In this document: positions 1 through 64,000 of the stretch, piece after piece
Numbering within the stretch: the first letter of the stretch is position 1
Layout of the letters: every line of letters starts with the position of its first letter
From: a virus
Taxonomy: Duplodnaviria > Heunggongvirae > Uroviricota > Caudoviricetes
Length of the DNA stretch: 64,000 nt
Virus record (IMG/VR): IMGVR_UViG_3300022660_000063
Span: 1 to 64,000 of that record
Direction: 5' to 3' (one strand)
The notes under the pieces: model-generated
What the model saw: only the letters and a program-made list of their open reading frames with translations
What the model was told of the DNA's origin: nothing
Database searches by the model: none
Position numbers and translations under genes: made by a program

Positions 1-22
1 GGAAGACAACTAAAAGTGTTAG

Positions 23-706
23 ACCAGATATAACCAACACTTAAAAGCATCTGAAATATATGCTCAAGAACATAGAAATCTATCATTACTTTATGAGGCA
101 ATTAATAAATATGGTAAGTGTAATTTCGGTGTCGAGACAATTGACACTGCCTCTACTATAGAAGAGTTAAATAAGAAAGAGATTTATTGAATAAAGTTTT
201 ATAGAGACTCATTTGGCAAAGAGTTTTGTTACAATATGGCATCGGGTGGAGATGGTGGGGATACAAACTCTGGCAAGACCCAATCAAAGGAATGGATAGC
301 TAAACGCTTGGCTAGTAGAGAAACTTATGATGTATCAGATGAAACTCGTGAGAAACAAAGACTAGCACATTTAAATCAAGTACCTTGGAATAAAGGCAAG
401 AAAATGTCAGCAGAGTATTGTGAGAAATGTAGAGAACGGAGTAAAGGTAACACTAATCATTTAGGGCATAAAGCAACTGAATTACAGAGAAAGCGTATGA
501 GTGACTCACATAAAGGTCAGATACCTTGGAATAAAGGTTTGAAGGGGTGTATTACCCAGTCAGAAGAAACAAAGAAAAAACGAGCAGATAAATTAAGAGG
601 GACTATTGGTATTAATGATGGCACCAAAAATACTCGAGTACCTAAAGAATACTTAGACAAGTATTTAAATGCAGGATGGTCGATTGGTTGATTAAAGAAA
701 AAATAG
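23..706 (+). CDS. GIY-YIG homing endonuclease, C-terminal part of catalytic domain plus NUMOD3-type DNA-binding repeats; 5' partial, possible frameshift near pos 20-30; two in-frame TGA (188-190, 689-691) read as Trp
   Basis: Translation gives '...LLYEAINKYGKCNFGVETIDTASTIEELNKKEIY[TGA=W]IKFYRDSFGKEFCYNMASGG', matching the I-TevI-like motif 'E.fWI..l....GYNi'. Two 'HxxSEETKxK / IPWNKG' NUMOD3-like repeats follow. ORF 236..691 continues through TGA to TAG at 704-706. Confidence 0.6.
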
Positions 707-1218
707 TATTTAATTCTAATCAAATAAAAGTTAAAGAGAGATTAGAAGAATCTTTAAGTAGCAGCAAACTAAATTTAAGTGAATACAATATAAAAGATAT
801 TTTGATAAATAACCCAGATTTATATAGAATATTATATGATGCTAGAATAGATAAGTATATGATAGGTAATTCATATGATATAATACATAGAGATTTAATA
901 ATAGATGCTTATAAGAAAGGTTATTATGAAAGTCAAAAAGATTTCATAGAAACTTTTGGCGCTATTGATAACTATATTGAAATAGGTTTAGATGGTTATT
1001 ATAATAAAGAGTTAGTAAATGAAACCATTGAACCTTTTATGTATCCGTTAGTATTTATTCCAAAAGGTAAAGAAGAAGAGATAGACATAGAAGCTGCTGA
1101 TGGTTATATAGAATTATTTGAATATGATTTTGGATATATCTTATCAAGAGAGAATGATTTTAGAGGAACAAGTTTGTATGATATATTAGTAGAACTAGTG
1201 TCAACTAAATACTTATAA
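676..1218 (+). CDS. hypothetical protein
   Basis: 180-aa ORF with no recognised motif; start uncertain, overlaps the homing-endonuclease 3' end. Confidence 0.4.
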   Translation: MVDWLIKEKIVFNSNQIKVKERLEESLSSSKLNLSEYNIKDILINNPDLYRILYDARIDKYMIGNSYDIIHRDLIIDAYKKGYYESQKDFIETFGAIDNYIEIGLDGYYNKELVNETIEPFMYPLVFIPKGKEEEIDIEAADGYIELFEYDFGYILSRENDFRGTSLYDILVELVSTKYL

Positions 1219-1249
1219 ACTGTATAATATATTAAGGAGATAAGAAAAG

Positions 1250-1969
1250 ATGATTAGTAATGATAAAAATTATATTAAAGAAATCGTAACAGATTTAGAA
1301 AAGCTTTCTAACAGATGTGATGAGGTAGATGTTAGAAAGAACAATGAAGCAGTTAGAGAAACAGTTGTTGAATTAAAACAAACTTTAAGAGAAAGTAAAA
1401 ATGGTGTAGGATTAGCTGCTCCACAAATTGGTAAAAAAGAAAGAATATTTGTAATCAATTTTAATGGGGATATTAGAGCATTTATCAACCCAATTATAAC
1501 TCAAACAAAAGGTATGAGTATTAATAGAGAGGGATGTTTAAGTTTACCAGGTAAAGAATATTTAGTGCCAAGATACAATCAAATTGAAGTTATGTACCAA
1601 ACTGCATTAGGTAAACCAGAGTCAAGAAGAATGGTTGGTATGGCTGCTTATGTATTCCAACATGAATTAGATCATTTAGAAGGCATCACACTTGCTGATA
1701 TTGGTCTTGAAGTTGGAGAAGATTTTGATAATGCTACTGATGAAGAAAGACAGCAAATTGTTGAGATGTATTTAGAATCTTTAGATTTGAAAAGAAAAGA
1801 ATTACAAAAAGAAATTGAAGAGGACCCAGAGTTAAAACAAACTGCAGATGCAATTGATTTTATGACTAAAGTACAAAAAGGTGAAGTTCAAGTAGAAGTA
1901 AATCAAGTAGATAATGAAACTCATGGACAAATTGCTGATAAAGTAGCTGAAGGGTTAAAAGAAGAATAA
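1250..1969 (+). CDS. def: peptide deformylase with acidic C-terminal extension
   Basis: Motifs GVGLAAPQIG, EGCLSLPG and QHELDHLEG (the three PDF signature motifs); RBS AAGGAG upstream. Confidence 0.85.
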   Translation: MISNDKNYIKEIVTDLEKLSNRCDEVDVRKNNEAVRETVVELKQTLRESKNGVGLAAPQIGKKERIFVINFNGDIRAFINPIITQTKGMSINREGCLSLPGKEYLVPRYNQIEVMYQTALGKPESRRMVGMAAYVFQHELDHLEGITLADIGLEVGEDFDNATDEERQQIVEMYLESLDLKRKELQKEIEEDPELKQTADAIDFMTKVQKGEVQVEVNQVDNETHGQIADKVAEGLKEE

Positions 1970-2502
1970 TGCAGTATTTTATTAGTGATACACATTTCTT
2001 CCATGAAAATGTAATTAGAATTTGTAATAGACCTTTTATAGATTTAGAAAGAATGCATGCGGTTCTAATACATAATTGGAATAAAAAAGTAAAACCTGAA
2101 GATGAGATTTATATATTAGGTGATTTATCTTACAAATGTCCAAATGGTGGTTATCAGCAGTTATTTACTTTAATTAAAAACTTAAATGGTAAGAAACATT
2201 TAATAATAGGCAATCATGATAGTAAATGGTTAAAAAGCTATAATAATCAATGTAAAGAAAAACTGTTTGAATCTATACAAATGTATAAAGATATCTATGA
2301 TGACAAAAATAGAAGAATTATAATGTTCCACTATCCTATAGAAGATTGGGATGGAATGTATAGAGGTAGTTATCATTTATATGGACATGTGCATAATGCA
2401 GATAATGGGTATAAAGTTATTCCAAATAGATTTAATGTTGGCGCAGATGTAATAGATTTTGAACCTAAAACACTTGATGAATTGATAGAAATAAACAAAT
2501 AA
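1969..2502 (+). CDS. calcineurin-like metallophosphoesterase (candidate RNA-end phosphatase/phosphodiesterase)
   Basis: DTHFFH, ILGDLSYK, IIGNHDSKW and YHLYGHVHN motifs (MPE blocks D-x-H, GD, GNHD, GHxH). Confidence 0.7.
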   Translation: MQYFISDTHFFHENVIRICNRPFIDLERMHAVLIHNWNKKVKPEDEIYILGDLSYKCPNGGYQQLFTLIKNLNGKKHLIIGNHDSKWLKSYNNQCKEKLFESIQMYKDIYDDKNRRIIMFHYPIEDWDGMYRGSYHLYGHVHNADNGYKVIPNRFNVGADVIDFEPKTLDELIEINK

Positions 2503-2535
2503 AATTGAAGTTTTAAATACTTCAATTTTTTATTT
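2501..2535 (+). terminator. intrinsic terminator hairpin
   Basis: aaaattgaag / cttcaatttt perfect 10-bp stem, 9-nt loop, followed by a T-run. Confidence 0.5.
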
Positions 2536-2538
2536 AAC

Positions 2539-2550
2539 TGCTAAATTTAT
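2539..2550 (+). promoter_or_regulatory. TGCTAAATTTAT motif (candidate late promoter element), copy 1
   Basis: One of 5 copies of this 12-mer; here 26 nt upstream of the ATG of a fiber-like gene. Confidence 0.4.
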
Positions 2551-2576
2551 TAGATGATAAATCAAGGAGACTTTAA

Positions 2577-3824
2577 ATGAATAATAGAATAAGATTAGCA
2601 AGAGGGACTTCAGATAAAAGAAAAGCAAGTGACTTAGAAATAGTCCCAGGTCAATTATTTTTCGAGACTGACACGAATTTATTATATTCAACTACCAACA
2701 ATAAAAACACCCCTCTTAAAAATGCTACAAGTATTTATAATAAAAATTTTATAGTATCTCTAGATAAACCTATACATCAAGATAATTTTGATATGTGGGC
2801 TAGTTTTAATTCTATAATAGATTCTTTTATAGGGGATTGGATTGGAGAAACAGTTGTATCTTCTACTAGAACAGATTTTATTAAATTTAAATATAACAAC
2901 GCAGGTCAAGTATATTTCAATATAAGTTGGAATGGATATTATGGTCATACTATTTTAGTAGATGATTCAAATCCTCCAATTTATTTTAAAACAGAAACTA
3001 ATAAGTTGATATTTCATTTTAAATTTACTCACCCACAGACTACCCTTACATATTATGGTAGATTAACTTTAAGTTCTGTTTCAGATAATGAGTCAATAAA
3101 TGCCTTATACGAATATGATAACCCAATAAATGGTTGGGAATCTATACTTAATTTAAATTTACTTAAACAAGAAGAAGATATAGAAGGCGATTTTGCGAAT
3201 TTAGATTATTCTAAACCAGTTGCATTAATGTATAAATACAATGAGGACTATGTAAATTATGTGCCAGAATTGGCAACTAATGTTGTAAATGCAATAAGGA
3301 ATAATGATGGAGAAAACAAAAGCTTAACTCTAAATAAAAATATATTGAATATAAATAATGCACCTTTAACTAACTATGATTATGACACAACAAACATACC
3401 TTATACAACATTATTATACACATTAGATTCTAGAGATGGTAATTATACCCCAGCAACTTTTTCTGATAATTTATACATAAAATTAGGTCAGTATGAGAGT
3501 CTTAATATTGAATTGATGATTAGAAGTACTTATACTTCTAATGGTGAATCTTTTACTTCCACGCATAAATTATCTTTTGATAATATAAATACTAGCACCT
3601 TTAGTTCAAGTTCTGTTTTAATACATAGTTACAATGAGGGAAATCAACTTATATCCTATATATTTACATGTAGATTATATGATTATGATTCAGCAACTGG
3701 CACTTATAGAATTGATTTTGGTCATGATGCTGGAACATTGATTTGGAAAAATACAAGTGCTTCATCAGACTACACAAATACAATTTCGATAGATTCAAGC
3801 TCAGTTAAAAGAGTATTTAAATAA
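2577..3824 (+). CDS. tail-fiber-like protein (conserved phage fiber N-terminal motif)
   Basis: N-terminus 'RIRLARGTSDKRKASDLEIVPGQLFFETDTNLLY' matches the widespread fiber N-terminal motif (RGT..w...n.vL..GElg.eTDT..l); remainder Asn/Thr/Ser-rich. Confidence 0.5.
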   Translation: MNNRIRLARGTSDKRKASDLEIVPGQLFFETDTNLLYSTTNNKNTPLKNATSIYNKNFIVSLDKPIHQDNFDMWASFNSIIDSFIGDWIGETVVSSTRTDFIKFKYNNAGQVYFNISWNGYYGHTILVDDSNPPIYFKTETNKLIFHFKFTHPQTTLTYYGRLTLSSVSDNESINALYEYDNPINGWESILNLNLLKQEEDIEGDFANLDYSKPVALMYKYNEDYVNYVPELATNVVNAIRNNDGENKSLTLNKNILNINNAPLTNYDYDTTNIPYTTLLYTLDSRDGNYTPATFSDNLYIKLGQYESLNIELMIRSTYTSNGESFTSTHKLSFDNINTSTFSSSSVLIHSYNEGNQLISYIFTCRLYDYDSATGTYRIDFGHDAGTLIWKNTSASSDYTNTISIDSSSVKRVFK

Positions 3825-4411
3825 TGAACAAGATACAATTAAATGGAATAATAAAAAATATAGAATATTCTCATTATATACAAGATATAGAATTTTATAA
3901 AGCTAATCTAATAACTAGAAGAGAAAATGGAAAAGAAGATATTATAAATTTAAAATTTAAAAAGTTTTCAAACCCATATAAAGAAAATCAAGAAATATCT
4001 ATTCTAGGTAATATTAGAACTTTTAATAGACAAGAAGAAGATAGAAATAAAGTAGAATTATTTGTATTTACTTATTTTGATGAAGCAGAAGAAAGTCCTA
4101 ATAATCTCGCATACATAGATGGTAGAATATGTAAAAAGAATAATTTAAGAAAAACATCATCTGGAAAAGATGTTTTAGATTTTATATTAGCAAACAATAT
4201 AGAAAATAATGGGCAAGTATTAAATGTATATTTACCTTGTGTTGCATGAGGGAAGTGTGCTAAGGCATTAAATAAATTAAATGTTGGGGACAAGATTTTA
4301 ATTCAAGGTCAATTACAATCGAGAGAGTATAAAAAGAGATTAACAGAAACTGATTATGAGATACGAGTTTGTCATGAACTGAGTGTAAATACTTTTGAAA
4401 CTTTACAGTAA
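3824..4411 (+). CDS. ssb: single-stranded DNA-binding protein (OB fold) with in-frame TGA=Trp at 4247-4249
   Basis: ORF 3824..4249 continues in frame through TGA: '...LPCVA[W]GKCAKALNKLNVGDKILIQGQLQSREYKKRLTETDYEIRV...'. This matches SSB 'CVtWrrqAEn....kKGs.v.v.GrLqtR.Y', whose Trp is invariant. Confidence 0.8.
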
Positions 4412-4517
4412 AAAGTTTACATAGGAGTTTACTATATTCTTTTTATTCTAAAAGGATTAATAAAATAAATATACTACTAAGTTTACATTAATAGTAAACT
4501 ATTAAGGATAATTTAAG

Positions 4518-4892
4518 ATGGAATTTAAATATTATTATGTACAAACATATTCAGATACACTAAATATAGAAAATTTGGGTAATTGTTTTATAGAGGCGTT
4601 CAGTGATAAAGGTGTTAAAGTATATTTATGGATAAGAACAGAATTAGGCTTTTCTAAAATACTTGAAGCTGGCCCTTATATAGATGATGGGAATATACCT
4701 TGCAAAGTTTGTGATATATCATTCTTTCAAACAGAGTTCTCCGAATCAAAGATAATAAAGAGAATTCAGAGTTTTTTGAATATGCCAAGGTATGCTATAA
4801 CTCAAGCATTTGATAAACAAGAAGAATATTCGGAAGAAGAGAAATTTCAAAAACTGTATAATATTATAAATTATATGGAGAAAGAAAACTAA
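4518..4892 (+). CDS. hypothetical protein
   Basis: 124-aa ORF, RBS present, no motif recognised. Confidence 0.4.
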   Translation: MEFKYYYVQTYSDTLNIENLGNCFIEAFSDKGVKVYLWIRTELGFSKILEAGPYIDDGNIPCKVCDISFFQTEFSESKIIKRIQSFLNMPRYAITQAFDKQEEYSEEEKFQKLYNIINYMEKEN

Positions 4893-5095
4893 TGCAAGAA
4901 GAAATAATAAGAGATTTTTATGGTAAAATTATAGGTTATATTCAAACTGATGATAAAGGAAATAAAGTCATAAGAGATTTTTATCGTAGGATACTTGGTA
5001 GATATGATAAAGCATCTAATGTTACAAGGGATTTTTATGGTAGGATAATTGCTAGAGGGGATCAAGCTTCTGGCCTATTGTATAGAGGAAAATAA
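4892..5095 (+). CDS. small protein with three 'RDFYG(K/R)II' repeats
   Basis: Triple internal repeat RDFYGKIIGYI / RDFYRRILGRY / RDFYGRIIARG. Confidence 0.4.
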   Translation: MQEEIIRDFYGKIIGYIQTDDKGNKVIRDFYRRILGRYDKASNVTRDFYGRIIARGDQASGLLYRGK

Positions 5096-5586
5096 TGAGA
5101 TTTTTAAGAGAAAATTCAAACATAGCTTTATATCAAGAAATTTTAAATTTATTTGATAATCAAATAAGCTTTGGTTATTTTGGTGGGGCTGCTTATATAC
5201 TGAAGGATGGTGAATATTTAAATATAGAGGAAGGATCTCACATGTGAGTAGATGATTTTCTTTATGATAATAATTTAATAGAGACTTCACCATTCGAACT
5301 AGACAAACTTATTCTTATAGACGATTTTAATTGCATAAGAGTAAATGATGGAGTATTAACAGATTCAGATCCTTACATAGAATTACCTACGAAATTACCT
5401 ACTTATTCTCAACTAGATACGTTAGAAAATTGGCTGACTAAATATCCTATTATATGAATAGGTATTAGAGGAGATAGAAAAGCTGGTAAGTATTTTAATA
5501 CAAAAGATATTTTACCAGAAGATATTATAAAAAAGATAAAAAGATATTATAGTTCTGGTATATTATACGAGAATTATAAGATATAA
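5095..5586 (+). CDS. hypothetical protein (163 aa), visible only when TGA is read as Trp (two in-frame TGA at 5245 and 5455)
   Basis: ATG at 5095 overlaps the previous stop (TAATG); continuous reading frame to TAA 5584-5586 with RBS-like GAGG upstream. In standard code this is a gene-free gap in an otherwise gapless region. Confidence 0.5.
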
Positions 5587-5610
5587 ATTCAAAGAAAAGG
5601 AGATATAGTA

Positions 5611-5668
5611 GTTCTTATGAACATTTAAAACGTTTATAAGAACTATTTTATTCACTGTATAAATCATA
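5611..5668 (+). promoter_or_regulatory. hairpin plus extended -10 (TGTATAAAT) upstream of nrdD
   Basis: Inverted repeat agttcttat...ataagaact followed by cactgTGtATAAAT. Confidence 0.35.
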
Positions 5669-5680
5669 AGGAGGATATCA

Positions 5681-8600
5681 ATGCAAATTATAAAACGAGA
5701 TGGATCAAAGCAAAAATTTGATGAGTATAAAATATGGAAAGCAATATTAGGTTGTTTTGAAGATTGTTGTCCTAAAGGTGAGTATGTTAATGATGGTGTG
5801 ATAACAGAATTAACAAATAAAGTAACACAACAATTAGATAAAAGAAAAAATTATACTGTAGAACAAATTCAAGATATTGTAGAACTAACTTTGATGGAAG
5901 CTAATAAATATGAACAAGCAAAAGCATACATAGAATATAGACAATTACATAAACTAGCTAGAAATAGTTATACTGAACTAATGAATAAAGTTAAAGCTAA
6001 ACTAGAAGCAAAGAATGTAGAAAATTCAAATGCAAACCTAGATGAAAATACTTTCAGTGGAAGAGAGAAAGAAGCATTTGGAACTATATTAAAAGAATAT
6101 GCACTTAATAATTTAGTATCAGAAACTACTAGAAATAATCATATTAATAATGAAATTTATATACATGATTTAGATGCTTATGCAAGTGGTATGCATAATT
6201 GTTTATCAATTCCTTTAGATGATTTATTAGCAAAAGGATTTAAAGTTAAACAGACAGATATAAGACCTGCTGGAACAGTAAATACAGCGATGCAATTGTC
6301 AGCTGTTATAATGCAATTACAAAGTTTATGTCAATTTGGTGGTGTATCATATACTCACTTTGATTGGTCAATGGTCCCTTATGTAAGAAAGAGTTTTTAT
6401 AAACATTATAAAGAAGGATTATATTGGTTCGGTAATGAAAAGTATTTAGAAGGAATTACAAAAGAAACTTCTATAATTGACGAAAAATATAAACTAAATC
6501 AAGATGCTTATGAATATGCTATGAGACAAACTGAAAAAGAAACACATCAAGCAGTTGAAGCATTATATCACAATTTAAATTCATTACAATCAAGAAGTGG
6601 ACAACAACTACCATTTAGCTCTATAAATTATGGAACTTGCACTTTACCAGAAGGTAGAATGATAACAGAAGAATTGTTAAATGTATCTATTGAAGGTTTA
6701 GGAAAATATCATAGAACAAGTATATTCCCTTGTGGTATATTCCAGTGCATGAAAGGTGTTAACAGAAAACCGGGCGATCCAAATTATGACTTATTTAAGT
6801 TAGCATTAAAATCAACTTCAAAGAGATTGTATCCAAATTATGCCTCAGTTGATTGGAGTGGTAATGCAGGTTACGATGTAAATGATCCAAAAACATATTT
6901 TAGTACAATGGGTGCTTTGAGTGGTCATGAACATCTAACAGTTAAAATAGGAAATGAAGAACCTATTGACTTATCTATCAGAGACTTATTTGATTATTGT
7001 AAAACAGATGATTTACAAAATTATAAGAAAACACAGATTTGGTATAACAGAGAAAAATTAAATGAAGAGCCTTTAGGTAGACATTATCAAGAAAAATCTG
7101 GATTACCTAATCTACCAGGTGTTTATTCAATAACTTATTTACCAGAAGATGTCACATATATTGGAAGTTCAAGTTCTATTTCTAGAAGATGCGCTGAGCA
7201 TAAATGTGCTATAGGCAAAACAGGTGGGATTGATGCAGGAATAAATTTTGGGGATATTGATACAGCTAATTATGAATTTAAAGTATTAGAAATAACTGAA
7301 GATTATAAAGAAGCTGAAAACCTTTATATTCAAAAGAATGCAAATATAAATCCTAGAGGAACAGATAAGAAATATTATAAGTTAATTACTCAAAAATCTA
7401 GGCATAGAGTATATGATAGACCTGTATTTAAAGTTGATTTGAGTAAAAAACAAGAATTGATTGATTTATCTGAATTTGATATTAAAGTATTAGATAGAGA
7501 TAATAAATGGGTAAAGATCAAACATATCTTTAAAAATGATAAATTAAATACTCCGTATATGATGCATATCTATTACAAAGAATACGATAAAGAATATTGT
7601 TTGTCTTGTACTGAAGATCACCCTCTATGGACAGGAGATAAATTTACAAGAGCAGATCAATTAAAAATAGGTGATAAACTTTATAGAGCTGATAATTTAG
7701 AGTTAGAAATAACTGATATATGTTGGCATTGGGAAGCAGTTGATAGCTACGATATAGGTACTGAAACTGGTTCATTTATAGGTTCAGATATTATAATGCA
7801 TAACTGTAGAACTGCAAATGGTTGGGATATTAATGGTTTAAAACAACAAAAAGATGGTAGAGGAAATATTGCACCTACTACTATTATATTACCAACAATA
7901 GCAATGAAATCTAAAGAATGTACAAGAGCTTCAGAAGAATCAGATATAGATGTATTTATGAGATTACTTGAATGTAAAATAAATGAAGCAAAAGACTCTT
8001 TGATAGAAAGATTTGAGCATATCTGTAGCCAATCACCTAAATCAGCCCCATTTATGTATGAAAATAACACAATGGCTGGTTATATTCCAGAAGAAGGAAT
8101 TAGGAGTGCTTTAAAACATGGAACATTAGTTATAGGTCAATTAGGTCTTGCTGAATGTTTACAAATATTAATTGGAAAAGACCATACTACAAAAGAAGGT
8201 ATGGAACTTGCTAAAAAGATAGAACAATTATTTAAAGATAAATGTGCTTATTTTAAAGAACAATATAAATTAAATTTTGGTGTTTATTATACTCCTGCAG
8301 AATCTTTATGTAAAACTGCTATGACTAAATTTAAAGAAAAATATGGTATTATTCCAAATATATCTGATAGAAAATATTTTACTAATTCAATGCATGTTCC
8401 AGTATACCATAACATAAATGCTTTTGATAAAATAGATATTGAAAGTCAATTAACAGGTTATTCTTCAGCTGGGTGTATTACTTATGTAGAATTAGATTCA
8501 TCTTCAATTCATAATATAGAAGCTATTGAAAAATTAGTTAATTATGCTATGGATAAAGATATACCTTACTTTGCTATAAACGTACCAAATGATGTTTGTA

Positions 8601-8776
8601 TGGACTGCGGACATCAAGAAGAAATGAATGATAAATGTCCAGAATGTGGTTCAGATAATATTGAAAGATTAAGAAGAGTTACAGGATATGTTTCTACAGA
8701 TTATCATAATTTTAATGAAGGTAAGATAGCGGAAGTAGAAGATAGAGTCAAACACACAGGAGTTCCTATTGAATAA
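5681..8776 (+). CDS. nrdD: anaerobic (class III) ribonucleoside-triphosphate reductase, interrupted by an in-frame intein
   Basis: 1031 aa (about 300 aa longer than typical). C-terminal glycyl-radical motif 'RRVTGYVSTDY' and Cys4 Zn site 'CMDCGH...CPECG'; internal intein/endonuclease segment (see next feature). Confidence 0.9.
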   Translation: MQIIKRDGSKQKFDEYKIWKAILGCFEDCCPKGEYVNDGVITELTNKVTQQLDKRKNYTVEQIQDIVELTLMEANKYEQAKAYIEYRQLHKLARNSYTELMNKVKAKLEAKNVENSNANLDENTFSGREKEAFGTILKEYALNNLVSETTRNNHINNEIYIHDLDAYASGMHNCLSIPLDDLLAKGFKVKQTDIRPAGTVNTAMQLSAVIMQLQSLCQFGGVSYTHFDWSMVPYVRKSFYKHYKEGLYWFGNEKYLEGITKETSIIDEKYKLNQDAYEYAMRQTEKETHQAVEALYHNLNSLQSRSGQQLPFSSINYGTCTLPEGRMITEELLNVSIEGLGKYHRTSIFPCGIFQCMKGVNRKPGDPNYDLFKLALKSTSKRLYPNYASVDWSGNAGYDVNDPKTYFSTMGALSGHEHLTVKIGNEEPIDLSIRDLFDYCKTDDLQNYKKTQIWYNREKLNEEPLGRHYQEKSGLPNLPGVYSITYLPEDVTYIGSSSSISRRCAEHKCAIGKTGGIDAGINFGDIDTANYEFKVLEITEDYKEAENLYIQKNANINPRGTDKKYYKLITQKSRHRVYDRPVFKVDLSKKQELIDLSEFDIKVLDRDNKWVKIKHIFKNDKLNTPYMMHIYYKEYDKEYCLSCTEDHPLWTGDKFTRADQLKIGDKLYRADNLELEITDICWHWEAVDSYDIGTETGSFIGSDIIMHNCRTANGWDINGLKQQKDGRGNIAPTTIILPTIAMKSKECTRASEESDIDVFMRLLECKINEAKDSLIERFEHICSQSPKSAPFMYENNTMAGYIPEEGIRSALKHGTLVIGQLGLAECLQILIGKDHTTKEGMELAKKIEQLFKDKCAYFKEQYKLNFGVYYTPAESLCKTAMTKFKEKYGIIPNISDRKYFTNSMHVPVYHNINAFDKIDIESQLTGYSSAGCITYVELDSSSIHNIEAIEKLVNYAMDKDIPYFAINVPNDVCMDCGHQEEMNDKCPECGSDNIERLRRVTGYVSTDYHNFNEGKIAEVEDRVKHTGVPIE
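6914..7804 (+). mobile_element. intein (about 297 aa) inside NrdD carrying a GIY-YIG endonuclease domain
   Basis: Block A-like 'ALSGHEHLTVKIGNEEPIDLSIRDL' and block B-like 'TEDHPLWTGDKFTRADQLKIGDKL'. Block F/G 'SYDIGTETGSFIGSDIIMHN' followed by Cys+1 'CRTANGW'. In between lies 'GVYSITYLPEDVTYIGSSSSISRRCAEHK' (GIY-YIG). N-terminal boundary is approximate (Ala1 at 6914 or Ser1 at 6920). Confidence 0.6.
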
Positions 8777-8813
8777 AATATTAAATTGATTTATTAAATC
8801 AATCTTAGCAGGA

Positions 8814-9398
8814 ATGTTTATAGGGATAGGCTGTTTAGCCTATCTATCATCTCCTGATAAAATAGTGGGTGCTTTCTTATTTACTGTAGGATTATTTGTT
8901 ATACTTACTTTTAAATTAAATTTATTCACAGGTAAGATTTGTTATGTTATAGAAAAGAAAAATTATTTAGAAGTAGTTATAACTTTACTTGGTAATTTTA
9001 TAGGAACATTATTACTAGCTTTAATGTGTAGAGCTACACGGTTAATTAATCTAATAGAGTATGCAAATGCAATATGTGAAATCAAATTAAGTGATTCCTA
9101 TATAAGTTTATTTATACTCGGAATTTTATGTAACATATTAATTTATATAGCGGTAGAAGGATACAATAAGTTCAAAGATATAAGAGGTATTTTATCTCTT
9201 TTCTTTGGAGTTATTATCTTTGTAGTTATAGGATTAGAACACTGTATTGCAGACATGTTTTACTTTAATTTTACTTTTATATATTCTTGAGAGGTATTAT
9301 TAAGATTATTAATTATAGTTTTAGGAAACGGTATAGGTGGAATAAGTATAAGATATTTATTTAGGAGACGTAATGAAATTTTTAAAGGAAGAGATTAA
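8814..9398 (+). CDS. formate/nitrite transporter (FNT, FocA/NirC-like) channel, compact 6-TM form; in-frame TGA=Trp at 9288-9290
   Basis: FNT signatures 'GAFLFTVGLFVILTFKLNLFTG', 'GILCNILIYIAV', 'IGLEHCIADMFYF' (FEHsIANMF) and, after the TGA, 'LGNGIGG' (LGNIVGG). Start uncertain: in-frame upstream sequence '..NWFIKSILAG' continues the TM1 pattern. Confidence 0.75.
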
Positions 9399-9945
9399 TA
9401 ATTTATACCACGCATATCATGGATCTAATGCAGAATTCGACAGATTTGAGCAGCAATTCATTGGAGCTCATGCATTAGGGCATGGATTTGGCTTTTACTT
9501 TACAGACGAAATTAATCAAGCTAAAAGTTATGGTGATTATGTTATAGAAGCAGATTTATTAATTAGAAAACCATTTTCAGATGACAGTATAACTATAGCT
9601 AAAAATCAAGTTAAAAATTATATTAGAAAATATGTAGATCCTATTGGAAAAGATTATTTATCTAACTATGGTTGGTATGAAGATGAAGGTTATGAAAATG
9701 TTTTAAATAATTGTGTAGAATCTTTATTTGCATATAACAATAGTGATAATGATATTATTAGTGAAATATTGTTTAATGTACAAAATAAATATACTGATGA
9801 AGCTTATGATGCTATATTTGAAATATTTGGAAAAGATGGAATTATATATCAAGGCTTTTCTGGCTGGCAAGGCGAACCTTTAACAAATTATTTAGTTTAT
9901 AGCAATTCACAAATATTAAATAAGAAAAAAATTAAGGTGAGATAA
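9373..9945 (+). CDS. PARP-like ADP-ribosyltransferase domain protein (H-Y-x class; catalytic Glu apparently replaced)
   Basis: 'LYHAYHGSNAEF....GHGFGFYFTDEINQAKSYG....TNYLVYSNSQI' parallels the PARP catalytic signature (HGS ... G.GiYFA ... KS.gY ... [E]YiVY) seen in ORF 21008..22177, but with Asn in place of Glu. Confidence 0.5.
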   Translation: MKFLKEEINNLYHAYHGSNAEFDRFEQQFIGAHALGHGFGFYFTDEINQAKSYGDYVIEADLLIRKPFSDDSITIAKNQVKNYIRKYVDPIGKDYLSNYGWYEDEGYENVLNNCVESLFAYNNSDNDIISEILFNVQNKYTDEAYDAIFEIFGKDGIIYQGFSGWQGEPLTNYLVYSNSQILNKKKIKVR

Positions 9946-9946
9946 T

Positions 9947-10399
9947 ATGAGATATCAACAAATTTTAGATTGCTCTATTGCAGATGGTGAAGGTGTCAGA
10001 GTTGTTTTATTTGTTACAGGCTGTTCACACTACTGCAAAGGCTGTCACAATCCAGAATGTTGGGACGAGACACGAGGTAAACTATTTACAGAAGAAACCA
10101 AACAAAAATTATTTGAATTATTAGATAGAGATTACATAGATGGGATTACATTTAGTGGTGGGGATCCATTTTATCCAGGAAACAGAGATGAAATTGTAGC
10201 TCTAACAAAAGAGATAAAAGAAAAATTTCCTAGTAAAACTATTTGGTTATATACTGGTTATTTGTATGAAGACATGAAAAACTTTGGTGTATTAAATTAC
10301 ATAGACGTTTTAGTGGATGGGAAATTTGAACAAGATAAAAGAGATATTACATTACCATTTAGAGGTTCCAGCAATCAAAGAATAATAAGATTAAATTAA
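9947..10399 (+). CDS. nrdG: anaerobic RNR activating protein (radical SAM)
   Basis: 'GEGVRVVLFVTGCSHYCKGCHNPECWD' (CxxxCxxC) and 'FSGGDPFY'; immediately follows nrdD. Confidence 0.85.
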   Translation: MRYQQILDCSIADGEGVRVVLFVTGCSHYCKGCHNPECWDETRGKLFTEETKQKLFELLDRDYIDGITFSGGDPFYPGNRDEIVALTKEIKEKFPSKTIWLYTGYLYEDMKNFGVLNYIDVLVDGKFEQDKRDITLPFRGSSNQRIIRLN

Positions 10400-10408
10400 T
10401 GTATTAAA

Positions 10409-10443
10409 AGATAGAGAAATCAGTTTACTTCTCTATCTTTTTA
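10409..10443 (+). terminator. intrinsic terminator after nrdG (stem agatagagaa/ttctctatct plus T-run)
   Basis: Perfect 10-bp inverted repeat with the -35 TTTACT in the loop, followed by TTTTT. Confidence 0.55.
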
Positions 10444-10452
10444 TTATATAAT
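10424..10452 (+). promoter_or_regulatory. sigma-70-like promoter P1 (TTTACT, 17 bp, TATAAT)
   Basis: -35 tttact 10424-10429, 17-nt spacer, -10 tataat 10447-10452. Confidence 0.6.
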
Positions 10453-10475
10453 ATATGATATAAAGAGGTGTTAAT

Positions 10476-10808
10476 ATGTTTATAGAAAAAGTAGAATTTA
10501 AACAAGATATAGCTTATGTATATGTAGCAGGATGTAGTAATAATTGCAAGCAATGCAGAAAGTCACCGCCAAAAGATAATAAGAATTTTAAGTATTTAGA
10601 TATTAAAAATACATTAATATCACAAATAAATAATAATGATATCTGTCAAGTTATAATAACAGGTAATGACCCTTTATATTGCGGTAATAAAAAAGATTTA
10701 CAAGATTTTGTGAGATCAATTTCTGTATTTAAGATCTCTATTATAAGCAAATATAATACTAACTGGTTTAACAATGAGAAACATATTGAGATTGTTTCAA
10801 ATGAATAA
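10476..10808 (+). CDS. short NrdG-like radical-SAM paralog (C-terminally truncated or degenerate)
   Basis: 'VAGCSNNCKQC' CxxxCxxC and 'ITGNDPLY' (compare nrdG FSGGDPFY); only 110 aa. Confidence 0.45.
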   Translation: MFIEKVEFKQDIAYVYVAGCSNNCKQCRKSPPKDNKNFKYLDIKNTLISQINNNDICQVIITGNDPLYCGNKKDLQDFVRSISVFKISIISKYNTNWFNNEKHIEIVSNE

Positions 10809-10882
10809 TTTTATATAAATATATTCAAAATCGGTTTGCTTTTTGTTAATGATAGTATATAATTATAATATAGGAGGTTAAC

Positions 10883-11260
10883 GTGATAAAATATAATATG
10901 AATCCAAAAGGCATAAAAGCTGGTGACTGTGTTATTCGTGCGATAGCTTATTCTCTAGATCAAACCTGGGAAGAAACCTATGATGATCTCTGCAAACTTG
11001 GAATGAAGATGAAAAGAATGCCGAATGAAAAACAAGTGTATGAAAAATACTTAGAACAAAAAGGTTGGGTAAAGCATAAGCAACCTAGAACATCATTTAA
11101 TACAAAATATACTGTATTTGAATTTATAGAGTATCAGATGGAGAGAAAAGCTATTATTTCAGTCGCTAATCATTTGACATGCGTCGATAATTTTGAATTA
11201 GTAGATACATGGGATTGTTCTAGAAAATCAATTGGTAATTATTGGACAAAGGAGGACTAA
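10883..11260 (+). CDS. hypothetical protein (GTG start)
   Basis: AGGAGG 5 nt upstream of GTG; 125 aa, no recognised motif. Confidence 0.4.
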   Translation: MIKYNMNPKGIKAGDCVIRAIAYSLDQTWEETYDDLCKLGMKMKRMPNEKQVYEKYLEQKGWVKHKQPRTSFNTKYTVFEFIEYQMERKAIISVANHLTCVDNFELVDTWDCSRKSIGNYWTKED

Positions 11261-11689
11261 ATGAAAAAACCTAGAGTGCTAGATGCTTATTTAAAAGAAT
11301 ATCAAAGAAAATTAAAAGAAGCTAGAGCTAATAAAAAAAGAAATAAAGATAAGCTATTTACTTTAACCGAAACTTCAATACAAACTATATTGCAAAATAA
11401 TATAAAAATTAAATATCCAGAGATTTCATTTAAAGTAGATAAATCTATATCCACTAATAGTTATTACATAATGTTCTTTTATGGTGATAGATATGTAACA
11501 ACAAGAATTAGTGATCATGAATCAAGAGTAGGGGCATTAGGAATCGTAGTTACACCTGATACAACTAAGAAAGAAGTTATTCAAGTTTTAGAGCAGCGCG
11601 TCATTGATTTAAAGTATAAATATAAAGCACATTTATTTAATAAATTTAAAGAAATAGAAAAGGAAAGAATATGAAAAAACAATACATAA
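11261..11689 (+). CDS. hypothetical basic protein; annotated TGA (11672) readable as Trp, extending 5 codons
   Basis: RBS AAGGAGG; ORF ends at TGA, then continues W-K-N-N-T-TAA. Confidence 0.4.
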
Positions 11690-11831
11690 TATCTTTTATA
11701 GATATTAATACAGGTTTACTAAGTTTTAATAAAAAATATGAATCCAACAGTAAGAAAGAAGCTTGTATTAAATTTAAACAAGATTATCCATATTGCCAAA
11801 TTATTACTGTATCTAAAATAGAGGTGAGTAA

Positions 11832-12134
11832 ATGAAATTAAAAGATTTAGAAAGACTTCTTAGAGGTAGCGTGAAATTTAAATTGCAAGCTAGAGTAGAA
11901 GATAGAATAGAAACATTAGATGAGGTATTAATTTATGAAATTAAATATTTGCCTTCTGGATTATTAAAAAGAGAAGTATTACAGATAGATTTAGATACTA
12001 ATGTGATTTTCTTGGATAAAATAAATGAAGAGGAGGCAGTCAAGAGATATGTAGAAATTGATTCTTTGCAATCTGTAGATGATTATAAAGAAAGTTTTTT
12101 AAATATTAAATATGAAGATTCTAATTTAATTTAA
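11832..12134 (+). CDS. hypothetical protein
   Basis: 100-aa ORF with RBS. Confidence 0.35.
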   Translation: MKLKDLERLLRGSVKFKLQARVEDRIETLDEVLIYEIKYLPSGLLKREVLQIDLDTNVIFLDKINEEEAVKRYVEIDSLQSVDDYKESFLNIKYEDSNLI

Positions 12135-12148
12135 GGAGATAAGAGAAA

Positions 12149-13195
12149 ATGAAAATTATATTCATTATTTTACCATTAATTTTATTAGCAGTAGGAATAA
12201 CTTGGGCTTGTTTTTCTGCTAAGAATTTGAAAGGACAAAAAGAAGTTGATACTCAAGTTGCTGAATATATTAGAGGAAAAAAGACAGTTACATATATTAA
12301 GAAACCAAAACTAATTCAATTGATTGCATCAAGCATACTTGCACTTGTAAGTTTCTTTGTGCTCATCATAGTACCAGGTAGCTATCATCAGATTGAAGCA
12401 GGACAAGTAGCTGTAGTAAAGATTTGGGGTGAAGCTAAAGAAGTTAGAACTCCAGGAATGCATTTTGATTTTTGGTTAAGTCATAAGTACGAAATTTATG
12501 ATACAAAAGTTCAACAGTCGACTATTCAAACACAGGCATATTCTAGTGATGGACAAACGATGGATATTGAGTTAGTAATTCAATTTCAAATTCAACAAGA
12601 AAATGCAATGAAAATAGCAACTAATTATGGTGGTCTTGAAATGCTACAATCAAGAATTGAAACAGTTGCTAATGAGAAAATGAAAAGTGTGTTATCTCAA
12701 AAATCCGCAATGAAAATAATTGAAACAAGAGCAACTGTATCACCAGATGTAGAAGAATCGATTAGAGCCGCAATTACAAACGACTATTATGTTAATATCA
12801 CAAGTGTTGTATTAACAGATATTAGTTTTAGTGATGCTTTTGAAAAAACCGTAGAAGATAAGATGATTGCAGAACAAGAAAAAATCAAAGCAGAGTATGA
12901 AAAAGAAAAAGCAATTATTCAAGCAGAACAACAACTAGAGGTTGCTAAAAAAGAAGCTGAAGCATTATTAGAAAAAGCAAAGAAAGAAGCTGAATCAGAG
13001 TTAGTACTTGCACAAGCAGAGGCAGAAGCTCTTGAAATAATGAATGCAACTTGGAATACTTTAACAGCAGAAGTTAAAGAAGCAATTTTAACTCAAATGG
13101 CGATAGACAAATGGGATGGTAAGTTACCTGAAACATTAGTAGGGGATGAATTCCTTAAAGAATTGTTAGGTTATATTGGAGGTTCAAATGCTTAG
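12149..13195 (+). CDS. SPFH/band-7 (HflC/stomatin-like) membrane protein
   Basis: N-terminal TM, 'GQVAVVKIWGEAKEVRTPGMHF' SPFH core, and a long Ala/Glu/Lys coiled-coil tail typical of HflK/C. Confidence 0.7.
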   Translation: MKIIFIILPLILLAVGITWACFSAKNLKGQKEVDTQVAEYIRGKKTVTYIKKPKLIQLIASSILALVSFFVLIIVPGSYHQIEAGQVAVVKIWGEAKEVRTPGMHFDFWLSHKYEIYDTKVQQSTIQTQAYSSDGQTMDIELVIQFQIQQENAMKIATNYGGLEMLQSRIETVANEKMKSVLSQKSAMKIIETRATVSPDVEESIRAAITNDYYVNITSVVLTDISFSDAFEKTVEDKMIAEQEKIKAEYEKEKAIIQAEQQLEVAKKEAEALLEKAKKEAESELVLAQAEAEALEIMNATWNTLTAEVKEAILTQMAIDKWDGKLPETLVGDEFLKELLGYIGGSNA

Positions 13196-13330
13196 TGCAT
13201 TATTCATAGTATCAGTATGGGTAACTTCTTGCCCACTTTGGTTTAGTATATTAGCTACTTGTTTGTGTGGACTTGACATATTAGCTGATGTTATAAAAGA
13301 TCATAAAGATAATTAATAATTTATACAAAA

Positions 13331-13364
13331 AGAATGAAATTTAGTTTACTTTTCATTCTTTTTA
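13331..13364 (+). terminator. terminator hairpin agaatgaaa...tttcattct plus T-run
   Basis: Perfect 9-bp stem with the -35 in the loop, then TTTTT. Confidence 0.55.
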
Positions 13365-13373
13365 TTATATAAT
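13345..13373 (+). promoter_or_regulatory. promoter P2 (TTTACT, 17 bp, TATAAT)
   Basis: tttact 13345-13350; tataat 13368-13373. Confidence 0.6.
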
Positions 13374-13404
13374 AATATTGTATAATAAATTTAGGAGGTA
13401 TTTT

Positions 13405-13806
13405 ATGACATTATTAGATTCTATAAATGGAGTAAATGTGATTGATGCTCATTATGCTTGGGGCAATCCTTATTACTGTAAATTAAATTTAGAGAATGGT
13501 GAAACTGTTACAATAACTACCGAAGAAGAGTTTAAAATTTTAAAACAAAAAGAAGAGGCTTTAATAGCAGAAAGAAAAGAAAAAGAAAGACTTGAGTGGA
13601 TAGAGCGAGAAAGAAATAGACCAATAGAATTTGGTCAGTATGTAATGTATGTTAGCTATAAGGATGGCTCTGGTAATGTTTTTGCTAGACATATTGAAAA
13701 AGATGAAATTGTTACTGAAAATTCAATAATGGCAGAACTTGAACTTGAATATGGTAAAAAAGTTAGCAATATTGATTTAGTTCCATTTTCAGAGATGGGG
13801 GATTAG
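13405..13806 (+). CDS. hypothetical protein
   Basis: GGAGG RBS then ATG 13405 (the track ORF 13378 starts upstream inside the promoter). Confidence 0.45.
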   Translation: MTLLDSINGVNVIDAHYAWGNPYYCKLNLENGETVTITTEEEFKILKQKEEALIAERKEKERLEWIERERNRPIEFGQYVMYVSYKDGSGNVFARHIEKDEIVTENSIMAELELEYGKKVSNIDLVPFSEMGD

Positions 13807-13808
13807 TA

Positions 13809-14897
13809 ATGTCTAATATAGATGAAGTAAGAACTCTAGCCAAATTAGTTGCTGATAAAATTAGAAAGGATAAATGTATGTTGAATATAAAAGAAATAAT
13901 AAGTAAACCTGAGTATAGATGGCTAGAAGAATATAAAGATAGATTATGCTTCTTAGTTATATCAGGTTCTCATGGATATGGTACTAATGTAGAAGGTAGT
14001 GATATTGATATAAGAGGAGTTATGCTACCCACTAAAGATGAATTGATTGGGTTAAAAACTTTTAAACAAAGAGAAGATTCGAGCACAGACACAACTATTT
14101 ATGAGTTTAATCAATTTATCAAACTTGCTATGGCAAATAACCCAAATGTGATTGAAATGTTAGGTTTCAAACATTATCTTATATTTAATGAAATTGGGCA
14201 TGACTTACTTGATAGTTTACCTTTATTATTAAGTAAAAAATGTTATCAAACATTTAATGGTTACGCAGTAGCGCAATTAAGAAAAATTGAAAATGCTTTA
14301 GCAAGTACTGAATATACTGAAGAAGAAAAAGTAAAACATATAAAGCAAACAATGGATGTTGCTATGATGAAACTATCTGAATCAAACAAATTATTTGCAG
14401 ACGGCTGTATAAATGTTACTGCAGATTTAGATAAACTTTATATTGACTGTAATATAAAACAAGCACCAATAGACCTAGTAAGAAGTTCTTTAAATGATAT
14501 ATTAACTATAGAAAAAAGTTATAATAAAATAAATCAAAGAAATACTAAACCAACTATGGAAAAATTGAATAAACATTGCATGCACTTATTTAGACTAATC
14601 ATAACTTGTTGTGAGATACTAGAGAAAGGTGTATTAAATTCTTATAGAGAAGATGATAGGGATTTTCTATTGGATATCAGAAATGGTAAGTTTATAAAAG
14701 ATGGTCATTTAACAGCAGAATTTACAAATACTTTAAATGGATTAAATAAAAGATTACAATTAGCAGAGAGACATTCTACATTGCAAAAAACACCTAATTA
14801 TGATGAATTGAATAAATTTGTCACCGATGTAAACAGTAAAGTTATAACTGATACTGTATTAAAATACAAAGAACCATTGGAGGAGATCATACTATAA
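13809..14897 (+). CDS. Pol-beta-superfamily nucleotidyltransferase domain protein
   Basis: 'LVISGSHGYGTNVEGSDIDIRGVM' (GS-x9-DxD minimal NTase motif) with a downstream acidic 'TDTTIYEF'; rest is helical. Confidence 0.55.
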   Translation: MSNIDEVRTLAKLVADKIRKDKCMLNIKEIISKPEYRWLEEYKDRLCFLVISGSHGYGTNVEGSDIDIRGVMLPTKDELIGLKTFKQREDSSTDTTIYEFNQFIKLAMANNPNVIEMLGFKHYLIFNEIGHDLLDSLPLLLSKKCYQTFNGYAVAQLRKIENALASTEYTEEEKVKHIKQTMDVAMMKLSESNKLFADGCINVTADLDKLYIDCNIKQAPIDLVRSSLNDILTIEKSYNKINQRNTKPTMEKLNKHCMHLFRLIITCCEILEKGVLNSYREDDRDFLLDIRNGKFIKDGHLTAEFTNTLNGLNKRLQLAERHSTLQKTPNYDELNKFVTDVNSKVITDTVLKYKEPLEEIIL

Positions 14898-15442
14898 TGA
14901 AAGTAGAAATTTTAAAACATCCAACCAAAGAAGATTGGAGATATGTTCGAAAATGTACGCTCAACACGGTAGGTAAAACATCTACAAAAGATGCAACGGA
15001 TGCTTGGAAAGTAAAATTACTTATGGCAGAACATTCACCTATAAGAGAATTATGGTTTGGTATTAAAATGGAGATACCTTATTATGTATCAGTTCATCTT
15101 GTAAGACATCATATTGGGGTTAATCATTATGTGCAAACACAAAGAGATGATAGAACAAATGATGCAACACCAAGAGCAGAAAAACCACAAGGTGCGATTG
15201 TATCTCATATTATGTCCATCAATGCACAAGAACTATTATTCTTGGCTCATAAAAGATTATGTAACCAAGCCTCACCTGAAACAAGAGATGTAGTAAAAGA
15301 AATCTGCAGACAAGTAATTGAGGTCAATCCAGAGTTCAAAGATTTACTTGTTCCACTTTGTGCATATAGAGGAGGCGTGTGCACAGAATTTAATCCATGT
15401 GGTTATAATAAAAAATTTCAAAATAGAGGTACCGAAAAATAA
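14897..15442 (+). CDS. ThyX-like (flavin-dependent thymidylate synthase family) protein with divergent motif
   Basis: 'HSPIRELWFGIKMEIPYYVSVHLVRHHIGVNHYVQTQRDDR' aligns to ThyX 'HeTPFEh..FtF.v.aPiFVarq.fRHRi.sYnE.SgRY'; RHR->RHH, S-x-R-Y->T-Q-R-D; 181 aa. Confidence 0.5.
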   Translation: MKVEILKHPTKEDWRYVRKCTLNTVGKTSTKDATDAWKVKLLMAEHSPIRELWFGIKMEIPYYVSVHLVRHHIGVNHYVQTQRDDRTNDATPRAEKPQGAIVSHIMSINAQELLFLAHKRLCNQASPETRDVVKEICRQVIEVNPEFKDLLVPLCAYRGGVCTEFNPCGYNKKFQNRGTEK

Positions 15443-15633
15443 TGGAGCAGAAGTTTTATGGGCAAGAGTGCTATTTCTGTGGAGGAGATTGTAAACATCA
15501 GATATTTGCAACTCCAGATGGTAGAATTTGTTGTAAAGAATGTGCAAATAAATTACAAAAAGGTGAGATGAGTTTAGATCCTAATGTAATAATATTATCT
15601 AAAGATGAATATGAAATAAAAGATTTTGAGTAA
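15442..15633 (+). CDS. small zinc-ribbon protein
   Basis: CYFCGGDC...CCKEC cysteine pairs. Confidence 0.4.
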   Translation: MEQKFYGQECYFCGGDCKHQIFATPDGRICCKECANKLQKGEMSLDPNVIILSKDEYEIKDFE

Positions 15634-15648
15634 ACTAATGAAAAATAG

Positions 15649-15677
15649 TTTACTTTTCTTTTTCAATAATATATAAT
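15649..15677 (+). promoter_or_regulatory. promoter P3 (TTTACT, 17 bp, TATAAT) preceded by inverted repeat GTAAACTA..TAGTTTAC
   Basis: tttact 15649-15654; tataat 15672-15677; inverted repeat 15630-15637 / 15646-15653. Confidence 0.6.
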
Positions 15678-15704
15678 ATTTATAATTAAAGGAGGAAAAT
15701 AAAT

Positions 15705-15899
15705 ATGTTTCATGATAATTATAAAGTATACCAAACAGGTTTTGGTGAATATGGGGTAGAGGTAGAGTTTTGGAATTTCATTAGTGAGAAAGTAGAAACT
15801 CTTAACTTTGATAAATTAAATGAAGAACATTTAAATAAATTGATTGATTTATTAACCAAACTTGATTTTGATGATAGAACACCAGATAAAGGAGAATAA
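15705..15899 (+). CDS. hypothetical small protein
   Basis: AGGAGG RBS; 64 aa. Confidence 0.4.
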   Translation: MFHDNYKVYQTGFGEYGVEVEFWNFISEKVETLNFDKLNEEHLNKLIDLLTKLDFDDRTPDKGE

Positions 15900-15902
15900 T
15901 AT

Positions 15903-16463
15903 ATGAATTATGAATATAAAGATGAAAATATATATTTAAAATTGATAGAGGGTAATATCTATCGAGTAAAAGATAATAAAGATGTTAAATTAACAGAAGG
16001 CTATCATATACCTTATTTTACTTTTATAACAGAATTTGATGATAAATTATATTTTAAATATGATGAAAAATCATTTTATTATGATAAAAAATATAATATA
16101 ATTTATTTTGAATCTAAAAATAAGTTTATCTATAAAATAAATGGTAAAGATGTATCAAAAGAACAATTTGAAATTGAATTTCAAAAGCGGGTAGAAACTT
16201 ATATACCTTACAGTGAATATTGGCCAAAGAAAGAAGATTTAAGAAAAAACTTGCAAGAGCGTAGGGAGATGTGGTTTCCAACCTATGATAAAAGATATAA
16301 AGATAAGTTAGTTATTATCGATAAAGATTACTTTATGGCATGCGAAGAAGAGATACTTGAAATTGCAAATCTTGTAGAAGAAAATGAATATGATCCAGAA
16401 GATAATGATTCACTTAGAATTGCTATTGCATTATGGAATGCAGGATATAGAAAAGGAGAGTAG
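15903..16463 (+). CDS. hypothetical protein
   Basis: 186 aa, Lys/Tyr-rich; RBS present. Confidence 0.4.
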   Translation: MNYEYKDENIYLKLIEGNIYRVKDNKDVKLTEGYHIPYFTFITEFDDKLYFKYDEKSFYYDKKYNIIYFESKNKFIYKINGKDVSKEQFEIEFQKRVETYIPYSEYWPKKEDLRKNLQERREMWFPTYDKRYKDKLVIIDKDYFMACEEEILEIANLVEENEYDPEDNDSLRIAIALWNAGYRKGE

Positions 16464-16464
16464 T

Positions 16465-16815
16465 ATGAAAAAGAAAGGAAGATGCTGTTTTTGCAATGTT
16501 GAATATGATAATTATGGAAATGACATAAGACCATTAATTACTACTTCTGGAGATAGATGTTGTGATAAATGCAATGTATTAATTGTAATTCCAAATAGAA
16601 TTAAATTCTGGTTTACAGACATGTATATGTATGTTATTAAAAATAGAGATACAGGTGAATTTATAAATGAGTATGGTTTAGGTACAAATTACACTAATAT
16701 TGCAGATCCTACTGTATTAAAATTTAAAACAGAAGAAGATGCTCAACATCATATCGATATTGACCAATTATTTAATTGTGAAATTGTTAGATTAATTGTA
16801 AGAGAGGACGATTAA
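16465..16815 (+). CDS. Cys-rich (zinc-binding) hypothetical protein
   Basis: ATG 16465 after GGAGAG; 'CCFCNVEY...CCDKCNV'. Confidence 0.4.
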   Translation: MKKKGRCCFCNVEYDNYGNDIRPLITTSGDRCCDKCNVLIVIPNRIKFWFTDMYMYVIKNRDTGEFINEYGLGTNYTNIADPTVLKFKTEEDAQHHIDIDQLFNCEIVRLIVREDD

Positions 16816-16816
16816 T

Positions 16817-18088
16817 ATGGAGATAAAATTACCAAAATATGTTGAATTACTAATAAACATGTTAAATGAAAATGGTTATGCAGCATATGCAGTTGGTGGC
16901 GCTATTAGAGATTCTATATTAGGTATTGAACCAAAAGATTGGGATATAGCAACAAGTGCTTTACCTGCTGAAACAAAGAAACTATTTGAAGATAATAGTT
17001 TTCACAAGAGTGATATGGATATTTATTTTAAAGTTATTCCAACAGGAGAAAAATATGGCACTATGACTATTGAAGTTATAGAAAAATATAAATTAAATAA
17101 ATATGAACATCTTGCAGGTATTTATGAAATAACCACATTTAGATATGATAGCGATTACACTGATGGTAGAAGACCAAATAATGTAACTTTTGGTGAATCT
17201 ATTATAGATGATTTAGATAGAAGAGATTTTACTATGAATGCTATTGCTTATAACCCATTAGTAGGTATAGTAGACCCACATAATGGTGTTGAAGATATTA
17301 AAAATAAAATAGTTAAAGCAGTAGGAGACCCACAGGTTAGAATAAAAGAAGATGCTTTGAGAATTTTAAGGGGCATTAGATTTGCTTGTAAGTATAATTT
17401 TGAGTTAGAGAATGCAACAAGCAATGTTATAGCGGGTACTGGTAGTCTCTTAAAGAATGTATCAAAAGAAAGAATTACTGAAGAAGTTAAGAAGATATTA
17501 GAATATTCAAAAGGTAATTCTGAAACTTTAAATTCAACAATAGAAACACTAGCAGAGATATTTGAGATACCTCAAAACAAAGTAAGTAAATGGGGTAGTA
17601 ACCAGGTCATCATAGATATAGATAATGACAACCCACCTATGTTAAAGTTGTATTCAATATTGAATAAGTATAAGTCAATGATAGATGCAGAAATTTGGAT
17701 GAGGTTATATAAATATAGTAACCAACAAATCAAAGAGGTTATTAGCTATTATAAGATGTCAAAGTTTATGGAAGATGTTCAGCAACAAGATATTGTCCTA
17801 ACAATCAAGCAACTATTCAATAAATTTGAACATGCATACGTATGCAAGTATTTGGGTATTTACACAAAAATAGAAGGAATAGATTTGTCAGAAATTACAA
17901 GTCAACCATATAGATTACAAGACTTGGCAATAGATGGGCACTTTCTTCAATCTACATTTGATATAAGTGGTGAGAAGATAGGTAAGGTTCTTAATTTCTT
18001 ATTAGGCAAAGTTATGGAGAATTCCCAACTAAACACAATAGAAACTTTATCTGAAATTACAAGGAGATACTTAAATGGAGAAAATTAA
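16817..18088 (+). CDS. cca: CCA-adding tRNA nucleotidyltransferase / poly(A) polymerase family
   Basis: Head-domain motifs 'AVGGAIRDSILG', 'DWDIAT' and 'RRDFTMNAIAY'. Confidence 0.8.
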   Translation: MEIKLPKYVELLINMLNENGYAAYAVGGAIRDSILGIEPKDWDIATSALPAETKKLFEDNSFHKSDMDIYFKVIPTGEKYGTMTIEVIEKYKLNKYEHLAGIYEITTFRYDSDYTDGRRPNNVTFGESIIDDLDRRDFTMNAIAYNPLVGIVDPHNGVEDIKNKIVKAVGDPQVRIKEDALRILRGIRFACKYNFELENATSNVIAGTGSLLKNVSKERITEEVKKILEYSKGNSETLNSTIETLAEIFEIPQNKVSKWGSNQVIIDIDNDNPPMLKLYSILNKYKSMIDAEIWMRLYKYSNQQIKEVISYYKMSKFMEDVQQQDIVLTIKQLFNKFEHAYVCKYLGIYTKIEGIDLSEITSQPYRLQDLAIDGHFLQSTFDISGEKIGKVLNFLLGKVMENSQLNTIETLSEITRRYLNGEN

Positions 18089-18485
18089 GATATATGCTGA
18101 TGGTGCTTGTAGAGGAAATCAATTTGCAGAAAACATAGGTGGTTATGGGATAGTGCTTCAGTACCAAGATCAATATAAAGAACTAAAAAATGCTTTTCGA
18201 AATACAACTAATAATAAAATGGAAATTTTATCTGTGATAGAAGGGTTAAAAGCATTAAAAGTATATGATATTCCTATTGAAGTATATTCAGATAGCCAAT
18301 ATGTAGTTAGTACAATTAATTTAAATTGGAATAAAAAAGCTAATTTAGATTTATGGGAAGAACTGTATACATATATAAATAAATTTAAAGATATTAGATT
18401 CATAAAAGTAAAAGGACACTCAGATAATGAATTTAATAACAGGGCAGATAAATTAGCAAATGAAGCTATGGATGCTTTAAAATAA
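18075..18485 (+). CDS. rnhA: ribonuclease HI
   Basis: 'IYADGACRGNQ', 'MEILS', 'YSDSQY', 'GHSDNEFNNRADKLA' (DEDD plus His). Confidence 0.85.
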   Translation: MEKIKIYADGACRGNQFAENIGGYGIVLQYQDQYKELKNAFRNTTNNKMEILSVIEGLKALKVYDIPIEVYSDSQYVVSTINLNWNKKANLDLWEELYTYINKFKDIRFIKVKGHSDNEFNNRADKLANEAMDALK

Positions 18486-18498
18486 AAGGAGAGAACAA

Positions 18499-19056
18499 AT
18501 GATCTATAATAGCATTTATTTGAATAAAAAACATGAAAAAGTTTGTAAGGAATTCTATAAAAGGTTTGCTTACGGTGAACAATATTTAAGTTTGAATCAT
18601 ATTGGTGAAATAGAAGAGATGCCTAGAGATTATTATTGGCAAGAAAGAGAGGTATATAATATAATATTACCTTATATAAATTTACTTAAAAATAAAGGGG
18701 TAAAGGATAAAGATTTATATGGCAGATATGGATTTGTATCTCTAGTATATAACCTACAAGTAGCTTATAATAAAGTTAAAAATAATGCTTTAACAATTAT
18801 AAATAGATATGCTTTCCCAACTGCTCTAATAGAAGATGGTTCAGTTGATATCGATAGCTTAGAAGAAGAGGGATTAGCTCCAGGGAAAATCTTAGTTTAT
18901 AGACAAGGTGCTCAAAAACCAGATACTAGTCAGGATTTCTTAAAAACAGATATTTTATTTTCATTATCTACTTATGAAGAGCACCTGGAAACTGAAATGC
19001 GTAAAATGTATGATTTATTCTTAGAAGGATGGTATAAAAACAATGAGAAAATATAA
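18499..19056 (+). CDS. hypothetical protein
   Basis: 185 aa with RBS. Confidence 0.4.
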   Translation: MIYNSIYLNKKHEKVCKEFYKRFAYGEQYLSLNHIGEIEEMPRDYYWQEREVYNIILPYINLLKNKGVKDKDLYGRYGFVSLVYNLQVAYNKVKNNALTIINRYAFPTALIEDGSVDIDSLEEEGLAPGKILVYRQGAQKPDTSQDFLKTDILFSLSTYEEHLETEMRKMYDLFLEGWYKNNEKI

Positions 19057-19681
19057 TAAAATTGAAGCAATTTATGCAAGAGATGAAGAAACTAAAAAGA
19101 CTATAGATAAATATAGAAACCCAACTATAGAATTTTTAAAAGATTTAACTTGGCAATTTACTGAAAAAGTGGATGGTACTAATGTTAGAGTTCATTGGGA
19201 TGGTCATAAAGTAACGTTTGGTGGAAGAACAGATAATGCATCAATGCCTGCATTTTTAGTAAATAGACTAAATGAATTATTCGGTGGTAATGCTAATGAA
19301 GAACTATTTGAACAAAAATTTGGTGAAATGGAAGTAACCTTATATGGTGAAGGATATGGACCTAAAATTCAATCAGGTGGAGCTTATAGAAATGATGTAG
19401 ATTTTATTTTATTTGATGTTCAAATAGGAGATAATTATCAACCAAGAGAATCTGTAGAAGATATAGCGAATTACTTTAAATTAGATATTGTACCTATTTT
19501 ATTTGAAGGTCCATTAAGTAGAGGGATCAACTATGTTAAAACAGAAAGAAGAAGTGCTATAGCAAAGAATGGGCACTTGATTGAAGGACTTGTTGCAAGA
19601 CCTAAATTTGAATTGAAAGATAGATGCGGGAATAGAATTATTGTTAAAATAAAATATGAAGATTTAAAGGATATATTATAA
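19043..19681 (+). CDS. minimal ATP-dependent RNA ligase (Rnl2/Rnl5-like nucleotidyltransferase)
   Basis: Motif I 'EKVDGTN', III 'FILFDV', IV 'EGLVAR', V 'RIIVKIK'; 212 aa. Confidence 0.65.
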   Translation: MRKYNKIEAIYARDEETKKTIDKYRNPTIEFLKDLTWQFTEKVDGTNVRVHWDGHKVTFGGRTDNASMPAFLVNRLNELFGGNANEELFEQKFGEMEVTLYGEGYGPKIQSGGAYRNDVDFILFDVQIGDNYQPRESVEDIANYFKLDIVPILFEGPLSRGINYVKTERRSAIAKNGHLIEGLVARPKFELKDRCGNRIIVKIKYEDLKDIL

Positions 19682-19682
19682 T

Positions 19683-19892
19683 ATGAAACAGTTTATTAGA
19701 AATAAGACTTTTGAAACAAACTCAAGTTCTACTCATAGTTTAACTTTGGATAACCATAATAAAATAACAGATCTACTATATGAAGCTATAAACAAAATTG
19801 AAAGTATAGATAGTATGGATGAAGTATATGCAATTCTTGGATTAATGAAACGAGCAGAACGTTTATTACTAGATAATTTAGGAGATTATTAA
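19683..19892 (+). CDS. member A (short, 69 aa) of the 'MKQxIRNxTFETNSSSxHSL' paralogous family
   Basis: N-terminus MKQFIRNKTFETNSSSTHSL. Confidence 0.5.
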   Translation: MKQFIRNKTFETNSSSTHSLTLDNHNKITDLLYEAINKIESIDSMDEVYAILGLMKRAERLLLDNLGDY

Positions 19893-19894
19893 AT

Positions 19895-20767
19895 ATGAAA
19901 CAACTTATTAGAAATTCAACCTTTGAAACAAATAGCAGTTCAATGCATAGTTTAGTTATATCTAAGAAAGTTAAACCTTACTCAGTTAGTGATAAATCAT
20001 TGCACTATTATGGCAATGATTTTGAACTATTTGGATGTTGTGATACTCATTCTTTTGGAAGAACACCTTTTGAAGTTTTATCTAGTCCAAAAGATAAACT
20101 AAGATATTATGTAGCACATTATGTAGGTTTCAAAAAAGAAAAAGAAAGGTTAAAAGAAGTTGAAGATCTTGTTTATGAGCTTACAGGATGTTCTAGGGAG
20201 AAAATAAAATTATATTGTGAAGAAGAATACCCTTGGAAAAAGAAACCAGAAAAATCTTATGGATATGCTGGTATAAATGACACAGGCGAAGATGTATTTG
20301 ATTATATTGAAAAGAATAATATATCTTTGAGAGAATTTATCCTTGACCCTAGGTACACTGTTATTGTAGATGGTGATGAATACCAAGAGTTTAAAAAATT
20401 ATTTAAAAAAGGTATTATTGATTTAGATAATATAGATTATATATCTAGTGGTAAGCATTTTTGGATTGATGATATTAAAACATTTAGTCTATATTACATT
20501 AATAGATTTGTAAATGATGATGTTTATAATGAATTTATGGAAGAGATAGATAATTATAATAATGAATTTATAAAATGTATTGAAATAGAAGATGAAGAGG
20601 ATGTTGATATAAATCAATCAGCTATGATAACATTTGCATCAGTATTAGAATGTTTTAAGCATTTAACTTATGGCAGAAATATACCAATCAAACTTATTCT
20701 TAAAACTCATTCACTAGATGATTTTAAACCAATATTAAAATATATAAGTTTAGAAGTTGATAATTAA
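19895..20767 (+). CDS. member B (290 aa) of the 'MKQxIRNxTFETNSSSxHSL' family
   Basis: N-terminus MKQLIRNSTFETNSSSMHSL, then unrelated acidic C-terminal region. Confidence 0.5.
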   Translation: MKQLIRNSTFETNSSSMHSLVISKKVKPYSVSDKSLHYYGNDFELFGCCDTHSFGRTPFEVLSSPKDKLRYYVAHYVGFKKEKERLKEVEDLVYELTGCSREKIKLYCEEEYPWKKKPEKSYGYAGINDTGEDVFDYIEKNNISLREFILDPRYTVIVDGDEYQEFKKLFKKGIIDLDNIDYISSGKHFWIDDIKTFSLYYINRFVNDDVYNEFMEEIDNYNNEFIKCIEIEDEEDVDINQSAMITFASVLECFKHLTYGRNIPIKLILKTHSLDDFKPILKYISLEVDN

Positions 20768-20800
20768 TTATCAACTTTTTTATTTTTCTGTTAAAATTAG

Positions 20801-20829
20801 TTTACTTTTTAATCATAATCTTATATAAT
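20801..20829 (+). promoter_or_regulatory. promoter P4 (TTTACT, 17 bp, TATAAT)
   Basis: tttact 20801-20806; tataat 20824-20829; preceded by ttaaaa/ttttaa hairpin and a T-run. Confidence 0.6.
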
Positions 20830-20853
20830 ATTTATAATTAAAAGGAGTAGCTA

Positions 20854-21009
20854 TGGTAGTAGTAAAAGAATCTTATAATATAAATAATGAATTAGAACTT
20901 AATATATGTTCTACTTTTCTGTATATTTTATATAAAGATAAGATAAACAAAGGTTTAGCAAATATCACATTTGAAAATAATATTTTATATTACAGGGAGA
21001 TTGTATAAT
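20854..21009 (+). CDS. possible small ORF (51 aa)
   Basis: AAGGAG RBS then ATG; fills the gap between P4 and the PARP gene. Confidence 0.3.
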
Positions 21010-22177
21010 GAATAAAAAGTTAATATGTGTTACACCTAACAATAATAATAAGTTTTACAATATGACAGATCTCGGTGACGGTACTTTCGAAGTTGAATAT
21101 GGAAGAGTTGGAGCTACAAGTGTAAAAACTTCTTACTCTATGTCTCAATGGGATAAAAAATACAATGAAAAAATAAAGAAAGGGTATGTTGATATAAGTG
21201 AATCTTTATCTCAAGACATTAAAAAAGCTTCTTTAAAGATAGATGATAAAGATGTTAAAGATTTAATTTCATTTCTTATGAGTTGTGCAAAACAGTCTAT
21301 CAAATCAAATTATGAAGTATCACTGGACTCAATTTCAGATATTCAAATAAATAAAGTCCAAGAAATATTAGACGAGTTGAATGACTTGGATTTAACAAAA
21401 TTACCTTATAATATTATAAATAACTATCTTCAAAAGGTGTATACAACTATACCAAGAAAAATGTATGATACAAGAGCTTTTTTCTTAAAACCTAATTACA
21501 CTAAACAAGAATTTATAGAATTATTACAAGAAGAACAAAATAAACTCAACACACTTAAATCACAAGTTAATTTGAATACCCAATCTAATAAAATTGAAGA
21601 TATAACATTAGAAACACTTGGGTTTGATTGTAGATTAGCAACGCAAGAAGAAAGAGAATTTATAGCTGCCAATACTGATTTTAGAGTTAATAATCAAAAA
21701 ATATTTAGAGTTACAAATCATGAAACTGAGAAAGTATTTAATCCAGATAATCTTAAAACAAGACTTTTATATCATGGAAGTAGAAATGAGAATTATCTAA
21801 GCATTATGCAAACAGGGTTAAAAATTAGACCTAAGGGTGTTGTCTTAACAGGTTCGATGTTTGGTAATGGTATATATGCAGCTAATAAAGCAAGAAAAAG
21901 CATTGGTTATACATCATTAAGAGGTAGTTATTGGGCATCTGGCTCAAGTAATAAAGCTTATCTAACTATATTTGAATTTGCTACAGGTCAAGAATGGCGA
22001 ATTTTAGATAATGAAAGTTATAAATCTTGGATGGGCAGGATTACTGAAGATCAAGTTAAATCACAAAAATGTAATTCAGTATTTGCTAGAGGTGGTGCTG
22101 ATTTAAGAAACGATGAATATATTGTATATAATAGTAATCAATGTACTATTAGATATATAATTGAAATAAATAATTAA
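21008..22177 (+). CDS. poly(ADP-ribose) polymerase-like protein (WGR domain plus PARP catalytic domain, H-Y-E triad)
   Basis: N-terminal WGR-like 'FYNMTDLGDGTFEVEYGRVGATSVKTSY...KIKKGY'. C-terminal 'LLYHGSRNENYLSIMQTGLKIRP', 'GSMFGNGIYAANKARKSIGY', 'NDEYIVYNSNQ'. Confidence 0.8.
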   Translation: MNKKLICVTPNNNNKFYNMTDLGDGTFEVEYGRVGATSVKTSYSMSQWDKKYNEKIKKGYVDISESLSQDIKKASLKIDDKDVKDLISFLMSCAKQSIKSNYEVSLDSISDIQINKVQEILDELNDLDLTKLPYNIINNYLQKVYTTIPRKMYDTRAFFLKPNYTKQEFIELLQEEQNKLNTLKSQVNLNTQSNKIEDITLETLGFDCRLATQEEREFIAANTDFRVNNQKIFRVTNHETEKVFNPDNLKTRLLYHGSRNENYLSIMQTGLKIRPKGVVLTGSMFGNGIYAANKARKSIGYTSLRGSYWASGSSNKAYLTIFEFATGQEWRILDNESYKSWMGRITEDQVKSQKCNSVFARGGADLRNDEYIVYNSNQCTIRYIIEINN

Positions 22178-22191
22178 GGAGATATGATATT

Positions 22192-22656
22192 ATGTTAATA
22201 GTTTTATTTTTAATTTCTGTAGGTATACTTATATCAGGTTTGTTAGTATATAAACTAACAGATTATGGAGATGAAAATCCATATAGTTATATAGGTATTA
22301 TTTTAGGCATTCTTTTATCGCTTGGTGCTTTTGTAACACTTATAGTAGGTGGGATAACTATATCAGAAAGTAGTATTATTGATGATAAAATACAAATGTA
22401 CACTGAGGAGAATACAAATATCGAAACAACTATCACAGCTACAGTAGAGAAATATCTTGAGCACGAATTAAACATATTTGATAGTTTACAAGGTGAAGAC
22501 ATACAAACGCTATTGGTAGTATACCCAGAAATTAATAGCAATGAGCTTGTTAAAGCACAAATAGAAGTGTTTATAGATAACAATAACAAAATAAAAGAAT
22601 TAAAAGAACAAAAACTAAATATTCAAGTTTGGAAATTTTGGGTTTATTTTGGATAG
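22192..22656 (+). CDS. membrane protein (2 TM)
   Basis: Two hydrophobic helices at the N-terminus. Confidence 0.45.
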   Translation: MLIVLFLISVGILISGLLVYKLTDYGDENPYSYIGIILGILLSLGAFVTLIVGGITISESSIIDDKIQMYTEENTNIETTITATVEKYLEHELNIFDSLQGEDIQTLLVVYPEINSNELVKAQIEVFIDNNNKIKELKEQKLNIQVWKFWVYFG

Positions 22657-22666
22657 GAGGAGAGAA

Positions 22667-23306
22667 AATGAGATCTATTTTAATTAGTATTAAACCTGAA
22701 TGGGTTGAGAAAATATTTACCGGTAAGAAAATTCTTGAAATCAGAAAATCAATCCCAAAATGCAATCTGCCTTGTAAAGTTTATATTTATTGTACTCAAT
22801 CTACTAAGTATGCTTTTTATCATATTAAAGATGAAAGATTCATGTTATATAAAGGTACTGGAAAGCAAGTAAATGGTAATTTGAGTTGCGGTACAAAATT
22901 AAATGGTAAAGTAGTTGCAGAATTTACATTGCATGATATTGAAACTATTGATAGAGATTATAATGATTGGCTACCAAAAAGAATGTATGATATAATGCCA
23001 AGTCAATTAGAGGCATCTTGTTTAACTGAAGAGCAACTAGATAATTATGGTAAAGGTAAAACTTTATACGCATGGTGTATAGATGATTTGAAAATTTATA
23101 AACAACCAAAAGCGTTAAATGAATTTAAAAAAGACTTAGATTGTGATGATTATCCTTGCAATAAAAATAGTGATTGTAAATATAACTATTATGACACAAG
23201 TGAAGGTTGTTGGGCTTGTGGGATCGACTTTGATGGTGCAAATTGTATTTATAAACAAATAAATAAAGCCCCACAAAGCTGGTGTTATGTAGAGGAGATT
23301 AAGTAA
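22667..23306 (+). CDS. ASCH-domain protein with Cys-rich C-terminus
   Basis: 'SIKPEWVEKIFTGKKILEIRK' and 'GKGKTLYAWCIDDLKIYKQP' ASCH/PUA-like pattern; ATG 22667 after GGAGGAG. Confidence 0.55.
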
Positions 23307-23307
23307 C

Positions 23308-24042
23308 ATGTATGATTATGAAGATTATTATAGAGAACCATCAGAGATAGAAGATTTATTTAATGAGTATTCAGCAAAATTACAAACAATGTTAAAGAAT
23401 GAGATTGTAAATAATGCTAAGAAATATGATGTAAATAAAGATGAAGTTAAAACTATGATGATGGTTGCGAATGGACTTAAAGAAGAGTATGAAAAGAAAC
23501 TTGAAGATTTTGATAATGAAATAAGTAAAGCAGCCCAAGAACAACATAATAAATGGTTAGAGAAATTACTCCACACTGATATTAAAGTTGGTGATACTGT
23601 TTATAAGATATATTCAAATGGGTATACTTATCTAACTTGTCCTTATTGTGAAAATGGAAAAGTTGCAGTCACTTTAGGTAATAGAATAGAATCTGTTGAT
23701 TGTCCTATTTGTAAAAATTATAGACCATCTCTACCTAAATATGAGTATAAAAAAGTTAGAGTAAGACAATTAAGTATGACTCTCACTTGTTCAGATAAGA
23801 ATGAAAAAGCTACTCCTTATGTTGATAATTGGGTAGATACATCTAATTATCCTTTTAATAAATTCCAATGTAATTGGTGCATTAGAGATGAGAATTGGGA
23901 CACTTTAACATCTGATAGAACTGCAAAAACAGAAGAACAGGCAAAACTACTTATTACTCATATTAAAGAAGAAGCAATAAGTAAATTAGAAGAAAAATAT
24001 GGTAAAGATAAAGTTCAAGATATGTTAAAGGAGATTGAATAA
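23308..24042 (+). CDS. hypothetical protein with zinc-ribbon motifs
   Basis: CPYCENGK...CPICKN and CNWC. Confidence 0.4.
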   Translation: MYDYEDYYREPSEIEDLFNEYSAKLQTMLKNEIVNNAKKYDVNKDEVKTMMMVANGLKEEYEKKLEDFDNEISKAAQEQHNKWLEKLLHTDIKVGDTVYKIYSNGYTYLTCPYCENGKVAVTLGNRIESVDCPICKNYRPSLPKYEYKKVRVRQLSMTLTCSDKNEKATPYVDNWVDTSNYPFNKFQCNWCIRDENWDTLTSDRTAKTEEQAKLLITHIKEEAISKLEEKYGKDKVQDMLKEIE

Positions 24043-24043
24043 A

Positions 24044-25360
24044 ATGGTTTTAAAAGTATTTGAAGAATTTGTAAATGAAATTAACTCTAGTAATTCTAGA
24101 TTATATAAAGAAGCTGTGTTAGATAAATATAAAGAAAATGAATATGTAAAACAAATAGTTCATTTTATATTCAACCCCTATATTGTCACAGGTATCTCAA
24201 AAAAGAAAATAGATAGAATTAAATCTTCATTTATAAGTAAAGAAGATATACCAGAAACTTATGATATATTTGACTTACTTAATTATGTTAAGTTGAATAA
24301 CACTGGTTCAGATTCAACTTTAATTGAAGTCTTAAAATGTGCTATGTCTAATAAAGATTATTCTGAACTTATATTTAAAATAGTTTCTAAAGATATTAAA
24401 TTGGGTATTCAATCAACAACTATAAATAAAATTTGGGGTGATAATTTTATACCTTGCTTCGACGTGATGTTAGCACAAAAATATTTTGACAATCCAGATA
24501 AACTTGTTCCAGAAGGGATTCAATTTATTTTGACTCCAAAGTTAGATGGTGTCAGATGTGTTTTAATTAACGATGGTTTTTCAGGTGCAAAATTCTTTTC
24601 CAGACAAGGTCAGTTAATAGAGCAATTGATAGAACTTGAAGAAGAAGCAAAACAGTTACCTATGGGTTATGTATATGATGGTGAACTACTGTTAGATAAC
24701 AAAGATAATTTAGAGAGTAAAGATTTATATAGGGCAACTGTAAAAGTTACTAGTGCAGATAAAGAAAAAACTAATCTTATATTCAATGTTTTTGACATGA
24801 TTCCAATTACAGATTTTCAAAATGGTTATTGTAATGCGCCTGCATCTTTAAGAAAAGAGCAATTATTAAAACAATTTACTTTTATGAAATTACCTCATAT
24901 AGTTGACGTTCCTATCTTATATTATGGTGATGATAAACAGGTTATTACTGAACAATTAGATATTATAACAGCTGCTGGAGGTGAGGGTGTCATGATTAAT
25001 ATTGCAGATGCCCCTTATGAATGTAAAAGAAGCAAAGGCTTACTTAAAGTTAAGAAAATGCAAACCTGCGATGTTAAAGTTGTTGGTATGGAAGAAGGTA
25101 CAGGAAAAAATAAAGGTAAACTTGGAGCATTAAAGATTGAATTTATTGGTCCTGATGGGTTTACTTATCAAAATGATGTAGGTTCGGGTTTGACTGATGA
25201 GGATAGAGAGTATTATTGGGATAACCCAGATAAAATTTTAAATAAAATAATTGAAATACAATATTTTGAAATATCAGCCAATCAACAAGGTACTTTTGGA
25301 TTAAGGTTTCCTGTATTCAAGTGGATAAGAGAAGATAAGACTGATATATCAATGTATTAA
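24044..25360 (+). CDS. ATP-dependent DNA ligase
   Basis: Motif I 'TPKLDGVRCV', III 'FNVFDM', IV 'EGVMIN', V 'LLKVKK'. Confidence 0.8.
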   Translation: MVLKVFEEFVNEINSSNSRLYKEAVLDKYKENEYVKQIVHFIFNPYIVTGISKKKIDRIKSSFISKEDIPETYDIFDLLNYVKLNNTGSDSTLIEVLKCAMSNKDYSELIFKIVSKDIKLGIQSTTINKIWGDNFIPCFDVMLAQKYFDNPDKLVPEGIQFILTPKLDGVRCVLINDGFSGAKFFSRQGQLIEQLIELEEEAKQLPMGYVYDGELLLDNKDNLESKDLYRATVKVTSADKEKTNLIFNVFDMIPITDFQNGYCNAPASLRKEQLLKQFTFMKLPHIVDVPILYYGDDKQVITEQLDIITAAGGEGVMINIADAPYECKRSKGLLKVKKMQTCDVKVVGMEEGTGKNKGKLGALKIEFIGPDGFTYQNDVGSGLTDEDREYYWDNPDKILNKIIEIQYFEISANQQGTFGLRFPVFKWIREDKTDISMY

Positions 25361-25371
25361 AGGGGGTTATT

Positions 25372-25710
25372 ATGGAATATATTTCAAAGAAAGACTGGGA
25401 GTGGATAAGTGACCGTTTTTTAACAGGTTGGGACTTTATTTTTAGTAATGGTGTTATATCTATTAAATGTGATAAGTTTACGAAAACTTACCCAAGAGAT
25501 GGGAAATATGTAACATTAGATATTCATTACTTGCATTTACATGATTTATACATAGATGCAAGTTCTAAAGAGAATATTGAATATATTTGTAATGAACTCC
25601 ATAAGTCTAATTCAAAGAAAACATATTTAAAACTTATAAAGAAAAATTTAGTTTCAAAGTATAGTTTCTTTTGTTTATATGAATTAAATCAATTGGGTTT
25701 ATTGGATTAA
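25372..25710 (+). CDS. hypothetical protein
   Basis: 112 aa with RBS. Confidence 0.4.
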   Translation: MEYISKKDWEWISDRFLTGWDFIFSNGVISIKCDKFTKTYPRDGKYVTLDIHYLHLHDLYIDASSKENIEYICNELHKSNSKKTYLKLIKKNLVSKYSFFCLYELNQLGLLD

Positions 25711-25739
25711 ACTGTATAATTATATAGGAGAATTTATAT

Positions 25740-26288
25740 ATGCATAAATTTACAAGAAATTATGTTTTTGGTAGAGTAGAGTATGTAATAGACCATTTAG
25801 ATACCTCTAAAAGTTCTATGCATATGGATATTGACTATGAATATACTCGAATGTTGATAGAGGAAGAAAAGAATCATAGGTGCACCCAAATATGGAGTGT
25901 TATATTTCTTATAATCTCTGTAGCTTTATCAGTTTTAAATGGCGTTTGTTTAAGTGCAGAGTCATACACCACTTTACTTGCTAATGTTATAGCAGCAATT
26001 ATAGAAACAATATTTGTTTTATTAAGTTTTGTATTGATAGTTTATGCTGGCTGTAATTTGGATGAGGATTCCAATATACGGAAATTAGAAGATTTGTATA
26101 CTATGACTGATGCAGGACTTGCTCAATTTTTGAAAGCAAAAGAAGAATATGAGTTAAAAGAAAAAGCAAAGAATGATTTAAAAGCAGATAAATTAATAAC
26201 AGTATACGATACACTAGATTCTGAATTAAGTAGACAGAGAAAACTTAAAATAATATCAAGTATTATAAAAGAAATGGAGAATGAATAA
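25740..26288 (+). CDS. membrane protein with coiled-coil tail
   Basis: Two TM helices then a charged helical region. Confidence 0.4.
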   Translation: MHKFTRNYVFGRVEYVIDHLDTSKSSMHMDIDYEYTRMLIEEEKNHRCTQIWSVIFLIISVALSVLNGVCLSAESYTTLLANVIAAIIETIFVLLSFVLIVYAGCNLDEDSNIRKLEDLYTMTDAGLAQFLKAKEEYELKEKAKNDLKADKLITVYDTLDSELSRQRKLKIISSIIKEMENE

Positions 26289-26882
26289 ATGAAACAAACT
26301 ATAAGATTAGAAACATTTGAGACTAATAGTTCAAGTTATCATAGCTTAGCCATTATTAAACAAAGTAAAGAAACTAAAAATGCAAGAGAAATAATTCCAG
26401 GACAAGATTTAGAGATAACAAGTAAAGTTTCTAGAAGGACAATGGGGTGGACAAGCTCATATCAATTTACCGCAAGAAGTACTTTTGATAAAGCACAAAC
26501 CTTGTTAAGATTTATTGCATCAGAAGTAGATGATCAATGTGATGAAATAGTAAAAGAATCAGAGTATACTAACTATGACGAGCCTAAATATTTAGAAGAT
26601 TATTATGATAGTAAAGGTTGTCATCACATAAAAACAAATCCAAAAAGATGTGATTATGAACTTAGAAGAAAACTTATGGATGAAAGATTTTATGAAGTAC
26701 CTTTAATCAAAGCATTTGTGAATGCAATAAAGAAATATATCGGTGAAGATAAACAAGTAATTATTCCAGAAAAAAGAGATTTAGAGCATCTGTATGATGA
26801 AGGTAAAGGATTAGATGATTTATTAATGATTCCAAGCTACGAACTTAAAAATGTAGAATTACTCACAAAGAAATTTTATTAA
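26289..26882 (+). CDS. member C (197 aa) of the 'MKQxIRNxTFETNSSSxHSL' family
   Basis: N-terminus MKQTIRLETFETNSSSYHSL. Confidence 0.5.
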   Translation: MKQTIRLETFETNSSSYHSLAIIKQSKETKNAREIIPGQDLEITSKVSRRTMGWTSSYQFTARSTFDKAQTLLRFIASEVDDQCDEIVKESEYTNYDEPKYLEDYYDSKGCHHIKTNPKRCDYELRRKLMDERFYEVPLIKAFVNAIKKYIGEDKQVIIPEKRDLEHLYDEGKGLDDLLMIPSYELKNVELLTKKFY

Positions 26883-26966
26883 ATAATATTTGACCCAGAT
26901 TATATACTGCAAGAAGATTGTGAAAGTAATGAATAATAAAATTTAAAGTAAACTAGTTAAAATTAG

Positions 26967-26995
26967 TTTACTTTTTCTTTTTATTGATATATAAT
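26967..26995 (+). promoter_or_regulatory. promoter P5 (TTTACT, 17 bp, TATAAT) with inverted repeat GTAAACTA..TAGTTTAC
   Basis: tttact 26967-26972; tataat 26990-26995; inverted repeat 26948-26955 / 26964-26971. Confidence 0.6.
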
Positions 26996-27028
26996 ATTAA
27001 TGTATATATAAATAAAGGAGAAAAAACT

Positions 27029-27336
27029 ATGTTAGATGCAGCATACATAAAAATAAACATTATACATTGCATAAAGATTCTTATGCTAATAATGGTTCAT
27101 TAGCGGTATTTTTATCAGATAACAAGGAAATGATAGCAGTATTAACAGTAAATATAGATGCTAGTGATTGTATAGGTGATGAAGCATGTGCTTATATAGA
27201 TACTAACAATATCCCATGGGTTGAGGATTTTTTACAAGAGAATAAAATAGCTTATCCGACAGGTGAGTATGGATTTAGTGGGTTCTGTGCTTACCCTTTA
27301 TATAGATTTGATTTAAGTAAACTCGAGGAGGTTTAA
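27029..27336 (+). CDS. hypothetical protein; apparent frameshift in an A5 run (27048-27052) between the RBS-proximal ATG 27029 and the long ORF 27067..27336
   Basis: AAAGGAG then ATG 27029 opens a 23-codon ORF; one extra A in the run would fuse it to the 89-aa ORF in the neighbouring frame. Confidence 0.35.
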
Positions 27337-27340
27337 TAAT

Positions 27341-27658
27341 ATGGATAGAACATATGTAGTATGTCAAGAATGGGATTATTACGATAAACATGAAAAATGT
27401 GTGATAACATATACATCTGCTGATATTGAAGATTATGATGGTTACAATATGATAGGACATAAAGGTTTTGAAGGATGTAGTATTGACATATATCCAACAT
27501 TAGAAGAAGCTATAATTAAGTCTCATTTTAATCCACAGGCTATTGATTTTCAACTAGATGAAAAAGATTTAATAGAAGCAAAAGATATAATTTCAAGATA
27601 TGATTGGAGTTATGAAAAAGGATTAATTAAAAAAGGAGATGAAGATGCAATTAACTAA
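27341..27658 (+). CDS. hypothetical protein
   Basis: GAGGAGG RBS; 105 aa. Confidence 0.4.
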   Translation: MDRTYVVCQEWDYYDKHEKCVITYTSADIEDYDGYNMIGHKGFEGCSIDIYPTLEEAIIKSHFNPQAIDFQLDEKDLIEAKDIISRYDWSYEKGLIKKGDEDAIN

Positions 27659-27998
27659 AGAATCAATATTAATAGATACCCAACCAGGTTTTGCTTTTAT
27701 GCTTCATTATAACTGGGAAAAAGGAGTTATCTGGTTATCTAAGAATAGTTCCAAGAGTAAAAAAGTTAGATTAACTACAAAAGATGTTTATATAAGTGAA
27801 GGTGAAAAGGATAAATTTTATAGATCTAGAACTGGATACGGTCCTGATGTCGAACTAGGTTTGCTTAAACCTTGTTCTTATATAACCAAAAAAGATAATG
27901 AAAATATATTTAATTATTGGGTAAAATTTATGTATGATAGATATATGAATCTTAAACACAAGCAAGAAGTTATAGATAAAGGAGTTTATAATGGATAA
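27645..27998 (+). CDS. hypothetical protein
   Basis: Second ATG (27645) has proper RBS spacing. Confidence 0.4.
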   Translation: MQLTKESILIDTQPGFAFMLHYNWEKGVIWLSKNSSKSKKVRLTTKDVYISEGEKDKFYRSRTGYGPDVELGLLKPCSYITKKDNENIFNYWVKFMYDRYMNLKHKQEVIDKGVYNG

Positions 27999-28081
27999 AT
28001 ATTTAGATAAAGTAGAGAAGAATGGTTCTTTCAAGAAAAATTATTTTCTTGAAAAAGTAGAATTATATGAGGAGGAAGAAA

Positions 28082-29236
28082 ATGCTTAAAACTATTCAAT
28101 TTATGAAGAGTCATGAAAATTGGAGAGAGTTGCTACAAGCTGCTCCTTATAATTTATTCATAAACGAAGATGAAAATTATGTATTATTAAAATATAATCA
28201 AATAAACTCAGATTTTAATGAAGATATATGCAGAGAATGTAGAGGTCTTATTATAGACAAAAATATTTTAGAGCCAGCAGCTTTATCTTTCTATAAATTT
28301 TTTAATGTCCAAGAAAGTTTTGCTGATAAGATAGACTGGGATAGTGCAAAAGTATTAGAAAAAGTAGATGGATCTAAGATGCTTGTGTGGTATGATGATT
28401 ACTTACATAAATGGAGGGTGTCTACTTCAAGTGAATTAGATGCAAGTAATGCTCCTGTTGGAGACTTTGGAATATCTTTTAGAGATTTATTTGACAGAGC
28501 TCTCTCAAATTATACTTTTCCAAACAATTCTTCTATGTTTGAATGCTTGAATAGATTATACTGCTATACATTTGAATTAGTAACTCCAGAATCTAGAGTA
28601 GTTGTTCCATATAGAAAAGATGCTTTATACTTGATTGGCGTAAGATGCAAATTCGCATTTGAAGAGTTAGATCCAAATTCTCTTGAGTTGAGTAAATTTA
28701 TTAAAACTCCAAAACAATTTCCTTTTCAAAATTTAAAAGAATGCTTGAATAGAGTAGAATATATGGGCTATGATGAAGAAGGATTTGTTGTAGTAGATAA
28801 ATATTGGAAAAGAATTAAGATTAAATCACCTGCATACGTAGCTGCACATTATTTAAAAAATAATGGAGTTAATTCAAGAGCAAAAATTCTTTCAATTATA
28901 GAAAAGAATGAGCAATCAGAATTTTTAGGACTATTCCCAGAATATACTGATTTATTTAATGAAATAGAAACTAAATATAAAGAAATGCAAAATAAAATAT
29001 ATGATGCTATTGATGATATGTTATTTAAAAGTAATACTTTCCTCTATGAAAATGAAAAAGAAAAACGAAAAGAACTAGCTAATTATATTTTAACTGAACA
29101 TAAAGACTTATCAGGGTTTCTATTTAAATATTTAGATATAGACCCAATAGAATATTTTATAAAGCAAGAATGGAAAGAATTATCTAAAGATAAGAAAATG
29201 AATTTATTAGGTTATAAATTAGAAAAAGAAGATTAA
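28082..29236 (+). CDS. RNA ligase 1 (T4 RnlA-like)
   Basis: 'ECRGLIID' (T4 ECRGIMF), 'KFFNVQES' (KFFNLNENP) and motif I 'EKVDGSKML' (TKEDGSLVS); GAGGAGG RBS then ATG 28082. Confidence 0.75.
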   Translation: MLKTIQFMKSHENWRELLQAAPYNLFINEDENYVLLKYNQINSDFNEDICRECRGLIIDKNILEPAALSFYKFFNVQESFADKIDWDSAKVLEKVDGSKMLVWYDDYLHKWRVSTSSELDASNAPVGDFGISFRDLFDRALSNYTFPNNSSMFECLNRLYCYTFELVTPESRVVVPYRKDALYLIGVRCKFAFEELDPNSLELSKFIKTPKQFPFQNLKECLNRVEYMGYDEEGFVVVDKYWKRIKIKSPAYVAAHYLKNNGVNSRAKILSIIEKNEQSEFLGLFPEYTDLFNEIETKYKEMQNKIYDAIDDMLFKSNTFLYENEKEKRKELANYILTEHKDLSGFLFKYLDIDPIEYFIKQEWKELSKDKKMNLLGYKLEKED

Positions 29237-29264
29237 AAATTTTAAAGTAAACTATGAAAATTAG

Positions 29265-29293
29265 TTTACTTTTTTATTATAATATTATATAAT
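29265..29293 (+). promoter_or_regulatory. promoter P6 (TTTACT, 17 bp, TATAAT) with inverted repeat GTAAACTA..TAGTTTAC
   Basis: tttact 29265-29270; tataat 29288-29293. Confidence 0.6.
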
Positions 29294-29321
29294 ATAAATA
29301 TAATTAAGTAGGAGATATAAT

Positions 29322-29750
29322 ATGTTTGAATATGCACCAGATATTAAAGTCGGAGATGTATTTACTAGAATTGATAAAAATGGTAAAGTTTGGAAAGCTG
29401 AAGTTATTAACAGAACAGAGTATTTTGTTGATGTTAAGAAAACTCAACAATACCAAATTAAAGTATGTGATGTTGAACCAATAAGACAAAGGAGATTTTA
29501 TAATAGTACTTGGCATTCTAAGGATGTTGGCGGTGTGTTTCATTATGAAGATGCTGAACCTACTTCTGAAAGGGCTCAAATAAATATTGAATATGAAGAG
29601 TATGAGACAGGTGAAATAGAAGAAAGTATATGGGGTACATATAAGAAAACCGCAAAAAGACCTACTGGTAAATATTTTATAGCTATTAAAGAAGATTATA
29701 GCAAATATTCACAATATGATAAATTATATTTTATAGATAAAAGGAGTTAA
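29322..29750 (+). CDS. hypothetical protein
   Basis: RBS present; 142 aa. Confidence 0.4.
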   Translation: MFEYAPDIKVGDVFTRIDKNGKVWKAEVINRTEYFVDVKKTQQYQIKVCDVEPIRQRRFYNSTWHSKDVGGVFHYEDAEPTSERAQINIEYEEYETGEIEESIWGTYKKTAKRPTGKYFIAIKEDYSKYSQYDKLYFIDKRS

Positions 29751-29751
29751 T

Positions 29752-30129
29752 ATGTTAAATAAAATTTGGAAAGTAAAAGGAAATGAGATCAACACAGTAG
29801 CAGAAGTTAAAGATGCTATATATGGTATCATTCTAGAGAATAAATTTGGATCTAGTGTTTATGATAAAGAATTAATTACCGGTTATAAATTCTCTTATTC
29901 AGATGAAGAGATATTTAATAAATTAAATGATTTAAAATTGAATTATAAAATATTTGCTTTAAAGGAAATAAAACGACCTGCAATATTCACAGAAGAGATA
30001 GATAATATCATAAATGATATCGTAATTGAGAATAAAGATGAATTAGAAGAGTATTCGATTACTGAAACAAATATGGATAATCTACTTAAAAAGTTAAAAG
30101 AAAAATTGGACATTAAATTAAAGGAGTAG
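29752..30129 (+). CDS. hypothetical protein
   Basis: RBS present; 125 aa. Confidence 0.4.
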   Translation: MLNKIWKVKGNEINTVAEVKDAIYGIILENKFGSSVYDKELITGYKFSYSDEEIFNKLNDLKLNYKIFALKEIKRPAIFTEEIDNIINDIVIENKDELEEYSITETNMDNLLKKLKEKLDIKLKE

Positions 30130-30134
30130 TAAAT

Positions 30135-32066
30135 ATGATAAATGAATTAAATGAAATATTTGAAGCATATTTAAAGGCTACTGGAAAAGATCCTACAGAT
30201 AATTCTATTAGGTTTGGTGTTGAAAGTGATGCTCTTTGCCATAAAGCAAAAAATTATTTAGATATAGATAATACTGGACTATTAAGTGTATTAACTATGA
30301 GAGAAGCTTACAAATCTTTTATTAAAGAACATTACTATACTATTGAAGAATTACTTGATGGTAATTGGTATGAAGAAAAGAAAAAATTTGTTCATGTTGA
30401 ATATTTATTGAATTCAGGTAAAGCCGGAGAAGTGTACCATAAATTCATAGATTTAATCATTAAACATGCTTCAGTGTTAGGTAAAAATTATACAGAAGAA
30501 GATATTGAATCTATTAAAAAGATAGAAAATATCATAACTAAAGCTATTGAAAAGTTTAATAATAAATATTCTTTTAAGCATGAGAAATTTAGTGAAGGTG
30601 AAATTAAAATAAATAAAAATGTAACAATACTCCCTAGATTATATAGATTTCAACATTTAAAATTATTTGTAGATAAAATGAAAAATGCAAGTGAAGATAA
30701 TTTTATATGTATGGCTTTGATAGATAGAACAAACGAAAAGATTGAAGATGAATACTATGATAATAACTTAGATTCTTTCTTTGCTTTTGGTTTTAAGAAT
30801 AATGGTGTCGTATGGGTAGTATCAGATAGGGTAACTTATGATAGTCCTGAAGGTGCTTTTAAGTCTAGAAACCCTGGCAGAGCTATGAGAGATAAGATAG
30901 ACTATGATTGGTTACCTTATTATAAATTAGATAAGATAAAGCAATCAAATGAGCATGTGAATCAAGTATTATTACCTTTTAATGATAACGCAAAAGAAAG
31001 TGGCTATAATATAGTTGATCTATTTGATGATGAAGGTGTTATATATTCTACTTTAATAATGACTTTAATTTACAACAAATATTTCTGCAATTCAATAGAA
31101 GAAAACTTTAATAGGAAATACTTCTCGTCTGAAGTAAAATTATTACCACTCAATGATTCTAAAGCTTTAGTATCTTCTAATGAGCTACAGTTGCCTATTC
31201 TTCCGAATAATATCAAAGCAGATACTTATATCTATGAAGGTAAATCATATTCAAATTCATTATTTGATTATTTAATTGATCAATACCCATTAAAAACAGA
31301 ATTACCTATATTAAAAAGTTTTATTGGAGATAAGGAAACAGCTGAAAAATATATCTGGTGGAATATCAGAAAACAACAAAAGGATCATATAGAAGCTTGT
31401 TTAAAAGAGCAAGATAACTATGAAGGGCGTAAAAAATTAGAAGACTGGCACCAAAATAATATTTCTAAAAATATTAAATCCATAGTTAAAATAATGATAG
31501 AAACACCTGATAGAGATGGGTTTAAAGATAACTATAAGAATAGTTATTCTAACAATAATCAAGATAATAGAAAAATGTTTTGGGAAGCATTTAGAGATAA
31601 TGACGATTTAAATACTTATAGTTTAAAAACTTTTGAAAATGAGCATAAACAATCTTTTGCTAGATATGATGGTTATACTGAAACTGACTATGGTAATATT
31701 TACTATAGTTTATATGGTACGAGAAATTATATTTGGTTTGCTAATGACAATGATAGAAAGTACTGTGAAATAGAATTAATATTAAGAAGCCATAGCGATT
31801 TAGAAAAATTTTTTAATATAACAAATGAAGAAATACCTCAGGTACTGAGAAAACATTTTTATTCTAGATCTAGTGCATGTACATTATATTCATGGAAACC
31901 TTATACTGGAAATAGTATTTTAGAATTTACTGATCCAATGAATGAGATAAAAGATCCATTTGAAGATTTTGGGTGTCATATAAGTATAGTATTATCTAAA
32001 TCAAAATTAAAAGAGTTAAAAAGAAAAATTCAGATAAAAGCTCATGAAATTAATTTACTTTTATAA
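30135..32066 (+). CDS. large hypothetical protein (643 aa)
   Basis: Long ORF with RBS; no motif recognised. Confidence 0.45.
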   Translation: MINELNEIFEAYLKATGKDPTDNSIRFGVESDALCHKAKNYLDIDNTGLLSVLTMREAYKSFIKEHYYTIEELLDGNWYEEKKKFVHVEYLLNSGKAGEVYHKFIDLIIKHASVLGKNYTEEDIESIKKIENIITKAIEKFNNKYSFKHEKFSEGEIKINKNVTILPRLYRFQHLKLFVDKMKNASEDNFICMALIDRTNEKIEDEYYDNNLDSFFAFGFKNNGVVWVVSDRVTYDSPEGAFKSRNPGRAMRDKIDYDWLPYYKLDKIKQSNEHVNQVLLPFNDNAKESGYNIVDLFDDEGVIYSTLIMTLIYNKYFCNSIEENFNRKYFSSEVKLLPLNDSKALVSSNELQLPILPNNIKADTYIYEGKSYSNSLFDYLIDQYPLKTELPILKSFIGDKETAEKYIWWNIRKQQKDHIEACLKEQDNYEGRKKLEDWHQNNISKNIKSIVKIMIETPDRDGFKDNYKNSYSNNNQDNRKMFWEAFRDNDDLNTYSLKTFENEHKQSFARYDGYTETDYGNIYYSLYGTRNYIWFANDNDRKYCEIELILRSHSDLEKFFNITNEEIPQVLRKHFYSRSSACTLYSWKPYTGNSILEFTDPMNEIKDPFEDFGCHISIVLSKSKLKELKRKIQIKAHEINLLL

Positions 32067-32110
32067 GTAATTATTGTATAATATAAATAATTAATAAGGA
32101 GATTATAAAA

Positions 32111-32581
32111 ATGGATAAAGAATTCGAAAAACAGTTAGAGGATTTTTATCAAGGTTATAGGGATAGAGCCAACTGGCCTTTGTGCGATGGGATACGGGTT
32201 GACGACCTTGCAAGAGACACCGCCAAATTTTTTAAAAAATTTAAAAGCGTGCAATTTACTAATACTAAAGATGAGCAAATTAAAAGAAGAATTGCTATCT
32301 ATGAAAAACAATTTATTGAGCAAACCAATGAGAATTACGAACTCAAACAACAACTTGCAGAGAAAGAAAAAGAGTTTAATTGGCTACATCAAAAGTTTGC
32401 AAAATTTGTAGAAAGCAACCAAGATAAAATCTCATTCGCAGTAGAGCGAATTAAAAATTTAAAATCGTTGATATTAAATAGCTGGCGAAAGAATTATTGT
32501 AACTTATTTTTAGACGATATTGAAGAAATAATCGACAACCAAGTAGAACAACTCAAAAAGGAGATGATGAAAAGTGAGTAA
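32111..32581 (+). CDS. coiled-coil hypothetical protein
   Basis: Heptad-rich; RBS present. Confidence 0.4.
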   Translation: MDKEFEKQLEDFYQGYRDRANWPLCDGIRVDDLARDTAKFFKKFKSVQFTNTKDEQIKRRIAIYEKQFIEQTNENYELKQQLAEKEKEFNWLHQKFAKFVESNQDKISFAVERIKNLKSLILNSWRKNYCNLFLDDIEEIIDNQVEQLKKEMMKSE

Positions 32582-33062
32582 ATGTGTTAAATGCGGAAAT
32601 GAAATTTTAACAGGAGATATCCATTGGGAAATGGGCTTATGTAACAACTGTTATAATGAATTATATAAAGACCATAAAACTCATATTAGTTTGGATAATA
32701 TGTGGTTGAAACTTGCTCAAGATTTTAGAGATGAGAACGAAAAATTGCAAGACAAGGTAACCGACCTAGAAGCAAAACTAGTATTGAAATCTTCATTTAG
32801 TAAGTTTACATTATCTGACGAGTTATATAAATTATATATAAATTTGGAAAGAGAATATACAAAATCAAGCCAAGAAATTGCTGAGAGAGGTAAAGAAATT
32901 GAAAAATTAAGAGTTATGTTAGATACCTCTTTAACAAAACTCCATAAAGCAAGGAGGAAAATAAATAGAGTATTATTGAAAATAGCTAAATTTGAAGCCG
33001 AATTAGATAATTATACTATACAAAATGAAACTTTCTTAAAGAGAGGCAATCAGCATGAATAA
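32574..33062 (+). CDS. zinc-ribbon plus coiled-coil hypothetical protein (GTG start)
   Basis: CVKCGN...CNNC. Confidence 0.35.
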   Translation: MSKCVKCGNEILTGDIHWEMGLCNNCYNELYKDHKTHISLDNMWLKLAQDFRDENEKLQDKVTDLEAKLVLKSSFSKFTLSDELYKLYINLEREYTKSSQEIAERGKEIEKLRVMLDTSLTKLHKARRKINRVLLKIAKFEAELDNYTIQNETFLKRGNQHE

Positions 33063-34035
33063 AGATATAAAAATAATAGGATTAGACATAGCAGAAGATA
33101 GGTTACCTAAACTGGTTGTGATGTGTGGTTTGCAAGGTTCCGGTAAATCAACTATTGCAGAAGAATTGAGTTTGAAATATAACATGATTGTATTATCTAG
33201 TGATAAATTAAGAAAAGAATTTCCAGATGAGAACAATGAATTTATTTTTAGACGCTTATATAATCAAGCAAATATAGCTTTGAAACAAGGATTAAATGTT
33301 ATCCTAGATGCAACTAATATTACAATTAAATCTAGAAAACAAATATTTTTAAATATAAAAGAACCTTGTAAAAAGATTTGTTACATAGTAAACACGCCTT
33401 ATGAAGTATGTATAGAAAGAGTTAAAAAAAGAAATGAAGATATAAATTCTCATCAAGTTCCATTAGAAGTGGTTAGAAGATATTTAGAATCTTTTGAAGT
33501 ACCTTTTTATGAAGAAGGATGGGACAACATATTACTGTATAATATTATAGGGCATAATGAGTCTGTAGAAAATTTTAATAATATGATGAAATCTGCATTT
33601 GGATTTGACCAACATAATAAACATCATACTCAATTATTACATGAACATTTAGAATCGGTTGCTAATCAATTATATGATATAGATAATGTTTTATATGAAG
33701 CAGGATTATTACATGATATAGGCAAACTTGATACGCAGACATATAAAGAAAATGACCCTAATGCACATTACTATAATCATGCCAATGTTGGTGCTTATAA
33801 AGTATTATGTAATTATATGTCTTGGTATATGATAGAACAATTAGGAGAAGATTATCCTAAATATGATACTACATTAGATATAGTATTTTACATAAATTAT
33901 CATATGCATATGTATAATATTAAAACTGAAAAATCTGAAAGGAAGTGGAGACAAGTATTTGGGGATATAAAATTTAATAATTTAAAATTGTTAAATGAAG
34001 CTGACCAATTTAATCATAGTAAGGAGATAAAATAA
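33055..34035 (+). CDS. polynucleotide 5'-kinase (T4 Pnk-like P-loop) fused to an HD phosphohydrolase domain
   Basis: Walker A 'MCGLQGSGKST' and 'ILDATNITIKSRKQ' (Pnk-like); C-terminal 'HHTQLLHEHL....GLLHDIGKL....YNHANVGAY' HD motifs. Confidence 0.75.
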   Translation: MNKDIKIIGLDIAEDRLPKLVVMCGLQGSGKSTIAEELSLKYNMIVLSSDKLRKEFPDENNEFIFRRLYNQANIALKQGLNVILDATNITIKSRKQIFLNIKEPCKKICYIVNTPYEVCIERVKKRNEDINSHQVPLEVVRRYLESFEVPFYEEGWDNILLYNIIGHNESVENFNNMMKSAFGFDQHNKHHTQLLHEHLESVANQLYDIDNVLYEAGLLHDIGKLDTQTYKENDPNAHYYNHANVGAYKVLCNYMSWYMIEQLGEDYPKYDTTLDIVFYINYHMHMYNIKTEKSERKWRQVFGDIKFNNLKLLNEADQFNHSKEIK

Positions 34036-34703
34036 TGACAGATTTGGAAATGAAGAAATTAGCAGAATGTACAAGAGAAGAATTAATTGATATAATTATC
34101 AGTATGGATAAACAATTAGAATCAAATAATTCTTTAAAAGAAAGTATTGCAAGAGGAATTAAAGAAGGTTTAACACCACCTAATACTTTAGATATAAAAG
34201 ATGGGCAAATTTATGTGAAAAGCAATAATGATTGGTCTTTCCAAGATTGTAGTTATGCAGTCACTTCTCAATTAGATGAATTTAAAAGACTTGCAAAAGA
34301 AGCTCAAGAAATAAATAAAGAAATAGATTTTGTTATTAAAGATAAATTTTTAAATTATAAATTTATTAGCGGTAAAGATGATAGATTTAAAATAGGTAAG
34401 TTAGAAGTCTTAGACCCATTTAATGTAACTGACACAGAAATTAATGCACGAAAAGAAACATTAAAAAATTTAAAGTTATTAATGTCTGCTTACAAATTAG
34501 GTTTTGATGATTTTGCAAAAAATAACTATTTTATTGCTTATACTCATTTCAAAGAAATAATAAAAGAATCTAAATTAAAAGAGAAACATAAAGAAGATAT
34601 TTTGAATAAAGCTTGGAAAGATTATGCTAATTATTGGGATCTTTATAATACGCCTATATATGTAAATATTGATACCACAAAAGAGGGTTCTGTGAATGAA
34701 TAA
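34035..34703 (+). CDS. hypothetical protein
   Basis: 222 aa with RBS. Confidence 0.4.
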   Translation: MTDLEMKKLAECTREELIDIIISMDKQLESNNSLKESIARGIKEGLTPPNTLDIKDGQIYVKSNNDWSFQDCSYAVTSQLDEFKRLAKEAQEINKEIDFVIKDKFLNYKFISGKDDRFKIGKLEVLDPFNVTDTEINARKETLKNLKLLMSAYKLGFDDFAKNNYFIAYTHFKEIIKESKLKEKHKEDILNKAWKDYANYWDLYNTPIYVNIDTTKEGSVNE

Positions 34704-34929
34704 AGACCAAGAATTGCTAATGAAGATAATGTTTGATAAACAACTTTCAAAAAGAGATGATAAAACTATTTTAGAAAGCATTAAAACTGAGATAAAATCA
34801 GAAGAATTAAAATTAGAAGATACTTCGTACAATTCTGCTTTTTCAGCTGGTTGGATACTCGGTTCTATCCATACATATCATAAAGTAGAAGAAATATTGG
34901 ATAAATGATTGAAAGGTTTATAAAAAGAT
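34696..34929 (+). CDS. hypothetical small protein; TGA at 34906 readable as Trp, extending 7 codons
   Basis: ORF continues ...DKW LKGL then TAA. Confidence 0.35.
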
Positions 34930-35075
34930 ATAAAATTTTTAAAAAGGAATTAATTATGATAGAAGGGTTACTAATTCTTATAGCGACATTATTATTTTTT
35001 TTAGTTGCGATTATTTTAGTAAAATATTAACTAAGGAATTAATATTATTAAAAATAACAAGGAGAAATTAATAAA

Positions 35076-35630
35076 ATGAATCAAAAAATTAGAAATAATA
35101 CATTCGAAACAAATAGTTCATCTATTCATAGCTTAGCAATTTGCAAAACGGATAAAACAGATACCCAGTTTGAATTATTAGCTTCAGAATATGAAGTAAA
35201 TATTCCATTGGAAAATTTTGATTATGATATGATACTAGATGAGCCTTATGATATATTATCATATTTATATAGTTACTCGGTAGTATCTAAATATTGGAAG
35301 CTATATGATCTAATTATCAAAACTTTTCCAAATTGCATTTTTGAAAAACCTAGATATGATTTGCCTTGGAATAGTAAAAAAGGTTATTGTAATGATAGAT
35401 CTATAATAAGTTTTTGTGATGTTATAAATTGTCATATGGCACCATTATTAGAAAAAAATGCGCAAGAATATATTTTAGATCATCTTGCAAAAGTTGTTTT
35501 TTCAAGTAAAATATGTATAATGAGAGATCTAAATTTTGGTAATTATATAGATGAAAGAGATGATATAATTGACAAAGAAAAATATAAAAAAGAAAATTTT
35601 GAAATAATATTTGATGAAGAAGAATTTTAA
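35076..35630 (+). CDS. member D (184 aa) of the 'MKQxIRNxTFETNSSSxHSL' family
   Basis: N-terminus MNQKIRNNTFETNSSSIHSL. Confidence 0.5.
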   Translation: MNQKIRNNTFETNSSSIHSLAICKTDKTDTQFELLASEYEVNIPLENFDYDMILDEPYDILSYLYSYSVVSKYWKLYDLIIKTFPNCIFEKPRYDLPWNSKKGYCNDRSIISFCDVINCHMAPLLEKNAQEYILDHLAKVVFSSKICIMRDLNFGNYIDERDDIIDKEKYKKENFEIIFDEEEF

Positions 35631-35658
35631 ATAATTCTTCTTTTTTAATGAAATTTAG

Positions 35659-35687
35659 TTTACTTTTTATTTTGTATAATATATAAT
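35659..35687 (+). promoter_or_regulatory. promoter P7 (TTTACT, 17 bp, TATAAT)
   Basis: tttact 35659-35664; tataat 35682-35687 (an extended -10 TGTATAAT also lies at 35673-35680). Confidence 0.55.
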
Positions 35688-35711
35688 ATGGATGATTAAA
35701 TAGGAGGTATT

Positions 35712-35921
35712 ATGGTAGTTACATGCAAAGTAATTAGTCTATTCAAGACAAGCAAAGAAGATAGAATGTTTATACCAGAGAAAGATTTTAGTTTTGAAGA
35801 CTTGATTAGATGGGTTTATAGGAATTGCCCAGGAGAAAGAAAGATAATAATTGAAGATAATTGTGTTCAAGCGCATTATGAAGAGCGTGTGGAACTGTAT
35901 TATATAAGAGAAGGAGAATAA
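35712..35921 (+). CDS. hypothetical small protein
   Basis: AGGAGG RBS; 69 aa. Confidence 0.4.
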   Translation: MVVTCKVISLFKTSKEDRMFIPEKDFSFEDLIRWVYRNCPGERKIIIEDNCVQAHYEERVELYYIREGE

Positions 35922-35922
35922 T

Positions 35923-36951
35923 ATGTTTAAAGATGTAATAGAAGAATTAGGATTAACTGAAGAACAACTTAAAGACAAAGAAATTTGTAATTTTGCTATG
36001 CAATATGCATATAGAAAACAACAAGGAGATTGGATTCAATTTAAAAATGGAAATGGTATCTGCGAGATAAATAGAAAAGATGGAACACAAATAACTACTG
36101 TTTTATCAGATGAAGAATTTAAAGCAGATTTTCCACTTAATTGTGATATGTCTATATCTGAAAGATGTAACATGGGTTGTAAATTCTGTTATTTGGAGTG
36201 TACACCAAATGGTAAAGAAGCTAACATTAAAAAATTTATTGAAGATAAAAATAGTTTCTTATACTCTTTGCACCCTGGCACTGAATTGGCAATTAATGGT
36301 AATGAACCTTTACATGAAGATTTAGATTTATTATTAGAATTTTGTAAAGAAAGAGACATACTTGCAAATTTAACTGTTAATGAAATTACTTTGATGAGAA
36401 ATAAAGAAATTATCGAGAAATGGTTAGATGATAGTTATATTCATGGTATTGGTGTTAGTCCATCTACTTACACACAAAATATGATTGATTGGTGTAAAGA
36501 ACATTCAACATCTGTTATTCATACTATTGCAGGTATAACCACAGCAGAGCAATATAACCAATTGAAAGACCAGGGTTTAAAGATACTTATTTTAGGGTAT
36601 AAAGAATTTGGTAGAGGTGTAGATTACAATTTATTTTTAGGAGACAAAGTTTCTAAAAATATCAAATGGTTAAAAGAAAATATATTAGATTTAACTGAAC
36701 ATTTTGAAGTAACATCTTTTGATAACTTAGCTATCGAACAACTTGAGATGAAAGGGAAATTAAGTGAGAAAACATGGTCATCTTTTTATAGAGGAGATGA
36801 AGGTTCACATACAATGTATATAGATTTAGTTAATGAAACTTTTGCTAAAAATAGCATTCAATCAAGAAGTAATCATTATAAATTAAAAAATAATATAAAT
36901 GAGATGCTTGAAATCGTTCAATGCCCTGAATTAAATCAAATTTGGAGATAA
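35923..36951 (+). CDS. radical SAM domain protein
   Basis: 'CNMGCKFCYLEC' CxxxCxxC cluster about 85 aa from the N-terminus; 342 aa. Confidence 0.65.
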   Translation: MFKDVIEELGLTEEQLKDKEICNFAMQYAYRKQQGDWIQFKNGNGICEINRKDGTQITTVLSDEEFKADFPLNCDMSISERCNMGCKFCYLECTPNGKEANIKKFIEDKNSFLYSLHPGTELAINGNEPLHEDLDLLLEFCKERDILANLTVNEITLMRNKEIIEKWLDDSYIHGIGVSPSTYTQNMIDWCKEHSTSVIHTIAGITTAEQYNQLKDQGLKILILGYKEFGRGVDYNLFLGDKVSKNIKWLKENILDLTEHFEVTSFDNLAIEQLEMKGKLSEKTWSSFYRGDEGSHTMYIDLVNETFAKNSIQSRSNHYKLKNNINEMLEIVQCPELNQIWR

Positions 36952-36952
36952 T

Positions 36953-37414
36953 ATGACTATATATGAAATTCGCGATGATAAGAAGTATTACAAAAATAAT
37001 AAACATGTTAGCAAAAAATCTGTTTTAGAAGCATTAAAACCATATCAATTAGCCAAATTAAATGAAAATAAAATTTGTAAAGTTAGAGATAAACAAGAGC
37101 AGCTTGTCTCACAACAGAAAACATATCAAGATTCAATCAAACAGCCTAATATTAATAAATTTACTGTAAATGAATTAAAACCTAGAGAATTAAAGATTAT
37201 TGAAAAAGTAAAATCTAAATATAAAGTAGAGAGGATATTTTACATAAGAAAGGGATATCAAGATGAGTTATGGAGAAAGAATCCAAAAGGATATTGGAAC
37301 TTTGTTTGCATACTATCTAATACTCTAGAACTAACAGTTAATAAGGCGATTCTAGAAGATATAAAAATGCAGAAAAAAGAAGCGTCTAAAATTAATAAAG
37401 AAAGTGCATTCTAG
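36953..37414 (+). CDS. hypothetical basic protein
   Basis: 153 aa. Confidence 0.4.
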   Translation: MTIYEIRDDKKYYKNNKHVSKKSVLEALKPYQLAKLNENKICKVRDKQEQLVSQQKTYQDSIKQPNINKFTVNELKPRELKIIEKVKSKYKVERIFYIRKGYQDELWRKNPKGYWNFVCILSNTLELTVNKAILEDIKMQKKEASKINKESAF

Positions 37415-37426
37415 GAGATTTATTGT

Positions 37427-37750
37427 ATGATTACATATTTTAACAAAACTTTTAAGCAGTTCACTGTTGGTGATAAGATTGATGTAAGTATTATCGCTTA
37501 TGAGATATCTGAGGAAGATATGATTAAATTAAGTCAAGAACAATCTATAAGTTATGAGCCATTGAAAATAGGATTAATTGCTAAAGAATGTGATAATCTG
37601 ATTGACTTAGCAGTAGATAATATTGAGGATGGAAGAATAATTGAGGGTGGTTTGACATCAGAGGGTAAATTTATGTTAAATCAGTATATAGTACACAAAG
37701 GCTTAAATGAATTTTTAAAGATGAAACAGCTAGGAGGGTCTAATGAATAA
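37427..37750 (+). CDS. hypothetical protein
   Basis: 107 aa with RBS. Confidence 0.4.
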   Translation: MITYFNKTFKQFTVGDKIDVSIIAYEISEEDMIKLSQEQSISYEPLKIGLIAKECDNLIDLAVDNIEDGRIIEGGLTSEGKFMLNQYIVHKGLNEFLKMKQLGGSNE

Positions 37751-37853
37751 AGAAGAATTATTAGCAATGAGTGATATATCAATATTTTACTAGTATCTTG
37801 CATTAGGAAATGTAATTACATTTAATAATGGTCTTGCAGATTTTGAATTAACT

Positions 37854-38090
37854 ATGACAGAAAGTCCATATTTTAGAGTATTGGCAAGAAACATGAACTA
37901 TCCAGAATTTGAACCTTATGTATATGATGATATGTTATATGTAGGGAATGTACTTGGTATTATTGATTATTTAAAGCGACAACCTAGTACTATAAATCCA
38001 CACCTAAAAGAAGATAATAGATGGAATGAAATTAAAACTATTGTTGGAATGACAGTAGGTCTAAATGAATTTAATTATAAAAAGAGGTAG
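37854..38090 (+). CDS. hypothetical protein
   Basis: 78 aa; weak RBS. Confidence 0.3.
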   Translation: MTESPYFRVLARNMNYPEFEPYVYDDMLYVGNVLGIIDYLKRQPSTINPHLKEDNRWNEIKTIVGMTVGLNEFNYKKR

Positions 38091-38092
38091 AT

Positions 38093-38263
38093 ATGTGTTG
38101 GTTCTGTAAACATAAATATAAGATTATAAAAGTAGTGCAAGTTTATGATGATGATTTTAATCATTGGTTAAAAACAAATAATACAAAAAATGATTTACCA
38201 ATATATCATAAGTATGTTCTTCAATGTGTAAACTGCGGTAAACTTAAAACTAAAAAAGTATAA
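38093..38263 (+). CDS. small zinc-ribbon protein (57 aa, below ORF-track threshold)
   Basis: MCWFCKHK...CVNCGK; ATG overlaps the previous stop (TAGATATG). Confidence 0.35.
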   Translation: MCWFCKHKYKIIKVVQVYDDDFNHWLKTNNTKNDLPIYHKYVLQCVNCGKLKTKKV

Positions 38264-38566
38264 AAAAGTAAACTCCAGTGTAAACCTTACTTAAATAATT
38301 AAAGTTTGCTACAAAGCTTCTATATAAGCGCTTATATAAATATATTATAGAGACTTAAAGTCTCTATAAATAATATTAATATATATAATATATGCTTGAT
38401 ATAGATTGATTATGATAGCTATAGCGCAGCAAAAATTATGAAAAATAATATTTATGTAAACTCTAAACGAGTTTACAGCGCTAAAATTAAAAAATTTAAT
38501 CCAAACAGAATTTAATTTCAAAAGTTTTAGCTAAATTTATCGTAAAGAGGAGATACTAGAAGATAG
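38264..38566 (+). promoter_or_regulatory. palindrome-rich intergenic hub between early and late-type regions
   Basis: Perfect palindromes tatataagcgcttatata (38321-38338) and tatagagactt-a-aagtctctata (38346-38368). Inverted repeat gtaaactc-taaac-gagtttac (38456-38476). Four GTAAAC direct repeats at 38228-38285. AGCTAAATTTAT motif at 38529-38540. Confidence 0.5.
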
Positions 38567-40036
38567 ATGAATGCAATAGCTAGAATATATGGTAATAGTA
38601 AACATCCAGATATAAGTGGAGAAGTTAAATTTACCCAGTTGGACGATAAAGTAAAAATTACAGCTGATATAAAAGGATTACCAAAATCAACTTTCTTAGG
38701 ATTTCATATACATGCTAAAGGTAATTGCTCAGGAGATGAGCAAGATGAATTTAAAGATGTAGGTAAGCATTACAATCCAGATAGAAAAAGACATCCAAAT
38801 CATAAAGGTGATTTATCTTCTATAAATACATCAACCGGAAAAGTTCATATAGAACAAGAAACAGATAGATTTACAGTCGATGAAATCATTGGAAAAGCAA
38901 TTATATTGCATTCACAGAGAGATGATTTTACAAGTCAACCAGCAGGTGATGCTGGAGATAAGATAGCATGTGGAGTGATAAGAGAAATGAAATTATTAGA
39001 AAATGAATCAAAAAATCCTTTAAAAGATGCAGAAGAATTTGCTAAAAAGCATCAAAAAGGATTAGGAGCATTTGTTAAGTTGAACGCTGGTAATGTAGAA
39101 AAAGGGATAGCAACATTTAATAAAAATATGGGATCTAGTGAAACAAGTACATCTAGCACAGCTATGAGTGAAAGCATAGAATATAAAGGAATTGAATTAA
39201 CTTCAAATAATAAAGAAGAATCAAAAGAAGATATAATAGATAATTTATCAGGCATTGTTGATGATATAGTAAGGGCTGGTTATTTTAACTATTCTGATAT
39301 AATTAGAGTAGAAGAAGTTATAGATGAAAAAACCTTTGATAACTCGCATTTAATTATAACAACGAAAGATGAAGGACCTAAATTATTTACATATGTTGGT
39401 GGTAGGCTGTACAACTACGAACCAAGAGAATATATTAATAGGGGAGTTGAATCAAAGATGAATATCAGAGAAGAATTAAATAAGATTGATATGGATACTT
39501 GCGAAACCGATTTAGTTAATATGTATGAAGCTTGTAAGTTAACAAATGAGGATAAAAAACAAATAGTCGCATTGTTGCAAGAAAATAAAGTAGAAGATCT
39601 AAATAAATTTTTAGAATCTAAATTATTTGAAGATGAACTTGATCCTGAAACATTAGATGAAAATGATTATTCTGAAGAAGATTTAAAAATGTTTGCTAAT
39701 ATGATTAGAGTAAATAGTCCGCGTTTTAGAGGTGATCCATATCCTCCATTCGCAGAAACAAAGATAAATGAATCTAATATCCCAGATAATATGAGATTTA
39801 AAATGTGGGATAGTGAAGTTACAAGTGATGATGTTATCGAATTTACTTGGATAACTCAAGGAGAGTTTACAACTGAAGATTCAGAAATGTTTATAAAAGA
39901 AATAAAAAGAGCTATTAATGCTTTAATAGACAGTTCTAGATTCGATCAACCATTTACTCTTGCCCTAGAAGTAAGATCAAGATCAGGATATGAAAATGGG
40001 CATTTAGTGATAGATTTAGATTTTAACCGAGAATAA
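38567..40036 (+). CDS. Cu/Zn superoxide dismutase (SodC) domain fused to a 350-aa C-terminal region of unknown function; no signal peptide
   Basis: 'GFHIHAKGNC', 'GKHYNP', 'RKRHPNHKGDL', 'AIILHSQRDD' and 'GDAGDKIACGVI'. These reproduce every Cu and Zn ligand position of SOD1/SodC (H46, H48, H63, H71, H80, D83, H120); the R143 equivalent is Lys. Confidence 0.8.
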   Translation: MNAIARIYGNSKHPDISGEVKFTQLDDKVKITADIKGLPKSTFLGFHIHAKGNCSGDEQDEFKDVGKHYNPDRKRHPNHKGDLSSINTSTGKVHIEQETDRFTVDEIIGKAIILHSQRDDFTSQPAGDAGDKIACGVIREMKLLENESKNPLKDAEEFAKKHQKGLGAFVKLNAGNVEKGIATFNKNMGSSETSTSSTAMSESIEYKGIELTSNNKEESKEDIIDNLSGIVDDIVRAGYFNYSDIIRVEEVIDEKTFDNSHLIITTKDEGPKLFTYVGGRLYNYEPREYINRGVESKMNIREELNKIDMDTCETDLVNMYEACKLTNEDKKQIVALLQENKVEDLNKFLESKLFEDELDPETLDENDYSEEDLKMFANMIRVNSPRFRGDPYPPFAETKINESNIPDNMRFKMWDSEVTSDDVIEFTWITQGEFTTEDSEMFIKEIKRAINALIDSSRFDQPFTLALEVRSRSGYENGHLVIDLDFNRE

Positions 40037-40045
40037 GGAGGTTGA

Positions 40046-40858
40046 ATGAAATTTTTATCAAATTCAACAAAAATAAAATGCATCGTGGCCAGTGTTTTAA
40101 CTGGCCTTGCATTCATTACTTTAATAATGCTAACAAGTTTATTAACAGTTACATTTGAAAGTAAATTGACTATGACTTTTATATACACAATAAGTTTAAT
40201 GTTAATTTTACTTATTTGGCAAGGTATATTACAAATAAATGTATTTACTGATTATAAAGCTAAACGAAATTATCTATGTGCAGATGGTATATTAACCTTA
40301 TGTATGGGTGCTTTAATAATTATAAGCGGTATATTATTAAGTGTATTGCAATTAGATAAAATAATGCATGGTATATTTATAGGTACTTCAGACATAAGAA
40401 TATTCTTAACTTGTTTTCTTTCAGTTATAGGTATATGGAAAATATTTGTTACAATTAGAAGTATAAAAGAAAAACATTTCAATTGGTGGTGTGAATTATT
40501 ATTTAGTATATTATGGATTGGATTAGCAATTACTTGTTTATTAACAATGTTTATAAGTTCACAAGCACTGCTTTGGATTATGATTTCAATTGCTTGGGCT
40601 TTAATAGTTCTTACAATATTCTATATGCTTTATAGTTATGTAATTAAAAAACCAGACTACTTAGAAACAGAAGAAGCTATAAAAGAATTAGAAGAACAAA
40701 TGGAAGAAGAACAAGCAAAGAAAGATAAAAATCAAAAAATAACTTCTTCATTTAGACTTCAAGATAAGTTAAGAAAGTTAAAAGAATTGAAAGATAACAA
40801 TTTAATAACAGAAGAAGAATATAATCAAAAGAAAAATCAATTATTAGATACTTTGTAA
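40046..40858 (+). CDS. polytopic membrane protein with C-terminal SHOCT-like motif
   Basis: About 6 TM helices; C-terminus 'KLKELKDNNLITEEEYNQKKNQLL'. Confidence 0.45.
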   Translation: MKFLSNSTKIKCIVASVLTGLAFITLIMLTSLLTVTFESKLTMTFIYTISLMLILLIWQGILQINVFTDYKAKRNYLCADGILTLCMGALIIISGILLSVLQLDKIMHGIFIGTSDIRIFLTCFLSVIGIWKIFVTIRSIKEKHFNWWCELLFSILWIGLAITCLLTMFISSQALLWIMISIAWALIVLTIFYMLYSYVIKKPDYLETEEAIKELEEQMEEEQAKKDKNQKITSSFRLQDKLRKLKELKDNNLITEEEYNQKKNQLLDTL

Positions 40859-40872
40859 GGAGAGAAGAATAA

Positions 40873-41265
40873 ATGGCACTATCAAATATAATCAGCAAAA
40901 TAACTTTAGGGGAATGGTTACAAACAGATTCAGATAATTTTAATTACTGCTATCTAATAGCAATTAAGGGTACTAAACAAGAAGGTGATACTATAGATCC
41001 TAAAGATGTTAGAAGAATAACTTTTGAATTAGGTATCGATTGCGGTATAAGTCAAAAACCTTTAACTATTCAAAGATTTACAATTAACTTTAATGATGAA
41101 ATATCGCCTAATAATGAATTAAACGATATAGCTAGAGGTGTTAGATTAACTAATATACCAAATGAATTTTATATTAAAGTTGTTTCAGTAGATGATGGTA
41201 AGAAAGAAATAGCTGAAGGTACTGTTGCTATAGAAATTAATATGAATTCAATGCAATTAGTTTAA
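40873..41265 (+). CDS. hypothetical protein
   Basis: 130 aa with RBS. Confidence 0.4.
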   Translation: MALSNIISKITLGEWLQTDSDNFNYCYLIAIKGTKQEGDTIDPKDVRRITFELGIDCGISQKPLTIQRFTINFNDEISPNNELNDIARGVRLTNIPNEFYIKVVSVDDGKKEIAEGTVAIEINMNSMQLV

Positions 41266-41303
41266 AAAATTAAAATAGGAGCAGGTTATTTAATCTAATA
41301 ACC

Positions 41304-41315
41304 TGCTAAATTTAA
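41304..41315 (+). promoter_or_regulatory. TGCTAAATTTAA motif copy, preceded by hairpin gcaggttat..ataacctgc
   Basis: Perfect 9-bp inverted repeat 41281-41289 / 41298-41306; motif ends 25 nt upstream of ATG 41341. Confidence 0.4.
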
Positions 41316-41340
41316 TGTATAAAATAAGGAGAATATAATA

Positions 41341-41952
41341 ATGATGGGTATCATATTTCCAATAATAGTTAATTTAGTATTAGTTAGTGTATTTGTATCA
41401 TCTATACTAATTGGTAAGAAACTTGGATGGAAAGCAAGTTTAGTGAATTTATTCATAACAGTTGGTTCGCTTATAGGTGGTTATTATCTTTCCAAAATAG
41501 ATTTCTTTACAAATATACATGCTACTTATTTATCAATATTAAGTGACTTAATGTTTAAAGTAACTTTTGCAAGTTTGTTTGCAACTATTGTATATGTTAT
41601 TGAAGTTATAATTAGTGTTATAATATATAGAAAGAAAAATTTAATTAAAGCAGAAGTTTTAAATACTGCTAAGATAAAAAGAGCAAAAGCAATAGATAAA
41701 AAAGTAGAAAAACTAATTAAAAAACAAGAAAGACAAGCTGAAAAAGTAAATAGAGTTTATAGAAAATTAACTACTAAATCAAGAGTATTTGGTGCTTTAA
41801 TCTGTGTTTTAACAGGTTTATTACTTACTTGTACTTCTTACGTAGGTATAAAAGCAATATGTATCTATGCCCAAGATAAAACTCAAGTTGAATGGTTAGA
41901 TGAGGGTTATATCTATACTTTACCAGGTCAATTGGATAAAGTAATTAAATAA
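41341..41952 (+). CDS. membrane protein
   Basis: Multiple TM helices plus a basic helical segment. Confidence 0.4.
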   Translation: MMGIIFPIIVNLVLVSVFVSSILIGKKLGWKASLVNLFITVGSLIGGYYLSKIDFFTNIHATYLSILSDLMFKVTFASLFATIVYVIEVIISVIIYRKKNLIKAEVLNTAKIKRAKAIDKKVEKLIKKQERQAEKVNRVYRKLTTKSRVFGALICVLTGLLLTCTSYVGIKAICIYAQDKTQVEWLDEGYIYTLPGQLDKVIK

Positions 41953-41964
41953 GGAGAATATAAA

Positions 41965-43689
41965 ATGATATTGAATGAAAATATAGGACTTGCTCCAGTA
42001 GAGAAAGAAGATCATGGTGAAGTTGATCAAACTTATGCAGCTGCTATCAGAGATATAGAAAAAGCAGAAAAAAAGAAAGCAGAGTTCACTAAAATACAAG
42101 CAGAACCTAAACATGATGAAAAACCAAAAAATCCTAAAATGGTTAGTGGTGCAAAGAAAATGCATTTAGATGAAAGTTTGTTTGAAGATATTTTAGATGA
42201 AAAGAAAGAGAAAACTAAAGAAGATATATTAGATGATTTATATGATGAATTACGTAAAGCTAAATATCTAGTTAACGCAGATCCAATTGGCTATAGGATA
42301 GGAAAGAGACAACCTGAAGGTCAGATACAACTTAGTAGAAAAGATAAATCATACGAATTTATAAAAGATGAAAAAGATCTTGATGATGCTAAAGCAATCG
42401 TAGATAAGTATGGCTTTAAGTATTATGTTAAATCAACATTAGGTATACCTTCTCTTTATATAGACACTGAAAGCTTAGAAGAAGAAATATATAGCACTTC
42501 TGGCGCAGCCGGCAAAGAAATGTCTTTTGATATAAAAGATGATGGAACTATCGTAATATATGATGGTGATAAAATAGTTAAGCAAAGCAAAACAAATCCA
42601 ACATATGCTAAACAAGTTTTAAAAGATTTGGGGTTTAAAGAAAAAGAAATTATTAAAGAAGATATTAATAATTTAGAAAAAGAATTTACTATTCATTATA
42701 ATAGAGAGGGATTTGAATATGGTGGATATGGTGCAGTAAGAGTTAAAGCTTCTAATGAAAAAGAAGCTAAAGAGAAATTCTTAGATGAGAAACCCGATAA
42801 AGATATTGAAATAACTTCTGTAAGACCAACTGAAAATGAAGATATTAGAAAAGGTATCAGATTGTTAGAAGATACTGAGATAGTTAAAGAATCTTTTGAA
42901 GACTTCTATGCTCAATTTGATATTAGACCTGAAAGAAAAATAAAAGAAGTTTACGCAGAAATATCCCCAGAAGAATTTCAATTAGATAAAATACACCCAA
43001 CAAAAACTATCGCTGATATATGGTCAGAAATGCAATCAGGAGAAGATTTTTATAGAATAGCTTCAGAAGATGGAGAAGGCTTCGATAGCGCAGTAAGAGA
43101 AGGCATATTTGAAATTATATCTAAAGCTTTTAAAATCCCATATGATACAGTTTATTTAACTTGGAGAAATGGTGGCAAGTTAGAAGAATCTTTTGAAGAT
43201 GAACAAAAAGCGGCAGAAGAAAGAGCGAGAGAAGAGACTATTAAAAAAATGGTTAAAGAAAGAGAAGAAGGTTCTCTCGGTGACAGAATTGAAGCTGCAG
43301 AATTAGAACAAGAATTAAAAGAAGATTATACTGATGGAACTACTATCGAGGATGGGGGTGAAATAACACCAGATTCAATTCAACCAGGTCCAGAAGCAGG
43401 ATTAGCAGCTGAATTAACTAAACTAATTAAAGAAGAATGAGACGCAATTCAAGATTATAATGATGCTATAGTAGCAGCAGAATTAGAAGGTTATCATGAT
43501 ATTGCAAAAGTATTTAAAGATATAGTTAATGAAGAAATGAACCATGTAGGCATGCTTGAAACTTCTTTAAGCACAATATCTCCTAATACCCAGACTATAG
43601 AAGACGGAGAAGCAGAAGCTTCTGATATATTAAATGAAATACCTCACGAAGTTATGGATGAAGACCCTGAAGAAGGTATGCATTATTAA
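41965..43689 (+). CDS. large acidic protein (574 aa) with in-frame TGA=Trp at 43438; C-terminal ferritin-like 'EExxH' segment
   Basis: ORF 41965..43440 continues through TGA: '...LIKEE[W]DAIQDYNDAIVAAELEGYHDIAKVFKDIVNEEMNHVGMLE...' to TAA 43687-43689. Confidence 0.5.
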
Positions 43690-43711
43690 TATTTAAAAGG
43701 AAGATAAGAAT

Positions 43712-44137
43712 ATGGAAATATTTGGATGGATTATGTTAGCTTTATTAGCAGCATTTGGAATATTTATTTTAGTTTTATTTGTTATTCCATTTATTGTAAG
43801 CGAAAGTAAAGCACTTGGTTATAAAATTAAAAAAGCAGTTCAAGATAAAAGAGAAGATATTGATAAAAGATCTGAAGCAAGAAAACATAGAGATGAAATT
43901 AAACGTCAAAGAGACTTTGAACTTGCTGATAAAAAACTAGATGCAAAACTTTTGAAAGTTGACAAACAAATAGAATTGCATAATAAAAAATTAAAACTTG
44001 CTAATGAACTAAAAGATGCAACTAAATCAAGAAAAGAGATTTTAAGAAAAGAAAATACACTTAAACATGTAGAAGAACCAATATACGCAGTTCCAGAAGA
44101 AGATGAAGCTTCAGAAGTTAAAGATATAGAAGAATAA
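43712..44137 (+). CDS. membrane-anchored charged coiled-coil protein
   Basis: N-terminal TM then a Lys/Glu/Asp-rich helix. Confidence 0.4.
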   Translation: MEIFGWIMLALLAAFGIFILVLFVIPFIVSESKALGYKIKKAVQDKREDIDKRSEARKHRDEIKRQRDFELADKKLDAKLLKVDKQIELHNKKLKLANELKDATKSRKEILRKENTLKHVEEPIYAVPEEDEASEVKDIEE

Positions 44138-44145
44138 TTAGTAAA

Positions 44146-44178
44146 GAAGCTATTGATTTAAATATAGCTTCTTTTATT
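44146..44178 (+). terminator. intrinsic terminator
   Basis: aagaagctat / atagcttctt 10-bp stem then a T-rich tail. Confidence 0.55.
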
Positions 44179-44191
44179 TTAAGGAGATAGT

Positions 44192-45058
44192 ATGTCATAT
44201 AATTTATTACTTGATACAAAATTTGAAAACGATCAATGAAAATTTATAAACTGCAGATATGAAAATGGCAAACTTACTTCTAGTTCAAAAATATTTGGTA
44301 TTGAACAAGAATTGATTTTACCAGATCTAACAAAATTATATTTCAGATGTAATTATATGACTGCTTCGAAAGATATCACAGAAGTTAAGATAGGCATACT
44401 TAATAAAAATACTTTGGATATAGATAAACGTTTCCCAAAATATTTAAAATGGAATAATATATCAGTCATAGATTACAGCAAGCAAGAGAAAATAAAAGTA
44501 CATCTAATATTTGAGTCTACAGAAGATATCAACGAAGTATATATAAAAGAACCAATATTAGTAGATTTAAATTATTTACATAAATCTACATGGTTAAAAA
44601 TAATACTAGATAGAACTATAAATTATCTACCTGGCTATTCATATAAAAATGAGTATAAAGAATTACAATTAACTGAAAATAATACTGATTTTAATGTGCT
44701 AAATAGAGAACAAGCTAAAATAGGTTTAATAATTAAAGAAAGTGAAAATAAAGAAGTTACTTTAAATGCTAAATTTATTAGTAATAGGTATTATCTCGTT
44801 AAACTAGATTTTGAAGAAATAAATCAATTAGGTAACCTTTATTTCAAATATGGTTTTTTGAAATCAACTAGAATAAAAGATCAAATATATTTAGTGTTTA
44901 AAGCTAGAGAAAATGAAGACTTAAAATTAATAATTGAACCTAATTCAGAATTATCTTACTGGTTAAATATAAAACATCTGATGATAATTGAGATAACGAA
45001 ATTAAAATTATTAAGAGAAGATATAATAAATCTTCCATATATTGAAGGAGACGCATAA
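44192..45058 (+). CDS. hypothetical protein (288 aa) with in-frame TGA=Trp at 44237
   Basis: AAGGAG RBS then ATG 44192; 'MSYNLLLDTKFENDQ[W]KFINCRY...' joins in frame to track ORF 44312..45058. Confidence 0.5.
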
Positions 45059-45927
45059 TGCAATTTAAAAAATTATTAGAAGATATTAACGACGGGTGGG
45101 AGTTAGAAGATAACTATGATGTTGATTTAAATGTATTAGATGACATGAATAGTTTTATCTATGAGATAAGAAATACTATAAGAGGCGCATATACTAAAGC
45201 AACTACTTATAAAGAATTAGCTACATATATTAGAAATGATCTAATACAGCCGTTAGAATACTTAGCTCAAGATATTGAAAATATAAAAGAAAATGATATA
45301 GATGAATCATTAAAAGAATCTAACGAGGAAATAGAAGATATATCTTATTTAATATTCGATAGTACATACGGCAATAAAGAAGTAGAAGAATTAGATGTTT
45401 CATCCCTTAGTGAAGTAGATCATTATTATAAACTAATTAAAACAGTCAATGAAGCTGAAAAATTTAATTATCACTCAGATTACTGAGGTTATGATGAAGA
45501 TTATCAAGAACAAAATACTGAATTAATAAAGGCTTTAAGTCCTTTTATAAATAAAACTGTTGAAATTGAATATGAAGATGGTTATATAAGAGGTAAACTT
45601 TTAGGTATAGCGATTGATAGACAATATAATAGTATAAGTCACACTAAGGTTATCTTAGATACAATCGAAGAAGTAGCAGAAGAATCTCTAAATGAAACAG
45701 CTGAATTAGATAAAAAAGTATCTATATTAAGAAAGAAAATAAGTATGCTAGATGATAAGGGCTATAAAGAAGGATATGATAAAGTAATAATATCTAACAA
45801 TATAAAAGATACCATTGAAAATCATTTAACAAGATATAAAGATGAGTTAGCAAAAATTTATGATAGTGAAGAATTCTTCGAAGAAGATAAATTAGATTTA
45901 GATGAAGCGCATGGGTTAAAGGAGTAA
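45058..45927 (+). CDS. hypothetical acidic protein (289 aa) with in-frame TGA=Trp at 45484
   Basis: Track ORFs 45058..45486 and 45745..45927 are in the same frame and continuous, with no other stop: '...NYHSDY[W]GYDEDYQEQ...'. Confidence 0.55.
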
Positions 45928-45929
45928 GA

Positions 45930-48182
45930 ATGAAATTATTAAAAGAAGCTGTTGCAGCTAGTAGCACAGAAGAGATAATAGATAGAGTTAGTAAAGCGTT
46001 AGCTGATGCAAGAATTTATCCAGATATTTGGCCTACAGGCAAAGATTCATTCGCAGTATCTATCAGTTGGGGAGATTGGAAACATGATCATTTGTATGCT
46101 GATAAAATAATTGAAGATACTTTAGGTGATATAGATTTCAGTATTGAAAAAGAAGTCACTGAAGAAGATGGTTCTGATACTTATAGTGCTATTCACAATG
46201 TTACTATTTATCCACCTAAAGCTAATTTAGATGAATTAGAAGAAGATATCGATACTATGCCATCAATGGAACATACTTTATATGTTCTTCATAATATAAT
46301 AGGTTGGGAAAGAGATTATTCGCCTAAAGACCTATCAGACGTAAAAGCAGTAGCTGCTGCATGTCATATCTATGACCCAGATTATTCTACACAAGAATTT
46401 TTAGAAGCCATAGAATATTATGATTTATTTGACGATGAAGGTAATGTAATTAGTGAATTAAATGAAGATATAAATGCTCCTTTATATCATTATAGCGACA
46501 CTGAATATAAAGTAGGTGATATTATAAATAAAACTTACAAATTAAGCTCTGAAGTTATTGATGCTTATAAAGATCAATTAAATTTAGATCCTGAACATCT
46601 CATACATATGCTTGATCATAAAGATGAAGATTATGCTAATACTTATAAATATTGTTATGAAGTAGAAGCTCCTGAAACAAGAAAAGCTAAAATGGATTTT
46701 TGCCCAGTACTATGCCAAGATTACTTAGACAGAATAAATAAAAAATACTTGCCAGAAGAGATAGCTAAAGAATTTGCTAAGATGTATGCTGGTTATGAAC
46801 AAAATTCTAGCTTATTAACTTTACTTGGATTAGAACCTTCTGATAAAGAAGAATTCATAGCTGATAGCAATGTTAAAGTAATCAGAAAATGCGATGAAAG
46901 TTTAACAGAAGATATAAATATAGTTTCTTTAAAACAAGAAATTAAACAAGCTGTAAGAGAGAGGTTCTCAGGTTTAGATGAAGAAGATTATAATGATTTA
47001 ATTGGAGATTATCTTTATGTAGATATTATTCCAATTAATAATTTTCAAACAAGGGTGGAAGTTAGAGCACAGTTGCCTTACACTCAAATGGATAAATTAG
47101 CAAATAAGTTAGACTTAATTATCCAAAAATATGATGACAGCGCTTATTTTGATCATGAAGATCTTGGAATTATAACTGCTTATTTAAAAACAGATGCTTA
47201 TAGAAAATGGCATAAAAAAGAAGATGTTGAATTATTAGAAGCTCTATCTATTGAAGATGCAAAAAGAAAAATAGATCAATCTCCTTATCAAATAACTATT
47301 AAAGCAGAAGCAGAAGATGAATTTAAAGATTTTCTATTATCAAAAAATATTTCATTTATAATTGACGATCATTTAACTGCATATGGAAAACACGGTAAAA
47401 ATTCTACTTTTCATTTAAAATATCCTAAGCATAAAGATTTAACAGAAGATACTCATTTAATTAATTCATATTATATAGTAGATTCAGATGGTGAAATTAA
47501 AGGTGATAATTTAACTAGGGAAGAAGCTAGAGAATTAACTAATAAATTAAAAGAAACTGCAGAAGATTATATTTATGTAACTAGAAACGCCACTTATGAA
47601 GTAGAAGGAAGCACAGAAACTGATTTCGAAGATATCATTGATGTAGACATACATGGTTCGGAATTTATTGTTCATAAAGATCTATTTAAATTATTTAGTA
47701 ACAAATTGCAAGAAGGTAGAGCAGACATCTATACTCAATTAGAAGATGAGTATTTTACAGCTTTATCTAGAGCCGAAGAGAAAGGAATCGTTACATTTAC
47801 TGTAGACAAAGATGGCGAACAAGAAGATGAATTTGATTCATTTGATGCTGCTGTTGAATATGCTAAAGAAATAGGTAAAGATAAAATACATGTAAGCAGT
47901 TTTGGTGAATGCTATGGTGCATATTGTGATGGTGAATATGAAGAGCACGATGAACATGTTCTTGATTTAAATAGAAATATAGTTGAAAAACTTATTCAAT
48001 CATCTTCAGAAGAAGCATTTAAGAAAAATGTAGAAACAGAAATAGAAGCAGGTAAAGATCCAAAACAAGCAGTTGCTATAGCACATTCAGTTAAAGAAAA
48101 GAATGAAGATATAGGTGAAGAAACAATTATCTCGGATGAAGATTTTTATAATATAGATGATGATCCAGATATTAGATTATAG
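45930..48182 (+). CDS. large acidic protein (750 aa)
   Basis: Long Asp/Glu-rich ORF with RBS; no motif recognised. Confidence 0.45.
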   Translation: MKLLKEAVAASSTEEIIDRVSKALADARIYPDIWPTGKDSFAVSISWGDWKHDHLYADKIIEDTLGDIDFSIEKEVTEEDGSDTYSAIHNVTIYPPKANLDELEEDIDTMPSMEHTLYVLHNIIGWERDYSPKDLSDVKAVAAACHIYDPDYSTQEFLEAIEYYDLFDDEGNVISELNEDINAPLYHYSDTEYKVGDIINKTYKLSSEVIDAYKDQLNLDPEHLIHMLDHKDEDYANTYKYCYEVEAPETRKAKMDFCPVLCQDYLDRINKKYLPEEIAKEFAKMYAGYEQNSSLLTLLGLEPSDKEEFIADSNVKVIRKCDESLTEDINIVSLKQEIKQAVRERFSGLDEEDYNDLIGDYLYVDIIPINNFQTRVEVRAQLPYTQMDKLANKLDLIIQKYDDSAYFDHEDLGIITAYLKTDAYRKWHKKEDVELLEALSIEDAKRKIDQSPYQITIKAEAEDEFKDFLLSKNISFIIDDHLTAYGKHGKNSTFHLKYPKHKDLTEDTHLINSYYIVDSDGEIKGDNLTREEARELTNKLKETAEDYIYVTRNATYEVEGSTETDFEDIIDVDIHGSEFIVHKDLFKLFSNKLQEGRADIYTQLEDEYFTALSRAEEKGIVTFTVDKDGEQEDEFDSFDAAVEYAKEIGKDKIHVSSFGECYGAYCDGEYEEHDEHVLDLNRNIVEKLIQSSSEEAFKKNVETEIEAGKDPKQAVAIAHSVKEKNEDIGEETIISDEDFYNIDDDPDIRL

Positions 48183-48194
48183 AGAGATTTTATA

Positions 48195-48722
48195 ATGAAT
48201 TATATAAAAGATATTAGATTAAAAGAAGATTCTGCATATGCAGGAATCATTGAAATCCCTAAAGGGACAAACAGTAAATATGAATTAGTTGAACCTAATA
48301 ATGATCATGTAATCTGCGTAAGGAAAGTAATAGGAAAATATCCATTTTATTATGGATGTTTTCCAGAAACTTTTGCTGGAGATGGTGACCCATTGGATAT
48401 GATATTATTATCTAACAAGCAAAGAGGCATTTTAGATATTGTTTCAGTTCAGCCGATAGGAGTTATTAAAACAATTGATGATGGTGAAGTTGATGATAAA
48501 GTATTAGTTATTGCAAACGATGAACCAATCGATCATATAGATAAATTAGAAAAGAAGACTTTAAAATTTCTTAAGAGATATAAAGGTAAAAAATCTAATA
48601 TGATATTAGATGAAACCATATATGATGCTATAGAAGCTATTAAAATAATAAATCAAGCAAACAAGAATTATAAAGAAAAATTTAGTAAAGTAAATTCTAA
48701 TAAAAATTTATCTAGCTTTTAG
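48195..48722 (+). CDS. ppa: inorganic pyrophosphatase (family I)
   Basis: 'IIEIPKGTNSKYE', 'YGCFPETFAGDGDPLDMILL' and 'DDGEVDDKVLVI' match the Ppa active-site pattern. Confidence 0.75.
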   Translation: MNYIKDIRLKEDSAYAGIIEIPKGTNSKYELVEPNNDHVICVRKVIGKYPFYYGCFPETFAGDGDPLDMILLSNKQRGILDIVSVQPIGVIKTIDDGEVDDKVLVIANDEPIDHIDKLEKKTLKFLKRYKGKKSNMILDETIYDAIEAIKIINQANKNYKEKFSKVNSNKNLSSF

Positions 48723-48732
48723 GAGATTATAA

Positions 48733-49038
48733 ATGAAATTTTTAAGAGAAGACTTTGGAGAATCGGAAGAATTAAATACTTTTGTATCTCAAATAGAAAG
48801 AAGATTTAGAAAATACTATGAAGTTACTTTATCTTTAAATGGTAATGTAAGTAGAAGATATTTTGCTTTTGAAGAAGCTGCTAGAAAATACTATGATGGA
48901 TTAGTTAAAGAAGCTCAAGCAGATATAGAATATTATGATGGAGCAAATATAGAATTTAAAGCAGTAGAAGTATTAAGAGATGAAGAAGAATTAGATTCTA
49001 TATTAATAGATAAAGAAGAAAATTTTGAAGAAGTATAA
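48733..49038 (+). CDS. hypothetical acidic protein
   Basis: 101 aa. Confidence 0.35.
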   Translation: MKFLREDFGESEELNTFVSQIERRFRKYYEVTLSLNGNVSRRYFAFEEAARKYYDGLVKEAQADIEYYDGANIEFKAVEVLRDEEELDSILIDKEENFEEV

Positions 49039-49051
49039 AGGAGAGTAAGTA

Positions 49052-49540
49052 ATGCCAAATATGTTTTCAAATTACGAAAATATACCAGACATGTATATAC
49101 CAAGTAATAGACCTACTTGCCCACCTCCAGAAAAATGTTGTCCAAATTTAGACCTATGTAAACCAACAAGACCTTATTATGCTGATTATGATATAGAAGG
49201 TAATTTAGTTGGTTATTGGTGGTATTATGGCAATACTTTTGACTTAGAATTTAATATAGAAGGTGAAATTACAGTTGAAGGAAGCCTTCAATGGTCTCCA
49301 ATAGATGAATTTATAGATGGAAAATTAGTTACTATGAATTTATATAATTTTAGAAGAGAGATTATATACACACAGGTAATTAAAGCAACATCTAGTAAAG
49401 TAATTTTTTCTATAGATCAAGAGTTATCTAATAAATTAGTTAGAGGAGTTTATTATTGCTCTCTAAGTATAAGTGATGAAAAATTAGGTTTTGACCAAAC
49501 AGTTCTTCAAATGGAAGATTGTGTGCTAAATGTTAAATAA
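49052..49540 (+). CDS. hypothetical protein
   Basis: 162 aa with RBS. Confidence 0.4.
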   Translation: MPNMFSNYENIPDMYIPSNRPTCPPPEKCCPNLDLCKPTRPYYADYDIEGNLVGYWWYYGNTFDLEFNIEGEITVEGSLQWSPIDEFIDGKLVTMNLYNFRREIIYTQVIKATSSKVIFSIDQELSNKLVRGVYYCSLSISDEKLGFDQTVLQMEDCVLNVK

Positions 49541-49549
49541 GGAGGTAAG

Positions 49550-50065
49550 ATGGAACCAATAAGAATTAGAGCTAAATTATCTGCTTATACAAAAGGTCTT
49601 ATACCTACTAAAGTTAGTCAATTAGATAATGATGAAAACTTTGTAAAAGACCTAGATGAATCTCAATCAAACAATCTTTATTATGTGAGAGTTAGAGAAC
49701 CTAATTCTACAGAAGGTAAATGGGTTCAGATAAATAGTGATTCATTTGGTGATGAAATTAAACTTTTAGAAAAATCTGGCTTAATACTTGACAAAGAAGG
49801 TAATGTAGCTAAGTTAAAAATAGATCAATACATTTTATCTCAAGAAGAGTTTAATAGATTATCTAAATTAGATGATAATGCTACATATTATGTGTATGAA
49901 AACACACCTGATTTATATATAAATGGTGGAACAGCTTTTTCTGATGGCGGCAATGAATATGTTGATTTAAGTCAATATGGGTTAGAGATAAGTGGTGGTA
50001 GAGCAGATTCAATTTTTGAATTAGAATTATTGCCAATAAATGCTAAAGGAGTATATAATGGATAA
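49550..50065 (+). CDS. hypothetical protein
   Basis: 171 aa, AGGAGG RBS. Confidence 0.4.
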   Translation: MEPIRIRAKLSAYTKGLIPTKVSQLDNDENFVKDLDESQSNNLYYVRVREPNSTEGKWVQINSDSFGDEIKLLEKSGLILDKEGNVAKLKIDQYILSQEEFNRLSKLDDNATYYVYENTPDLYINGGTAFSDGGNEYVDLSQYGLEISGGRADSIFELELLPINAKGVYNG

Positions 50066-50681
50066 AAAAATAACTAAAATAATATTCAGACAAGATGATA
50101 TTGCTAATATGAAAGATGTTGTATTAGCAAAAGGTGAGCCAGCTATTGCTTTTAATGGAACTACTTATGACTTTAAAATAGGTGATGCTATTCATACTTT
50201 TGAAAATTTACCAGTTATAAAAACAGACCATGTTATAACAGAGCCAATTGAAGATGGTGAATACTTAAGAAAGAAACAAGGAGATATTTATTCTTGGGTT
50301 ACAATAGAAGATTCAAGAAAGACATTAGCGGACTTGTTAGTACAACCTTATGGTGAAGAATTAGATATGGGTTATAATATAATTGACTCATCAAATACAA
50401 CTAGAAGAGTATTTGGCATTAGAAAATCATTCATAGTAAGCATAAATGCAAATCAAAAAGTTACAAATGAAATAACATCTGATACATATTCTATTATAGA
50501 ATGTGGTGGATATGTAGTAGCAGGCAATGATGGCAGGGTTAGTGTAACATCTGGTTCAGATTTATGTAAATCAGAGATATATGTAACACCTGAAAATAAA
50601 TTAGATATATCTACTGTAACAAAATGTGATAGATTAGATAATTTAATAGATGTTTGGGTATTATATACAAAAGTTCAATAA
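50058..50681 (+). CDS. hypothetical protein
   Basis: ATG 50058 after GGAG. Confidence 0.4.
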   Translation: MDKKITKIIFRQDDIANMKDVVLAKGEPAIAFNGTTYDFKIGDAIHTFENLPVIKTDHVITEPIEDGEYLRKKQGDIYSWVTIEDSRKTLADLLVQPYGEELDMGYNIIDSSNTTRRVFGIRKSFIVSINANQKVTNEITSDTYSIIECGGYVVAGNDGRVSVTSGSDLCKSEIYVTPENKLDISTVTKCDRLDNLIDVWVLYTKVQ

Positions 50682-50816
50682 TGACAATAGAAGAACAAAT
50701 ATATAAAGCAAATAGAATAAGATTAGATATACTCTTAGAGGCTAAAGAAATAACCTTAGATGAATATTATTATCAACTTAATATAAATAATAAAAAACTT
50801 TATAAAGAGGCCTAAA
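50682..50816 (+). CDS. possible small ORF (44 aa) followed by terminator
   Basis: ATG directly after TAA; followed by a weak hairpin and TTTTTT (50806-50832). Confidence 0.25.
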
Positions 50817-50830
50817 AAGCTTCTTTTTTA

Positions 50831-50842
50831 TTGCTAAATTTA
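50831..50842 (+). promoter_or_regulatory. TGCTAAATTTAT motif copy upstream of the tail-fiber cluster
   Basis: Exact 12-mer. Confidence 0.4.
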
Positions 50843-50936
50843 TTGATAATTAAAATAAAGCTTGTTGAACTAGAGATAGTTACTGTATAGCGAAAATTAA
50901 AATTGAATAAATTCAGCCTATTTTATATAGGTAATT

Positions 50937-50975
50937 TTTGCTATAATATCTTACTATCTATCACAAGTAGATGTA
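50937..50975 (+). promoter_or_regulatory. extended -10 promoter TGCTATAAT plus downstream palindrome cttactatcta..tagatgtaag
   Basis: tttttGCTATAAT followed by a near-perfect inverted repeat overlapping the likely transcript start; 30 nt upstream of gene 51006. Confidence 0.4.
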
Positions 50976-51005
50976 AGATATTTTTTATTTTATAACGAGG
51001 AAATA

Positions 51006-52784
51006 ATGGGAATAGTTAAAAAAGTAGACAACCAAATAAAAGAGATTGCTAATAAATCAGTAATAGACCACAGTCAACTATCAAATAGAAATGCTTACGG
51101 TGCTCATAGCATAGATGCTATTAGAAAATTACCAGAGAAATTAACTTCTTTAAAAGATAAAGATACTTATTTAGACACTAAAATTGATGCAGAGATCACT
51201 AGTAGAATAGAAGCAGATAATGTACTTCAAACAAATATAAACCTCGAAGAAGCTGCTAGAATTGCTAAAGATTCAGAGATTGAAAGAAAAGCAAAACAAA
51301 TAAATATAGAAGAAATTAATGGTACAGGTAAATTAAGGTTTTATAACTATGGTAGGGAAAATCATGGCGTAGAAATACAAGCTGGGTTTTTACCAGATAA
51401 TGATACTCTTGAATTAGTAGGCGAAGAAGAGAATAAAAAACTTGCTTTAAAAGGTGTATATGTAGATGGTAAGACTATAGTTGGTACTGGTGCAAGACCT
51501 TTTGATGTTCATGTAGAAGATAAAGAAATAGATTCTTCTTCTATAATATCTTTTGAAATAGATACTATCAAATTTATAGAAAAAATTCATGATTTTAACA
51601 TGCATATTAAGAATGGATCTGAGATTCAACTTCAATATGTAGACGCTGCGGATACTGGTAAACTACAAACTTCACAAACAGCGGATACTTTACATATAAC
51701 AGCAGTCCCTGAATTAGTAATTACAGATGGTACTTTAGATATATCAAATTCCCCAACTTGGAAATTATTAAATATAGATGTAATAGCTACTGCGAATGAA
51801 TTTGGATTAACTATTGAAGGAACTCCAGTAGTAAATGATATTATTTCATTCATTATTTATACTGGTGAAAATGAATTACAAGCAGTTGCAATAGGTGATC
51901 CAACTGGAGTAATTACACCTTCAGATGTGAGAGAATTGCAGGCGGATAATGAAGTTAATACTGAAAATATAAATGAATTATTTCAAAGGGTAGATGCGAT
52001 AGAAGGTGTTGGAGGATATTTAAATCCTTATGATTTTGATACAACAACTCCAGATCTACCAACTGATAATATAGTATTAGATTCTGAAGGTAATTATGAT
52101 GCATCAGCATCTACATTAAGTGAATTAACACAATATGCTTTAGACCAAATAACTAGTATAGATGACCCAAGAGAAATATGGAATGGTACTCGTGTTACTA
52201 ACTTAGAAGACAATCATACTTGGATTTTAAATAATAATTATCCAAATGATTTTAGTTGGACAGATTTAGGTCAAGCATTGGTAGGAGTAGCAACTACAGA
52301 AACATTAGGTGTTGTTAGATCTTCTACAGAAAATCTAAAGATAAATGTTGATTTAAATGGTGAGATGTCAGTTAATAATTTAGGAGATAAATTATCTGAT
52401 ATAGAATCAAACTTAAATTATTTGATTGTGCAAACACTTTTAGAAAGAAATGCTTTAACAAATAAATATGATGGACTAAAAGTATATGTTAGAGATAATG
52501 ATATAACTTATTTATATCAAAATAATGCTTGGATTCAAGAAAACAATTATATAAATTCAGATAAAGCAAAAGTAGATAAAATAATAACTTCTGGTAGTGG
52601 TAATAGTTATTTATCAGATGATGGTACTTATAAAGAAATAATAATTCCAGAAGTAGAATTAGATGATATAACAATCACTAGAAATAATGAAAATAAATTA
52701 CAATCAATTGCAATGACGAATGGCACAGATGTGATTGATTATAACATTTTATATCAAGCAATAAGTACTAACTGGGAGGTATAG
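51006..52784 (+). CDS. tail fiber protein (coiled-coil N-terminus; C-terminal domain shared with 58548..59705)
   Basis: C-terminus '...ITITRNNENKLQSIAMTNGTDVIDYNILYQAISTNWEV' versus '...TTITRNNSDSIQAVGLTNGSVNLTCDNIYDALASDWEV'. Confidence 0.55.
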   Translation: MGIVKKVDNQIKEIANKSVIDHSQLSNRNAYGAHSIDAIRKLPEKLTSLKDKDTYLDTKIDAEITSRIEADNVLQTNINLEEAARIAKDSEIERKAKQINIEEINGTGKLRFYNYGRENHGVEIQAGFLPDNDTLELVGEEENKKLALKGVYVDGKTIVGTGARPFDVHVEDKEIDSSSIISFEIDTIKFIEKIHDFNMHIKNGSEIQLQYVDAADTGKLQTSQTADTLHITAVPELVITDGTLDISNSPTWKLLNIDVIATANEFGLTIEGTPVVNDIISFIIYTGENELQAVAIGDPTGVITPSDVRELQADNEVNTENINELFQRVDAIEGVGGYLNPYDFDTTTPDLPTDNIVLDSEGNYDASASTLSELTQYALDQITSIDDPREIWNGTRVTNLEDNHTWILNNNYPNDFSWTDLGQALVGVATTETLGVVRSSTENLKINVDLNGEMSVNNLGDKLSDIESNLNYLIVQTLLERNALTNKYDGLKVYVRDNDITYLYQNNAWIQENNYINSDKAKVDKIITSGSGNSYLSDDGTYKEIIIPEVELDDITITRNNENKLQSIAMTNGTDVIDYNILYQAISTNWEV

Positions 52785-54134
52785 ATGGGAAGAATACTTA
52801 ACAAAAGCCCTCTTAGCAATAAACTTTTTAGTTTAGAATCGGTAAACTTTGTTACTACAGCTAAAGTTTCTACAGGCACTTATTTATGCCGCGCAGTTGA
52901 TATTGACGGGACAGTTTTAAAAGAAGAATGGCTTAATACTGGAGACATTTTTACTTTGCCTGCCTTACCAACTAATCATGATAGATTAGTTGCAACCGGT
53001 TGGGTGAGCTCATGTCCTGATTTAGACCAAGCAGGAACCTCGACAGTTGTAACTAAAAGAGATATAATGGCTGGACCAGTTTATGAAACTAAGAGCGGAA
53101 TGGTTGAAGTAATAGTTGAAATAACTGAAGATATTGCTCCTAATATAGAAACTGAGGGACACACAGTTACTGTAAATTTTAACGGTACTAAATATTGGGA
53201 TTACGAGGGAGATAAAACCATTACTGACACCACTAACACTCATACTTATTATTCATATGGGACTTATATTATCGCGATTGAGGGAGCAACAGGATATGAT
53301 AGTACAGAATATATATTGTCATCACATGCTATAAGAAAATTGTATTTTACATCGAGTGATAATGGGCCAGAAACTTTAATGAACATAGGTCATCGCTATA
53401 ATTGTTCAAATTTAACAGAACTATCATTGGGAGCAAAGATAAAAAGTCATATAACTGGTCACTTTAATTATGTATTTCCGAAAGCGGTTATATATCCCGC
53501 TGGATTGGAGTCTTTTCAAAACATTTTAACGAATGCTAATGACCTAGTTATTCCATCTACGGCAGTTTTTACACTTTCTGCTAATATCGCACCATCGGGC
53601 ATTATCAAATACCCCACATTAGTATTTGATAAATGTAATACGACTGGTCACTATTTGCGATTAGCATCTATAAGAAATTCTGTTGCAAGGCTTAATTGGC
53701 CTAGAGAAAACTATGGGACAGACTCTATACTACAAACTCTCACTGAAGGAACTCATATAGTTGACTTGGGTTGTATTACAAGTGTGCCAGCGATAAGTTT
53801 TTCACCAGATGAGACTCTTGTTTTTCCTGCTACAGTAACTAGTTTGTACGCTAGTACACAATTCCGAAATTGTTATAATTTAACAAAAATTATATTTGAA
53901 GGTGATATAACTGATGTCGGTAGCACTCCTTTTAATTACTTAGAGAGAATTCAAATTATAGACTTTTCTAAAAATACAGTGGTTCCAACCTGTTCTAGTT
54001 TTAGTGATACATATCTATCAACCAATTATAAAATTATTGTACCAGATAGTTTATATGATGAATGGATTTCTACCGCTCCATGGAATATTGTTGCAAATCA
54101 TATCTATAAGAAAAGTGAAATAAATTATAGTTAA
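52785..54134 (+). CDS. BspA-like leucine-rich-repeat protein (putative receptor-binding/adhesin), locally higher GC
   Basis: Repeats such as 'NCYNLTKIIFEGDITDVGSTPFNYLERIQIIDFSKNTVV' fit the BspA/TpLRR pattern. Confidence 0.45.
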   Translation: MGRILNKSPLSNKLFSLESVNFVTTAKVSTGTYLCRAVDIDGTVLKEEWLNTGDIFTLPALPTNHDRLVATGWVSSCPDLDQAGTSTVVTKRDIMAGPVYETKSGMVEVIVEITEDIAPNIETEGHTVTVNFNGTKYWDYEGDKTITDTTNTHTYYSYGTYIIAIEGATGYDSTEYILSSHAIRKLYFTSSDNGPETLMNIGHRYNCSNLTELSLGAKIKSHITGHFNYVFPKAVIYPAGLESFQNILTNANDLVIPSTAVFTLSANIAPSGIIKYPTLVFDKCNTTGHYLRLASIRNSVARLNWPRENYGTDSILQTLTEGTHIVDLGCITSVPAISFSPDETLVFPATVTSLYASTQFRNCYNLTKIIFEGDITDVGSTPFNYLERIQIIDFSKNTVVPTCSSFSDTYLSTNYKIIVPDSLYDEWISTAPWNIVANHIYKKSEINYS

Positions 54135-54225
54135 ATTTTCAATCATAAGCTCTATAACATGTAAAGTCATTTTACAGCATATTTATAAAAGTGTTATATA
54201 TAAAATTAATTAAAAAGGTAAAATA

Positions 54226-54543
54226 ATGGAACAATTAAATAAACAAGCTTGGGTAGGAACAAAGGAAAAATTCTTACAACTAGCAGAAATAGAAACAAAT
54301 AAATCTTATTACATAACCGACTTAGCTACATTTGGAATAAGTAGTGCTGATATGGAACTAGCAACATCTACTGAAGCTTCTTTATATGATGTGGGTAGTA
54401 TATTTATTTGTTATGATGATGGCATATATTTAAGTGGGCATGTTTACAAGTTCACTGGTAATAGTTGGGAAGATATAAGCTATGCATACACTAAATCAGA
54501 AATAGATGCATTATTACCAAAAGCAGTTATAGTGGAGGATTAG
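54226..54543 (+). CDS. small fiber-module protein, paralog of the N-terminus of 63208..
   Basis: 'WVGTKEKFLQLA...SSADMELATSTEASLYDVGSIFICYDDGIYLSGHVYKF' versus 'WYGTKAQYLALS...SNADMELATTIESSLYKTGDVFICKDSGTYLQGHIYKF'. Confidence 0.5.
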   Translation: MEQLNKQAWVGTKEKFLQLAEIETNKSYYITDLATFGISSADMELATSTEASLYDVGSIFICYDDGIYLSGHVYKFTGNSWEDISYAYTKSEIDALLPKAVIVED

Positions 54544-54548
54544 GATAA

Positions 54549-56183
54549 ATGCCAATATATTTTAATAATAATAAAGTTGGAGCGGCTTTAGAGTTAAAAA
54601 ATTTACAAGAAAAAACTGTTACTGAAAATAATATAACAGTTACTCCAGACCCTGGTTATAATGGTTTATCTTCTGTTGATGTAAATATTGTTACTGGTGA
54701 TTATAATATAGACCAAATCATAGATGGCGATGAATGTGAACTTATTATTTCTACACCAACTGGAGATATAACTATTGATCTACCTGAAGCGTTTGCAAAT
54801 ATGACAACCTTATATTATTTTATTGTAAATAAAGATACGATTTTAATTAGCAGTAATATAACTGATATCGGCGTTTGGGTATATACTGTAAGTACTAACA
54901 CGATTGAACAAAAATATACTATTGGTTCTAGTTGGCGATATTTCCAGATGGTAGGTAACGATTGTTTAATTGGAGGAAATATCTCGTCTTCTGTCGGAGT
55001 ATTATTATTTAATAACACTACCAAAACAATAGAACTAAACTATGCATCAGGATATCATTGGGACACTTTTAAGATAATAGATAATGATTGCTTTATTAGC
55101 AATAGTCTTAATCATAGTGGTTATGGAGTAGGGCTTTTGCTATACGATAGTGCTACAAAAACAATTGAACTAAAACATCCATCAGGATATCACTGGGATA
55201 AGTTTACTGAAATAGGCGATGATGTTTTAATTAGTGGATTATATGCTACTGGAATTTTACTTTATAATAAAATAACAAAGACCTTAGAACAAAAGTATAC
55301 AAACTTTCTAAATTGGAATCATTTTTATGTAGATGGTAGCAATTGTTGGATTGGAAATGATACGGCTGATACAGGAATATTATTTTATGATGGTTCAATT
55401 AAAACAATTGAACAAAAATACGATATCGGTGCTTGGGCTTATTTTCAAAAGATTGGCGATGATGTTTTAATTGGTGGCAGGTCTAGAAATGGTATTTTGT
55501 TATACGATGGAATAGATAAAAGCTTTATTCAAAAATATACTAGCAGTGATGATTGGTATTTGTTTACTCCAGTTAATAATGATGTTGTAATAAGTTGTAG
55601 TTCTACAGGAATATTATTATATGATGGAGCCACTAAAACAATTGAACAAAAATATACTATTGGTTCTTATTGGCAATATGTTCAAGTTGTCGGTAATGAT
55701 GTTTTACTTTGTAGTGCTACAACTAATACTGGTGTGGTAGTCTATGATGGTTTGACTAAAACTATAACTCAAAAATACACTAGCGGTGCTTGGCTATATT
55801 TTCAAATTGTAGGTAATGATTGTTTAATTGCTACAACAACTGCTAATGCTGGGCTTTTACTATATGATAGTATATTAAAAGAAATAAGTAAAATATATAG
55901 TAGGGAAACTGGTTGGAGAAATTTTAAATTAGTGGGTAATGATTGTTTAATTGGCTCTTCGGGTAGATATGGTACGGATGGGCGAGGACTTTTATTATAC
56001 AATAGTGATACTAAAACAGCAACGATATTAAACAGCCAATTTAGCTTATGGAATACGTTTATAGAAGATGGTGATAACTGTTATATTGAGTCAAGCAATA
56101 AGTCTTTAAACCCATATATAATCTATTATAATGCTACAACAAAAACTGCCAAATTCGCAAAATACTATATAGGGAAGGTGTAA
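54549..56183 (+). CDS. beta-propeller-like repeat protein (about 12 repeats of roughly 40 aa), tail fiber/receptor-binding candidate
   Basis: Repeating 'GILLYDGxTKTIEQKYTxGxxWxxFQxVGNDVLIG'; C-terminus 'AKFAKYYIGKV' shared with 56362..57990. Confidence 0.5.
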   Translation: MPIYFNNNKVGAALELKNLQEKTVTENNITVTPDPGYNGLSSVDVNIVTGDYNIDQIIDGDECELIISTPTGDITIDLPEAFANMTTLYYFIVNKDTILISSNITDIGVWVYTVSTNTIEQKYTIGSSWRYFQMVGNDCLIGGNISSSVGVLLFNNTTKTIELNYASGYHWDTFKIIDNDCFISNSLNHSGYGVGLLLYDSATKTIELKHPSGYHWDKFTEIGDDVLISGLYATGILLYNKITKTLEQKYTNFLNWNHFYVDGSNCWIGNDTADTGILFYDGSIKTIEQKYDIGAWAYFQKIGDDVLIGGRSRNGILLYDGIDKSFIQKYTSSDDWYLFTPVNNDVVISCSSTGILLYDGATKTIEQKYTIGSYWQYVQVVGNDVLLCSATTNTGVVVYDGLTKTITQKYTSGAWLYFQIVGNDCLIATTTANAGLLLYDSILKEISKIYSRETGWRNFKLVGNDCLIGSSGRYGTDGRGLLLYNSDTKTATILNSQFSLWNTFIEDGDNCYIESSNKSLNPYIIYYNATTKTAKFAKYYIGKV

Positions 56184-56185
56184 TA

Positions 56186-56359
56186 TGGAAATATATTTAA
56201 TTAACAACGAAACAAATGAAATAATACAAATATATCAAAATGTTGAAAAATGGGGTTATAACTTCGTTGAGTATAAGAATAATGGTATGCGTGGCAAAAT
56301 TTATTGTGATATGGAGACTGAACATTTTTCAGATACAAAACCAGAAATAATGGAGTAGT
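56186..56359 (+). CDS. possible small ORF (57 aa)
   Basis: ATG right after TAA; fills the gap between the two repeat-protein paralogs. Confidence 0.3.
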
Positions 56360-56361
56360 AA

Positions 56362-57990
56362 ATGATAACAGATTTAAATAAAAAAGTTAAAAAGATAACA
56401 GTAGATGGCGTTACAATGGAGCTTAAACCTAAAGTTCTCGGTGGTGATTATAACCTTGAAAGTGTACTTTTAGAAGATGGTACTCAAAAAATGGTTGCTA
56501 CTTTTGTTGGTACTGAAGGTCAGGAGATTGAAGTTGAGCTACCTGAAGAGTTCCAATCAGAAGGTAGTTATGGCATTGTTACATTTATATATAAAAATAC
56601 TATATTGATGAGTACTACTTCAGCTGATGTTGGATTATGGGTTTATAATATAGACACTGATAAATTTACTAAATTAAGGAATGAGGCTCAATGGAATTCA
56701 TTTTATGAAGTATCAGATGGGGTTTTATTATCTAGTAAGTCTTCAAATACGGGTCTACTTCATTTTGATGGTATAAACTTAACTCAAATAGAAGGTTCTT
56801 CAAGTTATTATAATATTAATATTGGGCATACTCTTAAAAATGGAGATTATTTATTTAGTTCTCAAAATTTACAAAATGTAGGTTTATGTTATTATAATAA
56901 TGAAACAAAAACATTAACTCATATTGGTTCAGATACAGTAAATAATTTTTATGAATTAGAAAATGGTGATACTTTATGCTCTTATAGTTCATCTGCAAGT
57001 ATTGGTTTATGGTTGTTTGATTTTAATTTAAAAATAGCGACAGAATTAGACTCTATGATAGCTAGATTAACTTGGACACCGCTATCTGATGGTAATTTAG
57101 TCGGTACAAGTTCTATTTCAGGTGCTGCTGGTGGTTTGCTAGTATATTATAAAGAAACCAAAACTACAACTAGATTTCTAACAGCCAACTATGCAGATCA
57201 AACTGAGTTCACAGTAGTGAAACCTCTATTAAATGGGGATTTTATAGTAAGTAGATCAAACTCAAATACTCAAGGTGTTTATTTATATAAAGCGAATGAT
57301 ATGACTTTTAATAAAATATTTGAAGAAGGTTATAATTTTAATAGTTGCACAGTATTAGAAAGTGGTAACGCAATAATCAGCAGTAGTTCTTCAAATGTTA
57401 AAGGGATTTATTTTTATAATAATACCAACAATACTATAAGTCAAATATATCAAGATGGATATGGTTACAGTAATCGACATGTAGTATCAAGTGACTTGTT
57501 GTTGCTATCTAATTCAAGTTCATATTATGGGACAGGTTTGTTTTTATATGATGATAGTACTAATACTATTACTCCTCTATTAACAGATGAGTATAACATG
57601 TATGGGTTAAACACAAAAAATGGTGCATTAATAGAGCAATATAATGGTTCAAAGATTTGGTTTTTTAACAAAACATCTAAAGAACTTAATGTATTGCTAG
57701 AGGTGTCAACTTATGCTAATATATTTGATAATTTAATCAAGCCTAATGAAAATATTATATTATTCAATACTAACAGCGTATATTCAGCACCATTATTTCT
57801 ATACAATGAAAGTGAACATAGTATAGAAAGATTATTAACTAGTTCAGGTAGTCAGTTAGATAGATACTTTATCAAAGATAATCTTGTTAATCTATGGTCA
57901 AGTAAAAAGAGTAGTCAACCAAAAACATTCGAATATAATATTGATACTAATACAATAAAACTAGTAAAATACTATATAGGAAAAATATAA
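56362..57990 (+). CDS. beta-propeller-like repeat protein, paralog of 54549..56183
   Basis: Similar roughly 40-aa repeats and C-terminus 'IKLVKYYIGKI'. Confidence 0.5.
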   Translation: MITDLNKKVKKITVDGVTMELKPKVLGGDYNLESVLLEDGTQKMVATFVGTEGQEIEVELPEEFQSEGSYGIVTFIYKNTILMSTTSADVGLWVYNIDTDKFTKLRNEAQWNSFYEVSDGVLLSSKSSNTGLLHFDGINLTQIEGSSSYYNINIGHTLKNGDYLFSSQNLQNVGLCYYNNETKTLTHIGSDTVNNFYELENGDTLCSYSSSASIGLWLFDFNLKIATELDSMIARLTWTPLSDGNLVGTSSISGAAGGLLVYYKETKTTTRFLTANYADQTEFTVVKPLLNGDFIVSRSNSNTQGVYLYKANDMTFNKIFEEGYNFNSCTVLESGNAIISSSSSNVKGIYFYNNTNNTISQIYQDGYGYSNRHVVSSDLLLLSNSSSYYGTGLFLYDDSTNTITPLLTDEYNMYGLNTKNGALIEQYNGSKIWFFNKTSKELNVLLEVSTYANIFDNLIKPNENIILFNTNSVYSAPLFLYNESEHSIERLLTSSGSQLDRYFIKDNLVNLWSSKKSSQPKTFEYNIDTNTIKLVKYYIGKI

Positions 57991-58002
57991 GGGAGATAAT
58001 AA

Positions 58003-58515
58003 ATGAGTAATTTAGACACGACAACACCAATAAGCGAGTTTGAAGTAGATGGTGTTAGTATACCTTTAAGCTCAAAAATAGATATATTAAAAACTGATAC
58101 TTCAACTATTCCAGAAATATATAATTTATTACAAACAAAATTTAATGAAAACAAATCCGTAAGTTTTACTTTAAAATATATTGGGTATACATTAGGTGCA
58201 AGTGTGCCATCATACGGATATGACCCAAATGTAATGGAAATAGAGCCTTATAACATTAATTTACAATTATTAAATGATACTCAAAGAACATATCTTCCTT
58301 GTAAAGTAATAGGTATTTCAAATTCAAGAATACAGTGCCCTTTTGAAACTATTGATGCAGTAGGGTCATTTGAAATAGCAGAAAATAACATTTATGGATT
58401 ATCACTTAATTATCAACATGTAGTAAGTGAAAAATATGCTATTGGTTGTGATTTTAATGAACTTGCATTATCAAGTAGTGATAGAAATTATGGGTTAAGT
58501 ATACTTAGTTGTTAG
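58003..58515 (+). CDS. hypothetical structural protein
   Basis: 170 aa, GGGAG RBS. Confidence 0.4.
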   Translation: MSNLDTTTPISEFEVDGVSIPLSSKIDILKTDTSTIPEIYNLLQTKFNENKSVSFTLKYIGYTLGASVPSYGYDPNVMEIEPYNINLQLLNDTQRTYLPCKVIGISNSRIQCPFETIDAVGSFEIAENNIYGLSLNYQHVVSEKYAIGCDFNELALSSSDRNYGLSILSC

Positions 58516-58522
58516 AGATATC

Positions 58523-58534
58523 TGCTAAATTTAT
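58523..58534 (+). promoter_or_regulatory. TGCTAAATTTAT motif copy
   Basis: Exact 12-mer 13 nt upstream of ATG 58548. Confidence 0.4.
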
Positions 58535-58547
58535 TAAGGAGAAAATA

Positions 58548-59705
58548 ATGACTCAAAATTTTAAAGGAATAGTAAGACTATCTAATGAAAATTATTTAAC
58601 ATTATCTACAACAGGAACTCTTACCTTAAAAGATGGTTCTACTTTAACATTTGACCCAACATCTACTTTATATATAACACCAGATTCAACTATTGATTTT
58701 ACTCAAGAAGATAAAGATAAAGTAGAAGTTATAGATATATCTGGAGATGGTACTCAATTTTTATCTAATGATGGTAGTTATAAAACCATTAGTGGGGTAG
58801 AAGTAATAACAGGTACACGTTCAAATCCTGTAAATTGTAAAAACCTAGAAATAAATAAATTATATAATGTACAAGGTTATATAGTAGGGACATCTTCTCA
58901 AAGTAATCCTACTTATATTATAGATAATTCTCTATTTATTTTTAGATTAGATAGTACTAGTCTAGTTTCATTTAATTATATTTATTCTATTAATGGGTTT
59001 AATCGATGTTTAGGTGGTTCATCATATTTTGATATCAATGAGAATGGATATATGACTAGCGGAGGTTCTGGTTGCGCAATAAATATGTTTAATGGAAAGT
59101 ATGGTGAAAATAATATTATGATCTATGCTCCAACTTCAAGTGGTATTACAGGACAGGTATTGCAATCGAATGGCTCTAGTGCTGCACCAACCTGGATAGA
59201 CTTGCCAGATGCTTTACTACAATTAAATGGTACCGAAGATACTCCTATTAATTTATACAATGATTTAGAAGTAAATAAATTATATTCGATAAGTGGAGTT
59301 ATTTATAACTCAGATAATAATCTAACAGCAAATGATTCAATATTAACTTACAAGACAAATACCAATTTATTGTATTTAATTGGTGGAAAAATAGATTTGT
59401 TAACAAATGAGTTATCATTCCAACCAAATTACTTTACAATAGCAGAAGTAGAAGCTACAGGAGAAATAAGTACACATCAATCTAGTATTGCTCCAGTTAA
59501 TTCAGGGACATCTGGTCAAGTACTAACAAGTAACGGCCCAGATCAAGAACCAACTTGGGAAAATAGTTCTTCTGTAAATATAGACAACACAACTATAACA
59601 AGAAATAACTCGGATAGCATTCAAGCAGTTGGCTTAACAAATGGGTCCGTAAATCTAACTTGTGATAATATCTACGATGCCCTAGCAAGTGACTGGGAGG
59701 TGTAA
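58548..59705 (+). CDS. tail fiber protein sharing C-terminal domain with 51006..52784
   Basis: AAGGAG RBS; C-terminal 'ITRNN...NIY.A...WEV' domain. Confidence 0.5.
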   Translation: MTQNFKGIVRLSNENYLTLSTTGTLTLKDGSTLTFDPTSTLYITPDSTIDFTQEDKDKVEVIDISGDGTQFLSNDGSYKTISGVEVITGTRSNPVNCKNLEINKLYNVQGYIVGTSSQSNPTYIIDNSLFIFRLDSTSLVSFNYIYSINGFNRCLGGSSYFDINENGYMTSGGSGCAINMFNGKYGENNIMIYAPTSSGITGQVLQSNGSSAAPTWIDLPDALLQLNGTEDTPINLYNDLEVNKLYSISGVIYNSDNNLTANDSILTYKTNTNLLYLIGGKIDLLTNELSFQPNYFTIAEVEATGEISTHQSSIAPVNSGTSGQVLTSNGPDQEPTWENSSSVNIDNTTITRNNSDSIQAVGLTNGSVNLTCDNIYDALASDWEV

Positions 59706-59706
59706 A

Positions 59707-59931
59707 ATGGGACAAGTTATAGTAAAAAGTCCATCTTCTGGAAGTACCTTTAATCTTATGTCATGTGTTTCAATGGGAGATATGACATTTAAAGATGCTG
59801 TTCAATTTTATGATATGACTTTTAAATTATATAAAACAAATTACACGATAAATGAACAGGATTATTCAGAAGAAAATTTAGAAGAATTATCCAGTATTTT
59901 ATCTACATTAGCATTTGGAGGAAATAATTAA
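59707..59931 (+). CDS. small hypothetical protein
   Basis: GGGAGG RBS then ATG 59707. Confidence 0.35.
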   Translation: MGQVIVKSPSSGSTFNLMSCVSMGDMTFKDAVQFYDMTFKLYKTNYTINEQDYSEENLEELSSILSTLAFGGNN

Positions 59932-59932
59932 T

Positions 59933-61243
59933 ATGACAATGACAGCAAGTCAACTTTTTAAAGTTACATCAATTTTAGAAACTGCAAGACAAGATGGCGT
60001 TAAGAATTTAAAAGCAAAAGGTATAACTATTCCAGATAGTTCAAGTATTCCTGCTATTATTGGTAATATAAACAATATAACAGGTCAAACTATCATAAAT
60101 ACTACGGAATTAAAAGCAACTGGGGATAGAATAATTACAGCAGCAGACCTACCTAATACAACTTTTACTTTGTACAAAGATGATAGTTTACTACAAACAC
60201 TAACAAATGCTGATGAAGCTTATGTGGTAGCGTTTTCAGTTACTGATGATGGTGAGTATATAATAAAAGCAACCAGAGATTCTGAAGAAAAATGGCAAAA
60301 TAGTATCAATGTACAAGGTGTTGGTCAATACAAATGCACTATGAAATACTATAATGAAGTAACTAAATCTGCAATAGGTAATTACATACCAACTTATAAA
60401 TCTTTAAAATATACATGGGAAGAATTGCAGGAAATTTCTGAAGCAGGATTTGGAGAATATGTATTTGAATTTGATGGATTTGAATACATGCAAACTAATT
60501 TTATGGCTAAAGGAGCAACAAGTGAATATAGCAGAGCTTATTTAGTGCATATAGATGAAGAAAATAACTTAATATTTTGTTATTATAATTTCAATAGCAC
60601 ATATAAAATGTTTAATACATCTGGAACAAATAGTAATGGTATATCTTGGATGGGATGCATACCAAGAACAAATTCATTACCAGCAGGCGCTACTCAATAC
60701 ATATATGATTGGACAGTTACTGATTCAACAAATGGTACATATTATAAATACGAAATAGAAGCTTCTACATTTGTTCCTGTATTATTACCAGATGAGTACA
60801 ATAATGAAACAAAATATTACAAGAAAACAGAAATTGCTGAAGATGGTGTGTTCTTAGCTTCATTAAAAGAACAATTAGGAACAGTTAGCCCAAGATTAAA
60901 AAATATCAAAACATGGCAAGGTTGTGGTGCTGGGGTTACAGTGAGCACAGATGATTTAATATTAACAACTCAAGATTATATGTGGCTACCTAGTGATAGC
61001 AATATATTTGGTGACACTAAGAGATTTGATGATTACTCTAAATTCTGGCTTGAAGGAGAAACATTTAAAGCATTTAAGAATTATAACGAGATATTATTTA
61101 GATTCTCAAGTAGTGCTAGATGGCTTAGATCCCCTTACGTTCCCTCTTCTTCGAACTATTTCTGTACTTGGTACATCCATGGTTATTCGTCCAACACCAA
61201 TATGACGACTAGTTTTTCTGTTCCTCTCTGCTTTTCAATCTAA
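59933..61243 (+). CDS. DGR target (variable) protein, receptor-binding candidate; VR occupies the last about 35 codons
   Basis: C-terminus '...SPYVPSSSNYFCTWYIHGYSSNTNMTTSFSVPLCFSI' corresponds codon-for-codon to TR 'YPYVNSSSNNFCNWNNNGYSNNNNMTNSNYVPL' (AAY codons in TR). Confidence 0.75.
   Translation: MTMTASQLFKVTSILETARQDGVKNLKAKGITIPDSSSIPAIIGNINNITGQTIINTTELKATGDRIITAADLPNTTFTLYKDDSLLQTLTNADEAYVVAFSVTDDGEYIIKATRDSEEKWQNSINVQGVGQYKCTMKYYNEVTKSAIGNYIPTYKSLKYTWEELQEISEAGFGEYVFEFDGFEYMQTNFMAKGATSEYSRAYLVHIDEENNLIFCYYNFNSTYKMFNTSGTNSNGISWMGCIPRTNSLPAGATQYIYDWTVTDSTNGTYYKYEIEASTFVPVLLPDEYNNETKYYKKTEIAEDGVFLASLKEQLGTVSPRLKNIKTWQGCGAGVTVSTDDLILTTQDYMWLPSDSNIFGDTKRFDDYSKFWLEGETFKAFKNYNEILFRFSSSARWLRSPYVPSSSNYFCTWYIHGYSSNTNMTTSFSVPLCFSI
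61132..61236 (+). repeat. DGR variable repeat (VR)
   Basis: About 105 bp; 17 mismatches to TR, every one at a TR adenine. Confidence 0.8.
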
Positions 61244-61256
61244 TAATCTAAATAAT

Positions 61257-61278
61257 CTGTTCGCCGAAAGGTGAACAG
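61257..61278 (+). promoter_or_regulatory. hairpin with GAAA tetraloop immediately 3' of VR (DGR target-recognition stem-loop)
   Basis: ctgttcgcc-gaaa-ggtgaacag: 9-bp stem (one G-T pair). Confidence 0.6.
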
Positions 61279-61303
61279 TGAGTATATAAAAGGAAATTTT
61301 AAC

Positions 61304-61699
61304 ATGGTTCCATCGTATATGAGAACATTAAGTAAAACTCAATATGTTTATGAAAGTGTTATGCTTAGAAAATTAGTAGCAAGCACTATTGTTAATAAAT
61401 TCTCTAAAAAATATACTTTCTATGGGCTACAATCAACATTTAAATTAATAGATAGAGTTATGCAATGTTGCGTACTTGCTAATCAATGTGATTTGACAAC
61501 AAGTTTTGAAAAACGAAGAGAATTATTGACAGAAGCTCTACACACTTTAAATTTATTCTCTATTGAATTTGAATGCATATTGGAGTATAATAATACTATC
61601 ACAGATGGAATGCTTAATAAGATATTTGAAAAAACTGACTACCTAGAAAAATTAATTAAAGGTGTTATAAACTCGGATAAGAAACGAGTTTCAAAATAA
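61304..61699 (+). CDS. avd: DGR accessory variability determinant (Avd-like, 131 aa)
   Basis: Small basic helical ORF between VR and TR, the canonical position and size for Avd; AAGGA RBS. Confidence 0.6.
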   Translation: MVPSYMRTLSKTQYVYESVMLRKLVASTIVNKFSKKYTFYGLQSTFKLIDRVMQCCVLANQCDLTTSFEKRRELLTEALHTLNLFSIEFECILEYNNTITDGMLNKIFEKTDYLEKLIKGVINSDKKRVSK

Positions 61700-61721
61700 C
61701 ATTGGTGTGCGGTTGATTATA

Positions 61722-61826
61722 CCCTTACGTTAACTCTTCTTCGAACAATTTCTGTAATTGGAACAACAATGGTTATTCGAACAACAACAATATGACGAAT
61801 AGTAATTATGTTCCTCTCTGATTTTA
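61722..61826 (+). repeat. DGR template repeat (TR)
   Basis: Non-coding copy of VR, rich in AAC/AAT. Confidence 0.8.
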
Positions 61827-61979
61827 CTTAAATAATGCCAGACATAGTAGATATTTATTGAAACCGGCTAAATTAATAAAAGGAACCGCACTTCCATAGC
61901 AATTAAAAGCTAAAAATAAAAACCTCCTAATATATTTTACTCAAGATTAGGAGTAACTAATATTACATAGGAGATTATA

Positions 61980-62993
61980 TTGAAAAATAAAACTTTTAAA
62001 GAAGTTTTTACATATAAAAATTTATTGGTTTGTGCTAATCTATGCTTTAGAAATGTTAGATGAAAGCAAAGCATCCAAAATTTTGAAATTCAAAAGCATA
62101 GATTAGTAAATAGAATATTTAGACAATTGCATGCTGGGAGTTACAAATCACCTGGATACTTTGAATTCACTAAAAGCTGCAGAGGAAGAACTAGAAATAT
62201 AAAAGCTGCACATATTAGTGAAAGAATTGTACAAAAATGCTTATGTAGATATTACTTAAACAATCTACTCGGAAGATCCTTAATATATGATAATGGAGCT
62301 ACAATAAATGGTAAAGGCTATATATTTACTTTAGATAGATTATTTGTACATTTAAATAAATACTATAAAAGATATCATACTAATGAAGGTTATATATTAA
62401 AGATAGATTTTAGCAAATATTTTGATAATATAGATCATAATATTCTATTAAGTAAAGCAAGAAATTATATAAAAGACGATAAGATATATAATCTGTATAA
62501 ACATTTTATAGAGAAAGCCAGTAGAGAGAAAGGAATAGCATTAGGAAGCGAAATTTCGCAGATAAATTCTTTGTTCTATGTTAATGAGTTAGATCATTTA
62601 ATCAAAGAAAAATTACATATTAAATTTTATGGTAGATATGTAGATGATTGTTATCTGATATGCAGTAGTAAAGAAGAATTAAAAAACTGTCTGCGAGTAA
62701 TATACGAAGTTTGTAATAAATTAAAAATAATTATAAATAAAAATAAGACAACTATCAGTAAATTAAAACAATTTACTTGGTTAAAAATTCAATTCCGTTT
62801 ACAATCTAATGGTAAAATAACAAATAAAAATTCATATAAAACTCGAAAGAACTTATTTAGAAAAGAGAAATACCTTAGATCAAAATATGGGATAAATAGC
62901 AACCAATACACCAATTATAAAGGTTCATTTGAAGGTTATATAAAGGAGTATATACATGTTCAAGGTAAAAGACGAAATAAAAATACCTTTTAA
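61980..62993 (+). CDS. DGR reverse transcriptase (337 aa; TTG start, in-frame TGA=Trp at 62061)
   Basis: RT motifs 'ILKIDFSKYFDNIDHNIL' (A/2), 'GIALGSEISQINSLFYVNELD' (B') and 'YGRYVDDCYLI' (C, YxDD). The N-terminal 'FKEVFTYKNLLVCANLCFRNVR[W]KQ' DGR-RT-like region is reached only by reading through the TGA; AGGAG sits 7 nt upstream of TTG 61980. Confidence 0.8.
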
Positions 62994-63204
62994 AAATATA
63001 TCTAATAATATATTAGCAAATGGTAATGAATTAACATTAATTGATAATGAGGGTACTTTTATTTATACAAACAATAAGTGGTACTTGAGTAACGAATACG
63101 TTAATAATATGTTTATGGGTTATGGATTCAAACCTAACTTCTCTCTAGAAACTAAAATTGAGAAAGAAGGCTTTGACGACATATTCGAAGAAATTAAGGA
63201 GTAG
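62956..63204 (+). CDS. small hypothetical protein
   Basis: 82 aa, overlaps the RT 3' end. Confidence 0.35.
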   Translation: MFKVKDEIKIPFKNISNNILANGNELTLIDNEGTFIYTNNKWYLSNEYVNNMFMGYGFKPNFSLETKIEKEGFDDIFEEIKE

Positions 63205-63207
63205 TAA

Positions 63208-64000
63208 ATGAAAGTTCTTAATAAAGCAGATTGGTATGGTACAAAAGCTCAATATTTAGCTTTATCTTCTATTGATTCAAGTAAAAAATATTTTATAATA
63301 GATTTACCTAATTATAGTATCTCTAATGCGGATATGGAATTAGCTACAACCATAGAATCTAGTTTATACAAGACAGGAGATGTGTTTATATGTAAAGATT
63401 CTGGCACCTACTTGCAAGGACATATATATAAATTTAATAAAGATACAACAAGCTCTAACTGGATAGATATTTCAAGTAGTATTGGTGCTACAGGGAGTTC
63501 CTCATTAGTTTCAGATAGTGGTCAATTAACCTTTAGCGTTGATTCGGTATCAGATGTAGCATATTTAAAAAGTAATAAACCATTGCATATAGGTGAAGGA
63601 GCTACTGACTTAAGTTTAGATTGTGATACTTTTCAAGTATTCACTGAAGATGGATGGAATTGGGAAAGTACAATAACAGATGAAAATGGGGATGAAGATA
63701 CTGCTAGATTCTCATTCCAGATGGGAAATATAACTTTATCTAATAGTAATCAGGGTGTGCATTTAAATAAAGCAACAGACCAAATAATTCTTCAAGCTAG
63801 TTCTATTAGAGCAAATACAAGTACAGCTGATTTAGGTACTTCCGCTTTACCTTGGAATAATATATATGGTAAAACTATCTACCAAAATGGTCAACAAGTT
63901 GCAACAAAAGCAGAGGCTGCTTTATATAAGCATAATGTCTCAATAAATGGCACAAATGATTCTGGCCAACAAATAAATGCTAGAGTAGTTGGTTTAAATA
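63208..64000 (+). CDS. tail-fiber-module protein, 3' partial (runs off window); N-terminus paralogous to 54226..54543
   Basis: AAGGAG RBS; open frame to the window end. Confidence 0.5.
   Translation, partial: MKVLNKADWYGTKAQYLALSSIDSSKKYFIIDLPNYSISNADMELATTIESSLYKTGDVFICKDSGTYLQGHIYKFNKDTTSSNWIDISSSIGATGSSSLVSDSGQLTFSVDSVSDVAYLKSNKPLHIGEGATDLSLDCDTFQVFTEDGWNWESTITDENGDEDTARFSFQMGNITLSNSNQGVHLNKATDQIILQASSIRANTSTADLGTSALPWNNIYGKTIYQNGQQVATKAEAALYKHNVSINGTNDSGQQINARVVGLN

Follow-up and report, generated by a model that had tools for sequence, protein, structure and literature searches.

The window analysed here, by which we mean the whole stretch of DNA under study, comprises 64,000 nt of a ~154-kb genome of 27% G+C that belongs to a large phage of gut or rumen. 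It carries an anaerobic dNTP operon in which an intein-split nrdD is followed by an FNT channel gene, an ART-PolyVal gene, nrdG and an NrdG-like gene, in that order (Table 1). The original prediction had placed the FNT gene after nrdD and just upstream of nrdG; it does follow nrdD, but the ART-PolyVal gene sits between it and nrdG. Scanning positions 4800-11400 for regulatory signals was uninformative: promoter-like sites numbered 47, where 48.9 were expected, and terminator-like sites 2, where 0.9 was expected.

Table 1. Features of the operon and of the SSB-like gene in the window, with positions, strand and the evidence for each.
Feature	Position	Strand	Evidence
nrdD, class III RNR with ATP-cone, formate-dependent type as judged from sequence, intein-split	5681..8776	+	Pfam NRDD 8.5e-145, ATP-cone, Gly_radical
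Intein, 297 aa, NrdD residues 412-708, GIY-YIG endonuclease domain	6914..7804	+	Pfam GIY-YIG, weak HINT
Shine-Dalgarno-like AGGAG, 6 nt 5' of the FNT TTG start	8758..8762	+	Direct sequence reading
Compact FNT channel gene, 209 codons	8769..9398	+	PF01226 1.4e-31, 110 bits; AlphaFold; Foldseek; dN/dS
In-frame TGA, FNT codon 7, in TM1	8787..8789	+	Trp-aligned in five closest homolog clusters
In-frame TGA, FNT codon 174, TM6 start	9288..9290	+	Trp-aligned in P0005, P0006, P0008
ART-PolyVal (ADP-ribosyltransferase-like), 190 aa	9373..9945	+	PF18760 4.4e-11
nrdG, radical-SAM activase of NrdD	9947..10399	+	TIGR02491 194.7 bits, Fer4_12 8e-50
NrdG-derived mini-protein, 110 aa	10476..10808	+	Fer4_12 5.7e-8; TIGR02491 31.4 bits, below cutoff
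SSB-like gene with in-frame TGA at 4247-4249	3824..4411	+	Pfam SSB 4.9e-15

The reductase, its intein and its activase

NrdD scores 477 bits against the TIGR02487 cutoff of 326. With the intein removed, its nearest solved relatives are the NrdD proteins of P. copri (8p23, 4e-124) and T4 (5e-73), whereas the thioredoxin-type NrdD of T. maritima is matched at 7e-10 only. The STMG/CRT and GRGN motifs align to MGC and Asn435 of the P. copri enzyme, a Gly_radical domain is present, and the Asn of GRGN lies on beta-strand 6, at the position where thioredoxin-type enzymes have their third Cys. Judged from these alignments, the window NrdD is a formate-dependent class III enzyme of the NrdD1 type, and an Asn occupies the same position in every linked NrdD with a readable motif (20 of the 27 FNT-linked loci searched). 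Formate-type class III RNRs oxidise one formate to CO2 for every dNTP made.

The intein interrupts NrdD between STMG and the catalytic Cys of CRT, with the boundaries FSTMG/ALSGHEH and IIMHN/CRTANG, and the Pfam matches in NrdD include a GIY-YIG domain at aa 480-555 (2e-5) and a weak HINT match at aa 623-690. In relatives, an insertion carrying an HNH ORF, or an intron without an ORF, is found at the same site of nrdD.

The product of nrdG passes TIGR02491 with 194.7 bits against a cutoff of 126.1. The 110-aa NrdG-like protein encoded downstream is 27% identical to it over 70 aa and reaches 31.4 bits against the same cutoff, covering model positions 20-91 of 154 only; it keeps CxxxCxxC, has GNDP in place of GGDP and lacks the C-terminal ~40 aa. 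The original prediction took this paralog to be degenerate. The 110-aa ORF, its cysteine motif and the C-terminal loss are all as described then, but length and motif are conserved among homologs of 107-110 aa (92, 80 and 55% identity), which lie directly 3' of nrdG in related phage contigs of ~142-150 kb. An exhaustive HMMER search returned one true relative cluster and low-complexity noise, with no relative outside the clade, and the structure model, of low confidence (pLDDT 65.5), gave no significant Foldseek match. By its pattern of conservation, the NrdG-like product is a clade-restricted mini-protein, conserved and not decaying.

The ART-PolyVal gene has a homolog upstream of nrdD in the relative L002, where it contains two TGA codons, and a 354-aa version between nrdD and nrdG in the relative L064. 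The nrdD-nrdG module of T4 resembles the present operon in combining a formate-type NrdD, matched as given above, with a small NrdG activase; we know of no channel gene in the T4 module, to which the source phage adds the FNT gene, the ART-like gene and the NrdG-derived mini-protein, as well as the intein in nrdD.

The FNT channel and its genomic neighbours

Under the standard code (code 11), the FNT gene is reduced to an ORF at 8814-9290 encoding 158 aa, which is also the version annotated by JGI; this fragment lacks TM6 and part of TM1 and matches PF01226 over profile positions 35-206 of 240 only (E 1.3e-24, 87.4 bits). The best model extends from a TTG at 8769 to 9398 and, with TGA read as Trp, yields a 209-aa product identical to database protein P0001. 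Its start overlaps the nrdD stop codon (8774-8776), beginning 8 nt ahead of the end of nrdD, and its 3' end overlaps the ART-PolyVal gene by 26 nt; the internal ATG at 8814 has no Shine-Dalgarno sequence comparable to the AGGAG that precedes the TTG. The length of about 195 aa first given to the channel, against 158 aa for the standard-code ORF, requires readthrough of the TGA at 9288-9290, which went unmentioned, and the second in-frame TGA, at 8787-8789, lies 5' of the ATG chosen then and was missed. The 35 codons 3' of the TGA at 9288 encode the GNxxGG helix of FNT proteins (LGNGIGG, in TM6).

The assignment to the FNT family held in a profile search, in which the 209-aa product scored 110.2 bits against the PF01226 cutoff of 34.6 (E 1.4e-31) and aligned to positions 18-233 of 240, and a profile built for its subfamily matches V. 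cholerae FocA at 1e-21 and C. difficile HSC at 1e-19. The AlphaFold model of the 209-aa protein has a pLDDT of 94.9 and a pTM of 0.90, and this predicted structure matches HSC, FocA, NirC and PfFNT in Foldseek with TM scores of 0.78-0.87. The model confidently predicts a six-TM aquaporin-like protomer in which TM2 (omega loop) and TM5 (S loop) are broken at residues 48-52 and 155-158, respectively. The alignment begins at about residue 30 of FocA and the phage TM1 starts from residue 3, so that the N-terminal cytoplasmic helix is absent; in FocA, this helix of ~30 aa is the PflB-interaction domain that mediates PflB-gated export.

The motif IGLEHCIADMF is found in the product, and its His, H158, is the expected central one, being aligned to VcFocA H208 (FocA H209), while T54 (in NLFTGK) is aligned to VcFocA T90 (FocA T91); both residues are invariant across 32 subfamily members. 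The anticipated Phe/Leu constriction is likewise present and subfamily-invariant, with F38, F151, L42 and L52 aligned to VcFocA F74, F201, L78 and L88, so both hydrophobic constrictions of FocA (F75/F202 and L79/L89) are retained. Nine pore residues of FocA, among them K156, N172, E208 and N262, are listed in PMC9380403. The phage protein retains T54, H158, K106, N122, E157 and N187 among the FocA pore residues, and has Cys at FocA S210, Asp at N213 and Asn at D88; according to the same paper, Cys is a listed common variant at S210, N213D is functional, and 85% of FNTs are acidic at the D88 position (PMC9380403). With FocA of E. coli and V. cholerae, the phage protein has in common the Pfam family, the predicted fold, the Thr/His and Lys-Glu pairs, Asn172, Asn262 and the Phe/Leu constrictions, and it differs in its size (209 against 285 aa), its shorter loops and its partner, which is NrdD and not PflB. 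Compared with a relative at 91% nucleotide identity, the gene has a dN/dS of 0.18.

The NCBIfam equivalog cutoffs were all missed: 72.9 against 232 for fnt, 63 against 290 for FocA (TIGR04060), 23 against 293 for NirC and 19 against 499 for FocB. The sequence of an FNT does not reveal which substrate it carries, be it formate, nitrite, hydrosulfide, lactate or bicarbonate.

The proposed association of FNT with nrdDG recurs in other phages. Among 51 phage FNT loci of IMG/VR, 23 have nrdD and/or nrdG adjoining, in several gene orders and in at least 14 deep FNT lineages; L002 (69% identity) has nrdD-FNT-nrdG and L012 (63%) has nrdD-dut-FNT-nrdG, and the adjacency persists through such changes of gene order and through FNT divergence to ~28% identity. 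In about half of the phage FNT loci, nrdD and nrdG are lacking within 6 kb of the channel gene. The closest large relatives, L064 and L066, possess nrdD-nrdG and no FNT gene, which is absent from eight NrdG-matched IMG/VR loci too, and the channel is therefore dispensable. Among GenBank phages, there are eight weak FNT-like matches, and no nrdDG lies nearby in the five examined (Phass-1, H3, H7, H9 and H10, with H5, H6 and H8 left out); Thomasclavelia TR-TP1 and TR-TP2, the nearest phages that have been sequenced, are matched along 600 nt of nrdD only.

In bacteria, homologs at ~50% identity often belong to an operon of the layout fhs-fchA/folD-FNT-ECF S component-folC, as in 19 of the best 80 loci, and nrdDG is beside FNT in only 2 of these best 80. 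The compact FNTs of Clostridia (Lachnospiraceae, Oscillospiraceae and Christensenellaceae) resemble the phage protein in sequence (45-54% identity) and length (~205 aa) and share with it the motifs EHC[IV]ADMFYF and LFTGK[VIL]CY; the clostridial copies, however, lie beside fhs/folD/folC or unrelated genes, and the phage copies diverge far more among themselves. Phage FNT loci away from nrdDG and bacterial loci away from fhs showed no recurrent partner, the neighbours being ordinary phage replication or unrelated genes.

The view that FNT channels were not a described phage auxiliary gene has to be given up, as a viral focA accompanied by nirA, in cyanophage of an oxygen-minimum zone, has already been published and was interpreted as transporting nitrite (Gazitua et al. 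2021, PMC8115048). That module is like the present one in that a phage FNT gene adjoins an enzyme that would consume the transported anion. It differs in having a full-length, cyanobacterial-type FNT with nitrite reductase as its partner, whereas here a compact, Clostridia-type FNT accompanies a formate-dependent RNR. An FNT/FocA gene linked to phage nrdDG was not found in the literature searched, which was open-access text.

Together, the family and its pore, the formate-type NrdD, the recurrent linkage and the bacterial fhs context make the idea of formate supply well supported by comparison, and we consider it moderately probable that the FNT channel in the nrdD-nrdG module supplies formate for class III RNR. 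Formate might alternatively be imported for one-carbon folate metabolism and not as the RNR reductant, being converted by host Fhs to 10-formyl-THF and on to methylene-THF for a phage ThyX, or used for formyl-Met or purines. The sole recurrent bacterial context of FNT, fhs-folD-folC, speaks for this route, as do the ThyX-like, FolD or SHMT and peptide deformylase genes of the phage clade and, in Phass-1, the occurrence of a FolD-like gene at a distance of 3 kb from the FNT-like gene. It is nonetheless unlikely, since phage FNT is tied to nrdD/nrdG and not to thyX or folD, the folD-bearing relatives L064 and L066 are the very ones without FNT, and no phage fhs was seen.

Quite unlikely, too, is a channel for nitrite, hydrosulfide, lactate or bicarbonate, or a membrane-perturbing protein acting through depolarisation or superinfection exclusion, that hitch-hikes beside nrdDG. 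No nitrite, sulfite or lactate enzymes adjoin FNT in the phage and bacterial loci examined, the adjacency to nrdDG outlasts both gene-order change and the divergence of FNT, and the pore residues are under purifying selection; on the other side, among the top structural matches are HSC, a channel for hydrosulfide, the lactate transporter PfFNT and the bicarbonate channel LCIA, the phage protein stays under the FocA equivalog cutoffs, and the only published viral FNT was read as transporting nitrite (PMC8115048).

In-frame UGA codons

We strongly infer that the phage clade decodes UGA and that the FNT gene is intact only when both of its UGA codons are read as sense. Codon 7 is aligned to Trp in the five closest FNT homolog clusters and is TGG in L002, L148 and L149, and opposite codon 174 stands a Trp in P0005, P0006 and P0008, but a Cys (TGT) in L148. 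The same TGAs are present in six independent assemblies (L003-L005 and L154-L156), by which an assembly error as their source is ruled out.

The SSB-like gene, which is essential, contains a TGA at codon 142, and the Pfam SSB domain (4.9e-15) runs across it. In the window, L002, L064 and L066, this TGA stands at the same CVA-TGA-GK codon and is followed by a conserved continuation of 54 codons. Long, open, domain-bearing extensions follow four of the window's six TGA "stops". Two window genes end in TGA, at 689-691 and at 11672-11674, and in each case a TAA comes 5 codons later. A TGA of the L002 ART gene is aligned to TGG in the window. Sense TGA is nevertheless rare, the window having about 7 in-frame instances of it and more than 200 TGG codons, counts that rule out a Mycoplasma-like code 4 throughout the genome, in which Trp would mainly be encoded by TGA; nrdD has 10 TGG and no TGA.

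A Trp-like tRNA(UCA) is located at 5205-5301 of contig L154, ~4 kb upstream of the window; the contig is assigned to the source phage by its overlap with window positions 1-11219 at 99.94% identity. A tRNA search of the window, L002, L064, L066 and L012 found nothing. The tRNA(UCA) has A1-U72 and G73, and an extra hairpin in it copies the anticodon arm of tRNA-Trp, a double-hairpin form of which no description was found in the open-access text searched. On the alignments and these tRNA features, the amino acid inserted at UGA in the phage clade is very probably Trp; because the tRNA(UCA) has a long extra arm, Ser may be inserted instead.

It is very unlikely that the FNT gene is a pseudogene or gives a truncated product, with TGA terminating as in the standard code. 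Such a reading would agree with the 158-aa ORF and the identical JGI call, with the occurrence of TGG or TGT at these codons in close relatives (~89% and ~68% protein identity), with the numerical excess of TGG in the window and with the viability of FNT-less relatives. Yet both TGAs fall on Trp-aligned codons and the frame remains open and conserved past each of them, and the domain-bearing extensions beyond TGA "stops" in the window point the same way. We regard the FNT TGAs as decoded, and not as nonsense, because of the Trp alignments, the SSB-like TGA held at one codon in four phages and spanned by a Pfam domain, the tRNA(UCA) in the genome, the six assemblies and the dN/dS of 0.18.

TGA-recoded (code 4) gut phages of Firmicutes have been described by Borges et al. 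(bioRxiv 10.1101/2021.08.26.457843). The source phage is like them in being a large, low-GC phage in which TGA is rare as a stop, in encoding a phage tRNA(UCA) and in having in-frame TGA limited to a subset of genes. It differs in that recoding is very sparse (~7 sense TGA in 64 kb), that the sense TGAs lie in SSB, FNT and other non-lysis genes, and that the suppressor tRNA bears the extra hairpin derived from the tRNA-Trp anticodon arm. The standard-code call cut the FNT gene to 158 aa, an example of how auxiliary genes can be masked where TGA recoding is sparse.

A possible formate feed for phage replication

In the mechanism that we propose, the FNT channel in the host membrane would admit formate or formic acid to the infected cell, where the imported formate would act as the reductant for the formate-type class III RNR. 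By our own estimate, a 154-kb genome made in 50-100 copies would need formate equivalent to some tens of mM of cell volume. We infer the direction of flux through the phage channel, because FNT channels are bidirectional; the phage protein retains the central His and Thr, a pair on which uptake by FocA depends, and this would fit import. A protective role, in which the channel would carry formate out of the infected cell or collapse a formate/pH gradient, is highly improbable. FocA mainly exports formate in fermentation, and FNTs work in both directions (PMC8914244, PMC9380403), but both conserved neighbourhoods (Fhs and NrdD) consume formate, the His needed by FocA for uptake (PMC8914244, PMC12559229) is invariant in the subfamily, and the phage FNT is without the FocA N-terminal helix.

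Returning to formate import for RNR, the two UGA suppressions may, speculatively, time or limit the production of the channel. A broader proposal, which we offer as tentative, is that large phages of anaerobes have acquired a minimal FNT repeatedly, as a dedicated formate feed for RNR, gated in this phage by UGA codons that would be read only once the phage tRNA(UCA) is made, with the decoy tRNA-Trp arm of this tRNA possibly recruiting TrpRS.

Among the nucleotide-metabolism genes of phages in anoxic habitats, class III RNR is a common one, and to our knowledge it has not been considered how infected cells meet the stoichiometric formate demand of this enzyme. If the channel does feed formate to RNR, the supply of reductant, beyond the enzyme alone, would become a phage-controlled step in dNTP synthesis. 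An nrdDG-linked channel in many unrelated gut and rumen phages points to formate as a constraint on anaerobic phage replication, and would tie the productivity of phages to a metabolite that is key to cross-feeding in gut and rumen communities. It would also suggest formate uptake as the likely role of the large, uncharacterised subfamily of compact FNTs in Clostridia, which may provide a minimal FNT scaffold usable for structure-function work.

The channel gene and its operon

[quoted passage not shown] The FNT frame extends past this ORF in both directions through TGA codons. Upstream it runs from 8769 as TTG-AAT-AAA-ATA-TTA-AAT-TGA-TTT..., with AGGAG placed 6 nt 5' of the TTG, and beyond the 9288 TGA it specifies EVLLRLLIIVLGNGIGG..., the GNxxGG helix (TM6) conserved among FNT proteins, before a TAA. 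With both TGAs read as Trp, the 209-aa product scores 110 bits against PF01226, confirming the family membership put forward in the original prediction, while the size of about 195 aa given there requires silent readthrough of a stop codon. This translation is identical to P0001, a database protein that a code 4 gene caller produced from short contigs.

The five nearest homolog clusters all have Trp opposite codon 7, and three of them have Trp opposite codon 174. Codon 7 is TGG in the related phage contig L002 and in L148 and L149, two loci with close FNT relatives; codon 174 is TGG in L149, TGT in L148 and Phe in L002. Assembly error as the origin of the two TGAs is ruled out, because both occur in six independent assemblies (L003-L005, and L154-L156, contigs of the same phage). 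The gene shows a dN/dS of 0.18 relative to L148 (91% nucleotide identity), and we concluded that it is intact.

The surrounding window (G+C 26-30%) carries tightly packed large-phage genes on the plus strand, including those for a peptide deformylase, an SSB-like protein, a CCA-adding enzyme, a DNA ligase, a PARP-like protein and a ThyX-like protein. As predicted, the FNT gene directly follows nrdD, with an 8-nt overlap, but it is not the gene just upstream of nrdG: an overlooked ART-PolyVal (ADP-ribosyltransferase-like) gene overlaps its end by 26 nt, and nrdG starts 1 nt after that gene. The ART-PolyVal gene varies in size and position among relatives. A Cu/Zn superoxide dismutase domain (1.4e-31) elsewhere in the window is notable in a phage that depends on an oxygen-sensitive glycyl-radical reductase.

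Coordinates of the features discussed (window positions unless a contig is named)
Feature	Location	Strand	Remarks
nrdD	5681-8776	+	
FNT gene	8769-9398	+	TTG start; TAA at 9396-9398
ART-PolyVal gene	9373-9945	+	190 aa; between FNT gene and nrdG
nrdG	9947-10399	+	
NrdG-like ORF	10476-10808	+	110 aa
ART-PolyVal gene, L002	L002:4963-5547		upstream of nrdD
ART-PolyVal gene, L064	L064:8365-9429		354-aa version, between nrdD and nrdG
PARP-like gene	21008-22177		separate from the ART-PolyVal gene
Superoxide dismutase domain protein	38567-40036		489 aa; domain N-terminal
Intein with GIY-YIG domain	6914-7804		at STMG|CRT; likewise in L002
Insertion with HNH endonuclease ORF	L064:6719-7267		at STMG|CRT
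ORF-less intron-like insert	L066:~8278-8560		at STMG|CRT; also in several IMG/VR phages (L015, L033, L038)
SSB-like gene	3824-4411		in-frame TGA 4247, spanned by Pfam SSB match (4.9e-15)
167-codon ORF of unknown function	5086-5586		in-frame TGAs 5245, 5455
491-aa protein	41965-43689		in-frame TGA 43438; ferritin/rubrerythrin-like extension beyond it
142-aa protein	45058-45927		in-frame TGA 45484; 147-codon extension
tRNA(UCA)	L154:5205-5301		~4.1 kb upstream of window position 1, same phage
tRNA with anticodon CUA	L164:138-214; L166:3898-3974		ARAGORN: tRNA-Pyl
FNT-like and FolD-like genes, Phass-1 (L001)	L001:7968-8648 and 11639-12496		both annotated hypothetical

UGA decoding and a double-hairpin tRNA(UCA)

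Six window ORFs of 80 codons or more end at a TGA "stop", and a long open extension follows in four cases. Four related phages share the TGA of the SSB-like gene at the identical CVA-TGA-GK codon and conserve the 54 codons after it, and the ART gene of L002 contains two in-frame TGAs, one of them opposite a TGG in the window. We conclude that the phage decodes UGA, most probably as Trp. Recoding is sparse, since TGG is still the main Trp codon (>200, against ~7 sense TGA), which fits the model of TGA-recoded low-GC Firmicutes phages (bioRxiv 10.1101/2021.08.26.457843). Standard-code annotation shortens the SSB-like, 167-codon, 491-aa and 142-aa genes alike. The only two TGA "stops" lacking a long extension (689-691 and 11672-11674) are each followed by TAA five codons beyond, so that TGA may never be the sole terminator in this phage.

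Leftward extension yielded L154-L156, which are at least 99.94% identical to window 1-11219 and encode 12 ordinary tRNAs plus one 94-97-nt tRNA with anticodon UCA. Rfam recognizes the latter as a tRNA (38 bits), and it shows tRNA-Trp-like traits, namely A1-U72, G73 and the anticodon loop CUUCAAA; its ARAGORN label, tRNA-SeC, is wrong. Its variable region folds into an additional hairpin of 5-6 bp; the loop (CUCCAAA) and the pairs closing it replicate the anticodon arm of tRNA-Trp(CCA), and the hairpin may serve as a decoy anticodon arm for TrpRS. The double-hairpin tRNA(UCA) recurs in 13 IMG/VR phage contigs (L157-L169), mostly beside an ordinary tRNA-Trp, and the added stem shows covariation in its outer pairs. 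Two of these contigs, L164 and L166, also encode a tRNA with anticodon CUA, and their phages may suppress UAG as well as UGA; tmRNA is encoded on the tRNA(UCA)-bearing contigs L159, L161, L167 and L168.

Family, pore and genomic neighbourhoods of the channel

An AlphaFold model of the product (pLDDT 94.9, pTM 0.90) has six helices with TM2 and TM5 broken, the FNT pattern, and Foldseek aligned it to all solved FNTs with TM 0.78-0.87. The predicted constriction (F38, F151, L42, L52) and central His (H158) are present. Nine pore residues are defined for FocA (PMC9380403): T91, H209, K156, N172, E208 and N262 are retained (T54, H158, K106, N122, E157 and N187). At the other three, Cys replaces S210, which is a common variant, Asp replaces N213, a change with which FocA still works, and Asn replaces D88. 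Unlike FocA, the phage protein lacks the N-terminal cytoplasmic helix, and it does not reach FocA, NirC or FocB equivalog identity in NCBIfam scoring. It belongs to a large uncharacterised subfamily of ~205 aa (>1100 protein clusters, >578 genome loci, all in Clostridia-type gut/rumen bacteria), whose profile, built from 32 members, matches V. cholerae FocA (1e-21), C. difficile HSC (1e-19), LCIA, NirC, E. coli FocA and PfFNT.

Bacterial homologs (~50% identity) recurrently lie in an operon with formate-tetrahydrofolate ligase, cyclohydrolase/FolD, an ECF S component, FolC and at times SHMT. Among the best 80 bacterial loci, the ligase/FolD/FolC context is found in 19, nrdDG adjacency in two, and the remaining contexts are mixed. 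The folate-operon context points to formate as the substrate and to uptake as the direction. In phages, nrdD and/or nrdG adjoins the FNT gene in 23 of the 51 IMG/VR loci encoding it, arranged as nrdD-nrdG-FNT (n=20), FNT before nrdG, FNT before nrdD or divergently (one each). These linked FNTs span at least 14 deep lineages in a rough NJ tree, with identity to the window protein falling to ~28%. L002 (136-kb contig) has nrdD(intein)-FNT-nrdG, its FNT being 69% identical, and the phage locus L012 has nrdD-dut-FNT-nrdG. The channel is nevertheless accessory: it is absent from L064 and L066, the nearest large relatives, though these keep nrdD-nrdG and the NrdG-like gene, as well as from eight loci retrieved via NrdG, and nrdDG is not found within 6 kb of about half of the phage FNT genes.

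The only two "bacterial" nrdD-nrdG-FNT loci, L085 and L091 (Christensenella sp. and Clostridia bacterium MAG contigs), sit on short contigs of 6.4 and 22 kb; they may represent genuine bacterial operons, which would make them candidate donors, or phage sequence that ended up in the MAG bins. In Phass-1 (OQ749652), a published phage with TAG recoding, an FNT-like gene (30% identity) that lacks annotation lies ~3 kb away from one resembling FolD.

The reductase module and a proposed formate supply

Without its intein, the window NrdD is most similar to the enzymes of P. copri and T4, both of which require formate, and it has the M-G-C loop and Asn at the position of the third Cys in thioredoxin-type enzymes; the same formate-type signature occurs in FNT-linked NrdDs of other phages with a readable motif (20 of the 27 FNT-linked loci searched). 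The nrdD site STMG|CRT, just 5' of the catalytic Cys codon, is a mobile-element hot spot.

The NrdG-like protein retains CxxxCxxC, as originally noted, and G(N/D)DP; it aligns to NrdG positions 20-91 and lacks the C-terminal ~40 residues. It is not simply the degenerate gene first described: related phages keep homologs of 107-110 aa (92, 80 and 55% identity) directly 3' of nrdG, although L002 has none. An exhaustive search found no relatives beyond this phage clade, to which this NrdG derivative is restricted; it is conserved there and is not a decaying copy. A role as Fe-S accessory or regulator of activation is one possibility, the structure model being too weak to inform it.

The idea that FNT was undescribed as a phage auxiliary gene does not hold, given a cyanophage focA reported with nirA and interpreted as serving nitrite uptake (PMC8115048); open-access text yielded no report of FNT in phage nrdDG modules, nor of the function of the ~205-aa subfamily. 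We rate the finding as a known channel family within a known class of auxiliary genes, in a pairing that is new and recurrent, with UGA-dependent translation added.

The channel would enter the host membrane and let in external formate/formic acid, a reading supported by its conserved His, which is reported to confer uptake ability on FocA (PMC8914244, PMC12559229). Imported formate would then supply the class III reductase, whose chemistry consumes one formate per dNTP (Mulliez et al. 1995). By our estimate, 50-100 copies of the 154-kb genome need ~1.5-3 x 10^7 dNTPs, which in a cell of 1 fL corresponds to 25-50 mM formate. More speculatively, the two UGA codons, one of them at codon 7, may tie channel synthesis to the phage suppressor tRNA, a dependence that could postpone or cap production of the membrane channel.

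Follow-up and report, generated by a model that had tools for sequence, protein, structure and literature searches.

The window, a 64,000-nucleotide stretch of DNA from an uncultured phage lineage with 27% G+C, contains nine elements that look like sigma-70-family promoters, each combining a -35-like hexamer and a -10 box 17 nt apart with a downstream Shine-Dalgarno sequence and start codon. At seven of them, a hairpin and a T-run adjoin or overlap the promoter, so that one unit would end one transcript and start the next. Judging from the nucleotide sequence, we consider it likely that these elements are composite cassettes, in which an intrinsic terminator is fused to a sigma-70-family promoter recognized by the host RNA polymerase carrying its main sigma factor. 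From the features described below we infer that the cassettes initiate and terminate transcription, act early, and rely on the host sigma factor.

Promoter-like elements in the window

An exact search of the 64-kb window for TTTACT-N17-TATAAT returned eight matches, all on the positive strand, as opposed to 0.18 expected (at most 2 were found in 100 shuffles). Their -35 hexamers start at 10424, 13345, 15649, 20801, 26967, 29265, 32054, and 35659. All seven sites listed in an earlier sequence-only reading are among them, with the identical TTTACT and TATAAT hexamers and 17-nt spacer that it had reported; the site at 32054, which lacks a hairpin, had been missed. When one mismatch was allowed, only 10835 (TTTGCT-N17-TATAAT) was added as an intergenic, correctly positioned site. 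All nine sites (eight exact and one variant) are on the coding strand and are intergenic or at a gene end. The features of each module are as follows.

Module 1, 10406-10452, positive strand: hairpin 10406-10441 with a 13-bp stem AAAAGATAGAGAA/TTCTCTATCTTTT (dG -13.5 kcal/mol, z -4.0); -35 at 10424-10429 in the loop, T-run inside the spacer, -10 at 10447-10452, ATG at 10476
Module 2, 10835-10863, positive strand: promoter without a hairpin, TTTGCT-N17-TATAAT with AAAATCGG upstream; GTG at 10883
Module 3, 13327-13373, positive strand: hairpin 13327-13363 with a 13-bp stem (z -4.8); -35 at 13345-13350 in the loop, -10 at 13368-13373, ATG at 13405
Module 4, 15628-15677, positive strand: hairpin 15628-15655, GAGTAAACTA/TAGTTTACTT (z -3.1); 3' arm is the -35 (15649-15654), followed by the T-run, -10 at 15672-15677, ATG at 15705
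Module 5, 20752-20829, positive strand: separate hairpin 20752-20779 with a 12-bp stem and TTTTTT tail (z -5.0); -35 at 20801-20806, 22 nt past the hairpin, -10 at 20824-20829, ATG at 20853
Module 6, 26945-26995, positive strand: hairpin 26945-26974 with a 13-bp stem AAAGTAAACTAGT/ATTAGTTTACTTT (z -3.8); 3' arm is the -35 (26967-26972), -10 at 26990-26995, ATG at 27030
Module 7, 29244-29293, positive strand: hairpin 29244-29272 with an 11-bp stem (z -4.0); 3' arm is the -35 (29265-29270), -10 at 29288-29293, ATG at 29322
Module 8, 32044-32082, positive strand: promoter without a hairpin, ATGAAATTAA-TTTACT-N17-TATAAT, overlapping the 3'-terminal codons of gene 30135-32066; ATG at 32111
Module 9, 35616-35687, positive strand: separate hairpin 35616-35643 with an 11-bp stem GAAGAAGAATT/AATTCTTCTTT and T-run (z -4.6); -35 at 35659-35664, 16 nt past the hairpin, -10 at 35682-35687, ATG at 35712

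The gap between the -10 box and the start codon is 19 to 34 nt at all nine sites and contains the Shine-Dalgarno sequence AGGAG. The -10 box is a perfect (6/6) TATAAT and the spacer is 17 nt at every site, the -35 hexamer TTTACT matches TTGACA at four of six positions, and an extended -10 is absent. GTTTAC is found at seven of the nine -35s (32054 has ATTTAC and 10835 has GTTTGC), with GAAAW ahead at most sites. An A-rich flank, tGAAAWTTAG, is common to all nine sites upstream of the -35. It is conserved beyond the needs of an ordinary UP element, and an extra factor could therefore bind there.

Hairpins and T-runs

The stems of the seven hairpins are 10 to 13 bp long, with dG of -9.1 to -13.5 kcal/mol and folding z-scores of -3.1 to -5.0; the folding analysis found no hairpin at 10835 (z +1.1) or 32054 (z +0.4). 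An inverted repeat directly before each -35 had been proposed. A hairpin and T-run do occur at all seven listed sites, but at five of them the hairpin encloses or overlaps the -35. The hexamer lies in the loop at two sites, in the 3' arm at three, and 16 to 22 nt downstream of a separate hairpin at two, so that its placement in a loop or arm is correct for five sites of the seven. The arms GTAAACTA-N7-TAGTTTAC, described as frequent, occur in that exact form only at 29265, with 15649 and 26967 having the same arms around N8, and the stem sequences at 10424, 13345, 20801, and 35659 are unrelated to GTAAAC-type arms. The units are compact, as claimed, but range from about 45 to 80 bp instead of having a single length of 45 bp. 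In five cassettes the two signals use some of the same bases: the 17-nt spacer opens with the U-run, and the extended -35 (TAGTTTACTTT) either forms the descending hairpin arm or sits within the loop.

At all seven hairpins, the T-run directly follows the stem, downstream of a stop codon and on the coding strand, as expected of an intrinsic terminator. The stems are AT-rich, with 0 to 3 G-C pairs each, and not G+C-rich as in a typical intrinsic terminator. A generic terminator scan, which needs at least three G-C pairs, picked up none of the seven, and the folding of single 62-nt windows at the modules was not extreme compared with the genome-wide background. Among positive-strand hairpin-plus-T-run sites with a stem of at least 11 bp, all nine are intergenic and six of the nine are in modules. 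Given the AT-rich stems and the lack of any match in the generic scan, termination may be partial, and the module hairpins are probably attenuators more than full stops.

Conservation in related phages

The relatives used for comparison are uncultured phages, about 45-84% related, with modules at matching positions; each was compared over only about 21 kb. Their genomes are about 140-150 kb and were binned with gut Clostridia, and a tblastn search found no cultured relative. Orthologous modules in L065, L067, L191, L194, L190, and L069 have fixed hexamers and a fixed 17-nt spacer, with drift of the mid-spacer sequence. Module 5 is conserved in L065, L067, L194, and L190, and even the TTTGCT variant of module 2 recurs at the orthologous modules of L065 and L067. 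In distant relatives, the 3'-arm position is occupied by canonical TTGACT or TTGATC, and the 5' arm matches. Canonical hexamers at orthologous sites include TTGACA-18-TATAAT after RnlA in L190, TTGACT in L193, L194, and L196, and TTGATC in L196 and L197. In the L194 ortholog of module 3, TTGACT is in the loop and the stem is longer by GG/CC.

Pairing is kept where stem sequences diverge. The module 9 stem reads AAAGAGAATTT/AAATTCTCTTT in L067 and AAAGAGAACTT/AAGTTCTCTTT in L191 and also differs from that of the window in L065; all of these versions pair. The alignment of 26967 orthologs has 13 consensus pairs, four of which show compensatory double changes, and its 11 core pairs are intact throughout. 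The third base of the -35 and the 5'-arm base opposite it covary (T-A 15 times and G-C 6 times). Across 22 related loci, TATAAT was found at most 20 nt downstream of a hairpin-plus-T-run at 26 of 98 sites on the positive strand versus 5 of 80 on the noncoding strand. Relatives thus swap TTTAC for TTGAC, TTGAT, or TTGGT together with the matching partner arm, which implies that pairing and a -35-like hexamer are conserved rather than a recognition word. The comparison supports both the promoter half and the terminator half of the predicted modules.

Predicted operation and gene context

If the modules work as composite cassettes, upstream transcripts would fold the AT-rich hairpin and leave the polymerase in the T-run. 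A new transcript would begin a few bases past TATAAT, with a short leader carrying only a ribosome-binding site. The block from 10.4 to 38.3 kb, which contains nucleotide-metabolism, RNA-repair, and small unknown genes, would be divided into about nine insulated units of 0.4 to 6 kb each. Cassettes may also move along with genes, and at least one (32054) appears to have come in with two ORFs.

The window carries the T4-like auxiliary genes RnlA, PNK, NrdD/G, and ligase; T4 core or structural genes had no PHROGs or Pfam match in the 64 kb. Downstream of module 5 lies a 51-aa ORF and then a PARP-like ADP-ribosyltransferase gene (21008-22177); an Alt homologue was not identified.

Alternative explanations

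The sequence-only reading also pointed to GTTTAC/GTAAAC half-sites clustered elsewhere in the window. The clusters at 4415-4499 and 38228-38285 and the palindrome at 38455-38477 are real, but the segment at 54160-54181 is TGTAAA...TTTACA and not GTTTAC. GTTTAC is enriched about two-fold (27 observed versus 12.1 +/- 3.2 expected), and GTAAAC shows no overall enrichment (23 versus 16.6 +/- 3.9). A tandem -35-like pair, GTTTACAnnGGAGTTTAC, is present in two copies outside a promoter context, in inverted orientation, as opposed to 0.2 expected.

4415-4433, positive strand: tandem pair GTTTACATAGGAGTTTACT, just after the SSB gene, without a usable -10
38267-38285, negative strand: the same tandem pair GTTTACACTGGAGTTTACT, followed by T6, at the right edge of the module-bearing block

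L065 and L067 both retain the right-hand copy, and in L067 a double change leaves the 38455-38477 palindrome symmetric. Together with the enrichment of GTTTAC, the perfect 9-13 bp palindromic arms with the -35 at the center in three modules, and the unusually conserved flank upstream of the -35, these observations favor the proposal, made in the same reading, that the repeats and words bind a phage-encoded regulator (e.g., a repressor of early promoters) or an RNA-processing enzyme. We nevertheless find this unlikely. GTAAAC is missing from the arms of four of the seven hairpins, an arm spacing that varies from 4 to 11 nt would not be tolerable for a rigid dimer, and a T-run follows every hairpin. 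GTAAAC lacks overall enrichment, and the replacement of the word along with its partner arm in relatives argues for selection on pairing. The 4415 pair may be a decayed half-module; degraded copies with only -35 boxes have been described for the promoter-early stem-loops (PeSLs) of other phages and would explain the stray clusters (PMC4122927), which leave binding by a regulator some small residual chance.

It is very unlikely that the modules are chiefly recombination linkers for the gain, loss, or swapping of gene cassettes, by PeSL-type shuffling or moron-like insertion, with transcription being secondary. The promoter at 32054 and two ORFs do form a clean insertion of ~1 kb (about 32030-33062) relative to L067, with module 8 marking its 5' end; positions 32056-33062 of the window correspond to 20 bp in L067, and the breakpoint is ~25 nt upstream of the -35. 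L065 has an additional 80-aa ORF exactly at the left edge of the module at 29265. This module lies in the hypervariable RnlA-PNK interval, where gene content differs among the window, L065, L067, and L191 and a module is always present. Moreover, near-identical paralogous modules within one genome suggest homogenization, and mini-circles form between PeSLs in RB49 and phi1 (PMC2839356). However, the majority of indels that separate the window from its relatives fall away from modules, and several are 0.4 to 1.4 kb from the nearest one (e.g., 18911-19663, 22190-22668, and 27337-27639 in the window); over the ~21 kb compared per relative, the association between indels and modules is therefore weak. 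Transcription, and not recombination, accounts for the T-runs, the strict 17-nt spacing, and the placement ahead of the Shine-Dalgarno sequence. A linker role is also compatible with composite terminator-promoter cassettes rather than opposed to them. Even less probable, in our estimate, is that the sites are read through a phage polymerase or sigma factor and not by the host holoenzyme alone. The -35 is noncanonical and identical across copies, it overlaps the hairpin in five modules, and such a protein could escape detection in a large, poorly annotated lineage. Yet the sigma-70 family is marked by precisely this combination of a perfect TATAAT and a TTGACA-like hexamer 17 nt away, orthologous sites carry canonical TTGACA or TTGACT, and no match to a sigma factor or polymerase was found within the window. 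Since the position of the hairpin is variable and two promoters have none, the hairpin cannot be the recognition feature.

N4-type promoters, which are used by a virion RNA polymerase, are short DNA hairpins at a fixed position without -10 and -35 boxes. Such a promoter was rejected here, as the -10 and -35 boxes are invariant, whereas the hairpin varies in position and two sites lack one.

Comparison with known systems

PeSLs are found in the T4-like myoviruses RB49/phi1, PST/T4, and nt-1/KVP40, where both promoter and terminator action were shown experimentally and where the stem-loop of some subclasses overlaps the -35 (Arbiol et al. 2010, PMC2839356; Comeau et al. 2014, PMC4122927). The modules resemble PeSLs in being many near-identical intergenic promoters of the sigma-70 type with an AT-rich flank, stem-loop, Shine-Dalgarno sequence, and start codon, and the PST/T4 PeSL consensus, TTTACW-N17-TAYWAT, essentially equals the pattern found here. 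Small ORFs whose function is unknown accompany PeSLs and the modules alike, but the link of PeSLs to insertions or replacements that distinguish close relatives is only partially reproduced. The carrier is different, being an uncultured 27% G+C phage for which the 64-kb window yielded no T4 core gene. Long and AT-rich, the stems differ from the G-tract/C-tract stems of PeSLs, and the use of the -35 as the 3' arm is kept, with covariation, down to about 45-58% RnlA identity.

T4 early promoters have GTTTAC in place of TTGACA at -36 to -31, an A-rich segment at -40 to -44, and a TATAAT -10 box (Nolan et al. 2006, PMC1524935). The elements described here are similar in having AGTTTACT with GAAAW ahead and a TATAAT -10 box but belong to another host and phage lineage. 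Close relatives have TTGAC at the same sites; thus, the substitution of T for G looks recent and specific to this lineage, a product of drift and not of ancestry shared with T4.

As in intrinsic terminators, a stem-loop and then a U-run follow stop codons, and an A-tract before the stem mirrors the U-run; unlike in G+C-rich intrinsic terminators, there are 0 to 3 G-C pairs and dG is only -9 to -13.5 kcal/mol. In lambdoid phages, morons are reportedly inserts between conserved genes that each form an independent promoter-gene-terminator unit. The insertion at 32054 similarly sits between two conserved genes with its own promoter but, unlike morons, lacks its own 3' terminator because it overlaps the PNK start, and the other modules are at conserved positions rather than being strain-specific additions. 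The find is solid and not new in kind, the stop-and-restart design having already been described in T4-like phages.

Recurrent promoter-like elements in the window

Eight copies of TTTACT-N17-TATAAT are present in the 64-kb window, always on the plus strand, against an expectation of 0.18 copies and a maximum of 2 in dinucleotide-preserving shuffles. This excess rules out a chance origin. All seven sites listed by the sequence-only reading are present, and an eighth lies at 32054; the occurrence of these elements is real and clearly non-random, and that reading described it well. With at most one mismatch allowed, 18 matches were found in the window (5.7 expected), among which TTTGCT-N17-TATAAT at 10835 was the sole additional one-mismatch match that was both intergenic and properly positioned. 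We refer to the resulting nine sites as modules and name each by the position of its −35 hexamer.

Aligned on the −35, the nine sites gave the consensus tGAAAWTTAG-TTTACT-TTT ... aTATAATAt, with sharing that exceeds the two hexamers. At each of them, AGGAG and then a start codon follow, 19 to 34 nt past the −10. A generic promoter scan of the window was uninformative (159 promoter-like matches versus 143 expected). Scans with the exact pattern returned 63 stretches in IMG/VR and at least 120 in metagenome contigs, nearly all of which held just one match and had no relation to the window; such counts are close to chance level in AT-rich DNA and are therefore uninformative on the spread of the modules.

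Terminator-like hairpins

Seven modules contain a hairpin followed by a T-run, with stems of 10 to 13 bp, folding energies of −9.1 to −13.5 kcal/mol, and z scores of −3.1 to −5.0 relative to shuffled sequences. In the same comparison of folding with shuffles, modules 10835 and 32054 had no hairpin (z > 0). The −35 hexamer occupies one of three positions relative to the hairpin.

Modules of the window, by −35 position
10424, plus strand: −35 in the hairpin loop
10835, plus strand: TTTGCT variant, no hairpin
13345, plus strand: −35 in the hairpin loop
15649, plus strand: −35 forms the 3′ arm (AAAGTAAACTA ... TAGTTTACTTT)
20801, plus strand: −35 lies 22 nt downstream of a separate hairpin
26967, plus strand: −35 forms the 3′ arm, as at 15649
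29265, plus strand: −35 forms the 3′ arm, as at 15649
32054, plus strand: no hairpin
35659, plus strand: −35 lies 16 nt downstream of a separate hairpin

The inverted repeats had been described as often having the form GTAAACTA-N7-TAGTTTAC; this form is exact at 29265 and at no other module.

A scan tuned to AT-rich stems, based on stem length and the T-run, gave 24 plus-strand candidates in the window. Nine had stems of at least 11 bp; all nine were intergenic, and six were in modules. A generic terminator scan of the window reported no module hairpin, because it needs three G-C pairs and the module stems are AT-rich. Nor were 62-nt windows at the modules distinct from the genome-wide folding background; the modules are set apart by the stem-length and T-run scan and by per-hairpin shuffles, not by 62-nt folding energy. 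A search of Rfam matched no family.

Conservation among related phages

Two loci of related uncultured phages, L065 and L067, share about 84% identity with the window across 16.9 to 40.6 kb and have modules at the same four positions (20801, 26967, 29265, and 35659). L191 and L069 have whichever of these four lie in their spans, and in L194 modules 13345 and 20801 have counterparts. These relatives all retain both hexamers and the 17-nt spacing and differ in the middle of the spacer; judged from sequence, fixed hexamers and spacing around a drifting spacer are the pattern that a promoter should show. Variants of the −35 stay within the TTGACA family: TTTGCT (L065 and L067), TGTACT (L191), TTTACA (L190), and TTGACT (L194). 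In L190, TTGACA-18-TATAAT follows the gene for RnlA, an RNA ligase-like protein.

The hairpins changed in sequence while pairing was kept. At 35659, the orthologous stems are GAAGAAGAATT/AATTCTTCTTT in the window, AAAGAGAATTT/AAATTCTCTTT in L067, and AAAGAGAACTT/AAGTTCTCTTT in L191, as read from per-sequence folds, since MAFFT/RNAalifold mis-registered this hairpin. Both arms of the 13345 counterpart in L194 are longer, by GG/CC. The L192 ortholog of 26967, whose neighboring RnlA protein has 58% identity, combines a TTGATT −35 with a 5′ arm changed to AAGAATCA. The consensus fold of the 26967 orthologs has 13 pairs, with double compensatory changes in 4 and 11 core pairs that are never broken. 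In the more distant L193, L196, L197, and L215, the 3′ arm is TAGTTGACTTT, TAGTTGATCTT, or TAGTTGGTCCC, and the 5′ arm matches each time. At position 3 of the −35, 15 cases have a T-A pair and 6 a G-C pair.

Judged by these substitutions, selection acts on both the pairing and the −35-like hexamer, and the TTTACT of the window looks like a recent G-to-T variant accompanied by a compensating C-to-A change in the opposite arm. Since distant relatives share the matched-arm layout, the placement of the −35 inside the terminator is old in this lineage; it is kept across approximately 45% to 100% identity of the neighboring RnlA protein. Across 22 related loci, TATAAT lay within 20 nt downstream of a hairpin plus T-run in 26 of 98 cases on the plus strand, as opposed to 5 of 80 on the other strand.

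Gene cassettes and indels

A 1-kb stretch of the window, 32056 to 33062, is an insertion relative to L067; it holds two ORFs, ends at the start codon of the polynucleotide kinase (PNK) gene, and changes the final residues of the 643-aa protein encoded just before it. The A-rich flank is included, since the insertion starts about 25 nt ahead of the 32054 −35. An extra 80-aa ORF in L065 is an insertion that abuts module 29265 on the left. In the interval between RnlA and PNK a module is always present, and the genes differ among the window, L065, L067, and L191. Other indels (18911 to 19663, 22190 to 22668, and 27337 to 27639) do not adjoin modules, and the link between modules and rearrangement is thus suggestive only.

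GTTTAC sites outside the modules

The sequence-only reading had suggested that the GTTTAC/GTAAAC half-sites serve a phage-specific regulator or a processing site. A dimeric protein reading such half-sites is unlikely, because the words are absent from four of the seven module hairpins, the spacing between hairpin arms varies, and relatives replace the word yet keep the pairing. Outside the modules there is a tandem pair, GTTTACAnnGGAGTTTAC, found in exactly two copies (0.2 expected) in inverted orientation, at 4415 to 4432 (plus strand) and 38268 to 38285 (minus strand). These copies flank a 34-kb block holding all nine modules, and L065 and L067 retain the right-hand one. In L065 it forms a perfect leftward TTTACA-N17-TATAAT; the window and L067 have a poor −10 there, so the −10 of this candidate minus-strand promoter at 38285 is not conserved. 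The most economical reading of the pairs would be degraded module copies that retain only their −35 boxes, as has been described for the promoter-early stem-loops (PeSLs) of T4-like phages (PMC4122927).

A GTAAAC/GTTTAC palindrome at 38455 to 38477 is missing from L065, and in L067 a double change leaves it symmetric. It lies in a 300-nt intergenic region (38264 to 38566) that separates the early-type block from a block of large unknown proteins and is 87.5% identical to L067, above much of the coding sequence. Three palindromes were seen in this region: TATATAAGCGCTTATATA, a hairpin at 38345 to 38369 with an 11-bp stem, and TGTAAACTC-N5-GAGTTTACA. It may act as an origin or in control.

Gene content, relatives, and likely host

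The window has a G+C content of 27%, and all of its credible genes are on the plus strand. The gene set is that of a large phage: NrdD/NrdG (anaerobic ribonucleotide reductase), peptide deformylase, SSB, CCA-adding enzyme, RNase H, RNA ligases, PNK, an ATP-dependent DNA ligase, and a PARP-like ADP-ribosyltransferase. Many ORFs had no match, and a tRNA scan of the window found no tRNA gene. Auxiliary genes unusual for a phage (1250 to 1969, 8814 to 9398, 38567 to 40036, 41965 to 43689, and 48195 to 48722) encode peptide deformylase, a formate/nitrite-type transporter, an inorganic pyrophosphatase, and two unusual domains, one of Cu/Zn superoxide dismutase at the N terminus of a 489-aa protein and one, rubrerythrin/ferritin-like, at a C terminus. 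In every relative examined, the PARP-like gene (20853 to 22177 region; L194, 5922 to 6842) comes after module 20801 and a 51-aa ORF, and L194 also has an ART-PolyVal gene. In T4, Alt modifies the polymerase alpha subunits and favors GTTTAC early promoters. The PARP-like gene recalls Alt.

Megablast of the window against phage records gave no DNA-level match. Even the nearest protein matches were distant: NrdD was 64.5% identical to that of Thomasclavelia phages, and the remaining proteins were 30 to 40% identical to those of huge uncultured phages or Bacillus phages. The relatives, found through the RnlA-like ligase and an RlaP-like protein, are uncultured contigs of approximately 140 to 150 kb. 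IMG/VR scans seeded with the module-adjoining RnlA and the 643-aa protein found nothing, and one seeded with the DNA ligase found one distant relative (53%), at a locus without modules. More distant relatives were binned with gut Clostridia MAGs, e.g., Oscillospiraceae and Acutalibacteraceae, and the host is thus likely an AT-rich anaerobic member of the Bacillota.

Other features of the window

Seven ORFs (3824 to 4411, 5095 to 5586, 8814 to 9398, 41965 to 43689, 44192 to 45058, 45058 to 45927, and 61980 to 62993) apparently use in-frame TGA as a sense codon, and read-through lengthens them by 150 to 490 nt. Pfam domains cross the TGA in SSB (match at aa 97 to 184, TGA at aa 142) and in the formate/nitrite transporter (aa 7 to 179, TGA at aa 159). 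Such codons are few (16 in-frame TGA versus 212 TGG), and gene ends at ATGA overlaps are still TGA. This resembles the partly TGA-recoded "Agate"-type gut phages (bioRxiv 10.1101/2021.08.26.457843).

A diversity-generating retroelement spans 59933 to 62993, with a reverse transcriptase at 61980 to 62993 (RVT_1, E = 1.6e-19), a template repeat at 61719 to 61825, and a variable repeat at 61129 to 61235, within the 3′ end of the gene at 59933 to 61243. All 16 mismatches between the repeats are at A in the template.

A second plus-strand motif, GCTAAATTTA, has six exact copies (2540, 38530, 41305, 50833, 58524, and the intragenic 44768), five of them 8 to 25 nt upstream of a Shine-Dalgarno sequence, often right after a hairpin. 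It is conserved before the Cu/Zn superoxide dismutase-domain gene in L065 and L067 and is found in L193 as well, and is a candidate for a second (middle or late) promoter class serving genes outside the module block.

NrdD (5681 to 8776) has 1,031 aa, of which a segment of about 300 aa (roughly residues 412 to 718) falls outside NrdD profiles. An HNH endonuclease is annotated at the corresponding place in the closest phage homologue, from Thomasclavelia phage TR-TP1, and nrdD of L194 is split by GIY-YIG and HNH genes; the segment is likely to be an intein or a homing endonuclease carried by an intron. Just upstream of nrdD lies the strongest hairpin of the window (5607 to 5647; 16-bp stem plus T-run), followed by TGTATAAAT, a predicted extended −10 type promoter without a −35. 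In L194, TGTATAAT follows hairpins at two sites.

The ATG served by module 26967 opens only 24 codons (27030 to 27104). A DUF4313 ORF at 27067 to 27336 is in another frame, where its start would be TTG, and L067 has a single 102-aa gene directly after the module at this position. The short-frame arrangement at 27030 to 27336 recurs in contig L069, which is 98% identical, and may reflect a frameshift or mark a pseudogene.

Proposed transcription mechanism

The simplest account of the modules would be an intrinsic terminator fused to a promoter for the host polymerase with its main sigma factor. With module anatomy, statistics, and covariation observed directly, we infer promoter and terminator activity, early timing, and sigma usage, and we hold the function of the modules to be inferable with good confidence. 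As the stems are AT-rich, the terminators are probably leaky. Five modules have bases in common to both signals: the extended −35 is at the same time the hairpin's loop or its descending arm, and the spacer opens with the U-run. Transcription of the block from 10.4 to 38.3 kb would proceed in about nine short units.

Predicted transcription units (plus strand)
Unit 1: 10476 to 10808
Unit 2: 10883 to 13316
Unit 3: 13405 to 15633
Unit 4: 15705 to 20767
Unit 5: 20853 to 26882
Unit 6: 27030 to 29236
Unit 7: 29322 to 32066
Unit 8: 32111 to 35630
Unit 9: 35712 to 38263

A reset at every unit start would even out expression and would allow units to be gained or lost without disturbing their neighbors.

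A phage RNA polymerase or an N4-like hairpin promoter was ruled out on anatomy. A bolder proposal, which we regard as improbable, is that the overlap of the two elements is a polymerase hand-off device that passes early transcription on from one unit to the next. A polymerase whose transcript was released in the U-run would already sit on the spacer of the next promoter; retained on the DNA, it would regain sigma and re-initiate at once, with a reset at each step and no need for fresh recruitment. Retention, sliding, and re-initiation of bacterial polymerase after termination have been documented in vitro (PMC6978380, PMC6978322, PMC10372574). Were the proposal true, this lineage would be a natural system in which post-termination re-initiation is selected, and the inverted tandem pairs at 4415 and 38285 could delimit the relayed block.

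Comparison with known elements

Returning to the fused terminator and promoter, the modules provide a usable transcription map for part of a nearly unannotated lineage of uncultured phages: transcription is predicted to start at nine sites and to stop at seven. The covariation of the −35 hexamer with the opposite arm is a clean natural case of one DNA stretch under two simultaneous constraints, and the modules might be of use as compact insulator parts for AT-rich Gram-positive hosts.

The modules reveal no new kind of mechanism. PeSLs are repeated intergenic cassettes that comprise a strong sigma-70-type early promoter with an AT-rich upstream flank and a terminating or attenuating stem-loop, followed by a Shine-Dalgarno sequence and a start codon; both promoter and terminator activities were shown with reporters, five subclasses are distinguished by the position of the stem-loop, overlap with the −35 among them, and recombination between copies gives rise to indels and mini-circles (PMC2839356). 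The PST/T4 PeSL promoter consensus is TTTACW-N17-TAYWAT (PMC4122927), and T4 early promoters have GTTTAC at −36 to −31 and an A-rich region at −40 to −44 (PMC1524935). The modules have all the sequence-level features of a PeSL, and they belong to this already described kind of element. They differ in that the phage is apparently of another lineage, likely with a Gram-positive host, that their stems are AT-rich, and that the layout with the −35 as the 3′ arm is deeply conserved, with covariation. The PeSL design, a strong host-type promoter plus terminator in many copies, some of which move with cassettes, thus seems to extend beyond the T4-like phages of Gram-negative hosts.

Follow-up and report, generated by a model that had tools for sequence, protein, structure and literature searches.

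An uncultured phage with a genome of ~154 kb probably encodes a set of enzymes for the repair of broken RNA, most likely tRNA, with the genes spread across an early/nucleic-acid-metabolism region. This reading builds on the domain identities of the encoded proteins, on the conservation of their catalytic residues and on the conserved linkage of their genes. Such an RNA-repair gene set is fairly ordinary and belongs to a type that had been catalogued earlier for large phages. The genome falls under the 200 kb commonly taken as the jumbo-phage threshold, and no nucleotide-level match to any deposited phage was found for it. The analysis covered a stretch of 64 kb (hereafter, the window), in which neither a tRNA gene nor an Rfam match to a known RNA target was found, a result that counts against the repair reading.

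Seven gene products had been named in a preliminary description of this DNA. All were recovered as plus-strand ORFs with significant domain matches, at coordinates that were exact or differed by at most 15 nt (Table 1). In domain searches, the kinase was not reassigned to the dNMP or adenylate kinases, and both RNA ligases stayed outside the DNA-ligase families. Judging by the domain matches, the healing (kinase and HD), sealing (the Rnl1-like ligase with a small additional ligase) and 3'-end rebuilding (CCA) components were all present. The same description had proposed that anticodon nucleases exert strong pressure and that the pathway is complete, two inferences that go beyond these findings.

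Table 1. Features of the window. Gene-caller starts are those of the metagenome annotation; the ORFs given are slightly longer.
Feature	Coordinates	Strand	Match (E-value)
Small calcineurin-like metallophosphoesterase	1969..2502	+	phrog_547 (2.5e-43), PF00149 (6.6e-7)
RlaP-family Pol-beta nucleotidyltransferase	13809..14897	+	PF10127 (5.6e-18), phrog_388 (8.5e-50)
Class II tRNA nucleotidyltransferase, Bacillus-type CCA-adding, without HD domain, 423 aa (predicted specificity)	16817..18088	+	PolyA_pol head (9.2e-31)
RNase HI	18075..18485	+	PF00075 (1.1e-25)
Stand-alone 212-aa ATP-dependent RNA-ligase nucleotidyltransferase (NTase) domain	19043..19681	+	PF09414 RNA_ligase (2.4e-18)
ATP-dependent DNA ligase	24035..25360 (gene-caller start 24044)	+	phrog_114 (1.4e-92); DNA_ligase_A_M and OB_2 domains
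Divergent T4 Rnl1-like RNA ligase	28067..29236 (gene-caller start 28082)	+	phrog_562 (8.4e-46)
Bifunctional end-healing enzyme, kinase-HD	33055..34035	+	AAA_33 (5.1e-24) plus HD/HDIG

End-healing and sealing enzymes

In the kinase-HD protein, a polynucleotide 5'-kinase takes up the N-terminal part (aa ~18-160) and is followed at the C-terminus by an HD/HDIG phosphoesterase (aa ~185-320; PF01966, 1.2e-5; HDIG, 7.1e-8). In both sequence and fold, the kinase domain was nearest to the kinase of C. thermocellum Pnkp and to mammalian PNKP, and the AF2 model of the protein (pLDDT 91.5) matched PNKP, CthPnk, PSTK and Pnkp1. The P-loop, the Walker A motif (GLQGSGKS) and the catalytic Asp of polynucleotide 5'-kinases were present, with G25, S29, G30, K31, S32, D50, R53, D85 and R126 invariant among 28 homologues. 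Adenylate and dNMP-type kinases ranked below polynucleotide kinases in the sequence and fold comparisons. In the HD domain, H191, H220, D221, H242, H283 and D317 were invariant among 28 homologues and the H...HD...D metal ligands were kept.

The same two modules are found in the characterised HD-Pnk enzymes of Rhodothermus phage RM378 (Rm378p110), Runella slithyformis and Deinococcus radiodurans (PNKP). Both domains of the RM378 enzyme are homologous to those of the kinase-HD protein, and its N-terminal HD (hhalign, 95%, 3.3e-8) shares the motifs LHDxGK and NYHM and the terminal D with the C-terminal HD found here. Together with the metal ligands, this homology supported the assignment as an HD phosphoesterase: the HD domain of RM378 PNK has 3'-phosphatase activity (PMC1997131) and that of Runella HD-Pnk is a 2',3'-phosphoesterase (PMC6097658). 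Since characterised HD-PNKs also work on DNA ends (Munir and Shuman 2017, as related in PMC6097658), an RNA substrate is only predicted for the kinase-HD protein.

The order of the two modules is the reverse of that in the characterised HD-PNKs. By domain matches, the protein found here has its kinase at 20-150 and its HD at 186-320, RM378 PNK has its HD at 35-94 and its kinase at 189-325, and the HD domain is also N-terminal in the Runella and Deinococcus enzymes (PMC1997131, PMC6097658). The kinase-N/HD-C order had been called uncommon, which is correct in relation to the characterised HD-PNKs (all HD-N/kinase-C) but not in sequence databases, where this order is abundant (>513 proteins, 118 phage records). 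In the limited literature searched, we found no biochemical study of it.

The Rnl1-like ligase aligned with the T4 Rnl1 structure 2c5u (1.4e-5), with counterparts of T4 R54, K75, F77, K99, E159, E227, K240 and K242. In the T4 register, the corresponding segments are ecRG (R54), yKFf (K75/F77), eKvDGs (K99/D101/G102), FElV (E159), EGfV (E227/G228) and riKiKs (K240/K242). The NTase motifs, including the KxDG lysine and motifs IIIa, IV and V, were thereby found together with the N-terminal R54/K75/F77 residues. The match to TIGR02308 (9.6e-13, 48 bits) did not reach the cut-off of 242, and no PF09511 match was obtained at E<=0.01; homologues that are ~50% identical do have precomputed PF09511 matches. 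By sequence, the protein is assigned as a member of the T4 Rnl1 family, which we call divergent because both curated-family thresholds were missed.

The 212-aa protein has no N- or C-terminal accessory domain and ends 8 residues past motif V (K202/K204). Its motif I is KVDG (K42-V-D44-G45), with residue 42 as the lysine nucleophile, and K42, D44, G45, E103, F124, D125, E181, G182, K202 and K204 were invariant among 25 homologues. The nearest fold to its AF2 model (pLDDT 88) was the NTase domain of T4 Rnl2 (1s68, TMq 0.73); the top ~30 matches were RNA ligases, with DNA ligases ranking after them. Its homologues number more than 7,900; the best 120 of them span 209-240 aa, nearly all being 209-217 aa long.

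The NTase fold and motifs I, III, IIIa, IV and V are shared with T4 Rnl2 and with the Rnl5 ligases DraRnl and NgrRnl, but the 212-aa protein has neither the C-terminal domain of Rnl2 (TIGR02307, 28.7 bits vs. a cut-off of 197) nor the N-terminal OB-like module of Rnl5 (the TIGR02306 match spans model positions 145-333 only). The ORF immediately upstream (18499-19056) matched nothing in Pfam or PHROG and showed no resemblance to its counterpart in the related locus L004. Motif I also differs, being KxHG as a signature of Rnl2 and DraRnl (PMC1807946) and KxDG here. Rnl2 needs its C domain for nick adenylylation, and isolated NTase domains of T4 Rnl2 and DraRnl cannot complete nick sealing (PMC1807946); the role of the 212-aa protein as a complete ligase is therefore only putative. 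Its homologues occur too in phage and prophage settings without any other repair gene.

Rebuilding of 3' ends and genes with little tie to repair

The CCA enzyme matched PRK13299, the Bacillus-type CCA model (4.1e-73, 246.7 bits; NCBIfam equivalog cut-off 290), and the G. stearothermophilus CCA enzyme 1miv (7.7e-41). Alignment to 1miv identified the head-domain motifs A (GGAIRD and DWDIAT), B (RRDFTMNA) and D (EDALRILR), and PolyA_pol, PolyA_pol_RNAbd and tRNA_NucTran2_2 were matched, in line with the head, neck and body domains of class II enzymes. CCA enzymes were matched at 7.7e-41 vs. 2.6e-26 for poly(A) polymerases, and CCA addition, as opposed to A addition or poly(A) synthesis, is the putative specificity.

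A further repair enzyme, RlaP, had been overlooked in the preliminary description. It passed the PF10127 gathering threshold (66 bits vs. a cut-off of 23). Its gene was also associated with RNA ligase genes, lying in the neighbourhood of CCA, Rnl and Pnk genes both in the window and in the related loci L004 and L006. RlaP adds one or two NMPs onto damaged RNA 3'-OH ends and prefers damaged RNA (PMC12776372).

Three other genes had been counted among the RNA-repair functions. RNase HI and the DNA ligase did not retain this place, being generic replication/DNA-repair genes whose association with the repair genes is not conserved among relatives. None of the loci L003-L006 had RNase HI next to the repair genes, and in L004 Thg1 occupies its position; RNase HI lies inside the interval and probably falls outside RNA repair. 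The DNA ligase is a DNA replication/repair gene. The metallophosphoesterase gene is present as described, with the uncharacterised Aquifex aq_1665 as its nearest solved relative (1xm7, 1.3e-16), but it lies 15 kb from the repair interval. Its only link to repair genes is seen in L003, where a homologue of 54% identity lies 0.8 kb downstream of Rnl1; the enzyme is a candidate accessory phosphoesterase with a weak tie to the set.

Gene linkage and alternative readings

An Rnl1 homologue (48-55% identical to the Rnl1-like ligase) precedes kinase-HD in each of the four relatives, L003-L006 (47-60% identity). The two genes overlap in L005, are separated by 33 nt in L006, by one gene in L004 and by ~8 kb in L003, so that at most one gene intervenes in three of the four. 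In L004 and L006, RlaP homologues (55-58% identical) stand upstream of CCA, the two genes being within 10 kb, and L004 additionally carries Thg1 and the 212-aa ligase. In the locus L011, the genes for RtcB and the 212-aa ligase overlap, with a full-length kinase-HD homologue 2.2 kb upstream. Bacillus phage Thrax3 encodes a kinase-N/HD-C protein 4 nt downstream of an Rnl5-like ligase (OB and PF09414). The linkage of Rnl1 and kinase-HD with RlaP, CCA, Thg1 or RtcB supported a heal-and-seal pathway with 3'-end rebuilding.

Co-location could also arise simply because replication and nucleotide genes generally cluster in the early region, the enzymes being unconnected accessories of nucleic-acid metabolism: the kinase-HD protein would heal DNA ends that the DNA ligase then seals, RNase HI would clear primers and the small ligase would seal nicks in RNA-DNA hybrids. 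The layout of the window is compatible with this, as the repair genes are scattered over 20 kb amid ~30 unknown ORFs, with no tight operon, and the interval that holds the DNA ligase and RNase HI also carries NrdD, a ThyX-like fragment and many unknown ORFs. The description of Runella HD-Pnk as a DNA/RNA end-healing enzyme (PMC6097658) and the presence of a DNA ligase within 2-3 kb of kinase-HD in L005 and Thrax3 point the same way. However, the conserved neighbour of kinase-HD across relatives is an RNA ligase (Rnl1-like or Rnl5-like) and not a DNA ligase, and the co-travelling RlaP, CCA enzyme, Thg1 and RtcB are RNA-specific. We consider a set of unconnected accessories unlikely.

It is quite improbable that the CCA enzyme and RlaP are housekeeping enzymes that mature phage tRNAs or other phage RNAs and take no part in the repair of defence damage. 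Such a role is compatible with the examined part being 64 kb of a ~154-kb genome, but neither the window nor ~100 kb of sequence surrounding the repair module in related loci contained a tRNA gene, and both enzymes travel with ligase and kinase genes; the preference of RlaP for damaged RNA (PMC12776372) also argues against it. A main function of the Rnl1-like protein in tail-fibre attachment, as in T4 gp63, with ligation as a secondary role, is suggested by the annotation of its best PHROG family ("RNA ligase and tail fiber protein attachment catalyst"). That annotation comes from T4 gp63 itself, every ligase catalytic residue is kept, and the gene adjoins end-healing genes and not tail genes in every relative, which makes this function most improbable.

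Relation to known systems and proposed pathway

RNA break repair, the reading that we favour, has a close parallel in T4 Pnkp and Rnl1, which counter the PrrC anticodon nuclease. Both phages combine an N-terminal 5'-kinase fused to a 3'-end phosphoesterase with an Rnl1-family ligase of identical catalytic residues, and T4 has its own RlaP (NrdC.11). The phosphatase of T4 Pnkp is of the HAD family (DxDxT), whereas HAD was absent from the Pfam and NCBIfam tables of the kinase-HD protein, the C-terminal half of which is HD. The Rnl1 homologue is very divergent from T4 Rnl1 (1.4e-5, under the TIGR02308 cut-off), and the CCA enzyme and the NTase-only ligase are extras relative to the T4 pathway. 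RNA-repair systems of large phages comprise Rnl1/Rnl2-type ligases, polynucleotide kinase and HAD, HD or calcineurin phosphatases, together with RlaP, the CCA-adding enzyme and, sporadically, Thg1; phage PARPs were also noted (Iyer et al. 2021, PMC7824862, where Burroughs and Aravind 2016 is cited for such systems). The gene combinations are the same as those found here, in a genome that differs in being smaller (~154 kb, <200 kb) and from an uncultured phage.

Substrates and order of action are proposed as follows. The kinase-HD protein would heal both ends of a break, with the P-loop kinase phosphorylating the 5'-OH and the HD domain removing the 2',3'-cyclic or 3'-phosphate. Before ligation, RlaP would restore one or two nucleotides missing from the 3' side of the break, and the Rnl1-like ligase would then reseal the stem-loop break via a lysyl-AMP intermediate. 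The 212-aa NTase-only ligase would provide a second sealing activity, which may serve breaks that have 3'-OH/5'-PO4 ends from the outset or nicks in duplex RNA, and the CCA-adding enzyme would restore trimmed tRNA 3' ends. The set as a whole may have a counter-defence role.

Kinase-HD protein, a putative end-healing enzyme

We have recovered in the window all the genes named in the preliminary description, which had proposed an RNA-repair toolkit for this region (ORF calls; Pfam, PHROG and NCBIfam matches). The kinase half of the kinase-HD protein was nearest to bona fide polynucleotide kinases in both sequence and predicted fold (pLDDT 91.5), the best matches being C. thermocellum Pnkp, Capnocytophaga Pnkp1, mammalian PNKP and the tRNA kinase PSTK. 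Lower ranks were taken by adenylate, gluconate and APS kinases, and the domain was thus not reassigned to dNMP or adenylate kinases. The HD half exceeded the cut-offs of Pfam HD and NCBIfam HDIG, and both active sites were invariant in an alignment of 28 homologues.

Features of the window and of related loci discussed in the text
Feature	Locus	Position	Strand	Remarks
Peptide deformylase	window	1250-1969	+	3e-35
Metallophosphoesterase	window	1969-2502	+	
NrdD (anaerobic ribonucleotide reductase)	window	5681-8776	+	ATP-cone, NRDD, glycyl radical
Band_7/SPFH protein	window	12149-13195	+	
RlaP nucleotidyltransferase	window	13809-14897	+	PF10127, 5.6e-18
181-aa ORF	window	14897-15442	+	directly after RlaP
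CCA-adding enzyme	window	16817-18088	+	1miv, 7.7e-41
RNase HI	window	18075-18485	+	
ORF	window	18499-19056	+	overlaps 212-aa ligase start
212-aa ligase	window	19043-19681	+	PF09414 NTase domain
290-aa ORF	window	19895-20767	+	
PARP1/2-like protein	window	21008-22177	+	WGR, helical, ART domains
DNA ligase	window	24035-25360	+	
Rnl1-like ligase	window	28067-29236	+	
643-aa ORF	window	30135-32066	+	
Kinase-HD	window	33055-34035	+	
ORF	window	34035-34703	+	overlaps kinase-HD stop codon
Radical-SAM/Fe-S oxidoreductase	window	35923-36951	+	kept in relatives
489-aa protein	window	38567-40036	+	Cu/Zn superoxide-dismutase domain
544-aa ORF	window	54549-56183	+	internal ~120-nt repeats; adjoins BspA-type LRR protein
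Diversity-generating retroelement	window	59915-62993		classic type
442-aa ORF	window	59915-61243	+	variable repeat lies at its 3' end
Variable repeat	window	61129-61235		
Template repeat	window	61719-61825		85% identity to variable repeat; all mismatches are A in template
Reverse transcriptase	window	62127-62993	+	downstream of template repeat; RVT_1, 2.3e-20
Thg1-like 3'-5' polymerase	L004	4048-4878		absent from window
YafQ-like RNase toxin	L004	9659-9991		between Rnl1-like and kinase-HD; absent from window
RtcB ligase	L011	6636-7685		overlaps 212-aa ligase gene; absent from window

The domain order was reversed with respect to the HD-PNKs of RM378, Runella and Deinococcus. In Rm378p110, which is presumably the RM378 PNK described by Blondal et al. 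and which was the sole kinase-domain match in RM378 records 20000-119999 (genome 129,908 bp), the HD domain comprises residues 35-94 and the kinase residues 189-325. The same HD-N/kinase-C order is found in Runella HD-Pnk and Deinococcus PNKP (PMC1997131, PMC6097658). The window HD domain was homologous to that of RM378 (hhalign 95%, E 3.3e-8), with the LHDxGK, NYHM and terminal Asp motifs in common. From these comparisons, the kinase-N/HD-C enzyme may be a domain-swapped (permuted) relative of the RM378/Runella HD-Pnk. Its order had been called uncommon, and indeed we have found no characterised enzyme that has it, but the architecture is not rare: it was present in more than 513 proteins, with nearly all of the best 120 matching over near full length. 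The kinase-HD protein matched 118 deposited phage records; in 39 the match spanned 80% or more of its length, and the full-length phage matches among those listed belonged to Bacillus and Lysinibacillus phages.

Linkage of the kinase-HD gene to RNA ligases

An Rnl1-like gene lay upstream of the kinase-HD gene in four out of four related contigs, whose kinase-HD proteins are 47-60% identical to that of the window. The two genes overlap in L005, are 33 nt apart in L006, have a single small YafQ-like gene between them in L004, and are separated by ~8 kb in L003. The ligase partner of the kinase-N/HD-C enzyme varies by phage, being Rnl1-like here and Rnl5-like in Bacillus phages; in Bacillus phage Thrax3, the gene for an OB+PF09414 (Rnl5-like) ligase is followed after 4 nt by that for a kinase-N/HD-C protein. 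On L011, a 223-kb contig outside the clade of the four relatives, a full-length kinase-HD homologue occurs 2.2 kb upstream of a 212-aa ligase/RtcB pair. Since the kinase-HD gene is repeatedly found beside an RNA ligase, whatever its family, this pairing is the pattern classically seen in heal-and-seal pairs, the well-established paradigm of RNA repair being T4 Pnkp/Rnl1. The repair genes of the window are more dispersed, with ~30 unknown ORFs between them, yet they are tightly packed and co-directional. The ORF overlapping the kinase-HD stop codon had no homologue in the kinase-HD loci of the relatives (blastp E<=1e-4). The 643-aa ORF between the Rnl1-like and kinase-HD genes returned nothing in Pfam, PHROG and PDB searches; its 34-37% identical homologues lie directly upstream of RlaP-CCA in L004 and L006.

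Other members of the proposed set were less firmly associated. RNase HI and the DNA ligase, both counted as repair genes in the preliminary description, are generic genes that did not accompany those for repair in the relatives, and L004 carries Thg1 at the position held by RNase HI in the window. For the metallophosphoesterase, one relative (L003) has a 54%-identical homologue located 0.8 kb downstream of its Rnl1 gene, but the window protein had no other link to repair and most resembled an uncharacterised Aquifex protein. In the stretch that separates the small RNA ligase from the DNA ligase, the window also encodes a PARP1/2-like protein in which residues align to the catalytic His, Tyr and Glu positions of PARPs (PARP2 alignment, read by eye). 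It was not conserved at any of the four related loci and had homologues in only 16 of 50,697 phage records (e.g., Cellulophaga phi4:1 and Xanthomonas XacN1); phage PARPs are rare and are mentioned in a survey of jumbo phages (PMC7824862).

Minimal RNA ligase and 3'-end enzymes

The Rnl1-like ligase is divergent and keeps every aligned T4 Rnl1 catalytic residue. In the 212-aa protein all ligase motifs were invariant, and its model was nearest to the T4 Rnl2 NTase domain, REL1, NgrRnl, Rnl1 and Rnl3, with DNA ligases ranked under the RNA ligases, in keeping with its original assignment. Its homologues numbered more than 7,900, the 120 best having 209-240 aa (nearly all 209-217), with members in crAss-like phages, Lak megaphages, Campylobacter phages and Streptomyces phages. 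The ~210-aa ligase showed ~70% identity where adjoining genes showed ~50%. Unlike Rnl2, it has no Rnl2 C-terminal domain; unlike Rnl5, it has no N-terminal OB module; and its motif I reads KxDG instead of the KxHG signature of Rnl2/DraRnl.

The NTase domains of T4 Rnl2 and DraRnl cannot by themselves carry out complete nick sealing (PMC1807946). From its sequence, the ~210-aa ligase may either ligate without an accessory domain or recruit a partner. The ORF overlapping its start was considered as the missing N-terminal domain of a split Rnl5 and was rejected, having neither a Pfam/PHROG match nor similarity to the same-position ORF in L004. The "AAA family ATPase" beside the small ligase of Campylobacter phage WX1 proved to be an AAA protein of the clamp-loader type and not a kinase-HD. 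The 212-aa ligase is also found by itself in small phage or prophage settings and therefore may act independently of end-healing; it may directly reseal the 3'-OH/5'-PO4 tRNA breaks left by metal-dependent defence nucleases.

At the 3' end, the CCA enzyme matched Bacillus-type CCA-adding enzymes, to which its motifs A, B and D could be aligned; poly(A) polymerases scored far lower. The RlaP gene had been overlooked in the preliminary description. RlaP extends damaged RNA 3' ends by one or two nucleotides, and the function of over-trimmed tRNA is restored only with RlaP (PMC12776372). RlaP and CCA genes occur within 10 kb in L004 and L006, and L004 additionally carries Thg1 and the 212-aa ligase. 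The 290-aa ORF, tried as a diverged Thg1 (Thg1 has the equivalent place in L004), showed no similarity, and tblastn of the window with Thg1, RtcB, YafQ-like, NADAR and 286-aa metallophosphoesterase queries from relatives gave no match. The Band_7/SPFH gene lies ~0.6 kb upstream of RlaP, with one small ORF intervening. The 181-aa ORF aligned with only the last 50 positions of the ThyX (Thy1) model; it could be a ThyX that is truncated or very divergent.

Phage lineage and significance

The window has a GC content of ~27% and all its genes on the + strand; it contained no tRNA genes, and an Rfam search of it returned zero matches. The 17-kb interval had no nucleotide-level match among deposited phages (megablast), and an IMG/VR scan with the Rnl1-like protein alone as query gave zero confirmed relatives. 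Many metagenomic contigs encode an identical (100%) kinase-HD protein. Because two of these, of 154,398 and 154,395 bp, start at different points, the phage genome is probably complete at ~154 kb. One relative's contig was binned under "uncultured Clostridium sp." The window further encodes a diversity-generating retroelement, and its NrdD contains a GIY-YIG domain (residues 480-555) flanked by two NRDD matches, an arrangement also seen in the L006 NrdD and suggestive of the in-frame insertion of a homing endonuclease or an intein-like element.

The RNA-repair observation was confirmed and its initial interpretation partly supported. The jumbo-phage survey already describes Rnl1, Rnl2 and RtcB ligases combined with polynucleotide kinase, in combinations that include HAD, HD or calcineurin phosphatases, RlaP, CCA-adding enzyme and Thg1 (PMC7824862). 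Compared with those phages, the locus is a further instance of such combinations, in a new uncultured lineage slightly under jumbo size, and it does not alter how phage RNA repair is currently understood. What is newest about it may be how the permuted kinase-HD and the minimal ligase work as enzymes, although it is rather doubtful that both would prove enzymologically new variants beyond further copies. These two abundant, uncharacterised enzymes are useful practical leads: the kinase-N/HD-C enzyme permutes the domains of a known bifunctional enzyme, and the minimal stand-alone ligase is of possible interest for mechanistic enzymology and molecular-biology tools. With this locus, the list of phages investing in tRNA/RNA repair gains a ~154-kb lineage that is uncultured, low in GC (27%) and widely sampled; its repair set fits the idea that selection by host defences that cleave RNA is common.
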